NCBI GenBank assembly: GCA_027064945.1
Contig: JAMOPB010000260.1
Coordinates: 1-43,894 of the forward strand
DNA length: 43,894 nt
Reading direction: 5' to 3'
From: Candidatus Cloacimonadota bacterium
Lineage (GTDB): Bacteria > Cloacimonadota > Cloacimonadia > Cloacimonadales > TCS61
This document shows positions 1-43,894 of the stretch, piece after piece (positions within the stretch are counted from its first letter, which is position 1; each line of letters opens with the position of its first letter). The translations under genes were made by a program, and so were the position numbers. Below the pieces are notes generated by a model that made no database searches, was not told the origin of the DNA, and was given only the letters and a program-made list of their open reading frames with translations.

Positions 1-891
1 TTCCGGAACGTAAATGACTTTTTTAATTATATTTACTACCAAGAAATTTTTTATAAGCGTAATGAGAAAAAAAGATCTGCTGCTATTAAGATAGTAAATA
101 AGCAAATTAAAAAAATAAGTAGGAAAATCGAGAAAATGCAAGTTGAACTTGCTTCGGCTGAGAAAGAAACAGAATGGAAGCAGAAAGCTGAATTATTAAA
201 AGGAAATTATAATAAGATAAAAGCGGGAATGAATAAGATAAAAGTTCCAAACTATTATGAAGAAAATTTTCCCGAAATAGAAATTCCTCTTTCACCGGAG
301 TTATCGGTTCAACAGAATATTGATAAGTATTTTAAGAAATATCGGAAATCTCGTGATGGTAAAATTATCATTAAAAAGCAGATTGAGAAAGCTCTGACTG
401 AAATTGACCAACTTGAAAAAGAAATATTTGATCTGGAAGAGCAAGAATTTTTCTTCAAAAATAAAGCTGATACAAAAAGTAAAAAACAAAATAAAAAAGG
501 GCTGAAGAAAATCAGTATTGACGAAGAATGGGAAATTTTTATTGGTAGAACAAGAATAGAAAATGATTATCTTACAACGCGTATGGCAAAACCGGATGAT
601 TGGTGGTTTCATACCAGGATTTATCGTGGCACGCATATTATTCTGCGTAATTATAAAAGAAAAGAAGTTCCTGAGGCATTAAAATTTTTGTGCTGTAGAT
701 TGGCGGCATATTTTAGTAAAGCAAAAAAATCTTCCAATATTCCGGTAGATTATACTCAAATTCGTTATGTGAGAAAACCACGTGGAAGTGTTGCCGGTTA
801 TGTAACATATAAAAATCAGAAAACGCTATATGTAGATCCTTTGAGTATGAGAGATGCAATTAAAGAAATAGATAAATGGAGAAAAAAATGA
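1..891 (+). CDS. rqcH: NFACT/RqcH-family (fibronectin-binding protein A-like) protein, C-terminal part; the 5' end lies outside the window
   Basis: Frame 1 is open from base 1 (FRNVNDFFNYIYYQEIF...) into the listed 136..891 ORF. A K/E-rich coiled-coil stretch is followed by the DUF814/NFACT-R hallmark EEWEIFIGRTRIENDYLTTRMAKPDDWWFHTRIYRGTHIILRN. Confidence 0.7.
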   Translation, partial: FRNVNDFFNYIYYQEIFYKRNEKKRSAAIKIVNKQIKKISRKIEKMQVELASAEKETEWKQKAELLKGNYNKIKAGMNKIKVPNYYEENFPEIEIPLSPELSVQQNIDKYFKKYRKSRDGKIIIKKQIEKALTEIDQLEKEIFDLEEQEFFFKNKADTKSKKQNKKGLKKISIDEEWEIFIGRTRIENDYLTTRMAKPDDWWFHTRIYRGTHIILRNYKRKEVPEALKFLCCRLAAYFSKAKKSSNIPVDYTQIRYVRKPRGSVAGYVTYKNQKTLYVDPLSMRDAIKEIDKWRKK

Positions 892-1568
892 AAGGAATAG
901 TTTTAGTTAGTGGCGGCATAGATAGCCTGGTAACAGCTGCTATAGCCGATAAAGAGTGTGATGAATTATATTTTCTGCACCTAAATTATGGACAGAAAAC
1001 AGAAACTCGTGAAATGAGAGCTTTTCGTCAATTGACGAAACATTATCAGCCAAAAGATGTTTTAGTGGTGGATGTATCATATTTAAAACAAATTGGTGGT
1101 TCAAGTTTGGTGGATGATAATCTGGAAATAAAAGATTTTGATGACAGCGAAGGTGTGCCAAATTCTTATGTGCCATTTAGAAATGGACATTTGGTTACAA
1201 TTGCAACAAGCTGGGCTGAAGTATTAGGAGCAGAAAGAATTTATATCGGAGCTGTGGAAGAAGACAGCTCAGGATATCCTGATTGCCGTGAAAGTTTTTA
1301 TATAGCATTAGAAAAGGCAATTAATGCAGGTACAAAAGATGAAACTAATATAAAAATTTGTACTCCAATAATCCATAAGAGAAAAAGTGAGACAATTAAG
1401 ATAGGAATGGAACTTGGTGCGCCTTTGGAACTAAGTTGGAGCTGTTATAGAAATAATGAAGTAGCTTGCGGGAAATGTGATAGTTGTGTTCTTAGAATTA
1501 ACTCATTTAAAGAAGCTAAAATAAGAGATCCAATCGATTATGAGATCAAAATTGATTGGGATTTTTAA
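888..1568 (+). CDS. queC: 7-cyano-7-deazaguanine synthase QueC
   Basis: N-terminal PP-loop MKGIVLVSGGIDSLV and the C-terminal zinc motif CYRNNEVACGKCDSCVLR, typical of QueC. The ATG at 888 overlaps the upstream stop (ATGA) and fits QueC N-termini better than the listed ATG at 876. Confidence 0.88.
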   Translation: MKGIVLVSGGIDSLVTAAIADKECDELYFLHLNYGQKTETREMRAFRQLTKHYQPKDVLVVDVSYLKQIGGSSLVDDNLEIKDFDDSEGVPNSYVPFRNGHLVTIATSWAEVLGAERIYIGAVEEDSSGYPDCRESFYIALEKAINAGTKDETNIKICTPIIHKRKSETIKIGMELGAPLELSWSCYRNNEVACGKCDSCVLRINSFKEAKIRDPIDYEIKIDWDF

Positions 1569-1661
1569 TAGGTACAAAGAATTTATCTACAAAATGCTTG
1601 CAATCTAATTCAAATTTAAAAAAAATGAGAAAAAACGAAAATAGATATTCTTGGAGGAAAA

Positions 1662-3245
1662 ATGAAGATTAAAATTACAATGTTAATGATACTTCTCATA
1701 TTGGTGAGTTCATTATTTGCTGCTAATATGAAAGTGGCAATTTTAGATTTTGCGAAGAAGGACAGCGATAGCGATTACGTTGCTAAAGCTATGATGAAAA
1801 GAGATTTTAAAATAATTTTCAAAGGCGAAAAAGAGATGGATTTAGTAGATTTATCTAAATCTCAAGCACTTGCAAAAAAATCAGGTTACACAAATTTATT
1901 TTATGCTGATATTGCAGATATCACAAGTATGGGTACAGAGCTTGGTGCTGATGTTGTTGTATGGGGCGAAGTTCAATCTGCCAAAGATAGCGAATTTAAA
2001 GTTACTGCAAAAATTCTTAGTATGAAATCAAACGAAGTTGTACAGGTGACATTTAATGTTGAAAAATCTTCAAAGAAAAGACAAGCTGCTATTAAAGAAA
2101 ATCTGATAGCTAAAATATCTGAATTTAGTGCCGGCGAAGTAGAAAAACTTTTCGGAATTGCCATGCAATATTTCAATAGTAAAAATTATCCGGAAGCATT
2201 AAAAGCATTCACAAACTTAGTAGAAGTAGATCCTGAAAATGTTGATGGCTATTTTTATCTTGGTTTGATCAAATATTACCAAAAAGATTATGAAGCTTCT
2301 GTGGAATATTATCAGAAAGGTTTGGAAATTGATCCTGAACATGTAGATTTATTGAATTTCATGAGTAAGTCTTATGATAAAATGGGAGATGTGGAAGCTG
2401 CTGCGGATGCATTAGGAAAGATTATTGAAATTAATGAAGACAAAGAAATTTGGTTAAGAATTGGTGATTTGTATGCAAAAGTAGAGTATTTTGATGAGGC
2501 TACAGAAGCATATCAAAAAGCTATTGAACTTGATGAAGAATATGGCGAAGCTTACCGTCAATTAGGTATTTTGCAATATAATCAAGAGTTTTATGAAGCA
2601 GCTATTGAACCATTAGAAAAAGCTACAAGATTGTTTCCTGATGCTGATGATTTGCAAAAGAAATTGGCAAAATGTTATAAGAAAACAGGGAAAATAGAAG
2701 ATGCTATTGCTCAATATCAAGGTATTATTGCTGAACAAAAAGACAATGTAAGAGCTTATATGAACCTTGTTAATGCTTATTTCACAACAGAGCAATATAA
2801 AGAAGCTTTAGAAACAGCTATTAAATTAAATGAAATTGCTCCTGAAGATGAGAAAGTGAAAATTCTTTTAGCAAATGCATATAATTATTCAAAAATGTAT
2901 AATAAAGCAAAAGATGCTGCAGAAGCTGCTTTGGCAATTAACGATAACCTTTATCAACCTTACAGAATTTTATCTGAAATAAACTTTGCTTTAGGTTATA
3001 AAAAATATGAAAAATTCCTAGAATTGGAAGAAAAGGCAAAAGAAGTATATGGTGAAGAAGCAGATAGATTAGTTATGGAAAGAGATGAAGAAAAAGAAAA
3101 GGCACATAACTATTTCTTAAAAGCTAACGAATTTTTGAAAAAAGCTAAAGCAAGAACAAAATCAAGTTCTGAATTACGTTATATCAAAGCTCGTAAAGCT
3201 ACTATTGATCAATTATTGAAAGCAACTGAAAAAGGCTTCTTTTAG
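1662..3245 (+). CDS. Secreted tetratricopeptide-repeat (TPR) protein with a small N-terminal alpha/beta domain
   Basis: Signal-peptide-like N-terminus MKIKITMLMILLILVSSLFAANM. Many 34-residue TPR-like units (e.g. AMQYFNSKNYPEALKAFTNLVEVDPENVDGYFYLG; YQKDYEASVEYYQKGLEIDPEH; YFDEATEAYQKAIELDEEYGEAY). RBS GGAGG lies upstream of the ATG. Confidence 0.75.
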   Translation: MKIKITMLMILLILVSSLFAANMKVAILDFAKKDSDSDYVAKAMMKRDFKIIFKGEKEMDLVDLSKSQALAKKSGYTNLFYADIADITSMGTELGADVVVWGEVQSAKDSEFKVTAKILSMKSNEVVQVTFNVEKSSKKRQAAIKENLIAKISEFSAGEVEKLFGIAMQYFNSKNYPEALKAFTNLVEVDPENVDGYFYLGLIKYYQKDYEASVEYYQKGLEIDPEHVDLLNFMSKSYDKMGDVEAAADALGKIIEINEDKEIWLRIGDLYAKVEYFDEATEAYQKAIELDEEYGEAYRQLGILQYNQEFYEAAIEPLEKATRLFPDADDLQKKLAKCYKKTGKIEDAIAQYQGIIAEQKDNVRAYMNLVNAYFTTEQYKEALETAIKLNEIAPEDEKVKILLANAYNYSKMYNKAKDAAEAALAINDNLYQPYRILSEINFALGYKKYEKFLELEEKAKEVYGEEADRLVMERDEEKEKAHNYFLKANEFLKKAKARTKSSSELRYIKARKATIDQLLKATEKGFF

Positions 3246-3261
3246 ATAGAACTAATTGATT

Positions 3262-3293
3262 CGGCTCTTTTAAGAGCCGGATCTTTTGTTTTT
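3262..3293 (+). terminator. Rho-independent terminator after the TPR gene
   Basis: CGGCTCTT/AAGAGCCG inverted repeat (3262-3279) followed by a T-rich run (ATCTTTTGTTTTT). Confidence 0.7.
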
Positions 3294-3339
3294 ATTGGAT
3301 CTTATTAATTAAAAAAATATTTTATGGTATGGGGGTAGC

Positions 3340-5106
3340 ATGAAAAAAAAGATACTATTTGCAGGCGAACAATATAGTTACCCGGAAAAGCTTCAAGAGA
3401 AACTTCTGGCTGTTGGTTGTGAAATTAGTGCCACTTTCTCAGGTTTCGGAGAATTAAGAGGAAAAATTGAAGAATACAAACCTGATATTTTATTATTAGA
3501 TTTTGAGATGTTTGAAACTCCTGATGAGCTTAATTTATTACATTTAAAATATAATATTCCAATTATACTATTGCTCCCGCATATTATTTCGGATGATAAA
3601 TATCTGAAAAAAATGATCTATGTATCAGATTTTTTGGAAAAACCGATTAGAGCGGGTTTGTTGATTTTTTCCATCCAAAATATAATGCATAAATTAAAAT
3701 TGGAAGAAACTTGTGAACAGAATAGGATTACTGTTAGTGCAATGATTGATAATAATCCTCATGCGGGATTAATTATAGATATTTCGGGTAAGATAGAATA
3801 CGCAAATAATAATTTTTGTAAAATGATAAATCTACCTAAGTACAAATTAATAAATAGAATGTGTCATGAAATATTGGATGAAATTTATTTGAAGAACTCA
3901 AAAAAGATAATCCAAAAGATTTTAACACAATCAATTGAACTAAATTTTGTAGAAATGATTAATGGTAAGGCTTATGATTATAAAATTATTCCAATAAAAA
4001 AAAGAAGCGGAGAAATTTTTAATATTGCCATTTATATTAGAGATATAACCAAAGATCTTGAATCAGAAAACCGTATTTTGCAACTTTCTAAAGCAATGGA
4101 AACAATGCAACTTGGTGTTTTAGTGTTAGATTTAGATAAAAAAATTAGATATTCCAATATGGCAGCTGCTAAAATGCATGGATATACTTTAGACGAGATG
4201 ATTGGGAAATCTGCTTATGATCTTTTGTTCGGATTAGATAGAAGAATAGATATTGAAGAAATCGATTTAATATATCGAAGAATACCGATTGAAACTAACA
4301 ATCGCAGGAAAAATGGAGAAATTTTCCCTGCAAAAATAATCTCCGATATCTTTTCTAATGATAAGGGTGAACCTATTGCTATTGTTGTTTCTTGTGAGGA
4401 TATTTCTTATCAAAAAAAGATTGAAGAACAGTTGATAAGAAATGAACGGTTAGCCGGTATTAGTAGCTTAGCTTCCGGAATTGCACATGAAATACGAAAT
4501 CCTTTAGGCAATATTAGCTCTGCTACGCAATTCTGTCTTGCTAGCTTGGACCAAGATTCTAATTTATCTGTATTTTTAGATATAATTCAAAGAAATACTG
4601 AAAGAGCAAACAAAATAATTAAAGAATTAGTAGAATTTGCTACTCCATGGGAAATTATTAAAATTCCAAACTCAATAAACAAATTAGTAGTAAATGCAAC
4701 TAATCAATTAATTCCTAAGTTTAAAAATGTGCAGATAATTCTAGACTTGGAAGATAATCTTCCGTTAATGTACCTAGATGAAAATTGGATAACAAAAGTT
4801 TTTTATAATCTAATAAAAAATGGCTGTGAATCTATGCCTGATGGTGGTGAGCTAAGACTTTCTACTTATCTGAAGGATGATAAGATCTGCTTTACTTGTG
4901 AAGATAATGGTGTTGGAATAAAAAGTAATATACAAAAAAAGATCTTTGATCCTTTTTATACTACAAAAGATACAGGAGTTGGACTTGGATTATCGGTTGC
5001 TCAAACTATTTTAAGTAAACATATGGCGACACTTCACTTTACAAGTGAGTTAGGTAAAGGTTCTGCATTTGAAATTGTCTTTTCAAATTATTCTCAGATA
5101 AGGTGA
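3340..5106 (+). CDS. Soluble sensor histidine kinase, receiver-like/PAS/PAS/HisKA/HATPase (NtrB-like core)
   Basis: No evident TM segments. N-terminal CheY-like fold (KPDILLLDFEM...FLEKPI), two PAS-like segments, H-box SGIAHEIRNPLGNI, N-box YNLIKNGCESM, G-boxes CEDNGVGI and GVGLGLSVAQ. Confidence 0.88.
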   Translation: MKKKILFAGEQYSYPEKLQEKLLAVGCEISATFSGFGELRGKIEEYKPDILLLDFEMFETPDELNLLHLKYNIPIILLLPHIISDDKYLKKMIYVSDFLEKPIRAGLLIFSIQNIMHKLKLEETCEQNRITVSAMIDNNPHAGLIIDISGKIEYANNNFCKMINLPKYKLINRMCHEILDEIYLKNSKKIIQKILTQSIELNFVEMINGKAYDYKIIPIKKRSGEIFNIAIYIRDITKDLESENRILQLSKAMETMQLGVLVLDLDKKIRYSNMAAAKMHGYTLDEMIGKSAYDLLFGLDRRIDIEEIDLIYRRIPIETNNRRKNGEIFPAKIISDIFSNDKGEPIAIVVSCEDISYQKKIEEQLIRNERLAGISSLASGIAHEIRNPLGNISSATQFCLASLDQDSNLSVFLDIIQRNTERANKIIKELVEFATPWEIIKIPNSINKLVVNATNQLIPKFKNVQIILDLEDNLPLMYLDENWITKVFYNLIKNGCESMPDGGELRLSTYLKDDKICFTCEDNGVGIKSNIQKKIFDPFYTTKDTGVGLGLSVAQTILSKHMATLHFTSELGKGSAFEIVFSNYSQIR

Positions 5107-5111
5107 CATTA

Positions 5112-6473
5112 ATGAATGAAATTTTGATAGTTGAAGATAACAAGGATATGCAGTTTATTTTAAAAAATGTATTAGAAGCTGCCGGATACAAATTAACTAG
5201 CACCGGAAATGGACAAAGAGCATTGCTGGAGGCAAAAAAGAAACGACCTGATTTAGTCCTTTTAGATATGAGGCTTCCGGGAATGAGTGGGCTAGATATA
5301 CTAAAAGAACTAAGAAAAGTTTATCCTCAAATCTATGTAATAATGATGACAGCTTATACAGATGTGAGTGATGCTGTGGAAGCAATGAAATTAGGTGCCT
5401 ATGATTATATAGCAAAACCATTTAGGAATGATGAATTACTCATCATGATAAAAAAAACATTACAAACCGAAAGTATGGTGAGAGAGATTAATTGCTTGAG
5501 GAAAATGGTTAAATCCGGAATCAATAGTATAGAGATAGTGGGTAGAAGTGAAAGCATTAAAAGAGTTTTAAATAAAGTTGAAATGATTTCTCCTACTGAT
5601 ATGAGCGTGATTTTGCAAGGGAAAAGCGGAACAGGTAAAGAAGTAATTGCTAAGAGAATTCATAAAAATAGCCATAGAAAGAATAATCCCTTCGTGGGTG
5701 TTGATTGTGGAGCTATTCCACCTAGTTTAATCGAAAGTGAATTGTTTGGCTATGAATCAGGAGCATTTACTGGAGCTGATAAAGCAAAAAAAGGTAAATT
5801 CGAGATTGCGAATAAAGGTACAATTCTATTGGATGAGATAACCAACCTTTCTATGGAAAGTCAGGCAAAATTATTACGTGCCTTAGAAGAGAAAAAAATC
5901 CAGCCGATTGGAGCAAAAGAACCAAGAGATATTGATGTAAGAGTAATTGTTACCACCAATATAGATTTTAAAACAGCTATTATGGAAGGTGAATTCCGAG
6001 ATGATTTGTATCATAGATTGAATGAATTTCAAATATTATTGCCGGAACTGAAAAAACGGAAAGAAGATATTGAAATCTTAGCAGAAAATTTCTTGATTGA
6101 ATCTAATCTTGAATTGGGTAAGAGTATCAAAGGAATTTCAAAAGAAGCAATGAAACTCTTAAATGAATATGATTGGCCTGGCAATGTGAGAGAATTAAAG
6201 CATACTATAAAACGTGCTACATTGATTGAAACAGATGAATATATTGGCGTTGAATCTTTAGATATTGAGCTTTTGGAAGAAGAGGATGAGGAAACTTATA
6301 TAGAATCCTTAAAGCAGGGGGAATCATTTAATGATATTGTGGCTGAAGTGGAAAAAGATCTAATTATCAAAGCTCTTGATTTAGCAAAAGGTAATAAGAC
6401 AAAAGCTGCAGAAATACTAAAATTGAATAGAAAAACTCTTTACCGAAAGCTGGAATTGTATGATTTGAAATAA
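5112..6473 (+). CDS. Sigma-54-dependent response regulator (NtrC family; PilR-like by context)
   Basis: REC domain (ILIVEDNKDM...DLVLLDMRLPGMSG...KPF). AAA+ core with Walker A GKSGTGKE and the sigma-54 contact loop ESGAFTGA. C-terminal Fis-type HTH (GNKTKAAEILKLNRKTLYRKL). ATG 5112 (MNEILIVED) is preferred over the listed GTG 5103; AAGGTGA RBS upstream. Confidence 0.9.
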   Translation: MNEILIVEDNKDMQFILKNVLEAAGYKLTSTGNGQRALLEAKKKRPDLVLLDMRLPGMSGLDILKELRKVYPQIYVIMMTAYTDVSDAVEAMKLGAYDYIAKPFRNDELLIMIKKTLQTESMVREINCLRKMVKSGINSIEIVGRSESIKRVLNKVEMISPTDMSVILQGKSGTGKEVIAKRIHKNSHRKNNPFVGVDCGAIPPSLIESELFGYESGAFTGADKAKKGKFEIANKGTILLDEITNLSMESQAKLLRALEEKKIQPIGAKEPRDIDVRVIVTTNIDFKTAIMEGEFRDDLYHRLNEFQILLPELKKRKEDIEILAENFLIESNLELGKSIKGISKEAMKLLNEYDWPGNVRELKHTIKRATLIETDEYIGVESLDIELLEEEDEETYIESLKQGESFNDIVAEVEKDLIIKALDLAKGNKTKAAEILKLNRKTLYRKLELYDLK

Positions 6474-6493
6474 CTTAATTAAGGGGAGTATTT

Positions 6494-6853
6494 ATGGCAA
6501 ATGTATTAGTGGTAGATGATAATAGTGATATGAGATTTCTTTTGAAAAATCTATTACTTAATAATGGTTATCTAATAGATACCGCAGATAACGGTTTAAC
6601 AGCATTACAAAAAATTGAAGAAGGGAATTATGATTTAGTATTATTGGATATAAGATTACCAAAGATAAATGGATTAAGCGTTTTGAAAAAGGTGAAAGAA
6701 AATAATCCGGGTTTAAAAGTAGTGATTATTACAGCATATAGCAATATTTCTAATCGTACTAATGCTTTGATAAATGGAGCTGATAGTTATTTTACAAAAC
6801 CTTTTGATAATTCATTCTTACTTGAAAAAATAAGTGAAATAATAAATAATTAA
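6494..6853 (+). CDS. Single-domain (CheY-like) response regulator
   Basis: VLVVDDNSDM...YDLVLLDIRLPKINGL...VVIITAY...YFTKPF, with no output domain. RBS AAGGGGAG upstream. Confidence 0.85.
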   Translation: MANVLVVDDNSDMRFLLKNLLLNNGYLIDTADNGLTALQKIEEGNYDLVLLDIRLPKINGLSVLKKVKENNPGLKVVIITAYSNISNRTNALINGADSYFTKPFDNSFLLEKISEIINN

Positions 6854-6884
6854 TTTTCTATAGTATAATAACAGTTTCTATACT

Positions 6885-7262
6885 CTATCGTTCTAGTAAT
6901 AAATTCACTTTGTCTATAAGCTCAAAAGCTTGAAATGGTTTTAAGATATATTTATAATTAATGTCAGACAAAATCTGCTTTACTATCTCTTCGTGTGAAT
7001 ATGCCGATACAAAAATTATTGGGATTTTTCTTGTTTTGCTAATCTCTTCTGCTGCCTCGATTCCATTCATGTCACCATGCAAAAGAATATCCATGATAAT
7101 TAAATCCGGCTTATTCTGCCGAGCTAAATTTATAGCATCTTCACCTGTAAGTACAATTGATATTATCTCATAATTTTCATCAGATAAAAATCCCCTAATA
7201 TCATTTGCAATGACCAATTCGTCTTCAACAATTAATATCTTTTTCTTTCTTTTTGTTTCCAT
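6885..7262 (-). CDS. Single-domain (CheY-like) response regulator, the only supported minus-strand gene
   Basis: KILIVEDELVIANDI...PDLIIMDILLHGDMNGIEAA...PIIFVSAY...YILKPF. Convergent with the preceding regulator and divergent from the C25 gene. Confidence 0.85.
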   Translation of the reverse strand: METKRKKKILIVEDELVIANDIRGFLSDENYEIISIVLTGEDAINLARQNKPDLIIMDILLHGDMNGIEAAEEISKTRKIPIIFVSAYSHEEIVKQILSDINYKYILKPFQAFELIDKVNLLLER

Positions 7263-7542
7263 AATTTACCTCTTTCCTAATCTCAATGTTAACTATCCAA
7301 CAAATGTGTCAAATAAAAAAAATAGGCAAAGGCATATTTAAATATTTCAAAATAAATAACTTAAACTGATGAGAAATATAATTGTTGAAGAGTTATTTGA
7401 TTTTGGGATTAATAATATTAATTATAAGTCTAAATACAAAAATTTGTATTGAACTAAACTATGTTTCAGCTTTGGAAATATTATTTGACTCAAATATGCA
7501 GGATTAAGAAATTTACAAAACAATAAATTTAAGGAAAACTAA

Positions 7543-10500
7543 ATGAAATATTTTTTAAGAACCATTCTCATGGTTTTATTTATAATGCTTGTTTCAATTG
7601 TACACGCGACAGTGAACGTAGATGTTTTAAATTCTAATCAATCAAATCTAAAATTAAAAATCACTAGTAATGATTTTCAAATCGGAGAGAAAAAATTAGC
7701 GGATGGAGAACTATATTCAAAAATAACTCCTAGTTTAGGACAACTTTTACCGGGACAACCGGATTTACCTCAAATTATCAGATGGATAGCAATTCCAAGT
7801 GGAGGGAAAGTAGATGTTAGTTACACAATGAATTCAGGAAAAATTAATACAAATATCAATATAGCACCAGTGCAAAAAGCTTTGCAAGATAGAGCTAATG
7901 CACCCAAACCTGATTTCAAGAAAGATAACGGAGTTTATAATCAAGACGCTTTTTTCCCGCAAGAGCAAGTGAAAATAGAAAAAAGATTTTTCAAAAATGG
8001 GCAAGAATATGCCTTGCTTAAGATTTCACCTTTCCAATATAATCCAAAATCTCAAATTTTAAAGTTTAATTCAGAAATTGATATTGAGATTAATTTTATT
8101 GGAGGAAGAATTTCAGGAAAGGTAAGTAATGTTGCTGTTCTAAATAAGAATATTTTTTCTTCAGAACGTGAGGATAGAAATTACTTAGCAGAGATGATGA
8201 TTATCACTGATACACAATTTGTTGAATCTGTGGAAAATCTTGCTAAGTGGAAAAGAAAATTGGGCATTAAGACAAATATTTTCACGACTCAAGAAATTGG
8301 TGATACTGCTAATGCAATCGAAGAATTTATTGATTCCTATTGCGAGGAAGCCGAAACAATTCCTACTTATTTGTTGCTATTTGGTGATGCTGAATATATT
8401 CCAACTCATTACAAAACAGTTCATCCTTATACAGATGGTAATCAAGGTTACACAGCTGCAGATATCTATTATGCAGACTTTGAAGATGATATGCTTACCG
8501 ATATGGCATTTGGTAGAATTCCTGTAGATACTGTTGCCGAAGCTGATAGTATTATTTCCAGGATTATCCGATATGAAAAAAATCCACCAGCAGAAACAAG
8601 CTTTTATGAAAATGCGATTGCTGCTGCATATTTCCAAGAACAAGATAGTGGGAATGGAATGGCGGAAAGAAGATTTGCTAAAACAAGTGAAGATTTTAGG
8701 AATTTTCTTATTGAAGAAGAAGGTTACGATGTAGAAAGAATTTATATAACCGATTATAGTACAGAACCTCTATATTGGAATGATTCATCGTATGTTTTTG
8801 AAAATGATACTCCGGGAGGAGATTTACCTGAAGAATTAAAAAAGCCGTTTTTCCCATGGGATGGAAATGCTTCGGATATTATTAATTCTGTAAACGAAGG
8901 GAAATTCCTTTTGATGCATCGCGATCATGGATATCGTCAAGGCTGGGGAGATCCGGCATTTAATAATAATAATGTGAATAATATTAACAATAATTTCAAA
9001 ACTCCGATTGTTTGGACAATAAATTGTGAAACCGCTTGGTTTGATAATGAAACAGATGATCCTTCCTGTGGAACTTCCAATGATGCCGAAAGTTTTACGG
9101 AAGCTTGGCTAAGGCACGAAACCGGCGGAAGCGTAGGACTTATTGGTGCTACACGCGTTAGTTATTCCGGGAATAACGACAGATTGGTTTGGGGATTATT
9201 AGATGCAATTTGGCCGGGTTTTTTAGAATGGGCTCAAGCTGATTATCCTGAAAATGAACCAATTTACAGGATGGGAGATGTTATGAACTACGCTAAAGAA
9301 TATCTGTTGACCAGTTATTCTTGGGGAGACGATGTTTTAACTACTTCTTTAGAAGAATTTTCCTATTTTGGTGATCCAACTATGCGCATTTATACTGAAC
9401 AACCTGAAATTATCACTGCTTCTCATGTGCCGCTTGTACCTTTTGGAACGGATGAGATAATAGTAGAAACAAATATGGATGATGCTCTTGTTACATTGGT
9501 TTATGATAATGAAATTGTTGGAATGGCATATTCCGAAAACGGACAAGCAATTTTACAGGTTGATGGATTAAATTCGGAAGGAATAGCAGAAATAACAATT
9601 TCTAAGCATAATTGTGTTCCTTATGTCTCTGAAATAATGGTTGAAGCGGTTGGTGCATATATTATTGCAGAATTGAATAATATTACAGAAAATGGGGAAT
9701 ATATAGATGGATCAATTCAATCTTTGGATTTATTAAATTTTGATCTTAAATTGAATAATATTGGATCAGAGAGTTCTCAAAACTTAGAGTTAATATTAAA
9801 TTGTGAATCGGGATTTGTGGAGATTTTAGATAATCAAGCAGCAACTGAAAGCGCAGCTCTTAATGAAGATATAATTATTGAAAATGCTTTCCAAGTTGAA
9901 TTACTGGAAGGAATAGCTGATAGTACTTATATTCCGTTTGAAGTGATAATCTCTGATGGCGAAAATCAATGGGACAATGAATTTTCTGTATTTGTCCATG
10001 CTGCTAATTTAAAATATCAAGATTATAGCTTAGAGTTTGATGGTGATATTTTCTCACCTGGAGAAACAGCTTCATTATTCTTTGATATCAAAAATGTAGG
10101 AAGTGGATTTGCTTATGAAATAAATTCTGTTTTGGTTTCTGATAATGAATTAGTTACATTCGACGGATTGGATGTGATAGATTTTCTTGCTCCTGATGAT
10201 GTTGCAGAAACTTCCCAAGCTCTGAATATTACGCTTGCAGAAGTCTTTCCTATCGATTCTTTGCTAACTGTACAATTACAAATGATTGATATTGCGGAAT
10301 TGAGTTTTCAAAATCCTCTTTATATATTAATAGGCGTTAAAGGTTATGACTTGGAAAATGAACCTAATTGGAATCATGAATCTATTACTGAAAATTATGG
10401 TGATCAATGGCACTTATCTGACCAAGATAATGTTACACCATTAGGTAATTATTCCTATAAGTTTGGAGACACAGGAGATGGTAATTATGAAACATTGCAA

Positions 10501-11211
10501 CATGGAGCGCTTTATATTCCTGAAGTTGAATTGGAAGCTGGTGCGTTTCTAAGATTTTGGCATAAAATGAATGCAGGTCATCAAATTAACGAAATCTCTT
10601 GGGATGGTGGAATTGTAGAAATATCTGTCGATGGTTCTGACTTTGAACAAATTTATCCGATTGGAGGTTATCCTAATATCCTCTTGAATCTTCCTACTTC
10701 TCCTTTTGATGGTGATACCGAGTTTTATTCTGGCTTCTTTGATTGGGAAGAAGCAGAATTTGATCTTTCCGAATTTCAAGGTAATGCAATTATCAGATTT
10801 GTTTTTGGCTCAGCAAATATGCAAACTTCACTTGGCTGGTTTATCGATGATATCAGAATTGGCTCAAATGGTGAGATTAGTGATGCTGTGGATGATATGG
10901 TAGAATTACCTTTGGGAATTTCGAATTATCCAAATCCTTTCAATATTGCATCAAATAGATCTGCATCAACCAATATCAGATTTAGCGTACCGAATATTGA
11001 CGACGATAAAGCTGTAATTTCTATTTACAATTTAAAAGGACAATTGATTAAAGAGATTACAATAAAAATCCAAGCAAATAAAAGTAGCTTTTATCAGGTT
11101 GCATGGAATGGTGATGACACTAATGATAACAAAGTAAGCAGTGGTATCTATTTTTATCGATTAAAAGTTGGAGAATATTCTGCTTATAATAAAATGATGT
11201 TGATTAAATAA
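7543..11211 (+). CDS. Gingipain-like cysteine peptidase (family C25) with CARDB/Ig-like modules, a jelly-roll module and a T9SS-type C-terminal sorting domain (paralog 1)
   Basis: Signal peptide. C25 blocks YLLLFGDAEYIPTHY and ADIYYADFEDDMLTDMAFGRIPV. His-Gly in FLLMHRDHGYRQGWGDP (His codon 8926-8928) and Cys in VWTINCETAWF (8925 region; Cys codon 9025-9027). Tail NYPNPFN...ISIYNLKGQLI...VSSGIYFYRLKVG...NKMMLIK. Confidence 0.85.
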   Translation: MKYFLRTILMVLFIMLVSIVHATVNVDVLNSNQSNLKLKITSNDFQIGEKKLADGELYSKITPSLGQLLPGQPDLPQIIRWIAIPSGGKVDVSYTMNSGKINTNINIAPVQKALQDRANAPKPDFKKDNGVYNQDAFFPQEQVKIEKRFFKNGQEYALLKISPFQYNPKSQILKFNSEIDIEINFIGGRISGKVSNVAVLNKNIFSSEREDRNYLAEMMIITDTQFVESVENLAKWKRKLGIKTNIFTTQEIGDTANAIEEFIDSYCEEAETIPTYLLLFGDAEYIPTHYKTVHPYTDGNQGYTAADIYYADFEDDMLTDMAFGRIPVDTVAEADSIISRIIRYEKNPPAETSFYENAIAAAYFQEQDSGNGMAERRFAKTSEDFRNFLIEEEGYDVERIYITDYSTEPLYWNDSSYVFENDTPGGDLPEELKKPFFPWDGNASDIINSVNEGKFLLMHRDHGYRQGWGDPAFNNNNVNNINNNFKTPIVWTINCETAWFDNETDDPSCGTSNDAESFTEAWLRHETGGSVGLIGATRVSYSGNNDRLVWGLLDAIWPGFLEWAQADYPENEPIYRMGDVMNYAKEYLLTSYSWGDDVLTTSLEEFSYFGDPTMRIYTEQPEIITASHVPLVPFGTDEIIVETNMDDALVTLVYDNEIVGMAYSENGQAILQVDGLNSEGIAEITISKHNCVPYVSEIMVEAVGAYIIAELNNITENGEYIDGSIQSLDLLNFDLKLNNIGSESSQNLELILNCESGFVEILDNQAATESAALNEDIIIENAFQVELLEGIADSTYIPFEVIISDGENQWDNEFSVFVHAANLKYQDYSLEFDGDIFSPGETASLFFDIKNVGSGFAYEINSVLVSDNELVTFDGLDVIDFLAPDDVAETSQALNITLAEVFPIDSLLTVQLQMIDIAELSFQNPLYILIGVKGYDLENEPNWNHESITENYGDQWHLSDQDNVTPLGNYSYKFGDTGDGNYETLQHGALYIPEVELEAGAFLRFWHKMNAGHQINEISWDGGIVEISVDGSDFEQIYPIGGYPNILLNLPTSPFDGDTEFYSGFFDWEEAEFDLSEFQGNAIIRFVFGSANMQTSLGWFIDDIRIGSNGEISDAVDDMVELPLGISNYPNPFNIASNRSASTNIRFSVPNIDDDKAVISIYNLKGQLIKEITIKIQANKSSFYQVAWNGDDTNDNKVSSGIYFYRLKVGEYSAYNKMMLIK

Positions 11212-11236
11212 TATTCAATCAATAATAAGTTAAATT

Positions 11237-11265
11237 AAAAGGCGACCGATAGATGGTCGCCTTTT
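11237..11265 (+). terminator. Rho-independent terminator after C25 paralog 1
   Basis: AAAAGGCGACC-GATAGAT-GGTCGCCTTTT: GC-rich 7-bp stem extended by A/T pairs, with a T-run. Confidence 0.8.
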
Positions 11266-11652
11266 GAAGTGTAAAATCCCAAATGTTATTGGTGTAGATT
11301 GTTGCTGCTTGCTATTATCTGAGTATTTCTTATAGTTCTATTCTTAACTTTTCTTAAATCAATTTACTCGTTTCTTGATAAATTCAATATTGTAAATTGT
11401 TACTAAAAAAATGTAACGATTATAGCTTTTTCATTTATTAGTATTGTAAACAATAATAACAATTAGTAAACAAAGTATAATTTGCGATTAAAATTTAACT
11501 GATAAGTATAAGTACAGAATTATTAAATAGAAAGATAATTGTAAAAGAAAAGATTTTCGTAAGAAATATGACAAAAAAAATATTGGATGATTAAAAATAA
11601 ACTAATGAATAGACAATGATAAGTGCTTTAATTAAAAGGGGGAAATAAGGAG

Positions 11653-11670
11653 TCGTTATAAATATAACGA
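11653..11670. promoter_or_regulatory. Perfect 8-2-8 palindrome TCGTTATA-AA-TATAACGA upstream of the pilA promoter; candidate activator (enhancer-binding protein) site
   Basis: Read directly. It lies about 50 nt upstream of the GG element at 11720. The half-site-containing motif TAACGATTA also occurs at 11414-11422. Confidence 0.4.
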
Positions 11671-11718
11671 TTAGTAAGAGATATAATTAATTATTTTTAT
11701 CTTGTTAATCTGATTCTT

Positions 11719-11734
11719 CGGAACAATTATTGCA
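11719..11734 (+). promoter_or_regulatory. Candidate sigma-54 (-24/-12) promoter of the pilin operon
   Basis: CGGAACAATTATTGCA versus consensus TGGCACG-N4-TTGCW. It has GG (11720-21) and GC (11732-33) with the exact 10-nt spacing and a full TTGCA -12 element. It lies about 50 nt upstream of the pilA ATG, and an NtrC-type activator is encoded 5 kb upstream. Confidence 0.6.
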
Positions 11735-11784
11735 AAAGTAATGGAAACTAAAAAAGTTTTTTCAAAATCAAGGAGGAAAAAGTA

Positions 11785-12216
11785 ATGTTGAAAAACTTAA
11801 AAAATCAGAAAGGGTTTAGTCTTGTTGAATTATTGGTAGTGGTAGTAATTATTGCCATATTGGCAGCTATCGCTGTTCCTATTTACATGAGTTATGTAAA
11901 GCAGGCAAGAGCAACCGAGGCACAATCAGCTATCGCAGCAATTAGAAGCGCTTATAGAATTGAGCGTCAAACTTTTGGAACTGTAGAAAACTACACAATT
12001 GAAGATGCATTAAAAGATGCAAAACTTGGTAATCGTACAGAAAAGAACTGGGAATTTGAAGTTATCGGAAACCCACCAAGAACTTACATGGCTACTTCTA
12101 CTGCCGAATTCCCGGGTGGAGAAGGAAAACAGGTGTGGTATGATGTAGAAGCTGCTGAATATCACGGTTATGGTATTGATGAAGATGAACAAGATACAGA
12201 GGAAATTATTGATTAA
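11785..12216 (+). CDS. pilA: Type IVa major pilin (prepilin with class III signal peptide)
   Basis: MLKNLKNQKG|FSLVELLVVVVIIAILAAIAVP: short basic leader, Gly-1, Phe+1, Glu+5, hydrophobic alpha1-N. Strong RBS AAGGAGG. First gene after the sigma-54 promoter candidate. Confidence 0.9.
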   Translation: MLKNLKNQKGFSLVELLVVVVIIAILAAIAVPIYMSYVKQARATEAQSAIAAIRSAYRIERQTFGTVENYTIEDALKDAKLGNRTEKNWEFEVIGNPPRTYMATSTAEFPGGEGKQVWYDVEAAEYHGYGIDEDEQDTEEIID

Positions 12217-12233
12217 TAGTTGGAGGATTTTTT

Positions 12234-13289
12234 TTGACTATACGCGAACTACTTGAATTTACGGCAGCTGCCAATGCATCTGACTTGCATATTAGTACTG
12301 GATCTACTCCAATGCTTCGTGTGCACGGTCAAATGAAAAAATTGAACCTGCCTAAATCTTCATATGAAGAAGTTAAAGGTCTAATTTATAGTACCATGAA
12401 CGAGTCACAAATTGCTCTGTTCGAGGAAAAACTGGAAATTGACTTTTCAACAAAATTGGATGATGATACTCGTTTCCGTGTAAATGCTTTTCACCAAATC
12501 AATGGTATGGGTGTGGCTTTTCGTCTTATTCCAAATGAGATTAAAAGTTTCGAAGAATTACACCTTCCTGAAATTCTTAGTCGCTTAGCGATGAAAGAAA
12601 ATGGTTTGATTTTGGTGACTGGGCCTACCGGTAGCGGTAAATCAACTACACTGGCAACAATGATTGATCATATTAATGATTCTCGTCATTGCCATATACT
12701 TACAATCGAGGACCCTATCGAATTCGTACATAAAAGTAAGAATTCTTTAATCAACCAACGTGAAATCGGGCATGATTCATGGTCATTTACTGCAGCGCTA
12801 CGTTCTGCTTTACGTGAAGACCCCGATGTAATCTTGGTTGGTGAGATGCGTGACCTTGAAACTGTAAGTTTGGCATTAACTGCTGCTGAAACCGGACACT
12901 TGGTTTTGGCAACATTGCACACAAGTAGTGCAACAAAATCTATCGATAGAATCATCGATATGTTCCCTCGTGAACAGCAAGCTCAGGTTAGATCTATGCT
13001 TTCCGAATCTTTACGTGCTGTTGTAGCTCAGAAGCTATTACCTCGTAAGGATGGAGAAGGTCGTATTCCTGCATTGGAAATTATGATAGCTAACTCTGCT
13101 GTTAAAAACCTGATTCGTGAGGAAAAAACTTATCAGATACCTTCTGTTATCCAAGCTGGAACAAAAGAAGGTATGCAATCTATTGATCAATCTTTGTATA
13201 ACCATGTAATGAATGGTCTTTTGGATCGTCGTGTTGCTGAAGAAGTGGCAGACAATCCTAAGATGTTTATAACAGGGACGGCATTTTAA
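12234..13289 (+). CDS. pilT: Type IV pilus retraction ATPase PilT
   Basis: About 350 aa with PilT-like sequence throughout. N-terminus MTIRELLEFTAAANASDLHISTGSTPMLRVHG, Walker A GPTGSGKSTT, ILTIEDPIEF, LREDPDVILVGEMRD, AAETGHLVLATLHT, and the PilT-type AIRNLIRE-like motif SAVKNLIRE. TTG start 7 nt after GGAGG. Confidence 0.95.
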   Translation: MTIRELLEFTAAANASDLHISTGSTPMLRVHGQMKKLNLPKSSYEEVKGLIYSTMNESQIALFEEKLEIDFSTKLDDDTRFRVNAFHQINGMGVAFRLIPNEIKSFEELHLPEILSRLAMKENGLILVTGPTGSGKSTTLATMIDHINDSRHCHILTIEDPIEFVHKSKNSLINQREIGHDSWSFTAALRSALREDPDVILVGEMRDLETVSLALTAAETGHLVLATLHTSSATKSIDRIIDMFPREQQAQVRSMLSESLRAVVAQKLLPRKDGEGRIPALEIMIANSAVKNLIREEKTYQIPSVIQAGTKEGMQSIDQSLYNHVMNGLLDRRVAEEVADNPKMFITGTAF

Positions 13290-13774
13290 TGTTAAAAAAT
13301 AAATTTGATTCCGAAGCTGGCTTTGGGATTATCCAAGTTTTGGCAACTCTTGTTATTGCTAGTGTTGCCATTGCTGGACTATTTGTAACAAGTTATTATG
13401 TAAGACAAAAAGCAACTGAAAATTACCATACTAGAGTGGCGATATTACATGCTACCGAAGTTTTGGAAAAGATTAGATGGTTCAACAGAAATAACGAAGG
13501 ACCTGTGGATGTTACCCATATTCCCGGTTTGGCCGGTAATGTTGTTATCGAAAATCGCGATAACCATAATCTTATGGGCATAATTCAAAATCCTCACGTT
13601 TCTTATGGACAAGTTGATCTTATGGTTGCTCCCTATTGTATATATGATGCTGTTACAGTTGAAGTTACCTGGATTGAAGGTGCTGAAGATTCTTATGGCG
13701 AAACTGATAATAAAAGACGCTCTGTAGTTTTACGAGAAGATTATTATCGTAGAGCTGATATTGGAGGTGAATAA
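13289..13774 (+). CDS. Pilin-like (minor pilin/pseudopilin) protein with a degenerate class III signal
   Basis: DSEAG|FGIIQVLATLVIASVAIAGLFV: Gly-Phe junction plus hydrophobic helix, but Gln instead of Glu at +5. TAATG overlap with pilT. Confidence 0.55.
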   Translation: MLKNKFDSEAGFGIIQVLATLVIASVAIAGLFVTSYYVRQKATENYHTRVAILHATEVLEKIRWFNRNNEGPVDVTHIPGLAGNVVIENRDNHNLMGIIQNPHVSYGQVDLMVAPYCIYDAVTVEVTWIEGAEDSYGETDNKRRSVVLREDYYRRADIGGE

Positions 13775-14412
13775 TGGTTAAGAATCAAAAAGGTGTATCC
13801 TTAGTTGAACTTATCGCTGCAATCCCTCTTACAGTTCTGGTTTTTGTCATCCTTACAATGGCTGTTTCAAGTTTTGTAACAACTTATAAGGAAACCAGGC
13901 TTTATTTGCAATTGCAAGATGAACTTTACAATATGGTAGATCTAATACGTCACGGCTATATTGATGAGGATATCGAAGCAAGCGAAGGACTAATAGGGCT
14001 GATGACTGCAAATAAAGTGGAAATTAGTGGAGGCAGAAATATCATGACATTGCGACCTGTAATAATTGCTGAAGGTTTACCTGATGCATATAAAACTACT
14101 TTCTACGCTGATAGCGATGGGAGATTACTTGTTAGTGGTCAATATGGATTGAATAGTTTCCAGGAAACTCAAATATTCCCAAGTAGCAATATGAGAATTG
14201 GGCGTGAATTACAATTTCGATTAATCGATCAAGATGTTTTCACAGTTACCAAAAGAACTACTCATGGGCCTATTATGGTTAAATTACACTTCAAAGGACA
14301 AGTTCGCTTCCGAGAAAAAGAGCTAGGACAAAATCCTCTTGAAGATAAGAAATTGAATACAAGGATTGTTGAGTATAATACATCAGTCTTTGTTGGAAAC
14401 ACAAAAGGTTAG
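13774..14412 (+). CDS. Minor pilin with a canonical prepilin N-terminal cleavage/methylation motif
   Basis: MVKNQKG|VSLVELIAAIPLTVLVFVILTMAV (Glu at +5). TAATG overlap with the preceding gene. Confidence 0.75.
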   Translation: MVKNQKGVSLVELIAAIPLTVLVFVILTMAVSSFVTTYKETRLYLQLQDELYNMVDLIRHGYIDEDIEASEGLIGLMTANKVEISGGRNIMTLRPVIIAEGLPDAYKTTFYADSDGRLLVSGQYGLNSFQETQIFPSSNMRIGRELQFRLIDQDVFTVTKRTTHGPIMVKLHFKGQVRFREKELGQNPLEDKKLNTRIVEYNTSVFVGNTKG

Positions 14413-14423
14413 AAGGAGTAAAT

Positions 14424-16832
14424 ATGTTTAAAAAAATCAAAAAGCTTCTTCTTAACAAAAATTTGGAAAATGAAAAAGGTTCTATTGCCGCAATGGTAGT
14501 CGGTATTATAATTGTTTCGATAACACTTGCATCTAGTATCTCATTAATCGAAATGGTTAATTCAGATTCATTAATATTGGAATATCAGCAAGATGCTGTT
14601 CAGGAAGAATTGCTTTTGCGATCAGAAGCAGCAAGAACGCATATGGCTGTTGAATATAATGAAATGAGACCGATTCCAAATCGAGAAGTAGAAATCATAT
14701 CCAATAGTAATGATCGTAGAACTGTTTATAAAATAGAAAACAGTAAAGAGAATATATTTGTGAATAATTATATGGGATATGCTACTAAAAAGGTAGTTTC
14801 AATAAAATCTCATATAACTGCAAGACGCGGAAGATCTTATCAATTACATGATAAATCTCCGGTAGAGAGATTGTCAGAGAAACTTATATCGCATGAATCA
14901 TTAGCAGAATTTCAATATTTTACCGATGTTGAAGCATCTGAAAATGCTGATGGTGGACAAGAAGCTGCTGCTGTGAAGTTTTATGGTAAAGATGTTCTTT
15001 ACGGTAAGGTTCATAGTAATGATGATATATGGATTCAACAAGCCGGCGGTGGTAACAATAATGGTTGGCCAACATTCTATGAAATGGTTACAACTTCAGG
15101 TAAATTTAAGAGATATCCGTCAGGAGAAGATTTGATCGGTAGTGGTGTATCGACTGATGAAATATTCGTTGGTGGCTTTGAAGAAGAAGTTCCACCGATT
15201 GTATTTTCTGCAACTATGACAGATATTAGGGATAATGCAGATAAATTTTTTGGCAATACATCCACATCCGATATCGGGTTTGTTTATCTTAACGGTGGTT
15301 CTTATCAGGGCTTAATCGGAGATAAATATTTAGTTGATATTATGGAATTTCCTGTGTACAGTTGGTATCCTTCTGATGCGGGAATGGTTCAGAATGCTAT
15401 TAATGACGGTGTGAATTGGTTTGAAGATAGTGAGTTAATATGGACAAATTCAATCGCTATTTATGATACTGTCTGGACTCCACGTTCCGGTGCTGTGAAT
15501 AATAATTCTGTCTTTGTAGATGGAAAACTTTATATTTATGGAAGGCCGGGCGGGAAACAAACATGGGGTGCTTCTGATACTGTGTTTGTAGTAAGCGACA
15601 TTGTTTATTATACAAATGAATTGGGAGATTTTCCTGACGGCTATGCAGGTTTAGACGAGGAAGGTGAACCTCAATATGATCTTGATGAAGTTAATCCAAC
15701 TGATTTCTTCGGATTAGTATCAGAAGAGGATATTTTAATTGCATATAAATATAAAAATCCTGAAACCGGAGAGATTATTGATCATAATTGCGATGGAATA
15801 TATCTTTACGGAGCTTTTGCTGCAATAGGAAAAGGTGATGAGGATATTCACGCGGAAATGGCGTGTCATCATGATGGTATATTCTCCTTTGAATATCATC
15901 ATCCAGCCGGATCAACACCAAATTTCCATAGTATAAGTCCATATTTAATGGAGACATACACGCTTAAAATGATTGATAGCTCTGCTAATGGTTGGGAGAA
16001 TGCTACAATCGACTTGTATGTAAACGGAGAACTTCGAGAAGAAGATTTAACTTGTACTGGAAGTGAAACTGATGTTGATTTTAATCTCGAACATATGGAT
16101 ATATTAGACCTTATCTACACTCCGGGCGATGCCGGACATGAGAATGAACATAGTTATCAAATTGTAGATTCAGATGGGAATATTGTAGTTGCCGAAGGTC
16201 CTAATCCGGCACAAGCAGCTAATTTTCAATGTGTTGTGACTGAGTTTTCAGATACTCTTTATACATACATCGATCTACATAAATATGTTTATCCTCCAAA
16301 TCCACTTCTGCCTGAAGAGCACCAAGGCTTTAACTTACAAAGTAATGGATTAGCCGGTGGCGGGTATCCGTATGGTTTGGTTGGATATCCTTTTGAATCA
16401 TCTTTAATCCCAACAGCATATGTGAATTCCTACCCGAATGCGGGACCAAATTTTGTTTATCCCGATGGGACAGATATTCCTTGGTATAATCCGATTTGGC
16501 CGGAACCATCTACATCTGTTGGTGAGGATGTTTTCTATTATGATGGAAGAAATGCTCGTATTTATGGAGCTATAGCACAAAGACGTCGTGGATTTATACG
16601 TCGCTCAGGTACTGACCCATATAATCATCCTAATCCGCTCGATACAGATGAAAAGCTATATCATTATGGTAGAACGCATGATCCTACAGGATATGATAAA
16701 GAATATTATTACGACAGGCGATTTTTATTTGAACAACCACCTGATTACCCCGAAATATACCGTGGTTGGGGATCAAATGATATTACATCATTTACTTCAC
16801 AAACCTGGTATTTCAAACCAATTGGTGATTAG
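14424..16832 (+). CDS. Large (802 aa) PilX_N-type pilin-like protein; candidate pilus tip or priming-complex component, function unknown
   Basis: N-terminus NLENEKG|SIAAMVVGIIIVSITLASS resembles the PilX N-terminal (ERGSxLxxALxxL) type of anchor. The rest has no motif I recognise. The C-terminal third is very rich in Tyr/Pro/Asp/Gly/Asn. It sits between the minor pilins and pilM. Confidence 0.5.
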   Translation: MFKKIKKLLLNKNLENEKGSIAAMVVGIIIVSITLASSISLIEMVNSDSLILEYQQDAVQEELLLRSEAARTHMAVEYNEMRPIPNREVEIISNSNDRRTVYKIENSKENIFVNNYMGYATKKVVSIKSHITARRGRSYQLHDKSPVERLSEKLISHESLAEFQYFTDVEASENADGGQEAAAVKFYGKDVLYGKVHSNDDIWIQQAGGGNNNGWPTFYEMVTTSGKFKRYPSGEDLIGSGVSTDEIFVGGFEEEVPPIVFSATMTDIRDNADKFFGNTSTSDIGFVYLNGGSYQGLIGDKYLVDIMEFPVYSWYPSDAGMVQNAINDGVNWFEDSELIWTNSIAIYDTVWTPRSGAVNNNSVFVDGKLYIYGRPGGKQTWGASDTVFVVSDIVYYTNELGDFPDGYAGLDEEGEPQYDLDEVNPTDFFGLVSEEDILIAYKYKNPETGEIIDHNCDGIYLYGAFAAIGKGDEDIHAEMACHHDGIFSFEYHHPAGSTPNFHSISPYLMETYTLKMIDSSANGWENATIDLYVNGELREEDLTCTGSETDVDFNLEHMDILDLIYTPGDAGHENEHSYQIVDSDGNIVVAEGPNPAQAANFQCVVTEFSDTLYTYIDLHKYVYPPNPLLPEEHQGFNLQSNGLAGGGYPYGLVGYPFESSLIPTAYVNSYPNAGPNFVYPDGTDIPWYNPIWPEPSTSVGEDVFYYDGRNARIYGAIAQRRRGFIRRSGTDPYNHPNPLDTDEKLYHYGRTHDPTGYDKEYYYDRRFLFEQPPDYPEIYRGWGSNDITSFTSQTWYFKPIGD

Positions 16833-16888
16833 TTTCATATAACCCGTGAATATAGAAATTTTAGTTAAAAAGATAAACGAGAGGTAAT

Positions 16889-17959
16889 ATGGCGAAAAAG
16901 AAAGCTAAAAAGTTTAAAGAGTCTATTGGTTTAGATATTGGTAACCATAGCATTAAATTGGTTCACCTTAAAAAAATACACCAAGGCTATAAACTTTTGA
17001 ATTATGAAGTAAGATCAACAATTCCCGAAGGACATGAATCAAGTCTTTCAGATCTTTCTTCAGATAGATTTGCGCCGATTTTATCCGGAATGCTGAAGTC
17101 GATGAAAATTAATCCAAAGAAGGTAAAACATTTAGTTTCTTCTATTGGAGGCGACGATACAAGTATCAAGCAAATTAAAACAATTTTCTTGCCGGATGAT
17201 GAATTAGAATCAGCGCTTTTCTTCGAAGCAAAAAAGCACCTTCCTATTGGCGGTGCTGAAATGCTCCTGGATTTCCAAGTTGTAAGTGTGGAAGAAAAGA
17301 CTAATAATATGAATGTATTATTGGCAGCTACCACTAAAACAATGCTTAAAGAACATACAAGAATATTATCTAATGCCGGCATGGAAGCAGGTATTGTAGA
17401 TATGGAATCTTTAGCGGTAGCTAATAGCTATTTCCTAAATAATGCTTTGGAAGATGGCGTTTATATTCTTCTAAATATTGGAGCATATAAGACTAATATG
17501 GTGATTTGTGGACCTAATGTGAAAATCTTCGCACGTGATATTGGTTACGGTGGATTCCACATCTCTAAAGATATTGCTAAGAAAAATAAAGTTTCTTTTG
17601 AAGAAGCTGAGAAAATCAAATTTGAATATGGTATAAAGGAAGTTGCCAAGAAAGCAGAAACAAGTTCTTTGCTTACATTGGATATCTCCGACAAAACCCC
17701 TGCAGAGCAAATAGCAATGGAAGTGAAACGTTCATTAAGATTTTATGTGAAAGAAGCTGGTACAAGCGATTTCCGTAAAATAGTTTTAATGGGTGGATCA
17801 GCCAAAACAATTGGTTTAGCAGAGTATATTTCAGAGCAACTCAATATTCCAACTGAAGTATTTAATCCATTTGAAAGTATCGAGACTAGCGGTAGTTTCA
17901 GTGACATAAAAGATCCGCAATATGCTGTAGCTCTGGGTCTTGCTATGCGTCCGGAATAA
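16889..17959 (+). CDS. pilM: Type IV pilus assembly protein PilM (actin-like ATPase fold)
   Basis: IGLDIGNHSIKLVHLKK N-terminal phosphate-1-like motif, about 355 aa, VLMGGSAKTIGLAEYISEQLNIPTEVFNPF near the C-terminus. Followed by pilN/O/P/Q-like genes. Confidence 0.85.
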   Translation: MAKKKAKKFKESIGLDIGNHSIKLVHLKKIHQGYKLLNYEVRSTIPEGHESSLSDLSSDRFAPILSGMLKSMKINPKKVKHLVSSIGGDDTSIKQIKTIFLPDDELESALFFEAKKHLPIGGAEMLLDFQVVSVEEKTNNMNVLLAATTKTMLKEHTRILSNAGMEAGIVDMESLAVANSYFLNNALEDGVYILLNIGAYKTNMVICGPNVKIFARDIGYGGFHISKDIAKKNKVSFEEAEKIKFEYGIKEVAKKAETSSLLTLDISDKTPAEQIAMEVKRSLRFYVKEAGTSDFRKIVLMGGSAKTIGLAEYISEQLNIPTEVFNPFESIETSGSFSDIKDPQYAVALGLAMRPE

Positions 17960-17969
17960 GGGAGTTTTT

Positions 17970-18557
17970 ATGAGTCAATTTTTTTATAAAATTAATTTAA
18001 ATAAATACGGTGAGCTTAAACAGCAAATCGAACGACAAAAGAAAGATTTTTTGAATATATCTATTACATTCTTAATAATTACAGCTGTTATGGTTGGTGG
18101 ATTATTTATGTTGAATGGAATGTTGAAACAGAAAATCCAATCGCGTCGTGAATTGCTCGCTAAGATCAAAAAAGAGATTAAATCTTATCAAGTAAGCGGA
18201 GAATATCTTTCTTCAAATGACTTAAATAGAATCGCAAAAGTAAGTTCGGAACGTATATTCTGGGCAAAAAAATTAGTAGCTCTTTCTGAAAAGACTACCG
18301 ATAAAATTGCGATAACTCATTTTGCTTATAAGAATGGTAAATTAAGCCTTTTTGGAATTACAAAATTGGACAAGAATGAGAAAGAATTTGATCTAATTGA
18401 TGAATTTATTAAGAATTTGAAATCTAATGAACATATTAGTTCTGATTTCCCAAATATTAGTTTTGTGAAGTCTTCTACTGATTATGAAAAAGATGTTGAA
18501 ATTCTTAGATTCCAGATAGATGCAACTGTAAAAGATGAGCCAAAGAGGAGGAAATAA
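17970..18557 (+). CDS. pilN: PilN-like pilus assembly protein (bitopic)
   Basis: N-terminal FYKINLNKY resembles the PilM-binding INLLP motif. It has a single TM (ITFLIITAVMVGGLFML) then a coiled coil. ATG 17970 follows GGGAG and avoids overlap with pilM, unlike the listed 17940 start. Confidence 0.65.
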   Translation: MSQFFYKINLNKYGELKQQIERQKKDFLNISITFLIITAVMVGGLFMLNGMLKQKIQSRRELLAKIKKEIKSYQVSGEYLSSNDLNRIAKVSSERIFWAKKLVALSEKTTDKIAITHFAYKNGKLSLFGITKLDKNEKEFDLIDEFIKNLKSNEHISSDFPNISFVKSSTDYEKDVEILRFQIDATVKDEPKRRK

Positions 18558-19102
18558 TGAAAAATAAATATATGATCCTTTTACTCATCATAATTGTAGT
18601 TGGAGCAGGTTTTTTCTATATTGGAAATGAAGTTATTTCTAAAAAAGTAAGAAAAATTAATGCTTACGATAAGAAAATTAAAGAAGAACAAGAAAAATTA
18701 AATAGCGCGAAAGTGTTGAATGAACAACTTTCTGAAGTTTCAAAAGTTATTTTAGCTAGTATTACCGACAAAAGAGAATATAGCCCTGAGGAGATTAATG
18801 CTTTTGTAAAAAAATTAGCTGATTTAGCTGATAAATATGAAATCACAGTAAATGCTGTAGTTCCAAAAGTTGTTAGTGGATTAAACAGACACTATGTGGA
18901 ACAGCAATATACGTTAGAAATTAACTGTACTTTTGTACAATTGGGTAAATTCTTAACCGAATTGGAAGGTTTTGATAACATTATGGAAATTAACACGTTA
19001 ACTGTTAATCCTATTCCTACGGAAAATTCATCAGAACTTACCGATACTCGCTACCGTGTATCAATTCTTCTTACTACTGTGAAGATTGTGAAGGAGGCAT
19101 AA
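18557..19102 (+). CDS. pilO: PilO-like pilus assembly protein (bitopic)
   Basis: Single N-terminal TM (YMILLLIIIVVGAGFFYIG), a coiled-coil segment, then a small alpha/beta C-domain. The call rests on position between the pilN-like and pilQ genes; TAATG coupling. Confidence 0.5.
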   Translation: MKNKYMILLLIIIVVGAGFFYIGNEVISKKVRKINAYDKKIKEEQEKLNSAKVLNEQLSEVSKVILASITDKREYSPEEINAFVKKLADLADKYEITVNAVVPKVVSGLNRHYVEQQYTLEINCTFVQLGKFLTELEGFDNIMEINTLTVNPIPTENSSELTDTRYRVSILLTTVKIVKEA

Positions 19103-19647
19103 TGGAAAACAAATATCTCAAAGATTTTATAATTATCGTAGTGGTATTGTTGGTCATTGCCTTTGGATGGTTTGATTATTATAACTATAATAAGGTAGAA
19201 AAAATCCCACAAGAATCAAAGTATAAGAAATTAGCACTTAGCGAGAAATTACTCGAACAAATCCAAAGTATTGAAGAATCTATTAAAGATAGAAAATCTT
19301 TTGTATTTACAGTGGAAAAAGATCCTCTTGAGCAAAATCTTATTGTGAAAACAATTAAAGATTTAGAAAAACAATGGCGTGAAGAAGTAGAAAAATTGAT
19401 TCGTTTAGAATCTACAATTATCACAGAATCAGGCGAAAATTTAGCTTCTATAGCTCATAAAGGTGAGAGTAATTTATATAAGGTTGGCGATGAGTTTATG
19501 GGTAGAAAAATTACAAGTATAGAAAGTGGAAAAATTAGCTATACTTATAGAGGAACTAACGGAGTTCTCTATGTAACGGAATTACCTGCTAAACCTGAAG
19601 CAATCGAAAGAAATAACAAAAAAAGTAAGAACGTACCTAATTGGTAG
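19102..19647 (+). CDS. PilP-position protein (N-terminal TM anchor rather than lipobox)
   Basis: The call rests on position directly upstream of the secretin, size (181 aa) and a beta-rich C-terminus (YKVGDEFMGRKITSIESGKISYTYRG). No sequence motif is diagnostic. Confidence 0.35.
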   Translation: MENKYLKDFIIIVVVLLVIAFGWFDYYNYNKVEKIPQESKYKKLALSEKLLEQIQSIEESIKDRKSFVFTVEKDPLEQNLIVKTIKDLEKQWREEVEKLIRLESTIITESGENLASIAHKGESNLYKVGDEFMGRKITSIESGKISYTYRGTNGVLYVTELPAKPEAIERNNKKSKNVPNW

Positions 19648-19664
19648 AGAAGGAGAAACATACA

Positions 19665-21056
19665 ATGAATTTTAATATTAAAAGATTTGTGGCTTCGTTA
19701 ATTCTGGTTTTATTTATCTCTAGCTCAATATTTGCAGCAGATTTAGAGCTTTTAAATAAGAAAATCAGTATTGACGCGAAAGATGCAGCTGTATCACAAA
19801 TTATTTCAACAATGGCTAACCTTAGTGGTTGTAATATAGTCTTAGCAGTAGATACTGAAGGTGATGAAAATAAAAAACCAAGCGAAAAGAAAATCACTAT
19901 TCATTTAGAAGAAGTTCCTGTTGAACAAGCTTTATCATTAGTAGTTAAATCAATTGGACTTTCTTATCGTTTAATTGGTGATAGAACTTTCTTAGTTGGT
20001 GATAAAACAAAAATTGAAGAAGAGATTGGTGAAAGATCTTATGTTGTAGAATTGAATTATGTTGATGCAGAAAAAATTAAATCAGCTTTTGAAATCATGC
20101 CCGGTGAAATCAATGTAATTGAGGGTCAAAACTCTCTTCTTATAAGTGCAAATCCAAACACATTCGCTGAAATCAGCAAAAAAATAGAAATAATAGATGT
20201 CCCTCAAAAACAGATCGAAATCCAAGCTCGCTTGATCGAAGTTTCTGTGAACGAAGCTGAAAAACTTGGAATTGATTGGTCTCGTTTAAGCCAATTAACA
20301 ACAATCTTAGCTGAAGATCCTGTTAATTCTAATGGTATTGGTTTACCATATAATTTTGATGATGTTACCGGTGAAACACCTTATGGTCAATTATCTTCAC
20401 TTGGTACATTACCGGAAGATCAATATTTCCAAAAATTAGATGAACTTGATGATATTGGTAAATTCTCTCGTCAATTAACAGCTTTTGATGTTACACTTGA
20501 TTGGTTGATGGAAAATAATGCTGCACAATTACTTACAAATACAAGAATTACAGCAAAAAATGGTGAAGAAGCTGAAATTCATATTGGCGAAGTTGTGCCT
20601 TTCGTTGTAAAAGATGATGATAACCAAATCCAAGTGGAAAGAGAAGAAGTTGGTATCAAACTTAAAGTTAAACCGACTATCAACAAAGATGGTTATATCA
20701 CAACTGTTTTAGAACCTGAAGTAAGTTCAGTTATCGAATTAGTTGGGGGATATGTTCCAAGAACTAAGGTAAGAAGAATCACATCTACAGTTACTGTTCC
20801 TGATGGTAAAAAAATTGTAGTTGGCGGACTTTTAAATTCTACTATTAGTACAAAAGTAAGCAGAGTTCCTCTTCTTAGTAGAATCCCATTTATCGGGAAA
20901 TTATTTACACATAAATATGAAGTTGTAGATAATACTGACCTTATTATTGAGATTACTCCAAGAGTTGTAACATTTGAAAATGCAGATGTAGAATATGATA
21001 TCGATCCTCGTTTAGAGCGTGAGATAATTAAAAAAAAAACAACTGATGAAGAGTAG
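19665..21056 (+). CDS. pilQ: Type IV pilus secretin PilQ
   Basis: Signal peptide. N0-like domain (ISIDAKDAAVSQIISTMANLSGCNIVLAVD...ITIHLEEVPVEQALSLVVKSIGL). Secretin core ITSTVTVPDGKKIVVGGLL...VSRVPLLSRIPFIGKLF...DLIIEITPRVV. ATG 19665 with AGGAG RBS is preferred over the listed TTG 19641. Confidence 0.9.
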   Translation: MNFNIKRFVASLILVLFISSSIFAADLELLNKKISIDAKDAAVSQIISTMANLSGCNIVLAVDTEGDENKKPSEKKITIHLEEVPVEQALSLVVKSIGLSYRLIGDRTFLVGDKTKIEEEIGERSYVVELNYVDAEKIKSAFEIMPGEINVIEGQNSLLISANPNTFAEISKKIEIIDVPQKQIEIQARLIEVSVNEAEKLGIDWSRLSQLTTILAEDPVNSNGIGLPYNFDDVTGETPYGQLSSLGTLPEDQYFQKLDELDDIGKFSRQLTAFDVTLDWLMENNAAQLLTNTRITAKNGEEAEIHIGEVVPFVVKDDDNQIQVEREEVGIKLKVKPTINKDGYITTVLEPEVSSVIELVGGYVPRTKVRRITSTVTVPDGKKIVVGGLLNSTISTKVSRVPLLSRIPFIGKLFTHKYEVVDNTDLIIEITPRVVTFENADVEYDIDPRLEREIIKKKTTDEE

Positions 21057-21069
21057 ATAGGGAGTTAAA

Positions 21070-22620
21070 ATGAAGAAAAAATTATTGTTAATAATTGCAG
21101 CTACAATGCTACTTTCGTTGGTAGTGTTTTCAGGTTGTGATGATCGTTCTGTAGCATTAGATGATATTAATATCGCTACGATGAATGTTAGTCCAAGCGA
21201 ACTTGTAGTTGGCGATACAGTAACATGTTATGTAAGAGCAATTTTACAAGATGATGATGGATTTGCTGTAACAAATACAAAAGTTATTTTCAAATCTGAT
21301 CTTGGTAGCATGAATCCTGCAAGTGTATTTTCAGATAGTTCAGGTGTTGCTAAAGTGAAATTTGATTATAGTACAATAGAAGCTGTTCCAGAAAATGATG
21401 TCGTAATTGAAGCTTATGTAAAAGATAAAGATAGCGGAATTATGAATTCTACAAACGTGACTTTTGGTTCTCCTGCTATTCCTGAAGTAAATTCTCTTCA
21501 GTTTGACGAACAACCAATTAGTTTGCAAGTAGCTGGTACCGGTGGTCCGGAATCAGCTGATCTGAATGTAACAATTTACGATTATCAGGGTGCACTTATT
21601 ACTGAACCAATGGAAATTGCTTTCTGGTTCGATATGACAAAAACTACTGCAGATGATGCAAAAATTAATAACGAAGTTGCTATTTCTGAAGATACAGCAC
21701 AAATTGTTACATCAGTTGATGGTGTTGCTTCTGTTTCTATCTCTTCAGGTATCAAGTCCGGTAATGCTACTGTTGTAGCAAAATCTGTGGCTAATGGTAT
21801 TGAAGCTGTGAAGGGTAATATTATTGTACAAGCTGGTGCTCCTGAAACTGTAGAATTTGTAATGCCAGGTCATAATACAGGTGAAGATATGGGAGCCGGT
21901 ACTTGGAAAGTTCAAATTGCTGCTCTTATCAATGATACATATGGTAATCCTGTTGGTGACGGAACAGCTGTATTCTTCCAAATAGAAGATGATGATGAAA
22001 TAACTTATGCATCATTAGAAACTCAATATTGCTATGTTGGTAACGAAAATGCTGCAGGTGATACACTTGCAGGAACAGCATTTACGTTCTTAAACTATGA
22101 TGGTACACATACAAATGATTCATTTGATATTTCCGTACAGGTTGGCGGTGTTGATTTCCCACCGGAAACAATTACACTTCCAATTCAATTCCCGGTATTG
22201 GAAGTTGTTCCAGTTCCTCAACACTTGGATTGGAATGTTCAAAATGATAATTCTGATAAGACTACAGAGCTTAATATTGTAATTACTGATGGACAGCAAA
22301 ATAGAATCAATAAGCAATTAATCTATGCTACCGGAACATTAGGATATCCTGAGCTTCAAACAGAGCCTGAACCTGATCTTCCTGCTATAGTTGATCTTGG
22401 TTATGAATTAGAAGATAACGATAATAGTTACAAAGGTGTTACCTATTTTGTAGATGGTATTGGTGGTAGATTAACAAAACCTTATTCTTTCTATAAAATC
22501 GAATGCCCTGCTCCATCTCAAACAGGTCCTGGTACTACTACTGCAAATATAACAATTACTATTCCCGGAACAAATACAAATGCTAACGCGAATATTATCC
22601 TGTTCCGTTATGTTGACTAA
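21070..22620 (+). CDS. Multi-Ig-like (Big_1/invasin-type) lipoprotein embedded between pilQ and pilB
   Basis: Lipobox LVVFSG|CDDRS. Repeated Ig-like segments (VGDTVTCYVRAILQDDDGFAVTNTKVIFKSDLG...SGVAKVKF; ADLNVTIYDYQGALITEP; GNATVVAKSV; WKVQIAALINDTYGNPVGDGTAVFF). 13-nt gap after pilQ and 9-nt gap before pilB. Confidence 0.6.
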   Translation: MKKKLLLIIAATMLLSLVVFSGCDDRSVALDDINIATMNVSPSELVVGDTVTCYVRAILQDDDGFAVTNTKVIFKSDLGSMNPASVFSDSSGVAKVKFDYSTIEAVPENDVVIEAYVKDKDSGIMNSTNVTFGSPAIPEVNSLQFDEQPISLQVAGTGGPESADLNVTIYDYQGALITEPMEIAFWFDMTKTTADDAKINNEVAISEDTAQIVTSVDGVASVSISSGIKSGNATVVAKSVANGIEAVKGNIIVQAGAPETVEFVMPGHNTGEDMGAGTWKVQIAALINDTYGNPVGDGTAVFFQIEDDDEITYASLETQYCYVGNENAAGDTLAGTAFTFLNYDGTHTNDSFDISVQVGGVDFPPETITLPIQFPVLEVVPVPQHLDWNVQNDNSDKTTELNIVITDGQQNRINKQLIYATGTLGYPELQTEPEPDLPAIVDLGYELEDNDNSYKGVTYFVDGIGGRLTKPYSFYKIECPAPSQTGPGTTTANITITIPGTNTNANANIILFRYVD

Positions 22621-22629
22621 GGAGTAATA

Positions 22630-24336
22630 ATGGCTTTTAACCCACAATTTGCACAACTTGGAGAAATCTTAGTACATGAAGGTTACATTAATAATCAACA
22701 ATTAGAAGAAGGTTTAAAGAAACAAAACAACTTTGGTACTAAGATTGGTGAAACCCTTATCAAGTTGGGTTACTTAAAAGAGAATGAATTGCTCAGCGCA
22801 CTCCAGCAACAGCTGGAGTGTGATGTGATTCGTGAAAGCGAGTTACTTGAGCTTGATGAAAATATAGTGAAATTAATTCCGGAACCATTTGCTGTCGAAA
22901 ACAGAGTTCTTGCTATCAGAGATATCGGAGATTCTATGATTGTCGCTATGACAGATCCTGAAAATGTCGTTATCCAAGATAGTTTGCAAAAAATGGTTGG
23001 AAAGAATGTGATTCCTACTCTTATCGGTGAATCTGCTCTTACTGATGCTTTGGAAAAGTATTATAAGAGTATTAGAACTTCATCTCAAGTAGATGATGCT
23101 GTAGGAAATTTCGATTTTGTAGCTGTTGATGAAGAAGAGAATGAGATATCAATCGACTCAAGTCAAGAAGTTGATGCTCCTGTTGTGAAATTGGTAAATC
23201 TGATCATTACAGAAGCTATCAAATCTAATTGTACAGATATTCACATTGAACCATTAACTAAGCAAACAAGAGTTCGTTTCCGTATTGATGGCGCTTTACG
23301 TGAAGTTATGACTTCTCCTATTGGAATGCATGCCGGTCTTGTATCCATTGTAAAAGTAATGTCAAAATTGAATATTGCTGAACGTAGATTACCTCAAGAT
23401 GGTCATATCTCATTAAAAACATCTATCAAAAGTGTGGATGTTCGTGTATCTATTACTCCTACCGTAACAGGTGAAAAAGTTGTGATGCGTCTTTTGGATA
23501 AAGGTGATTTTGGATTTAGTCTTACAAGTCTTGGATTTACAGAAGCTAACCTTGTTATGTTCAAGAAATGGATTAAACGTCCTTATGGAATTAACATAGT
23601 TTCCGGTCCTACCGGTAGTGGTAAATCTACCACTTTGCATGCTGCTCTAAAAGAGATTATGGATATCGAAAACAACATTATCACAGTGGAAGATCCTGTA
23701 GAGTATCGTCTTGATGGTATTACTCAGATCGAAGCTAATGAGAAGATCGGTCTTACTTTTGGTTCAGCACTTCGTTCTGTATTACGCCAAGACCCTGATG
23801 TTGTTCTTATTGGTGAGATTCGTGACGAAGAAACAGCAGATATTGCTGTGAAATTCTCACTTACCGGTCACTTGGTATTTTCTACATTGCACGCTAATGA
23901 TGCACCTGCTACTATCACTCGTTTGATAGATATTGGAATTGCACCATATTTAGTGGCTTCATCATTGAATTTGGTGATGGCTCAGCGTTTGATGAGAAAA
24001 GTTTGTCCAAATTGCATTACAGATTACAAACCTACAGATAAGGAACTGCAATTGGCAGGAATTAGTGAAGAAGAAGCAAAAAATATCAACTTCAAAAAAG
24101 GTGTTGGCTGTGTTCATTGTGACAATACTGGTTATAAAGGTAGAACAGGTATCTTTGAGATGTTGGAATTAAATTCAGAGATAAGAAAATTGATATTTGA
24201 AGGTAAGAACCAAGATATTATTAGAGATAAAGCATTGGAAAATGGAATGGAAACATTGCATGATGCAGCTGTAGCTAGGATGAAACTTGGAATTACTTCA
24301 ATTCAAGAAGTTATTAAATTAACTATCTCTGATTAA
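22630..24336 (+). CDS. pilB: Type IV pilus assembly (extension) ATPase PilB with an N-terminal MshEN/T2SSE_N domain
   Basis: Walker A GPTGSGKSTT, ITVEDPVEY, LRQDPDVVLIGEIRD, LTGHLVFSTLHAND, tetracysteine CPNC...CVHC. N-terminal tandem 24-residue LGxxLVxxGYIxxxxLxxxLxxQ motifs. Confidence 0.95.
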   Translation: MAFNPQFAQLGEILVHEGYINNQQLEEGLKKQNNFGTKIGETLIKLGYLKENELLSALQQQLECDVIRESELLELDENIVKLIPEPFAVENRVLAIRDIGDSMIVAMTDPENVVIQDSLQKMVGKNVIPTLIGESALTDALEKYYKSIRTSSQVDDAVGNFDFVAVDEEENEISIDSSQEVDAPVVKLVNLIITEAIKSNCTDIHIEPLTKQTRVRFRIDGALREVMTSPIGMHAGLVSIVKVMSKLNIAERRLPQDGHISLKTSIKSVDVRVSITPTVTGEKVVMRLLDKGDFGFSLTSLGFTEANLVMFKKWIKRPYGINIVSGPTGSGKSTTLHAALKEIMDIENNIITVEDPVEYRLDGITQIEANEKIGLTFGSALRSVLRQDPDVVLIGEIRDEETADIAVKFSLTGHLVFSTLHANDAPATITRLIDIGIAPYLVASSLNLVMAQRLMRKVCPNCITDYKPTDKELQLAGISEEEAKNINFKKGVGCVHCDNTGYKGRTGIFEMLELNSEIRKLIFEGKNQDIIRDKALENGMETLHDAAVARMKLGITSIQEVIKLTISD

Positions 24337-24346
24337 TAAAATTATT

Positions 24347-24370
24347 GCAGTGCTAACTATTTAGCACTGC
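24347..24370 (+). other. Intra-operon hairpin between pilB and pilC (10-bp stem, 4-nt loop)
   Basis: GCAGTGCTAA-CTAT-TTAGCACTGC, followed by GGATTTATTA, which is only a weak U-tract. Confidence 0.55.
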
Positions 24371-24397
24371 GGATTTATTAAATTATAAGGAAAATTT

Positions 24398-25651
24398 ATG
24401 GCTGGATTTCGATATATAATAAAAGATGCCAAAGGTGTTCGTGTAGAAGGTACGGTCAAAGCCGGATCAATGGATGAGGCTGTTGATAAATTAACTCAGG
24501 AAGGTAGTGTAATCATTAACGTGAAACCGGAAAAAGAAGGTTCATCACGTAATAAAATGTCACTATTTGAAAAGTTAATGTTTGCTTTCTATAAATTTAG
24601 AACTGGTGTCTCATTAAAAGTTCTTGTATTTTTCACTCGTCAGATGGCAACAATGTTTTCTGCCGGTCTAACCATTGAGAAATCATTACAGAACTTAGAA
24701 AAGGGCGAGAAAAACAAAAAGTTCAAGAAGGTGCTAAAAAAACTTTCTGACGATATCAGAAAAGGATATAGTCTTTCTGAAGCGATGGAACAACATCCCG
24801 GTGTATTCAATGCGCTTTATATTTCATTGGTAAAAGCCGGTGAAGTTTCAGGTACATTGCATACAGTATTAGATGAACTTTCTGAATATCTGGAAAAGCT
24901 TGAAGATACTAAACGTAAAGTATCAGGAGCAATGGCCTATCCTGCATTTATCTTAGTATTCCTAGCATTTGTGGTTTGGGGCTTATTTGCTTTTATCATT
25001 CCTATGTTTGCTGGTGTTTATAATAGTTTTAATGCAGATTTGCCTGCAGCTACCGTTACAGCTATCGCTATTAGTAATGTGGTTAGAGAACATGCATTCC
25101 TTACATTTTTGGGAATTATTGGTGTTATCATAGCATTCTTCCTTTTCTATTTGTCTGATAAAGGTAGATATATTTTAGATAAACTTATTTTGAAGATACC
25201 TGTAATCGGTTATCTGAAAGAAAACTCAATAATGAGTAACTTTGCTCGTACATTTAGTATCCTGATGGCTTCCGGTGTTCCAATTATGGAAACAATGGAG
25301 TTAGTGGAAAATGTAGTACAAAATGCTGTAGTGGAAAAAGCTATTCAAAATGCACGTGAATATGTGAAAGAAGGATATTCAGTTGCCGGAGCTTTTCGTA
25401 AAACTGGCGTTTTTCCATCTACATTATTACAATTGATTGCTACCGGTGAAGATACAGGAGATATGGATAACTTGCTTGCAAAAGGTGCAAGTTTCCATCA
25501 AAAATTAGTTGATAGTGTAATCGATCGTTTGACATCATTGATAGAGCCTATGCTAATCATTGTAATGGCAGCGGTGGTTGGTTATATCATTATCATTATT
25601 TATCTTCCAATTTTCAATCTGGGACGTGCTATCAGTTCTGGTGCAAAATAG
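24398..25651 (+). CDS. pilC: Type IV pilus platform protein PilC (GspF family)
   Basis: 417 aa with two GspF-type repeats (FTRQMATMFSAGLTIEKSL / FARTFSILMASGVPIMETM), three TM segments, and the characteristic C-terminus YLPIFNLGRAI. Confidence 0.9.
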   Translation: MAGFRYIIKDAKGVRVEGTVKAGSMDEAVDKLTQEGSVIINVKPEKEGSSRNKMSLFEKLMFAFYKFRTGVSLKVLVFFTRQMATMFSAGLTIEKSLQNLEKGEKNKKFKKVLKKLSDDIRKGYSLSEAMEQHPGVFNALYISLVKAGEVSGTLHTVLDELSEYLEKLEDTKRKVSGAMAYPAFILVFLAFVVWGLFAFIIPMFAGVYNSFNADLPAATVTAIAISNVVREHAFLTFLGIIGVIIAFFLFYLSDKGRYILDKLILKIPVIGYLKENSIMSNFARTFSILMASGVPIMETMELVENVVQNAVVEKAIQNAREYVKEGYSVAGAFRKTGVFPSTLLQLIATGEDTGDMDNLLAKGASFHQKLVDSVIDRLTSLIEPMLIIVMAAVVGYIIIIIYLPIFNLGRAISSGAK

Positions 25652-25673
25652 TAGGAAGTAAGAAAATAATAGA

Positions 25674-25704
25674 TCAGGGGTTTAAAAGCGAATTTTAAAC
25701 CCCT
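25674..25704 (+). other. Intra-operon hairpin between pilC and pilD (13-bp stem)
   Basis: CAGGGGTTTAAAA-GCGAA-TTTTAAACCCCTG, followed by CTTCTTAAAT with no clean U-tract. Confidence 0.55.
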
Positions 25705-25733
25705 GCTTCTTAAATATAAATCGGAGAATTTTA

Positions 25734-26522
25734 ATGATCGCTGAGCTTATCATAATTTATATATTTATCTTTATTTTTGGTGCAGTTTTTGGCAGTTTCT
25801 TTAATGTGTGTATTTCCAGAATACCGCTAAAAGAATCTTTATTAACAGAATCTCACTGTCCAAATTGTGGAAAAGCAATTAAATATCATAACAATATTCC
25901 AATATTTAGCTGGCTTTTTCTTAAAGGTAAATGCTCTGATTGTGGACAACCTATATCCATTACATACTTTTTAGTAGAGCTAATTACACCGCTTTTGTTT
26001 ATGTTTATTTTTTATGTAAATGGTTCAAGATTTTCAATTACATTTTTTTCTCAAATTATTTTTGCAAGTTTTGCAATTATTATTGCTTTTATAGATCTCA
26101 AGAATCAAATTATTCCTGATGTGCTTTCTATTCCGCTTCTTTTTATAGGATTAATTTTTGGTTTTTTACAAAATAATATTAATGGTTTGTTCGAATCGTT
26201 TATCGGTGGAGCGACAGGTTTTTTGCTTTTTCTGATAGTGAGCGAATTTTATTCTAAAGTAAGAAAAAAAGAAGCACTTGGTGGAGGTGATATAAAAATT
26301 ATGGCTGCAATCGGTGCATTTAGCGGTTGGATGGGCGTGCTGGCAATTACATTCTTAGCTTCTGTTTTCGCGTTGATTATTTTGGTTATGATCAAACACG
26401 ATCCTGAAAAGCATTTTCCATTTGGACCATTTTTAGTTTCTGCTTCGCTTTTTTATCTTATTGGCGGAAGATTTTTAGAAAATTTATATATGAAGTTTTT
26501 TGATTTTATTATGACAATTTAG
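25734..26522 (+). CDS. pilD: Prepilin peptidase/N-methyltransferase PilD (peptidase A24)
   Basis: Polytopic membrane protein. N-terminal CPNCGKAI...CSDCGQPI zinc-ribbon-like pair. Catalytic Asp contexts QIIPDVLS and GGGDIKIMAAIG. Confidence 0.9.
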   Translation: MIAELIIIYIFIFIFGAVFGSFFNVCISRIPLKESLLTESHCPNCGKAIKYHNNIPIFSWLFLKGKCSDCGQPISITYFLVELITPLLFMFIFYVNGSRFSITFFSQIIFASFAIIIAFIDLKNQIIPDVLSIPLLFIGLIFGFLQNNINGLFESFIGGATGFLLFLIVSEFYSKVRKKEALGGGDIKIMAAIGAFSGWMGVLAITFLASVFALIILVMIKHDPEKHFPFGPFLVSASLFYLIGGRFLENLYMKFFDFIMTI

Positions 26523-26531
26523 GGAGGATTT

Positions 26532-29500
26532 ATGAAAAGAATTGTTTATGTTTTATTTATATTATTTTCTTTTGCATTTTTATATGCTCAAAATGTGGAA
26601 GATTTTGAATCTGGCGGATTTGGCAATAATCCTTGGACTTTTGGAGGTGTTGCAGATTGGATAATCTCAAGTTCAGAAACTCATAGTGGTAGCTATAGTG
26701 CTCAAGCTGGAGATATTAGTGATAGCCAAATGAGTAGCTTGTCTATTACTCTTGATATAACTGATGCCAGTCAAATATCATTTTGGTGGAAAACTAGTAG
26801 TGAAAATAACTATGACTGGCTGAGATTTTATATTGATGATATGCAAATTGCTGAGCTATGCGGAGAAACCGGCTGGGAAGAAGTTACAAATAATGTTATT
26901 GTGGGTAACCATACTTTCAAATGGCAATATGAAAAAGATAGTAGTGTGAGTTCTGGCCAAGATACAGGTTGGATAGATGATATTACCTTTCCTACAACAT
27001 TTATCTATGATGATGATATGGCGTGTTCATCTATTGCAGGTCCTGCCTTTACCAATGTTGGTTCAATAGCAGTTTATGATATTACTGTAAAAAATGCCGG
27101 TTATAACACAGTGAATTCTTATGATGTCGTATTGTATAATGGTAATGATGAAATTGAAACAATTTCTATTAATCAGGCATTAGCTTTTGAAGAAACAAGA
27201 GTTCATTCTATTCCTTGGAATGTTCCGGCTTCCGAAGAAGATAACACTGTGATGATTAGTGCCGGAGTTGTTCTTAATAACGATGAAAATAATGCGAATG
27301 ATTTCAGTAGCGCTATTCCAACTCATGTTTTCCCTCCGGGAATTATTGAGATTCAAGTAGGAAATGGTACTACAGGAGACAATAAAACTCCTACAAGTTT
27401 TTCTTATGCAAATTCAATGACTGAAATGTTATATTTTTCCGATGAAATTGCTATGGAAGAAGGAACTATGACAAGTCTTGAATTCCAATACAATTTTTCT
27501 GATGGTATTTCTGATGAGAATATACAAATTTGGTTAGGAGAAACTACTCAAGAAAATTTATCTACGGGATTTATCTTTGCTGATGAATTACAATTGGTTT
27601 ATGATGGAACTCCTTATTTTGTTGGAGATTCTCAAAATAACTGGGTAAATATTGAATTTGATGAATCTTATGAATATAGTGGTGGAAATTTGGTTATGTT
27701 AGTATATAATCCATTTACTTCATCACATACAGGAACTTTTAATTTTATTCACGATGAATCTTCTGTATCTGAGCATGAAGATAGAACAAGATATAATCGA
27801 GATAATGTAGAAGAATATGATCCTTATGATCCTGAATCGATTCTTGAAAGCTATACTTATGAATATTATCCAAATGTTAAATTCAATTTCTACACAGGTC
27901 CGAAAGGAATTTTAGAAGGGTATGTTTATGATCAGGATGGAACTCCGGTAGGTGGAGTGGAAATTACATCAGATGATGTTAGTGCAATTGTCATATCAGA
28001 GCCAAACGGACACTATTATTTTCCTGATATTGCTGTTGGTGAACATGATTTCACTGCAAACAAATATGGATATGATTCCGATACTCATAGTGTTGAAATT
28101 ATCCAAGATGAAACTACTGAATTAGATTTCACAATTTCAGAATGGAATACTATATCTGTTTCCGGAACTGTATATACTTCTGATGATCTTGATACTCCTT
28201 TGGCAGGTGCTGTGGTAACTCTCTCAGGAGGAACAGAATATCAATATACTACTCATCAATCAGGAACTTTCAATTTTAATAATGTTTATACAAATGCAAT
28301 TTATCAGCTAACTATTACTTATGAAGGATATCAAGATTATACATCGGAAGTTGAAGTGGAAGATGAAGATATTGATTTAGGTGATTTGGTTGTTGTAGAA
28401 CCTACAGTACCTCCAAGTAATGTTACTGCAACTCAAAACGAGGATGAATCTATTGCTACAATATCTTGGAATTCACCCGGAGTTGGTGGATCTGTGTTTA
28501 GATATGATGATGGCGAACCGGTTACCTCTGTTGGATTAAATACCAATAATGGCGTGTTGGGTGCTTTGCATCAATACAATAGTGTTTTGAACGAAATTAG
28601 TTGGTTTCTTACAGATAGTCATAATCATAGCTCTGTGAAATTACTGATTTTTGGATTAAATGAAGATGGCATGCCCGATCAATCTAATATTTTATACAAT
28701 TCAGGAACTATTCTCAATACCGATAATCAATGGAATACACACATTATTCCGGAGCCAATTGCAGCTCCAGGCGGGTTTTTTGTAGGTATATGTGCTAACG
28801 GTACTTATACTGATATCGCTTTAGATGATGGAGTAGGCGCTCCATATGAATATCAAGATGGCACTCATTTTGCCATTCAGAATTATACTGATTCTTCAGA
28901 TACATGGTTTGCTATGGAAGAATATAATGTGAGAAAAAATATGTTGCTAAGGGTTACAGGAGCAAATTATGGTGCACCTGTTCCAAGACGTGATATCACT
29001 CACTTAAATAGATCTTTTGAAGGTTATAATATTTATCGTTTGGAAGCTGGCGATGAAAATTATCCTGATGATTGGGTTTTGGTTACAGAGGCTATTACAG
29101 ATACAACCTATGCTGATGAAACTTGGCAATCAGTTGAGGAAGGATATTATAAATATGCTGTTAAAAGCAGATATACAAATAACTTTGAATCTTTTGCCAT
29201 ATTCTCGGGAATTCTAAATAAAACTTTTTCATCTGCAGAAGGAAATGAACTAACCTTACAAAATGTGACTAATTATCCAAATCCATTTGGTAATTCAGCT
29301 GATAGTAGATCTTGCGGAACCAATATTAGCTTTAGTTTAGCTTCTGCAAAAAAACTAAATGTGAGGATTTATAATTCTAAAGGACAATTGGTGAGAAATT
29401 TAATTGAAGATAAATTTGAAGCTGGTAAACATAATGTTTATTGGGACGGTAAGGATAACAACTTGAAGCAAGTTACTTCGGGTGTTTATTTATACAAAAT

Positions 29501-29549
29501 CCGGAGTTCGAATTTTATCATTTCAAAAAAGATGTTACTAATAAAATAA
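26532..29549 (+). CDS. Large secreted multidomain protein (jelly-roll/MAM-like module, CARDB-like, carboxypeptidase-regulatory-like, FN3-like) with T9SS-type CTD
   Basis: Signal peptide FAFLYA|QN. N-terminal module EDFESGGFGNNPWTFGG...ISFWWKTSSENNYDWLRFYIDD...GNHTFKWQYEKDSSVSSGQDTGWIDDITFP. GILEGYVYDQDGTPVGGVEITS (CarboxypepD_reg-like). Tail NYPNPFG...VRIYNSKGQLV...VTSGVYLYKI...KKMLLIK. The ATG lies 9 nt after the pilD stop, with a GGGAGG RBS. Confidence 0.75.
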   Translation: MKRIVYVLFILFSFAFLYAQNVEDFESGGFGNNPWTFGGVADWIISSSETHSGSYSAQAGDISDSQMSSLSITLDITDASQISFWWKTSSENNYDWLRFYIDDMQIAELCGETGWEEVTNNVIVGNHTFKWQYEKDSSVSSGQDTGWIDDITFPTTFIYDDDMACSSIAGPAFTNVGSIAVYDITVKNAGYNTVNSYDVVLYNGNDEIETISINQALAFEETRVHSIPWNVPASEEDNTVMISAGVVLNNDENNANDFSSAIPTHVFPPGIIEIQVGNGTTGDNKTPTSFSYANSMTEMLYFSDEIAMEEGTMTSLEFQYNFSDGISDENIQIWLGETTQENLSTGFIFADELQLVYDGTPYFVGDSQNNWVNIEFDESYEYSGGNLVMLVYNPFTSSHTGTFNFIHDESSVSEHEDRTRYNRDNVEEYDPYDPESILESYTYEYYPNVKFNFYTGPKGILEGYVYDQDGTPVGGVEITSDDVSAIVISEPNGHYYFPDIAVGEHDFTANKYGYDSDTHSVEIIQDETTELDFTISEWNTISVSGTVYTSDDLDTPLAGAVVTLSGGTEYQYTTHQSGTFNFNNVYTNAIYQLTITYEGYQDYTSEVEVEDEDIDLGDLVVVEPTVPPSNVTATQNEDESIATISWNSPGVGGSVFRYDDGEPVTSVGLNTNNGVLGALHQYNSVLNEISWFLTDSHNHSSVKLLIFGLNEDGMPDQSNILYNSGTILNTDNQWNTHIIPEPIAAPGGFFVGICANGTYTDIALDDGVGAPYEYQDGTHFAIQNYTDSSDTWFAMEEYNVRKNMLLRVTGANYGAPVPRRDITHLNRSFEGYNIYRLEAGDENYPDDWVLVTEAITDTTYADETWQSVEEGYYKYAVKSRYTNNFESFAIFSGILNKTFSSAEGNELTLQNVTNYPNPFGNSADSRSCGTNISFSLASAKKLNVRIYNSKGQLVRNLIEDKFEAGKHNVYWDGKDNNLKQVTSGVYLYKIRSSNFIISKKMLLIK

Positions 29550-29558
29550 GGAGCTGAG

Positions 29559-29975
29559 ATGAAACTCGTCAAACTAACATTTTTTCTAGGCTTAGTAGTT
29601 ATAGCCATTTTTGGTTGTGATGATCGTTCATTGGAAATTAAGGAAAACATTATTGAAAATGTTTATGTGGAAAATGATACGGTTGAAATTGTTACAGGCA
29701 ATACACAGAACGGTTCGGAAATTATTGTTACCATTATTGATGAAGATGGTTCTCATCCTTTAGGAGAAAATGTTCGTTTTAAAACAGATCTCGGTGGTCT
29801 AATGAGAATTGGCACGAAAGAAAGAACCGAAACTCAAATAGATGATCAAACTGATGAAAATGGGATAGCTAAAGTATATTTTTATGAAAAAGATGTACCT
29901 GGTTTGGCTGAGATAGAGATATCTGTGTTTGGAGATAAAAAAACTGTTCAGGTTATGATAATAGACCCTGAATAA
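29559..29975 (+). CDS. Small Ig-like (Big_1-type) lipoprotein, short paralog of the 21070..22620 lipoprotein
   Basis: Lipobox AIFG|CDDRS, the same CDDRS start as the 516-aa protein. IIVTIIDEDGSHPLGENVRFKTDLGG...DENGIAKVYF parallels VRAILQDDDGFAVTNTKVIFKSDLGS...DSSGVAKVKF. Confidence 0.6.
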   Translation: MKLVKLTFFLGLVVIAIFGCDDRSLEIKENIIENVYVENDTVEIVTGNTQNGSEIIVTIIDEDGSHPLGENVRFKTDLGGLMRIGTKERTETQIDDQTDENGIAKVYFYEKDVPGLAEIEISVFGDKKTVQVMIIDPE

Positions 29976-29995
29976 AAAAAAATAAGGGATAAGGT

Positions 29996-32900
29996 ATGAA
30001 AAGAAAATTATTGTTATTATTTTTGTTAATCACAATTTCGCTTTTTGCAGAATGGGTAGATGTAAATGAATCAAGTGAATTGTTCGAGGCAAACAGCACA
30101 CGTTCGTTAGATACCACAACCATAAGTTTTATGCTTGATGGTTATAATTTAGAATCAGTAGAAGAAAACGGAATAGAATTTTCTAAAATTTCCCATGAAA
30201 ATGAAGGAAGAATTATTCAAGAAGGAATGCCTGATTTACCAAGATTTACCAGATTAGTTGCTATACCTGATCAAGGTGAAATCTCATATAAAATCTTAAA
30301 TTCAAATTCTGAAACAGTACAAGATATTAATGTGTATCCAAGACAAGCTTTAATTGCTGAAAATGGAGATTATGATCGTAGCTTTAAAATAAATAATAAA
30401 TATTATAAATCAGGAGATATTTTCCCTTCTAATCAAGTTGAAGTAGGAACTCCTGCTATTATGCGTGACCATAGAATTGTAGCTGTAACTATAAATCCTT
30501 TCCGCTATAATCCACAATCAAAAGAATTAGAAATAATCACAGATATTTCTGTGGAAATAAATGTGAACGGAAGAGGTGGTGAAAATAGTATCACTTCTCA
30601 TCGTAAACCATCACGTTCTTTCCAAAATTTATACAAATCTTCTATCTTGAATTATGATGCAATAAAACTTAACAGAGATGCTGAATATCAGATACCATCT
30701 TACTTGTTTATTTATCCGAATAATTCAGATCTTGAAGAATATTTAACTCAATTGGTTGAATGGAAACATCAAAAAGGTTTTGAAGTTCATACTTTAAATA
30801 CATCTGAGACTGGAAATTCAAATACAGCAATCAAAGCTTATATTCAAGATGCTTATGACAATTGGGAAAATCCACCTGAATATATCTGTTTAATTGGTGA
30901 TGCAGAAGGAACTTTTAACATTCCTTATTGGTCAGAAAGTTGGTCAGGATATAGTGGCGGTGGTGATCATCATTACACACAATTAGAAGGCGATGATATT
31001 TTAGCAGATGCGTCTATAGGAAGAATTTCAATTTCCAGTTTAATGGAATTTCAAACAATTATTAACAAGATTTTCTATTATGAGAAAACTCCTTATACCG
31101 ATAGCAATTGGTTTGAAAAAGCAGTTTTAGTAGGAGATCCATCTCATTCAGGGCAAACTACAATTGATGTAAACCAAGAAATTGGTGATATGATTCTAAA
31201 TTATAATAGCAATTTCGAATTAGATGAGACCTATTCAGGTAACTGGGCTAATGGCATTATATCAGGCGTAAATAATGGTGCTTCATATCTTAACTATCGT
31301 GGCTATATTGGCATGAGTGGATTTGACGTATCTGATATTGCAAATTTGAATAATGGACCTCAACTTCCTTATGCAATTATTTTAACTTGTGCTACAGGAA
31401 CATATTATGCAGGAACATCTCGTACTGAAGCTTTCTTACGCGTGGGTACACCTTCAAATCCGAAAGGTGCAATCGGTTCAATTGGTGTTGCAACCAGTGG
31501 TACTCATACATGTTTCAATAATTCAGTAACTTATGGTATTTATCATGGTGTATTCAATGATGATATATTTAGAATGGGCGATGCGCTTTTACGTGGTAAA
31601 CTAAATTTGTATGAAGCTTATCCTGATAATCCGGAAAACAAAGTTGATATTTTCTCATATTGGATAAATCTGATGGGAGATCCGGGACTTGATTTATGGA
31701 CAAGAAATCCTGAAAACATGCAGGTAGAATATAATTCTAATATTGCGGTTGGAACAAATTATTTGGAAGTAAATGTAACAGATGAAAATGGATTGGCTAT
31801 AGAAGATGCTTGGGTAAGTGCTGTTATGGGAGAAGATGAAATCTTCCAAACTGCATATACTGATGAAAACGGTAATGTATTATTGGAAATAAATGCAGAT
31901 ACTGAAGGCGAAATAATTCTTACAGTAACAAAACCAAATTATATTGCTCATTCAGGAACTATAAATGTTAGTACTGAAACATCTTTTGTAAATGTTAATA
32001 GTTTCAGTGTCGATGATTCAAACGGTAATAACGATGGTTATGCAAATCCGGGTGAAACTTTCGATATAGAGCTAACTTTAGAAAATCTTGGTTCAACAAG
32101 CGAATCTGATGTTGTTGTGGAAGTAAGTTCTGAAAATGAATATCTTACAATAAATTCTACAGAAGTAGATTTCGGGAATATCCCGGCCGGAGGAACAGCT
32201 ACAGCAATAGTAAATGCTTCCTTAGCTGCTAATACTCCTGTAAATTATGATATTGAAGTAGATTTTGATATCGCAGGAAACTGGACAGATATGATACTTT
32301 TACCTGTTACGGGTATAAATATTATATTTAACTCAATATATACAGATTTTGAAGTTGGCCAAATAACATCATTTCCTATTGTTTTAGAAAATATAGGAAC
32401 AATTGATGCCGAATCTATTGAAGCAACATTAGAATCAGCAAATGATTTTATCAATGTGACCGATAACTCAGGTTTTTATAACTTAATATTAGCAGGCGAT
32501 ACAGCTTCAAATGCTTCAAATACTTATACTGTGCAGGTAAATAACATTGTTCTTCCCGGTACGCAACATGAAATGATTTTACATCTGGAAAATGCTGAAG
32601 GTTTCCAACAAGATGTGAATTTCTTTATAGAAGTTGGTGAAGTTTCAGTAACTGATCCGCTTGGTCCGGACGCCGGTGGATATGTTTGCTATGATATGAA
32701 TGATATAAATTACTATCAAGCTCCGGAGTATGATTGGATAGAAATAAATGATATCGGAACGGAAATAAATGTTTCAGACAATGGAAATCAAGGAGCAATT
32801 TCTGTAATCGATCTTCCATTTACATTCACTTTCTATGGGGAAGAATATAATCAGATAACTGTTTGTACAAACGGTTGGATAACTCCGGGAGTAACCGAAA

Positions 32901-35299
32901 GTAGAAACTATATGAACTGGCCAATTCCGGGTCCAGGTGGTCCATCACCTATGATAGCACCATTCTGGGATGATTTGATGTCTTCCGGCGGTGGTTTGTA
33001 TTATTATTATGATTCAAGTAATAATTATTTTGTTGTTGAATGGGATAATTATAAAAACCAATACCAGCAATCTTCATCAGAAACTTTCCAAGTTATTTTA
33101 TATGATGAAATGGCATATCCTACAGTAAGCGGCAATAGTAATTTTAAATTCCAATATAAAGAATTTAATAACGTGGATGCCGGTAGTTATGGTGGTGGAG
33201 TTTCTCATGGAGCTTATGCTACAATAGGTATTGAATCTCTTGATGGAAACACAGGTATTGGATATTCATATTATAATCAATATCCTACTGCTGCAATGCC
33301 ACTTAGTAACGAGACAGCTATCTTCTTCACTGAATCGCCTGTTATGCTTGAGCAACCATATTTAGTGATCTCAGAGGTTAATTTAGCAAATGATACCAAC
33401 ATCTTAAGTGAAAATGAGAATGTAGAATTTGATGTTTTATTAAGCAATCTGGGAGAAAATCAGGCAACAGGTGTTTCTGCTGAACTTATCTCAAACGATC
33501 CATATATTACTATCAATAATGGTGAATCTGATTATAATGATATTTCTAATTCAATCTTAGCTGTAAATAATACTCCATTTGAAATTACAGTTGGTGACAA
33601 TGTTCCAGATAACTATTCTGCTAGTTTTACACTTGTAGTAGAAACTGATTTAAATACATTTGAGCTACATTTTTCATTAGCAATTGGAAAGCCTGATATT
33701 CAATATAAATCAATCGCAATTTATGATGAAGATAATGGAATGTTAGATCCCGGTGAAACAGCCGATATAGTTGTTTCTTTTGAAAATATTGGATTAATTC
33801 CACTTGAAAATTCCATTATTGAATTAAGTGAAAATGATGCAAATCTAACGATAAACAATTCTGTTTTTGAAGCAGGAACAATTCCCGGTTTATCAATTGT
33901 TACCGGAATTTTTAATGTAACAGTTTCAGAAAATGCACCTATAGGTTTGGCTATTCCTGTGGTTGCAAATATTTCCGGTGCTGATGATTATAATAATGAA
34001 TGTGAATTTTCTGTAGTTATCGGTTTAATGGTAGAAAGCTTTGAATCAGGTGATTTCAATAGCTTCGATTGGCAGTTTACCGGTTCAGCAAATTGGAATA
34101 TATCAAATGAAGCTTCTGATGGTGAGTATTCTGCACATAGTGGAACAATTACTGATAATCAGCAAACAGGTATGGAACTTGCCTTAAATATTCCTAATAA
34201 CGGATCAATTACATTTGATTATAAAGTTTCTTCAGAAGGTAATTATGATTTCTTAAGATTTTATATTGATGGATCAGAACAAGATAGTTGGAGTGGAAAC
34301 CAAAATTGGGAAACAGTAACTTATGATGTAAATGCCGGAAATAGAACTTTTAAATGGGAATATACAAAAGATGGAAGTGTATCTTCAAATTCCGATTGTG
34401 CTTGGGTTGATAATATTATTTTCCCAGGTGGAAGTAGCGTTGCAGATATTGCATTTATCCAAGGAAATATTGAATTAGAAACAGGTGATGCTGATGTTGC
34501 TGATGTTACATTGCAATTTGGCGAAAATGTTGCTCATCCAAATGAAGACGGTTCGTTTAATATGCCTGTTATTCCTAGCATCAATAACCTTGTGATAACT
34601 TTAGATGGTTATCTTTCTCAAACAATAGAAAATATAGAGTTAGAAGCAGGAGATATCTATTCTGAAGATTTTACTCTAGTGGAAATTTCAACTTTAGGTG
34701 TGCCTACTAATCTCACAGTTACTGTTCAAGGAAGTTCTGCTATCTTGAATTGGAATGCACCCGCTAGCAGAAATTTTGATATTGGAATTGATGAAAAAAC
34801 AGGTGAAGTAATTACGGTTACAAGAAACCTAATCGGTTATAGAATTTATCGCGATGGATATGCTGTGATTGATGTAGCATCTTCAGAAACGTCATATACA
34901 GATCAAGGTTTGCCCGGTGGTGTATATGAATATTATGTTACTGCTCTTTACAGCGAAGGTGAATCATTACCATCAAATATTGTAACTACAGAGCAATCTG
35001 ATGCTGATGATTATATTCCAATGGTAACAGCATTAAATGGAAACTATCCGAATCCATTTAATCCTACTACAACCATTAGTTTTGATTTGGCAAACTCAAG
35101 TGATGTGAAATTAGAAGTTTATAATATCAAAGGTCAAAAAATTGTAACTTTGGTTAATGATAATTATATTGCAGGCAAACATTCAGTTACTTGGAATGGT
35201 AAAGATGCTTCTAATAGAAATGTTGCTTCAGGAGTTTATTTCTATAAAATGTCCACTAATGATTATGCCGAAATTAAGAAAATGATGCTCTTAAAATAG
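29996..35299 (+). CDS. Giant C25 (gingipain-like) family protein with CARDB-like repeats, a NIDO-like domain, jelly-roll module, FN3 and T9SS-type CTD (paralog 2)
   Basis: Signal peptide LFA|EW. C25 propeptide-like and catalytic-domain blocks (YICLIGDAEGTFNIPYW, GDDILADASIGRISI, PYAIILTCATGTY). Central FTFTFYGEEYNQITVCTNGWI...MIAPFWDDL block. Tail NYPNPFNPTTTISFDL...VYNIKGQKI...SGVYFYKM...KKMMLLK. Confidence 0.85.
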   Translation: MKRKLLLLFLLITISLFAEWVDVNESSELFEANSTRSLDTTTISFMLDGYNLESVEENGIEFSKISHENEGRIIQEGMPDLPRFTRLVAIPDQGEISYKILNSNSETVQDINVYPRQALIAENGDYDRSFKINNKYYKSGDIFPSNQVEVGTPAIMRDHRIVAVTINPFRYNPQSKELEIITDISVEINVNGRGGENSITSHRKPSRSFQNLYKSSILNYDAIKLNRDAEYQIPSYLFIYPNNSDLEEYLTQLVEWKHQKGFEVHTLNTSETGNSNTAIKAYIQDAYDNWENPPEYICLIGDAEGTFNIPYWSESWSGYSGGGDHHYTQLEGDDILADASIGRISISSLMEFQTIINKIFYYEKTPYTDSNWFEKAVLVGDPSHSGQTTIDVNQEIGDMILNYNSNFELDETYSGNWANGIISGVNNGASYLNYRGYIGMSGFDVSDIANLNNGPQLPYAIILTCATGTYYAGTSRTEAFLRVGTPSNPKGAIGSIGVATSGTHTCFNNSVTYGIYHGVFNDDIFRMGDALLRGKLNLYEAYPDNPENKVDIFSYWINLMGDPGLDLWTRNPENMQVEYNSNIAVGTNYLEVNVTDENGLAIEDAWVSAVMGEDEIFQTAYTDENGNVLLEINADTEGEIILTVTKPNYIAHSGTINVSTETSFVNVNSFSVDDSNGNNDGYANPGETFDIELTLENLGSTSESDVVVEVSSENEYLTINSTEVDFGNIPAGGTATAIVNASLAANTPVNYDIEVDFDIAGNWTDMILLPVTGINIIFNSIYTDFEVGQITSFPIVLENIGTIDAESIEATLESANDFINVTDNSGFYNLILAGDTASNASNTYTVQVNNIVLPGTQHEMILHLENAEGFQQDVNFFIEVGEVSVTDPLGPDAGGYVCYDMNDINYYQAPEYDWIEINDIGTEINVSDNGNQGAISVIDLPFTFTFYGEEYNQITVCTNGWITPGVTESRNYMNWPIPGPGGPSPMIAPFWDDLMSSGGGLYYYYDSSNNYFVVEWDNYKNQYQQSSSETFQVILYDEMAYPTVSGNSNFKFQYKEFNNVDAGSYGGGVSHGAYATIGIESLDGNTGIGYSYYNQYPTAAMPLSNETAIFFTESPVMLEQPYLVISEVNLANDTNILSENENVEFDVLLSNLGENQATGVSAELISNDPYITINNGESDYNDISNSILAVNNTPFEITVGDNVPDNYSASFTLVVETDLNTFELHFSLAIGKPDIQYKSIAIYDEDNGMLDPGETADIVVSFENIGLIPLENSIIELSENDANLTINNSVFEAGTIPGLSIVTGIFNVTVSENAPIGLAIPVVANISGADDYNNECEFSVVIGLMVESFESGDFNSFDWQFTGSANWNISNEASDGEYSAHSGTITDNQQTGMELALNIPNNGSITFDYKVSSEGNYDFLRFYIDGSEQDSWSGNQNWETVTYDVNAGNRTFKWEYTKDGSVSSNSDCAWVDNIIFPGGSSVADIAFIQGNIELETGDADVADVTLQFGENVAHPNEDGSFNMPVIPSINNLVITLDGYLSQTIENIELEAGDIYSEDFTLVEISTLGVPTNLTVTVQGSSAILNWNAPASRNFDIGIDEKTGEVITVTRNLIGYRIYRDGYAVIDVASSETSYTDQGLPGGVYEYYVTALYSEGESLPSNIVTTEQSDADDYIPMVTALNGNYPNPFNPTTTISFDLANSSDVKLEVYNIKGQKIVTLVNDNYIAGKHSVTWNGKDASNRNVASGVYFYKMSTNDYAEIKKMMLLK
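35006..35198 (+). repeat. CTD-coding segment nearly identical at nucleotide level to 43702..43894
   Basis: By-eye alignment: about 10 mismatches over the first 150 nt or so (GATGATTATATTCC...GATGATAATTAT). Protein identity is much lower over most of the two paralogs. Confidence 0.8.
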
Positions 35300-35315
35300 C
35301 ATTGTAATAGATATC

Positions 35316-35351
35316 AAAGGTGCTCTATCATTTGCGATAGAGCACCTTTTT
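35316..35351 (+). terminator. Strong rho-independent terminator ending the long pilus/CTD-protein string
   Basis: AAAGGTGCTCTATC-ATTTGC-GATAGAGCACCTTT: a 14-bp stem followed by TT(A)TT. Confidence 0.85.
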
Positions 35352-35588
35352 ATTATCTGATGATTTACTATTGTTAACTATCTTACAAAAACCTGCTAAA
35401 TAAATCTTCAAGCTGATATCTTCAATACCAATGGTTTAATAAAAAAAATAAATAGACAAATCCTAACAATTCTGATGTTTTAGATAGGTGTTTGAAACCA
35501 AAACGGTTTTAATGATTTTTTGTTTCAAGTAAGTAGATGCATATAAAATGTGGGATGTCGAAATAAAATTAGACTTAGGAGGTTAATA

Positions 35589-36356
35589 ATGAGAAATGGA
35601 AAAATAGTTTTTATACTAATGGCATTTTTATTAATACTGACTTCCTGTACTAAGAAACCCGATAAACCTAAGGAACTTCTAATTTATTGCGGAATTACGT
35701 TGATCCAACCAATTATGGAGATAAAAACAATTGTTGAAAAAGAATATGATTGTAATATTCTGGTTACTAAAGGCGGATCAGGCAATTTATTAACATCACT
35801 AAAATTAAGCAAGATAGGCGATCTTTATTTACCTGGTTCCGAATCTTATATAAAGCAGTGTTACAAGGAAGATCTTATTGCTGATACAGTTTTTGTAGGC
35901 TGCAACAGGGCATCTATTATGGTGCAAAAAGGTAATCCGAAAAATATCTCATCTGATCTGAATAACTTCACAAATAAAGATTATGCGGTTGTAATTGGAA
36001 ACCCTGAAAGTGGCAGTATTGGCAAAGAGACAAAGAAAATTCTAACCAAAAAAGGAATATACAAACAAGTTCTTGGTAATGTGTTATTTTTGACAACAGA
36101 TTCCAAAGATTTATTCCGAGTTCTTAAAGATAAAGAAGCTGATTTAGTTATAAATTGGTATGCAGTTTCACAATGGGAGGAAAACAAAGATTATGTAACA
36201 GCAATAAAGATCGACGAAAAATATGCCAATAAGAAAAGATTAGTAATCGGATCATTAAAAACATCAAAATATCCTGAAATTGCTAAAAGGTTTATGGAAA
36301 TTGCAGGAAGTAAAGAGGGAAAAGAGATTTTCCGAAAATACGGTTTTGGGCAATAG
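35589..36356 (+). CDS. Periplasmic substrate-binding lipoprotein, ModA/molybdate-tungstate-binding-like fold
   Basis: Lipobox ILTS|CTKK. ITLIQPIMEIKTIVEKEYDCNILVTKGGSGNLLTSLK...GDLYLPGSESYIKQ resembles the ModA-type GGSG region. ATG 35589 lies 6 nt after AGGAGG; the listed GTG 35550 start is unlikely. Confidence 0.55.
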   Translation: MRNGKIVFILMAFLLILTSCTKKPDKPKELLIYCGITLIQPIMEIKTIVEKEYDCNILVTKGGSGNLLTSLKLSKIGDLYLPGSESYIKQCYKEDLIADTVFVGCNRASIMVQKGNPKNISSDLNNFTNKDYAVVIGNPESGSIGKETKKILTKKGIYKQVLGNVLFLTTDSKDLFRVLKDKEADLVINWYAVSQWEENKDYVTAIKIDEKYANKKRLVIGSLKTSKYPEIAKRFMEIAGSKEGKEIFRKYGFGQ

Positions 36357-36366
36357 GAGATTATAA

Positions 36367-38505
36367 ATGATTTCATCATTAAAAGATCCAATCCGAAGCA
36401 AAGTTGTTCTTATTGTTATCTTATCCATAACTTCCTTAATAATAATAACTATTTCCCAATTGTTCTTTTTTAAAGTATATGTTGGAAAGCTGGAAACTGA
36501 GATCAATAATCAAATTGCTAAATTGGAAATTGGTGAGTTAATTACAAGGAATATTAATAAAAGCCATCTGGAGATTACACATTTATTAAAATCATCAAAC
36601 CCTTTATCATTTGATATGTACAAACAAAAAAATAATGAGATCTGTAATCAAACTTTAAAACTTCTTTCAATCCTTCAAAATGGGGGAGAATATAATTATA
36701 TATATAGATTAAATTTAGCAAAACGTGATATGGGAAATAGAATAATCACCTACAAAAAACCTGCTGATGAAGGGATTGTATTGGAAGTAATTGATCTTCT
36801 TCCTAAAATTATGTCTATAAAAACAGGTTTTAAGGAACTCTTGGATATTCAAGAAAAAATTTCAAATCCTGAATTTGCAAGTGAAAAGGAACATCTTAAA
36901 AAAGAAGCTATTTACCAAGAAATGATGTTACATACTCTTTATGAAAGAGCAATCGAAGATATTAGTAAGATAATATACGAAGTTGATAAGAAGATCTATC
37001 ATTTGAAGAAGCATAAGGAAAAGATAAGAGCAATTAATACGTATGTTTTTTTACTATTACTATCGTTTTTCTCAATAATTATTTTTGTTGTGTCGTTTCT
37101 ATTAAATAAACAAATAAAGAGTATTCAAAATGAGAATAAAGAAAACACAGAACGTTTTAAAGCTTTTTCCGAAGCAACTTTTGAAGGTCTGTTTTTTTCC
37201 GAAAATGGTAAAATTTTTGATATGAATGACAAAGTGACTGATATTACCGGTTATACTTTGAAGGAAATACAGGATTATAGTAAAGCTGATATTATTGATG
37301 AAAAATGGAAGAAATTAATAACGGAGAATATGGAATCTAATTTAGAACTAGCTTACGATATAGTTGCTACCGGGAAAGATGGAGAAAAAATTAATCTGGA
37401 AATTAAAGGGAAAACTTTTAATTATAAAAACAAATTAATAAGAGTAGCCTCAATAAAAGATATTACTGCACGTAAGAAGGCAGAACAAGAGTTAATTAAA
37501 AGCAAAGAAAAATTCCAATCATTAACAGAGATAATGAAGGATGTAGTTGTAAGGATTTCCATAACAGGAGAATTATTGTATGTAAGCCCATCTATTGAAC
37601 AATTCGGTGGTTATAATTACATTGAAGAGATTGGGAATCACTTTTCAAAATATTTAGCAGATCCAACAGACCTTCAAAGAGCATTAGAACTCTTTGAAGA
37701 AGTACAGAAAAATCCCAAGAGCGGTACTTTTGAATTTTTATTCAAACCTCGAAAAGGAAGGCCTTTCTTTGTTGAATTAACTTATAAACCGTTAATTAAA
37801 TCCGGTAAAACATATGCAGTACAACTGATTCTACGTGATATAACAGAACGTAAACAAGTAGAAAATAAACTAAAGACCGGGAAAGAGCGATTAAAAATGC
37901 TGAATAAAATCATCCGTCACGATCTTTCAAATGATTTCATAGCAATCAATAGCGCTGTTAAAATTTTCAAATTAACAGGAGATAAATCTATGCTCGATGA
38001 AATTAGTAAGAAAATATCTCAGAGTCTTGAAACTATAAAGAGTTATCGAAATTACGAAACCTCTATTGATTCAAATAAGAATTTAGATATTATAGATCTT
38101 AAACAAATGTTTGGGAAAATAATATCTAAATTTTCAAAAGTTGATATTAATATCATAGGCAATGATAAAGTTTATGCTGATGATACATTAAATTCTGTTT
38201 TTTGTAATCTAATTTCAAATTCTATTACTCACGGCAAAGCTACCAAAATAGAAATTGAAATTTCTTCCAAAGATACTATTTGTGAAATCAAATATTCGGA
38301 TAACGGGAAAGGTATTTCTGAGGAAATCAAAGATAAGATATTTGAGGAAGGTTTCTTTTATGGAGAATCTGGTCATACAGGCATGGGATTGCACATTGTA
38401 AAAGAAACAATGTCTTATTATAATGGTTCAATTTCTGTTATCGATAACCAAAAAGTTGGTGCACACTTTTTATTAAAACTGAATAAAGTAGTTTTACCGA
38501 CATAA
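36367..38505 (+). CDS. Membrane sensor histidine kinase (two TM segments flanking a roughly 190-aa extracytoplasmic domain, two PAS domains, RHDLSN-type H-box, HATPase_c); no cognate regulator adjacent
   Basis: TM1 VVLIVILSITSLIIITISQLFFF, TM2 YVFLLLLSFFSIIIFVVSFLL. PAS segments (FKAFSEATFEGLFF..., FQSLTEIMKDVVVRIS...). H-box LNKIIRHDLSNDF, N-box FCNLISNSITHG, G-boxes SDNGKGI and GHTGMGLHIV. Confidence 0.85.
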   Translation: MISSLKDPIRSKVVLIVILSITSLIIITISQLFFFKVYVGKLETEINNQIAKLEIGELITRNINKSHLEITHLLKSSNPLSFDMYKQKNNEICNQTLKLLSILQNGGEYNYIYRLNLAKRDMGNRIITYKKPADEGIVLEVIDLLPKIMSIKTGFKELLDIQEKISNPEFASEKEHLKKEAIYQEMMLHTLYERAIEDISKIIYEVDKKIYHLKKHKEKIRAINTYVFLLLLSFFSIIIFVVSFLLNKQIKSIQNENKENTERFKAFSEATFEGLFFSENGKIFDMNDKVTDITGYTLKEIQDYSKADIIDEKWKKLITENMESNLELAYDIVATGKDGEKINLEIKGKTFNYKNKLIRVASIKDITARKKAEQELIKSKEKFQSLTEIMKDVVVRISITGELLYVSPSIEQFGGYNYIEEIGNHFSKYLADPTDLQRALELFEEVQKNPKSGTFEFLFKPRKGRPFFVELTYKPLIKSGKTYAVQLILRDITERKQVENKLKTGKERLKMLNKIIRHDLSNDFIAINSAVKIFKLTGDKSMLDEISKKISQSLETIKSYRNYETSIDSNKNLDIIDLKQMFGKIISKFSKVDINIIGNDKVYADDTLNSVFCNLISNSITHGKATKIEIEISSKDTICEIKYSDNGKGISEEIKDKIFEEGFFYGESGHTGMGLHIVKETMSYYNGSISVIDNQKVGAHFLLKLNKVVLPT

Positions 38506-38634
38506 TCGTATAATCTTCTAATGCACCTGTATTTAATCAAGATTACTTACACGTTTAAAAAAAATAATTTTTCTGAAAGAAAAAATAGATAAGCAGTTTA
38601 ATAATTGCTCAAATAAAAAAAAGTGAGGTAAAGT

Positions 38635-41600
38635 ATGAAGAAAATTGTTGTTTTGCTGATTTTAGCTTTGTTTGTTTCCCTTTCGGCAGAATGGGTGAGC
38701 GTAAATAATTCTACTAAGTTATTTGATGTAAATAGTTCAAGAGCGTTGGATGAAACTAACATTGATTTCCAACTTAACGGATATGAAATTAATTCAATAA
38801 ATTATGAAGGTATAGATTATACACAGATTTCTTATGATAGAGAATCTGAAATTATAGCTGAGGGAATGCCTAATCTTCCAAGATTTACCAGGATGATTGC
38901 TATTCCAAATTATGGTGATGTGGAAATCTTAGTGAATGATTATAAAAGTGAGATAATTTCGGACGTTGTGGTTTATCCTCGCCAAGCTTTGCAAAGTGAG
39001 AGTTCTGAACCTGATAGATCTTTTAAGATAAATCATGAATACTATAATAATGGGGATGTATTCCCGGAAAAAATAGCTAAAGTGGGAACTCCCGCCATTT
39101 TCAGAGATTACAGAATTGTTTCGGTTACATTTAATCCTTTTAGATATAATCCTAAAACAAAAGAATTGGAAATTATATCTGAAATGAAGGTAACTGTAAG
39201 AACTATAGGTCAAGAAGGTGAAAATCAAAAAATTACAAATAGGAAAATTTCACGTTCTTTCCAAAAACTGTATGAAGCATCTATCTTAAATTATGATGCA
39301 ATTTCATATAATAGAGATGAAGATTTTCAAACTCCGTGCTATCTTTTTATTACACCGAATAATACAGATTTAATGAATGCTTTGGATGAGCTGGTAGCTT
39401 GGAAACATCAAAAAGGTTTTGAAGTCCATACAGTAAGCACCTCCGAGACAGGGAGTACTAATACGGCAATCAAGAATTATATTCAAAATGCTTATGATAC
39501 TTGGGAAAATCCTCCTGAATATGTTGTTTTGATTGGAGATGTTGGCGGCTCTTATAATATTCCAACATTTATTGAAAATTGGTCCGGCTATAATGGAGCA
39601 GGAGATCAACCTTATGCTCTGATGGAAGGTGATGACATTTTAGCTGACCTATCTTTAGGAAGATTATCGATAGATAATTTAGGTCATTTCTTAACAATAA
39701 AAAACAAAATATTGATGTATGAACAAGCTCCTTATATGGAATCTAATTGGTTTGAACGTGCAGTAATGGTGGGAGATCCATCTCATTCAGGTCCATCCTG
39801 CATAGACACTAAACAAGATATTACAGATATGATTATGCAGAAAAACCCAAATTTTGAAATTACCGAAGTATATAATGGTGGTTGGGCAAATGGGTTATCA
39901 GATGGAATTGATAGTGGTGTGTCTTATGCAAATTATCGTGGCTATATTGGTATGAGCGGATTTGACGTAGATGATATTGAAAGCTTGAACAATGGACCAC
40001 AATTACCATTTGCAACAATTCTAACTTGTGATACGGGAACATTCAACTCAAGTTATGGCGAAGCACGTTCAGAAGTTTTTTTGCGTGCCGGAACTACATC
40101 TATTCCAAAAGGTGCAATCGGTTCAATTGGTGTTGCTACCAGTGGTACTCATACATGCTTTAATAATTGCGTTGATGCAGGAATTTATTATGGAATATTT
40201 AATGAAAATATTTCCAGGATGGGGGATAGTGTAGTTCGTGCTAAACTTCATCTTTATAATTCATATCCTGATAATCCGGCTAATAAAGTGGATATTTTTT
40301 CTTATTGGAACAATCTAATGGGTGATCCAGGTTTGGAATTATGGACATCTACACCCGAGGAAATGAATGTTACTTATGATAGTAGCATTAGTCTTGGAAC
40401 CTATTTAGCTGAAGTTGTTGTAGAAGATAATGATGGGAATCCTATTGAAAATGCTTGGGTTTGTGCATTGCAAGGCGATGACGTTATTTTTGAATCAGGT
40501 ATAACAGATGCTGAAGGTAAAGTGTTTTTACCTGTTCTTGATGGAGAAGAAGGTGCTATTCAATTAACTGTAACTGCTAATGGATATATTCCTCATTTGG
40601 GACAAATCAATATGGGCGGTGCTGCAAATAATGTAGCTGTGGATTTAGTTACAATTGTAAATGACGATAATAATGATGGTTTAGCAAATCCGGGTGAAAC
40701 AATGGATCTGAATGTTACTTTGGAAAATCATAGTTCAACCGATTACTCTAATGTAATTGTGAATTTAAGTTGTGAAGAACCTCTTGTTGATATTCAAATA
40801 GATTCTGCTACTATTGATAATATTGAAGCTGGAGCTCAAGAAACTGCAGTTTTCTCAATTTCATTAAATGAAACATTATTGGGAACACAAGAAGTTATCT
40901 TAGATTTTGAAATTTCAGGAGAAGAATATCACTATAATTTACCAATTGCCGGAGCTGCGCTTTTAATTGAGCAAGTAAACACGGAAATTGATCCCGGTGG
41001 TCAAGCAAATCTTACTCTTACACTAAGAAATATTGGCTGGATAGATTTGGCTAATTCAAATGCAATATTAGTTTCGGATCATGATTTTATCTCTGTAATT
41101 GATGATCAAGGTGCATTTACTACAATCTTAGTAGGAGATACAAATACAAACACAAGCGATGATTTTACTATTAGCTGTAACAATAATTCATTACCCGGTG
41201 CTCAATATCCAATGCATGTAAATATTACAAACGCAGATGGGTTTAATCAGGAATTACATTTCTTTGTGGAAATTGGAGAAGTAACAGTAAACGATCCGCT
41301 TGGACCTGATGAATATGGATATGTTTGTTATGATAGCAATGATACCGGATATTATCAAGCTCCTGAATATGATTGGTTGGAAATTAATAATATCGGTACA
41401 AATTTAAATTTAAGTGATAATGGTAATCATGGTGATATTGCGACAGTAGATTTGCCTTTCACATTCAGATTTTATGGCGAAGATTATGACGAAATAACAA
41501 TTTGTACCAATGGTTGGATTGCACCGGGCGTAGTGGAATCAGAATCATTTATGAACTGGTCGATTCCTGGTGCAGGTGGACCATCTCCAATGATTGCCGC

Positions 41601-43894
41601 TTTCTGGGATGATTTATTAACCGGTGATGTGTATTATCATTATAATAGTGCTCAAAATTTATTTGTCATTGAATGGGATGAAATGCAAAATCAGCATCAA
41701 GCCAGTTATCATGAAACTTTCCAAGTGATTCTGTATGATCCTGTTTATTATCAAACCACAAGCGGGAATGGAAATATTAAAATTCAATATAAAGAGTTTA
41801 ATAATGTAGATAGTGGAAGTTATTCCGGTGGTGTTTCTCACGGAGCTTATGCCACAATAGGAATTGAAGACCAAACCGGTAGTTTTGGATTGGAATATAG
41901 TTATTATAATGAATATCCAACTGCTGCAATGCCACTTGAAGATGAAACAGCTATTTTCTTTACAGAAGCGCCGGTTCCACTTGAAGAACCTTTTTTGGTT
42001 ATTGATAGCGTTGAGATACATGATGTCAATGGACAGGTTGATCATGGTGAAACCGTAGATTTTTCTGTTTTGATTAAAAATATGGGTGAGAATCCTGCAA
42101 CTGATGTTTCTGCTACAATCTTTTCTGATGATCCTTATGTAACAATAAATCAAAATTCATCTGATTATAATGATGTATCTAATGAATTCCCGGCTAATAA
42201 TCTTACATTATATAATATTACTGTAGCAGAAGATTGCCCTAATGGATATTCTATTCCATTTACAATAAATATTGAGACGGAGCAAGCAGATTGGGAATTA
42301 ACCTTTAGTATCAATGTTTTTGCACCTGAACTATCTTTTGTAGGTCAATATATTGATGATGGAGATAATAATATCTTAGATCCGGGAGAATCTGCTAATT
42401 TGCTTTTGGTTTTTTCCAATACAGGTGGCACAAGCGCATTAAATGCTGTGCTAACTGCAACAATGGATGATGATTTTGTAACTTTGAATGCTACAGAATA
42501 TGAAATTGGCAATATTTTGCCCAATACTACAGTTACTGCAATTTTACCAATCACAGCAGACGAAGATGTTGAAATAGGTCATATTGCAGAATTTGAATGG
42601 GATATTTCAGCAAATCTGGGAATAAATATTTCCAATACTTCCTCTATAGTTATTTCTCAAATTCCTGTTCAAATTGAAGAACATTTTGATTCTTGGCTTC
42701 CTACCGGTTGGACAACTGAAGGAATTGGTGGAAGCAATTGGAATAGTAGTAACAGCAATTCTGCCGGTGGAACAGCACCTGAGGCTTGTATGAGTTGGGC
42801 TCCACAGTTTAATGGGGAAGGTCTGCTAATTACCAATGTGATTAACTCTTTGGGATCTTCTATGTTAGTTCTGGAATTTAAACATTATGTTAATGATTTT
42901 GCAGGAAGTGAATATACTCTTGGTGTGAAATCTACAAGCGATGGAGGAGAAACATGGAATGATATCTGGAATATTTCTCCTACCAATAGTGTTCCACCTG
43001 AAACTATCGAATTGGAAGTAGATAATCCGGATGTTGGTTCTCAACAATTACAATTAGCTTTTTACTTGGAAGGTAATTCATATAATATCAATAACTGGTA
43101 TATCGATGATGTAATAATTTCAGGCGGATCAGGTGGAGTTTTAGGTTATGCAAGTGGAAACATTAGTTTATCAGGTGATGGTGATCCTTCCAATGTTCAA
43201 ATTAGCATTGATGGTTGGGCAACTCAACCGGATGAGTCAGGTGATTATTATTTGGCTGTAATTCCCGGTACCCATACTATAACAGCCAGTTTGCCCGGAT
43301 ATCAAACCTTTGAATCTGAGATTGAAATTATTGCAGGAGAAGTTACTGATTTTGATTTCCAATTGTTAGCATTGGAAGATATGGTGCCTCCATCTAATTT
43401 ACAGGCTTTTGTGGATAACTGTTCTGTAACTCTTACTTGGGAATCCCCTTCAAGAAGTGCAACTTCCATAACATCTAAGAAAGAAAATAATTCAAATGCT
43501 CGTGCTGAACGTAATCACATAGGTTATAGGATTTATAGAAATAATATTGCCATAGAAGATATTTCTGATACAGCAACAACGGAATATCTTGATGCAGAAT
43601 TGGTGAATGGAATTTATGAATATTATGTTACCTCAATTTATACCGAGGGAGAATCCATAGCTTCTAATTCGGTTGAAATTGAAATTATCTTAGATGACGC
43701 AGATGATTATATTCCGCTGGTAACAGCATTAAATGGGAACTACCCGAATCCATTTAATCCAACTACAACCATTAGTTTTGATTTAGCAAACTCAAGTGAT
43801 GTGAAATTAGAAGTTTATAATATCAAAGGGCAAAAAATTATAACTTTGGCTGATGATAATTATGCTGCCGGACAATATTCAATTACTTGGAATG
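38635..43894 (+). CDS. Giant C25 (gingipain-like) family protein, paralog 3; the 3' end runs off the window and it is absent from the supplied ORF track
   Basis: ATG 38635 after GTGAGG. I translated frame 1 by eye from 38635 to 43893 and saw no stop. MKKIVVLLILALFVSLSA|EWVSVNNSTKLFDVNSS... is collinear with paralog 2 (EGMPNLPRFTRMIAIP, YVVLIGDVGGSYNIPTF, PFATILTCDTGTF, FTFRFYGEDYDEITICTNGWI, MIAAFWDDL). It ends inside the CTD NYPNPFNPTTTISFDLANSSDVKLEVYNIKGQKI. Confidence 0.85.
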   Translation, partial: MKKIVVLLILALFVSLSAEWVSVNNSTKLFDVNSSRALDETNIDFQLNGYEINSINYEGIDYTQISYDRESEIIAEGMPNLPRFTRMIAIPNYGDVEILVNDYKSEIISDVVVYPRQALQSESSEPDRSFKINHEYYNNGDVFPEKIAKVGTPAIFRDYRIVSVTFNPFRYNPKTKELEIISEMKVTVRTIGQEGENQKITNRKISRSFQKLYEASILNYDAISYNRDEDFQTPCYLFITPNNTDLMNALDELVAWKHQKGFEVHTVSTSETGSTNTAIKNYIQNAYDTWENPPEYVVLIGDVGGSYNIPTFIENWSGYNGAGDQPYALMEGDDILADLSLGRLSIDNLGHFLTIKNKILMYEQAPYMESNWFERAVMVGDPSHSGPSCIDTKQDITDMIMQKNPNFEITEVYNGGWANGLSDGIDSGVSYANYRGYIGMSGFDVDDIESLNNGPQLPFATILTCDTGTFNSSYGEARSEVFLRAGTTSIPKGAIGSIGVATSGTHTCFNNCVDAGIYYGIFNENISRMGDSVVRAKLHLYNSYPDNPANKVDIFSYWNNLMGDPGLELWTSTPEEMNVTYDSSISLGTYLAEVVVEDNDGNPIENAWVCALQGDDVIFESGITDAEGKVFLPVLDGEEGAIQLTVTANGYIPHLGQINMGGAANNVAVDLVTIVNDDNNDGLANPGETMDLNVTLENHSSTDYSNVIVNLSCEEPLVDIQIDSATIDNIEAGAQETAVFSISLNETLLGTQEVILDFEISGEEYHYNLPIAGAALLIEQVNTEIDPGGQANLTLTLRNIGWIDLANSNAILVSDHDFISVIDDQGAFTTILVGDTNTNTSDDFTISCNNNSLPGAQYPMHVNITNADGFNQELHFFVEIGEVTVNDPLGPDEYGYVCYDSNDTGYYQAPEYDWLEINNIGTNLNLSDNGNHGDIATVDLPFTFRFYGEDYDEITICTNGWIAPGVVESESFMNWSIPGAGGPSPMIAAFWDDLLTGDVYYHYNSAQNLFVIEWDEMQNQHQASYHETFQVILYDPVYYQTTSGNGNIKIQYKEFNNVDSGSYSGGVSHGAYATIGIEDQTGSFGLEYSYYNEYPTAAMPLEDETAIFFTEAPVPLEEPFLVIDSVEIHDVNGQVDHGETVDFSVLIKNMGENPATDVSATIFSDDPYVTINQNSSDYNDVSNEFPANNLTLYNITVAEDCPNGYSIPFTINIETEQADWELTFSINVFAPELSFVGQYIDDGDNNILDPGESANLLLVFSNTGGTSALNAVLTATMDDDFVTLNATEYEIGNILPNTTVTAILPITADEDVEIGHIAEFEWDISANLGINISNTSSIVISQIPVQIEEHFDSWLPTGWTTEGIGGSNWNSSNSNSAGGTAPEACMSWAPQFNGEGLLITNVINSLGSSMLVLEFKHYVNDFAGSEYTLGVKSTSDGGETWNDIWNISPTNSVPPETIELEVDNPDVGSQQLQLAFYLEGNSYNINNWYIDDVIISGGSGGVLGYASGNISLSGDGDPSNVQISIDGWATQPDESGDYYLAVIPGTHTITASLPGYQTFESEIEIIAGEVTDFDFQLLALEDMVPPSNLQAFVDNCSVTLTWESPSRSATSITSKKENNSNARAERNHIGYRIYRNNIAIEDISDTATTEYLDAELVNGIYEYYVTSIYTEGESIASNSVEIEIILDDADDYIPLVTALNGNYPNPFNPTTTISFDLANSSDVKLEVYNIKGQKIITLADDNYAAGQYSITWN
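43702..43894 (+). repeat. CTD-coding segment nearly identical at nucleotide level to 35006..35198
   Basis: Same alignment as the partner repeat; truncated by the window end. Confidence 0.8.

Follow-up and report, generated by a model that had tools for sequence, protein, structure and literature searches.

In the 43,894-nt stretch of DNA analysed here (the window), which comes from an uncultured Candidatus Cloacimonadota MAG, a type IVa pilus locus adjoins the gene for a 1005-aa CTD-tailed surface protein, and we consider it fairly probable that this pilus locus and the putative adhesin of the CTD1005 family belong to a shared sigma-54 regulon. Comparison with related genomes shows that the functionally meaningful link is the one that ties the 1005-aa family to the pilus locus; the presence of a CTD1005 gene beside the pilus locus in many relatives suggests that the pilus and this protein work together.

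Seventeen co-directional ORFs, all on the + strand, occupy positions 11785-35299 and encode the whole type IVa pilus set and, behind it, the 1005-aa CTD protein, then a lipoprotein of 138 aa, and finally a C25-like CTD protein of 1767 aa. The largest intergenic gap in this string is 82 nt, and four TAATG overlaps are found at 13289, 13774, 18557, and 19102. The gaps between pilD and the 1005-aa gene, between the 1005-aa and 138-aa genes, and between the 138-aa and 1767-aa genes are 9, 9, and 20 nt, respectively, and a GGAGG-type RBS precedes the start at each of these junctions. The initial annotation had described the same arrangement, and the ORF check bore out its gene number, strand, coordinates, overlaps, and gaps; its proposed sigma-54-like promoter and closing terminator are both present, and profile matches confirmed the C25/CTD paralogues flanking the string at 7543-11211 and 38635 to the window end.

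Pfam and NCBIfam profiles agree with the earlier statement that the type IVa pilus gene set is complete in one locus. The major pilin PilA (11785-12216; N_methyl, TIGR02532) carries the leader MLKNLKNQKG/FSLVE and is followed by the retraction ATPase PilT (12234-13289; TIGR01420, 482 bits vs. a cut-off of 319). Three pilin-like genes come next, encoding a 161-aa minor pilin-like protein that lacks Glu5 and is kept in relatives (g161, 13289-13774; prepilin-type N-terminus AG/FGIIQ, within ...EAG/FGIIQVLATLVIASVAIAG), a conserved 212-aa minor pilin (g212, 13774-14412; MVKNQKG/VSLVE), and an 802-aa pilin-like protein without Glu5 (g802, 14424-16832; prepilin-type N-terminus KG/SIAAM, within ...NEKG/SIAAMVVGIIIV). 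The 802-aa protein is conserved phylum-wide at 27-63% identity, found no match in Pfam, NCBIfam, or PDB, and is a candidate tip pilin or adhesin. PilM (16889-17959; PilM_2, E = 2e-49) precedes a conserved 195-aa PilN (17970-18557; weak PilN match of 17.5 bits, below the cut-off), PilO (18557-19102; 22.3 bits vs. a cut-off of 22), a 181-aa membrane-anchored PilP/GspC-like protein (19102-19647; N-terminal TM helix, conserved position, just a weak GspC match over residues 94-175), and the 463-aa secretin PilQ (19665-21056; Secretin E = 3e-37, STN, Secretin_N). The pilM-N-O-P-Q order given previously holds by profile or position, with two starts moved: gene calls make the ATG at 17970 more likely than the TTG at 17940 for pilN, and 19665 more likely than 19641 for pilQ. 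Farther downstream are the assembly ATPase PilB (22630-24336; T2SSE E = 4e-128, MshEN), which has an MshE-type c-di-GMP-binding N-terminus (NF053729, 58 bits vs. a cut-off of 38), the platform protein PilC (24398-25651; two T2SSF domains, E = 3e-60), and the prepilin peptidase PilD (25734-26522; A24_N_bact and Peptidase_A24).

Type IVa pilus systems that are encoded at a single locus and have pilA under sigma-54/PilR control are familiar from the Myxococcus xanthus pil genes, Pseudomonas aeruginosa pilSR-pilA, and Geobacter. The window resembles these loci in gathering PilA (with a G/F...E5 leader), PilB, PilT, PilC, PilD, PilMNOPQ, and minor pilins in one place, and in having a sensor kinase and an enhancer-binding response regulator of the sigma-54 type next to a -24/-12 promoter before pilA. 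Unlike them, it has a tandem-Ig lipoprotein, seen in Cloacimonadota alone, between pilQ and pilB, a pilin-like protein of 802 aa where no PilY1 was recognised, a membrane-anchored GspC-like protein in the PilP position, a PilB with an MshE-type c-di-GMP motif, and CTD-tailed surface-protein genes that follow or precede the locus.

The sigma-54-type promoter CGGAACAATTATTGCA (11719-11734, + strand; -24 GG/-12 GC) lies 66 nt 5' of the pilA ATG and is kept in five genomes although the flanks diverge. The motif YGGHAY-N5-TTGCW (H = A, C, or T) was found 47-81 nt 5' of pilA in 27 of 54 loci, including the window, and occurs 63 times in 1.27 Mb, compared with 12.5 +/- 3 matches expected. The pilus strand carries 48 of these matches; among those, 26 precede pilA and eight precede CTD genes. 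A palindrome, CGTTATAAATATAACG, at 11654-11669, approximately 59 nt 5' of the -24 GG and partly conserved in L079 and L080, is a candidate activator-binding site. Upstream, a PAS sensor histidine kinase in the PilS position (3340-5106, +; PAS, HisKA, HATPase_c; conserved in L077-L080) is joined to a sigma-54-dependent response regulator (5103-6473, +; Response_reg, Sigma54_activat with E = 4e-66, HTH_8), an enhancer-binding protein in the PilR role with NtrC/AtoC-class matches; the activator gene is a conserved neighbour of the pilus locus. Two single-domain response regulators follow, one at 6494-6853 (+; Response_reg, E = 1e-30) and one at 6885-7262 (-; Response_reg, E = 4e-22; conserved in L077-L080). 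A 527-aa TPR protein (1662-3245, +; Pfam TPR families) is encoded 5' of the regulators, in the same position in L078-L080, and may be a pilotin-like factor, given weak PilW and Tgl matches below the cut-off.

The 1005-aa protein (26532-29549) has a Sec signal, two CarboxypepD_reg domains, and an FlgD_ig/Por_Secre_tail C-terminus of type A, which scored 29.8 bits on TIGR04183 against a cut-off of 23. The tails had been described earlier as T9SS-type, and they are genuine type-A CTD-like domains. Domain searches of the 1005-aa family turned up no catalytic domain, and the protein is all-beta and predicted to be non-enzymatic; a hidden activity is conceivable because the AF2 model is poor (pLDDT 59). 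In 15 species-level genomes, a CTD1005 orthologue adjoins the pilus locus. In seven of them, the gene follows pilD (the window, L008/L083, L072, L011, L033/L087, L029, and L028/L092), so that the adjacency of pilD and a CTD protein reported initially is conserved in some relatives. In the other eight, it lies just upstream of pilA (L088, L089, L096, L107, L108, L114, L115, and L136; 37-43% identity), and these copies are full or near-full length except in L115, where the contig end cuts the gene. The two arrangements fall on different branches of the PilM tree. Seven of the eight upstream copies have TGGAAT-N5-TTGCA 43-58 nt before the ATG, the eighth being the truncated L115; possession of their own sigma-54 motif points to a shared regulon. 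These comparative data back a predicted regulatory link of at least the 1005-aa protein to the pilus, the part of the broader pilus-CTD link proposed previously for which the 15 genomes and the seven motifs provide support. The predicted co-regulation is not universal, since in L011, L033, L029, and L028 a gap of 187-509 nt lies between pilD and the gene, and this gap contains no sigma-54 motif.

An alternative that we regard as unlikely, yet the most serious, is neutral adjacency, in which numerous CTD proteins gather at the variable edges of the cluster and their position reflects inherited synteny with no tie to the pilus. The pilA-to-pilC cluster (pilT through pilC) is present phylum-wide and ends at pilC, whereas pilD after pilC and the CTD tail are confined to one part of the phylum. 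C25/CTD paralogues are common, with dozens of families sharing the same N-terminal domain, and distant homologues of the 1005-aa protein are located away from pilus genes. The slot after pilD also varies: a papain-type CTD protein takes the place of CTD1005 in L014, non-CTD genes occupy it in L031, L088, L104, and L116, and at least six pilD-bearing genomes (L084, L097, L104, L116, L031, and L014/L119) lack a CTD1005 orthologue at either locus end. On the other hand, chance gathering accounts poorly for a single orthologous family that sits at one locus end or the other in 15 genomes from several branches, for the presence of an otherwise rare, pilA-like sigma-54 motif at seven of eight upstream copies, or for the complete lack of CTD neighbours of pilA in pilD-less loci (0/25). 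Among the ORFs flanking the locus, CTD genes accounted for 19 of 75 in pilD-bearing and 4 of 105 in pilD-less genomes; the counts cover the flanks, and the enrichment may be overstated if CTD genes are dense throughout these genomes.

The initial annotation had further suggested that the fused string is a co-regulated attach-and-digest module; in full, this model would be a single 17-gene sigma-54 operon for a pilus and active surface proteases. Such an operon is favoured by co-direction, gaps that never exceed 82 nt, four stop/start overlaps, good RBSs, one conserved sigma-54 promoter whose strict motif is the only one on the window's + strand, and one canonical terminator. The closing terminator (35316-35349, +) has a 14-bp stem of -26 kcal/mol and a UUUUUAUUAU U-run tail, but the string before it is not free of strong hairpins. 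The pilB/pilC gap holds a stable hairpin (24346-24371, +; 11-bp stem, -16.5 kcal/mol, z = -4.4) that also occurs, with a different sequence, in L008 and L072, and the pilC/pilD gap holds another (25675-25705, +; 13-bp stem, -21.9 kcal/mol, z = -3.7). The hairpin 3' of pilC was found in all 10 pilD-bearing loci folded, with differing sequences and often with a U-tract (U6 in L011, L014, L029, and L033), and amounts to a canonical terminator in several relatives; it is likely to be an attenuator or a former operon end. Neither internal hairpin of the window has a good U-tract, and their effect here is therefore uncertain. Gene order, gaps, and overlaps thus stand, while the single operon is weakened by these hairpins, by a phylum-wide cluster that ends at pilC, by the 187-509 nt of structured DNA that part the CTD gene from pilD in four relatives, and by the absence of the 138-aa and 1767-aa genes from most relatives.

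The digestive half of that proposal is not supported, as no active protease is predicted in the tail of the string. The 1767-aa protein (29996-35299; Propeptide_C25, Peptidase_C25, NIDO, fn3, and a CTD with a Por_Secre_tail match of 39 bits), the sole C25 protein inside the string, has NYRGY aligned to NYTGH of RgpB, with Tyr for the catalytic His and Cys kept. The same replacement is seen in its paralogue at 38635-43894 (+; 50% identity), which runs off the window, whereas both His and Cys are kept in 148 of 153 homologues. Lacking the catalytic His, the 1767-aa protein is therefore probably no protease and is predicted to be a pseudo-peptidase or adhesin; the 1005-aa protein, for its part, has no recognisable enzyme domain. 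Among the C25 proteins of the window, the dyad is kept only in the 1222-aa cysteine peptidase upstream (7543-11211, +; Propeptide_C25, Peptidase_C25, Peptidase_C25_C), where HRDHGY and TINCET align to His211 and Cys244 of RgpB. This protein has a type-A CTD (TIGR04183, 29 bits vs. 23) and its own intrinsic terminator (11237-11265, +; 13 pairs in the fold, -19.9 kcal/mol, then UUUUG), and its orthologues of about 1230 aa occur elsewhere in varied contexts. Overall, the single attach-and-digest operon appears improbable.

Under the shared-regulon explanation, the PilS/PilR-like pair (3340-5106 and 5103-6473) would drive the promoter at 11719-11734, and transcription would proceed through pilA, pilT, the three pilin-like genes, pilMNOPQ, the tandem-Ig lipoprotein gene, pilB, and pilC. 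The hairpins after pilB and pilC are, from their structure, probably attenuators or 3'-end stabilisers, and pilD with the 1005-aa, 138-aa, and 1767-aa genes would be reached by read-through and expressed less strongly; we infer this co-transcription with attenuation from the DNA sequence. The 1005-aa protein would cross the outer membrane by the CTD route, its most likely role being that of a cell-surface adhesin of the pilus regulon, and together with the retractile pilus it would help the cell to attach to particles or to partner cells. The genes for the 138-aa and 1767-aa proteins would be recent additions limited to the closest relatives, and the 1767-aa protein, with its catalytic His lost, probably has a binding or structural role.

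It is very improbable that the pilus-like machine is instead the export route (T2SS-like or type IVb-like), with CTDs only as anchors or a phylum without T9SS: PilB and PilQ do score nearly equally on T4P and T2SS models, it is pilD that abuts the CTD gene most closely (9-nt gap), and the Cloacimonadota literature found shows CTDs and no T9SS core genes, but PilT, PilM_2, and a canonical major pilin are marks of a retractile type IVa pilus, the CTDs score above the TIGR04183 cut-off and show the type-A T9SS signal pattern PNPF...GVY.Y...KKMLLxK, a review places Cloacimonadota among the phyla where T9SS may be present (PMC11285876), and no positive evidence for pilus-dependent export was found.

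RgpB of Porphyromonas gingivalis (PDB 1CVR, 4IEF), a type-A T9SS cargo, resembles the window proteins in its Sec signal peptide and C-terminal beta-sandwich of approximately 80 aa passing TIGR04183, and three of the four window CTD proteins share C25 propeptide and catalytic-domain homology with it. In contrast to RgpB, the host here is not a member of Bacteroidota, cargo status is predicted from the tails, the two 1750-aa-class proteins have Tyr for the catalytic His, the 1005-aa protein lacks an enzyme domain, and the CTD genes show linkage to a type IV pilus locus and, apparently, co-regulation with it. No description of such linkage and co-regulation was found in the literature searched. 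Type IVb pilus operons encode secreted partners, such as tcpF in Vibrio cholerae and cofJ in ETEC. There, as here, an exported non-pilin protein is encoded in or next to the pilus operon; it is co-expressed there and predicted to be so here. However, TcpF and CofJ have no CTD and are exported by the type IVb machine, whereas the window combines a type IVa machine with PilT and a partner with a T9SS-type tail. In Fibrobacter succinogenes, type IV pilin proteins and surface proteins with T9SS signals have been implicated in adhesion to cellulose (PMC6851124). This bacterium likewise belongs to the FCB superphylum and pairs pilins with T9SS-signal surface proteins, there in attachment to an insoluble substrate, but the link is functional and proteomic rather than genetic, with no shared sigma-54 promoter or common locus described.

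The 516-aa tandem-Ig lipoprotein (21070-22620; lipobox VFSGC/DDRS) is of a family seen in Cloacimonadota only, and each of the 24 loci covering the interval from pilQ to pilB has one such gene there; the AF2 model of the 516-aa protein (pLDDT 81) is an invasin-like rod of about five Ig-like domains. The 138-aa lipoprotein (29559-29975; lipobox IFGC/DDRS) is a paralogue of the first Ig domain of the 516-aa protein (30% identity, E = 2e-7). The 138-aa gene is confined to the window, L008, and L072, and the 1767-aa gene is likewise confined to the closest relatives of the window (L008 and L072).

All 17 open reading frames that the initial annotation had reported for the plus-strand gene string (11785-35299) exist with the coordinates it gave. 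The G+C content of the window was 32%. An identical PilD sequence was found on an NCBI MAG contig (GCA_053986275.1), and the close relatives of PilB and PilM all came from Candidatus Cloacimonadota MAGs. PilA carried a class III signal (KG|FSLVE) and matched N_methyl and TIGR02532, and the prepilin peptidase PilD contained A24_N_bact and Peptidase_A24 domains. PilT scored 482 bits against TIGR01420 (cut-off 319), PilB matched T2SSE (E = 4e-128) but reached only 599 bits with TIGR02538 (cut-off 676), and PilC contained two T2SSF domains. PilM and PilQ matched PilM_2 (E = 2e-49) and Secretin (E = 3e-37), respectively, the PilO match was at the Pfam/NCBIfam cut-off, and PilN and the protein in the PilP position were recognized by weak matches, membrane topology, and conserved position. 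The components of a type IVa pilus (T4aP), including pilin and peptidase, PilB/PilT/PilC, and PilMNOP with PilQ, were all present. Three more genes encoded proteins with prepilin-type N-termini, two of which lacked Glu5, including an 802-aa protein. Retractile T4aP with PilR-type sigma-54 control are known from Myxococcus, Pseudomonas, and Geobacter; compared with these, the machine of the window is an ordinary retractile T4aP under the same type of control.

Loci of relatives (L numbers) were collected through PilB (26 loci) and a PilM alignment (80 loci), and a PilD query, which returned only distant unrelated lineages, was unsuited because its peptide patterns were of low complexity. A block comprising pilA, pilT, pilin-like genes, pilMNOPQ, a lipoprotein gene, pilB, and pilC was conserved phylum-wide across these 26 and 80 loci, and the presence of pilD behind pilC was restricted to one part of the phylum. 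The pilD-bearing loci clustered in the PilB tree, and the pilD-less loci formed a nested clade in the midpoint-rooted PilM tree; in the latter genomes, the cluster stopped at pilC, with unrelated genes downstream. The full tail behind pilD (genes for 1005, 138, and 1767 aa) and the upstream block of regulators and a 1222-aa C25 protein (7543-11211) were common only to the closest relatives (L008/L078, L072/L077, L079, and L080), and the 138- and 1767-aa genes were found outside the window only in L008 and L072. The 17-gene string is therefore a local feature, and its gene order as a whole was not conserved: the phylum-wide part ends at pilC, and only one part of the phylum has pilD and then a gene for a protein with a type IX secretion system (T9SS)-type C-terminal sorting domain (CTD) behind it. 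Pilus loci without pilD (L113 and L123-L161) mostly carried a conserved divergent gene of ~670-715 aa beside pilA, which in most of them lay 120-760 nt upstream on the minus strand.

Exactly one lipoprotein gene, which in the window encodes 516 aa (21070-22620), was located between pilQ and pilB in 24/24 loci that spanned this interval (among L008-L033 and L060). These lipoproteins ranged from 516 to 1572 aa, shared an invariant mature N-terminus of Cys-Asp-(Asp/Lys/Asn)-Arg, and belonged to a Big_1/Invasin_D3 family that was found in Cloacimonadota only. The predicted structure of the 516-aa lipoprotein was a rod of ~5 invasin-like Ig domains, for which a fold search returned generic tandem-Ig matches and no pilus-specific fold. 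It may be a phylum-specific pilus component. The 138-aa lipoprotein of the tail had the lipobox, the mature Cys-Asp-Asp-Arg-Ser N-terminus, and the first Ig domain in common with the 516-aa lipoprotein.

The 1005-aa protein (26532-29549) represents a family, termed CTD1005, of 13 full-length members, 12 of which carried the CTD. Their alignment contained many invariant residues, and identity per column averaged 52%. Seven species-level genomes (the window, L008, L072, L011, L033, L029, and L028) carried an orthologue right behind pilD; the succession of pilD and a CTD protein described in the initial annotation recurs among relatives, in only part of the phylum. In eight other genomes (L088, L089, L096, L107, L108, L114, L115, and L136; Ca. 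Tenebribacter included), an orthologue with 37-43% identity directly preceded pilA in the same orientation, and these copies were full or near-full length except that of L115, which was cut by the contig end. The downstream and upstream arrangements occupied different branches of the PilM tree; therefore, the linkage to the pilus has outlasted at least one relocation. A co-oriented CTD gene stood beside pilA in 15/24 loci of the pilD-bearing group vs. 0/25 of the pilD-less group. CTD genes accounted for 19/75 flanking ORFs in the former and 4/105 in the latter, an enrichment that was counted in locus flanks and may be overstated. At least six pilD-bearing genomes had no CTD1005 at either end, and distant homologues of the family sit elsewhere in the genome.

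The interval between pilD and CTD1005 was 187-509 nt of hairpin-rich DNA in four genomes. The gaps of L011 (6779-6974), L033 (10994-11180), and L029 (3652-4160) contained GC-rich hairpin repeats (e.g., CTTCTCCGGCAGTTGCCGGAGAAG) in genomes that were otherwise AT-rich, and these repeats look like REP- or MITE-like elements. The slot after pilD in L014 (8568-10805) was occupied by another CTD protein, with a papain-family Peptidase_C1 domain, a lectin-like domain, and fn3, of which only the C-terminal ~180 residues were common to the CTD1005 family; this similarity pattern suggests a cassette-like replacement of the N-terminal part.

A sigma-54-type element, CGGAACAATTATTGCA (11719-11734), was located 66 nt before the pilA ATG with GG-N10-GC spacing, and reads CGGAAC-N5-TTGCA (GG at -24, GC at -12). 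This element was kept in the window and four related genomes (five in total), while the surrounding intergenic DNA had diverged, and a Sigma54_activat regulator gene (5103-6473) was found nearby. By its spacing, conservation, and neighboring enhancer-binding protein gene, the promoter candidate of the initial annotation was borne out at the sequence level. The pattern YGGHAY-N5-TTGCW (H = A, C, or T) occurred 47-81 nt upstream of pilA in 27/54 loci, the window counted. Across 1.27 Mb of Cloacimonadota pilus loci, it occurred at 63 sites vs. 12.5 ± 3 in shuffles, a 5-fold excess, and 48 of the 63 sites were on the pilus strand. Seven of the eight CTD1005 copies upstream of pilA had a TGGAAT-N5-TTGCA motif of their own 43-58 nt before the ATG, and the promoter region of the L115 copy was unreadable because of the contig end. 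In L117, a C25/CTD gene in the same slot upstream of pilA was also preceded by the same motif. Where the CTD gene lies behind pilD, the gap between the two had no such motif, and none was found before the 1222-aa gene or the gene at 38635. The positions of CTD1005, its motifs, and the flank counts are read as evidence that pilA and this family share one sigma-54 regulon, and a regulatory linkage of CTD1005 to the pilus locus is probable. Of the co-regulated module that had been proposed, this shared regulon is the part that the comparison supports.

Two further observations concern this promoter class. The sigma-54 activator may bind at a perfect palindrome, CGTTATAAATATAACG (CGTTATA-AA-TATAACG, 11654-11669), that precedes the -24 element of the pilA promoter by ~59 nt and is conserved in part in L079 and L080. 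Sigma-54-type motifs were also observed just downstream of pilD in L088 (19782) and L094 (20166), before non-CTD genes, the one in L088 lying upstream of a response-regulator-like gene; at the pilus locus, this regulon may extend beyond pilA and CTD1005.

Transcription of the string as a single operon, as the initial annotation proposed, was only partly supported. In its favor, the genes were co-directional, four stop/start pairs overlapped as TAATG, and no gap exceeded 82 nt. The three junctions behind pilD measured 9, 9, and 20 nt, all with GGAGG-type ribosome-binding sites. The terminator at the end of the string (35316-35349) was canonical (-26 kcal/mol, with a U-run), as was that after the 1222-aa gene. 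However, the two largest gaps of the string were occupied by stable hairpins that had been overlooked: one between pilB and pilC (24346-24371; 11-bp stem, -16.5 kcal/mol) and one between pilC and pilD (25675-25705; 13-bp stem, -21.9 kcal/mol), the latter leaving ~28 nt before the pilD start. The hairpin after pilB was present only in the closest relatives of the window. A hairpin after pilC was predicted in 10/10 folded pilD-bearing loci (the window, L008, L072, L009, L011, L014, L028, L029, L031, and L033) at -13 to -25 kcal/mol, with differing sequences and, in several, U6 tracts; in relatives it is terminator-like. The modeled pilC/pilD hairpin resembles an earlier terminus of the pilus operon that now serves as a leaky terminator or 3'-end stabilizer (or attenuator). 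We infer operon structure, attenuation, and regulation here from the DNA sequence.

The 1005-aa protein of the window contained two CarboxypepD_reg domains and a type-A CTD. The CTD1005 family consisted of beta-sandwich modules only, including an N-terminal MAM/"choice-of-anchor"-like domain that is common to many C25 proteins, CARDB, CarboxypepD_reg, fn3, and the CTD. No catalytic domain was detected in the family by Pfam or PDB profile searches, the latter returning only CarboxypepD_reg and FlgD-type domains for the 1005-aa protein. Its AF2 model had a pLDDT of 59, which was too low for a fold search, and no function was therefore drawn from it.

The 1767-aa protein was homologous to C25 peptidases in both propeptide and catalytic domain, and it had many Ig-like modules and a CTD. 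C25/CTD paralogues indeed flanked the string on both sides, namely the 1222-aa protein and a partial 1753-aa protein (38635-43894) that runs off the window. Peptidase_C25 matched all three (E = 3e-53, 8e-67, and 1e-53 for the 1767-, 1222-, and 1753-aa proteins, respectively), and RgpB matches had E values of 2e-22 and 2e-17. NYTGH(211) of RgpB aligned to NYRGY beside a five-residue deletion in both the 1767-aa protein and the 38635 paralogue, with Cys244 kept. The position of the catalytic His was occupied by Tyr in the L072 homologue (13470-16787) and by Trp in the L008 homologue (17389-18768). The dyad was intact in the 1222-aa protein (HRDHGY...TINCET, corresponding to RgpB His211/Cys244), which is among the 148 of 153 C25 homologues that kept both His and Cys. 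The giant C25-like proteins in which Tyr or Trp replaces His beside the five-residue deletion, with Cys kept, form a clade of predicted pseudo-gingipains, and the 1767-aa protein inside the string is predicted to be inactive as a protease. The attach-and-digest model consequently loses its "digest" half, as the C25-like protein in the string lacks the catalytic His.

TIGR04183 scores were above the cut-off of 23 for all four CTD proteins of the window (29.0, 29.8, 39.3, and 27.0 for the 1222-, 1005-, 1767-, and partial 1753-aa proteins, respectively), and Pfam Por_Secre_tail was above its cut-off for the 1767-aa protein only. Sec signal peptides, as expected for type-A CTD cargo, were read on the CTD proteins, and their tails showed the usual PNPF...GVY.Y...KKMLLxK pattern. 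By sequence, these tails are ordinary type-A CTDs. The 1222-aa C25 protein was rejected as the T9SS sortase PorU, scoring 130 bits against a PorU cut-off of 420 and 27 bits with PDB 6ZA2, and was closer to RgpB than to PorU. Neither porV or other T9SS genes nor pilus genes were found near its orthologues in the neighborhoods examined, a result that is neutral on the presence of T9SS. Those published statements that we found on a T9SS in Cloacimonadota, which "may be present" (PMC11285876), were based on CTDs only, and we found no paper in which T9SS core genes of this phylum were demonstrated.

Type IV pili and type IX secretion are usually regarded as separate envelope machines, and Cloacimonadota are abundant, uncultured degraders and syntrophs of digesters and anoxic sediments. 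What is new is that one family of non-enzymatic, CTD-tailed proteins is repeatedly linked to the pilus locus, genetically and probably also in regulation. In the literature, T4P genes of Cloacimonadota have been reported as inventory only, and no paper describing a linkage of pilus and CTD proteins was found. The nearest case was Fibrobacter succinogenes, in which pilins and proteins with T9SS signals have both been implicated in adhesion (PMC6851124) but are not genetically linked. The observation in the initial annotation thus held, and its interpretation was partly supported. The recurrent retention of CTD1005 at the pilus locus, with apparent co-regulation, provides a concrete, testable hypothesis for attachment to particles or partners. 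If the link were only regulatory or positional, the result would still help to annotate the pilus regulon of Cloacimonadota. A stronger reading, in which CTD1005 would be a dedicated T4P partner in a large part of Cloacimonadota, a surface protein of the CTD route driven by the sigma-54 activator of pilA and required for attachment or pilus function, is unlikely on the present evidence; if true, it would mean that a T9SS-type surface protein and a type IV pilus are functionally coupled in an obligatory way. In its extreme version, the phylum would have no classical T9SS, and the CTD proteins would depend on the pilus secretin or PilD. The phylum-only pilus lipoprotein, the pseudo-gingipain clade, and the putative use of a T9SS by CTD tails outside Bacteroidota are also raised for study.

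The gene for the sigma-54-dependent response regulator upstream of the string is accompanied there by genes for a PAS histidine kinase, a TPR protein, and two single-domain response regulators. Between the string terminator and the C25-like gene that follows lies a gene pair (35550-38505) encoding a PAS histidine kinase together with a solute-binding protein (SBP_bac_11), a possible second sensory input close to the genes for surface proteins. The N-terminal 60 residues of PilB (22630-24336) contained an MshE-type c-di-GMP-binding motif (NF053729, 58 bits vs. a cut-off of 38), a hint that pilus assembly is controlled by c-di-GMP. The 802-aa pilin-like protein (14424-16832) had no match in PDB, Pfam, or NCBIfam. 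Its residues ~184-500 were 28% identical to a CTD-tailed protein encoded on the minus strand next to pilC in the pilD-less genomes L021 (13063-15867) and L022 (13062-15869), so pilins and CTD proteins may be alternative carriers for the display of one binding module.

Follow-up and report, generated by a model that had tools for sequence, protein, structure and literature searches.

The open reading frame at 14424-16832 (forward strand) of the window, the whole 43,894-nucleotide stretch of DNA that was analysed, most likely encodes a pilus cap subunit in which a small pilin-like anchor carries a large inserted surface module. The 802-aa product is probably the K-type (GspK/PilX/PilK-equivalent) minor pilin of a type IVa pilus in Cloacimonadota, and a modular pilin. 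A reading of the DNA made without database searches (the sequence-only reading) had proposed a new class of tip or priming subunit in the place usually taken by PilX and PilY1. The tip or priming role is the best-supported explanation, as it is backed by a pilin leader, the lack of Glu5, a modelled pilin-like head, the gene's place as third in the series, behind a GspJ-like protein, and strictly conserved synteny. The new class did not stand, the design being known from ComZ, CpaL and V. cholerae. Cap pilins with a large insertion have been described in a few other bacteria and the protein therefore represents a new family rather than a new class. The novelty lies in that family, in a core that was not recognised before and in the occurrence of this core in T9SS cargo as well.

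The gene comes from an uncultivated vent/sediment bacterium of the Cloacimonadota. The 802-aa frame had been correctly called, with an ATG start and a GAAGGAG Shine-Dalgarno sequence, and it is conserved among homologues. It lies within a complete type IVa pilus locus, all on the forward strand. Upstream are the major pilin (143 aa, KG/FSLVE, the slash marking the cleavage site; 11785-12216; N_methyl, 3.1e-10), a PilT-type retraction ATPase (351 aa; 12234-13289; T2SSE, 1.6e-52) and two minor pilins of 161 aa (AG/FGIIQ, without Glu5; 13289-13774) and 212 aa (KG/VSLVE, with Glu5; 13774-14412). Downstream, a domain scan identified PilM, PilN, PilO, a PilP-slot protein and the PilQ secretin (16889-21056), followed by PilB (MshEN and T2SSE), PilC (T2SSF) and the prepilin peptidase PilD (A24) at 22630-26522, of which pilD occupies 25734-26522. 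Domain scans of the locus revealed no PilY1/PilC domain.

The order of these genes is fixed in Cloacimonadota: pilin, PilT, the 161-aa, 212-aa and 802-aa proteins, PilMNOPQ, a lipoprotein, PilB, PilC and PilD. The same synteny was found around the gene in unrelated MAGs. There are exactly three pilin-like genes from pilT to pilM, as had been noticed from the sequence, and this number is kept in other Cloacimonadota. In five loci the 802-aa type gene is the third of an I-J-K series (161, 212 and 802 aa). In other Cloacimonadota loci the K slot holds one to three paralogues and the I and J slots are single. No second copy of the core of the 802-aa protein is present in the window.

The 212-aa protein was modelled by AlphaFold with a pLDDT of 87.4, and its best PDB match was Thermus Tt1219 (5g23; probability 1.0, TM 0.41-0.48 over about 205 columns). 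Tt1219 is a GspJ/XcpW-like minor pilin described as resembling T2SS pseudopilins more closely than it does other pilins (PMC5131608), and its gene adjoins that of ComZ in Thermus. The J-slot assignment is thus validated by the predicted fold. The 161-aa protein was assigned to the I slot by position alone, and its missing Glu5 is unusual.

A rival possibility is that the trio is the GspI-J-K tip of a short, T2SS-like pseudopilus in a machine devoted mainly to protein secretion, the body of the 802-aa protein touching substrates or gating the secretin. The best structural match of the J-slot protein leans towards T2SS pseudopilins, the 161/212/802-aa trio without an H subunit resembles GspIJK, the major pilin gives a sub-cutoff match to GspG and the PilP-slot protein a weak one to GspC, and many exported proteases are encoded close by. 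However, the locus has PilT, PilM/PilN/PilO and a PilB with MshEN, and has no GspL, GspM or GspH, which is the parts list of a type IVa pilus. T9SS sorting domains were found on those of these proteases that were scanned, which therefore have an export route of their own. We regard this explanation as unlikely.

Assignment of the 802-aa protein to the pilins begins with its N-terminus. By homologue comparison, residues 1-19 (14424-14480) form a class III (prepilin-type) leader, ..LENEKG/S, with an invariant Gly19; the short leader ends in Gly and is followed by a hydrophobic stretch (..NEKG/SIAAMVVGIIIVSITLASSISLI). The sequence-only reading had quoted the N-terminus correctly, EKG/SIAAMVVGIIIVSITLA, in which Met occupies position +5. 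Gly at -1 is followed by S, A or G in 82 of 83 pilin-anchored homologues, and position +5 is M, I, L, F, V or Y, but never Glu, in all 82 relatives compared. The style of the leader is common to the major, I-slot and J-slot pilins and the 802-aa type protein of each locus, in five loci.

Structure prediction of the protein alone (AlphaFold, pLDDT 87.2, pTM 0.77) gave a helix, a beta-sheet head and then a large beta-rich body. DSSP analysis of the model places the N-terminal helix alpha1 at residues 18-78 (14475-14657) and the strands of the head at residues 87-155 (14682-14888), an order that may correspond to the lollipop fold of pilins, in which a long alpha1 helix packs on an antiparallel sheet. 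The hydrophobic half of the helix, residues 20-45, is followed by a conserved QEELLLRSE motif, and Q60, R66 and R71 are invariant among homologues. A profile HMM of the head (residues 45-160) picked out 115 of the 117 pilin-anchored proteins. It gave no significant match to any of the 112 proteins longer than 850 aa, which are essentially T9SS-class. When a head-only profile was used to look for the head joined to other modules, only five sequences were returned, all of them fragments and uninformative.

Known pilin profiles did not recognise the protein. PF14341, PF07963 and TIGR02532 gave no match at E<=5-10 with it or with 28 family members, and T2SSK (PF03934) and PilX_N gave none with it or its relatives. 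Thus the earlier description 'PilX_N-anchored' holds as a likeness of motif but lacks HMM support, PF14341 being silent throughout. More generally, Pfam and NCBIfam, PilX_N included, returned no usable match for the full protein, its N-terminal 166 residues, the insert, or 28 and 16 members searched singly. This agrees with the previous failure to recognise PilY1, vWA or lectin domains. Sequence-profile searches of the PDB with whole-family, head, J-slot and insert alignments gave a sole match, FlgD, which is traceable to the T9SS tail that the paralogues carry.

When the full model was compared with the PDB by Foldseek, nothing was returned at E<=1e-3, and neither GspK, ComZ, CofB nor any other pilin appeared at a useful score. 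A PilY1 propeller, the ComZ solenoid, GspK and a generic beta-helix were rejected as the fold of the core because of this result. The search against BFVD gave small-domain matches only, with the insert probably the region behind them. Overall, nothing matched a PilY1, ComZ or minor-pilin family with confidence, and the N-terminus showed no mark of an ordinary Sec signal. DUF4900 (PF16241) was also considered as an identity for the core. It did not match the 802-aa protein at the Pfam gathering cut-off (29.4 bits); distant relatives scored 14-23 bits over about 50 residues, mapping to approximately 155-225, and these scores, being sub-threshold and from a short stretch, are uninformative. Nothing was found in the literature on DUF4900. 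Counted against a cap pilin were the silence of the pilin HMMs, Foldseek results without a pilin, an I slot without Glu5 and the absence of an H-type minor pilin from the locus.

Homologues divide the protein into a pilin head (residues 1-155) with a C-terminal strand (approximately 794-802), and a portable core. The first part of the core spans residues 155-518 (14886-15977), with pLDDT mostly above 90. It is followed by an optional beta-sandwich insert and then by the second part, residues 608-776 (16245-16751), which is Tyr/Pro-rich and loop-rich. A flexible linker (approximately 777-793, pLDDT low at 783-793) leads to the terminal beta-strand of the AlphaFold model (795-798, TWYFKP; linker and strand, 16752-16829). 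The two parts make up a core of about 550 aa, which is also found, at about 44-51% identity, in paralogues exported by Sec/T9SS. It has 48 invariant positions over 107 sequences. The second part is highly conserved in all homologue classes, with many invariant His, Arg and Asp residues.

The paralogues of about 970-1000 aa that contain the core end in a C-terminal sorting domain (PF18962 / FlgD_ig-like), which is absent from the 802-aa protein. Head and C-terminal strand co-occur, and both are missing from the T9SS-class paralogues that retain the core. Consistent with this, the tail motif W-x-[FYL]-[KR]-x-P was found in 101 of 117 pilin-anchored proteins but in only 4 of 112 long (>850 aa) ones. 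Mean-field DCA on the partner of the C-terminal strand, dominated by indel artefacts, placed 30 of 45 tail partners in the head against about 48% expected, an unconvincing excess.

The distribution of the core also bears on whether the protein might be an uncleaved, bitopic inner-membrane protein, a periplasmic accessory to assembly that never enters the filament. The missing pilin HMM match and Glu5 would fit such a protein, and a secretin would have to let through a bulky body of about 70 kDa in addition to the head. Against this, Gly(-1) is invariant and the leader is like those of the co-encoded pilins. The core reaches the cell surface via T9SS in the paralogues and so appears built for an extracellular role, and the insert, being optional, together with the varying number of copies, suits a part that is exposed and diversifying rather than a component of the machine. 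ComZ and PilY1 are similarly bulky and yet are placed at pilus tips. An inner-membrane accessory is accordingly judged improbable. An ordinary Sec signal cut by signal peptidase I, giving a soluble periplasmic or secreted protein, is very improbable: small residues (A-S-S) after the hydrophobic stretch do make a site possible by sequence, for example after ..LASS, but the stretch of about 23 residues is continuous with a helix of 60 residues, confidently modelled, that contains the invariant Q60, R66 and R71, the long n-region ends in a pilin-type KG motif, and the paralogues that use Sec have a different, typical signal (MKK, a short h-region and ..SAQF) and no head.

The preferred reading, a K-type cap pilin, has precedents. 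One is the large pilin-like protein ComZ (TTHA1220) of Thermus thermophilus, in which a GspK-like pilin module accommodates a very large domain ahead of its last beta-strand, and which is argued to be at the tip (PMC6561018). That domain is a triangular beta-solenoid of about 380 residues that binds DNA for competence, and ComZ was missed by PilFind (PMC6561018). As in Thermus, the 802-aa gene directly follows a putative GspI-like and a GspJ-like minor pilin, the J neighbour matches ComZ's own neighbour Tt1219, and the protein escapes pilin detection (PF07963, TIGR02532). In contrast, the inserts have no sequence or Foldseek similarity, the core of about 550 residues here being irregular and unmatched; nothing in the 802-aa protein points to DNA; no ComZ or ice-binding-protein-like solenoid was among the PDB matches from Foldseek; and the Thermus cluster holds more minor pilins.

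CpaL/TadG of the Caulobacter Tad system has a minor-pilin-like N-terminus, a long middle region and a strand at the extreme C-terminus that is proposed to complete the sheet in cis, a docking that is experimentally supported (PMC13533445). The 802-aa protein has the same plan, with docking in cis predicted, and its locus also has no PilY1-type adhesin. The Tad machine is of the T4c type, whereas the locus here is T4a-type, with PilMNOPQ and PilT, and no homology to CpaL was detected. In systems lacking a tip adhesin, PilK/GspK-type minor pilins whose sheet is separated from a C-terminal donor strand by a very large insertion are on record for V. cholerae, as well as for Thermus (ComZ) and Caulobacter (CpaL) (PMC13533445, PMC6561018).

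Like GspK/XcpX of the T2SS and PilX/PilK of type IVa pili, the protein lacks Glu5 and is third in an I-J-K series, the position of the proposed first subunit and cap. GspK similarly supplies a terminal strand of its own and has an additional domain, but this alpha-domain of about 180 residues sits mid-sheet, while PilX/PilK are small and need PilY1/PilC in trans. The 802-aa protein likely fills the same niche as PilY1/PilC, that of tip effector and terminal-strand donor. PilY1, however, is not a pilin; it starts with a Sec signal and its C-terminal domain is a beta-propeller (PF05567 / IPR008707). This propeller gave no Pfam match to the 802-aa protein and was not among its Foldseek matches. 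In Streptococcus sanguinis, PilB (vWA) and PilC (lectin) are modular pilins whose effector is thought to be tip-exposed (PMC8179133, PMC9934059), and many more modular pilins with unannotated modules have been predicted (PMC8179133). The S. sanguinis proteins share with the 802-aa protein the plan of an effector module grafted onto a pilin. They have canonical N_methyl signatures, Glu5 and recognisable domains appended at the C-terminus, whereas the module here is nested, unannotated and common to T9SS cargo.

A mechanism can be proposed. PilD would cleave the protein after Gly19, and the conserved C-terminal strand (795-798) would complete the sheet of the head in cis. The head would then form an I-J-K initiation complex with the 161-aa and 212-aa minor pilins, which may prime polymerisation of the 143-aa major pilin. 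As part of the initiation complex, the 802-aa protein would therefore be at the distal tip, and its body of about 550-640 residues, between the head sheet and the last strand, would be displayed there as an effector. Tandem K-slot paralogues elsewhere could provide alternative tips for one machine.

The core is expected to act outside the cell because the same core is exported by Sec/T9SS in the paralogues. Its role is a matter for guesswork: most likely ligand or surface binding, and possibly that of a metal-dependent enzyme. It is possible, though we put this forward only tentatively, that the core has a new fold, works outside the cell and contains a conserved active or binding site rich in His, Asp and Arg. 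Two unrelated routes would then bring it to the outside, one as a nested part of a cap pilin at the end of a retractile pilus and the other by a sorting domain and T9SS surface display. Tandem K-slot paralogues would let one machine swap tips, and the pilus would be a retrievable probe whose enzyme or receptor reaches distant substrates or partner cells.

The protein would add an independent, phylum-wide example to the recent proposal that pili without a PilY1-type adhesin have the adhesin built into the cap pilin, and would support the terminal-strand 'licensing' design as a general one. It also offers a starting point for functional work on a family, so far uncharacterised, of about 200 clusters (at 50% identity). 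Among its members are multi-copy T9SS surface proteins of Cloacimonadota, which are frequent inhabitants of anaerobic digesters and sediments. Subunits of this kind escape the standard pilin detectors, and the minor-pilin sets of uncultivated phyla are therefore probably under-annotated.

The insert was recognised from the sequence as a discrete module, SSANGWENAT...EGPNP, and this proved well founded. It corresponds to residues 519-607 (89 aa; 15978-16244; consensus 'D.GGDGW.GA.LDV..NG') and is all-beta in the AlphaFold model. Only 28 of the 117 pilin-anchored homologues have it; it occurs in those of about 760-810 aa and is cleanly missing from those of about 660-690 aa and from T9SS-tagged ones. 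It matched no Pfam family, with weak PPC matches in 2 of 16 members. A disulfide within the insert was rejected, as Cys544 is conserved but Cys603 is not. The C-terminal 200 or so residues of the protein had been described as extremely rich in Tyr, Pro, Asp, Gly and Asn. Tyr (12%) and Pro (11%) are indeed enriched, but Asp, Gly and Asn are not. This region is not a low-complexity tail, residues 608-776 being among the best-conserved parts of the protein.

The 802-aa protein is encoded on the forward strand (14424..16832, 802 codons), exactly as had been read from the sequence alone, with GAAGGAG 5' of the ATG and a base composition in line with that of the neighbouring genes. Around it is a complete type IVa pilus locus, all genes of which are on this one strand. 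The major pilin (11785-12216, KG|FSLVE) is followed by a PilT-type ATPase (12234-13289), by small pilin-like genes encoding 161 aa (I slot, 13289-13774, AG|FGIIQ) and 212 aa (J slot, 13774-14412, KG|VSLVE), and by the 802-aa protein in the K slot, so that only three pilin-like genes do follow pilT. Downstream, 16889-21056 encodes PilM, PilN, PilO, a protein in the PilP slot and the secretin PilQ. Next come the gene for a lipoprotein (21070-22620, ..LVVFSG|C) whose Ig-like domains are of Big_1/Invasin_D3-like type, and then those for PilB, PilC and PilD, the prepilin peptidase (22630-26522). The PilP-slot protein (19102-19647) gave a weak GspC_delta match, and PilB (22630-24336) carries an MshEN domain, a type that binds c-di-GMP. 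No PilY1/PilC domain was found anywhere in the locus, and 11785-26522 contains no gene for a fourth minor pilin of the GspH/FimU type (H-type). The presence of PilT and PilMNO makes it less likely that the 802-aa protein caps a T2SS-like pseudopilus, and the T9SS tags on nearby proteases also speak against this.

In Cloacimonadota pilus loci a Big_1/Invasin_D3-like Ig lipoprotein always comes after the secretin gene, with 490-894 aa in other genomes; the one encoded here may be associated with the secretin or belong to the cell surface.

Searches of Pfam-A and NCBIfam at permissive thresholds gave no match to the 802-aa protein, in agreement with the sequence-only reading, which had seen no recognisable domains. 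That reading had also quoted the N-terminus and Met at +5 correctly. Its term 'PilX_N-anchored' does not hold as family membership, as the PilX_N, N_methyl, TIGR02532 and T2SSK HMMs matched neither the query nor 28 relatives, but the pilin motifs themselves are strong. Of 83 relatives, 82 have a short basic leader with Gly at its end, then Ser/Ala/Gly and some 20 residues without charge; the residue at +5 is hydrophobic throughout and never Glu (Met 46, Ile 15, Leu 11, Phe 6, Val 2, Tyr 2). In each of five loci the K-slot leader hardly differs from the leaders of the major pilin and of both small pilins, e.g. FKNQKG|F, LKSDKG|F, LKNEKG|V and LKNEKG|S in L007, from another Cloacimonadota genome. 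A confident AlphaFold2 model built from the family alignment (pLDDT 87.2, pTM 0.77) has a 60-residue helix (18-78), strands at 87-155 and then a large beta-rich body; as modelled, the helix followed by strands resembles the arrangement in pilins.

A search of 5.8 billion proteins gave 167 relatives, those that are named being all Cloacimonadota MAGs except one labelled Armatimonadetes. An exhaustive profile search gave about 197 clusters (50% identity) at E<=1e-30, and the more distant members, where named, were again from Cloacimonadota. The window's organism recurs in metagenomes from hydrothermal vents and marine sediment. Three architectures were found: (1) proteins collinear with the query (~760-810 aa); (2) proteins of ~600-700 aa on the same plan without residues 519-607; and (3) proteins of ~900-1030 aa that begin with an ordinary Sec signal peptide and another N-terminal domain, end in Ig-like/T9SS sorting domains, and have in common with the query only residues ~155-518 and 608-776 (44-51% identity). 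The 802-aa protein therefore has four parts: residues 1-155 form the head, 155-518 together with 608-776 the bipartite core, 519-607 an optional insert, and 777-802 a short tail. The internal segment that had been picked out by eye as a discrete module is thus real. A head HMM (45-160) matched 115/117 type 1-2 proteins but 0/112 long ones (>850 aa, essentially type 3), and the last ~20 residues contained the tail motif W-x-[FYL]-[KR]-x-P in 101/117 and 4/112 respectively, which implies that head and tail are one co-inherited unit around a portable core.

In another Cloacimonadota locus (L003, 1653-17007), five T9SS-tagged paralogues of the core, each of ~1000 aa, are encoded in tandem beside a beta-helix T9SS protein. 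The K slot is duplicated in L007 (7001-11417; 778 and 671 aa) and triplicated in L008 (7091-12699; 620, 612 and 612 aa) with single-copy I and J, which fits exchangeable tips. This variable copy number, the exported paralogues and the pilin-type leader make a periplasmic bitopic accessory less likely than a pilus tip subunit. The true Sec signal of the type-3 paralogues is clearly unlike the N-terminus of the pilin-anchored forms; together with the leader and +5 motifs, the leaders common to the locus pilins and the modelled helix, this renders an ordinary cleaved Sec signal unlikely. A soluble, Sec-cleaved protein is likewise the less likely reading, given the long conserved helix and this contrast.

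The 212-aa J-slot protein has 30 relatives, all from Cloacimonadota where named. Its model is confident (pLDDT 87.4) and had one credible PDB match only: Tt1219, a 'type IV-like pilin' from Thermus thermophilus solved at full length (probability 1.0, TM 0.41-0.48, E 3e-3). Its crystallographers found Tt1219 closest to the T2SS pseudopilins XcpW/EpsJ/GspJ; it adjoins TTHA1220, which is over twice as large (PMC5131608). The 212-aa neighbour is thereby shown to be GspJ-like. TTHA1220 is ComZ. Only its position places the 161-aa protein in the I slot. Glu5, normal in GspI/PilV-type pilins, is replaced by Gln, Ala or Ser in 5/5 I-slot pilins (window 13289-13774, L001 6851-7348, L005 6842-7315, L007 5845-6336, L008 5989-6420) and kept in the J-slot pilin, leaving two of three putative tip subunits without it. 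With no H-type minor pilin either, the tip complex may differ in detail from GspHIJK.

I-J-K gene order is almost invariant, and the sheet of the K subunit needs completion by a terminal beta-strand (Ellison et al., PMC13533445). The 802-aa protein fits the K-pilin plan at every point: the K slot, no Glu5, the head, an insertion of ~620-640 residues, a linker modelled with low confidence (783-793), a terminal strand that is conserved (795-798 in the model) and a locus without PilY1. DCA on ~93 effective sequences gave no clear partner for that strand. Many more 'modular pilins' than those defined have been predicted, with modules still absent from databases (Raynaud et al., PMC8179133). The 802-aa protein most likely represents a new, phylum-specific family of ComZ/CpaL-type 'K pilin with giant nested module', its new features being the unrecognised core and the sharing of this core with T9SS cargo. 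The original observation was largely correct. Its interpretation, a tip or priming subunit in place of PilX plus PilY1, went in the right direction but was wrong to propose a 'new class'. What the analysis itself shows is the motifs, the modelled secondary structure, the synteny, the division into domains, a GspJ-like protein next door and a PilD gene at the same locus. The mechanism is inferred: PilD would cleave after Gly19; the head, once the terminal strand has filled in its sheet in cis, would join the I-slot and J-slot pilins in an initiation complex, and the protein would then cap the fibre, displaying the core at the tip.

The Tyr/Pro-rich C-terminal third belongs to the conserved core and is no low-complexity tail. 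Over 107 sequences the core has 48 invariant positions, many of them His/Asp/Arg/Asn, which indicate a defined site for binding or catalysis and not a spacer. Since paralogues export the same core by Sec/T9SS, it must, judging by these sequences, work outside the cell. Sub-threshold DUF4900 matches in distant relatives fall on its first ~70 residues and add nothing functional. Foldseek gave no PDB match to the full model at E<=1e-3; the PilY1 propeller, ComZ solenoid, GspK and regular beta-helix were all absent from its PDB matches, which were only weak, small jelly-rolls (CBM35, CBM51, C1q/TNF, EclA). Four BFVD matches covered 100-130 columns each. The small matches in both the PDB and BFVD probably reflect the 89-residue insert (window 15978-16244), although the tables carry no query coordinates. 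Among the BFVD proteins are ones from uncultured phages ('signaling protein', 'peptidase', T9SS-CTD protein; <=29% identity), the insert probably being the matching part. It has a sharp consensus, D.GGDGW.GA.LDV..NG..., and belongs to no Pfam family, with faint PPC similarity in only 2/16 members; this 'GDGW' insert may be an undescribed family of small beta-sandwich domains.

A sigma-54-type -24/-12 element (cGGaAC-N5-TTGCa, 11719-11734) precedes the ATG of the major pilin by ~50 nt, such matches being no commoner window-wide than expected by chance, and a PilS/PilR-like pair, consisting of a sigma-54 activator and a histidine kinase with PAS domain, is encoded upstream (3340-6473). On either side of the pilus locus is a C25 (gingipain-like) peptidase that carries a T9SS sorting domain (7543-11211 and 29996-35299). 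A third ORF stays open from 38635 as far as the end of the window (43894; at least 1753 aa); it encodes a Sec signal, and by eye its N-terminus resembles a C25 propeptide.
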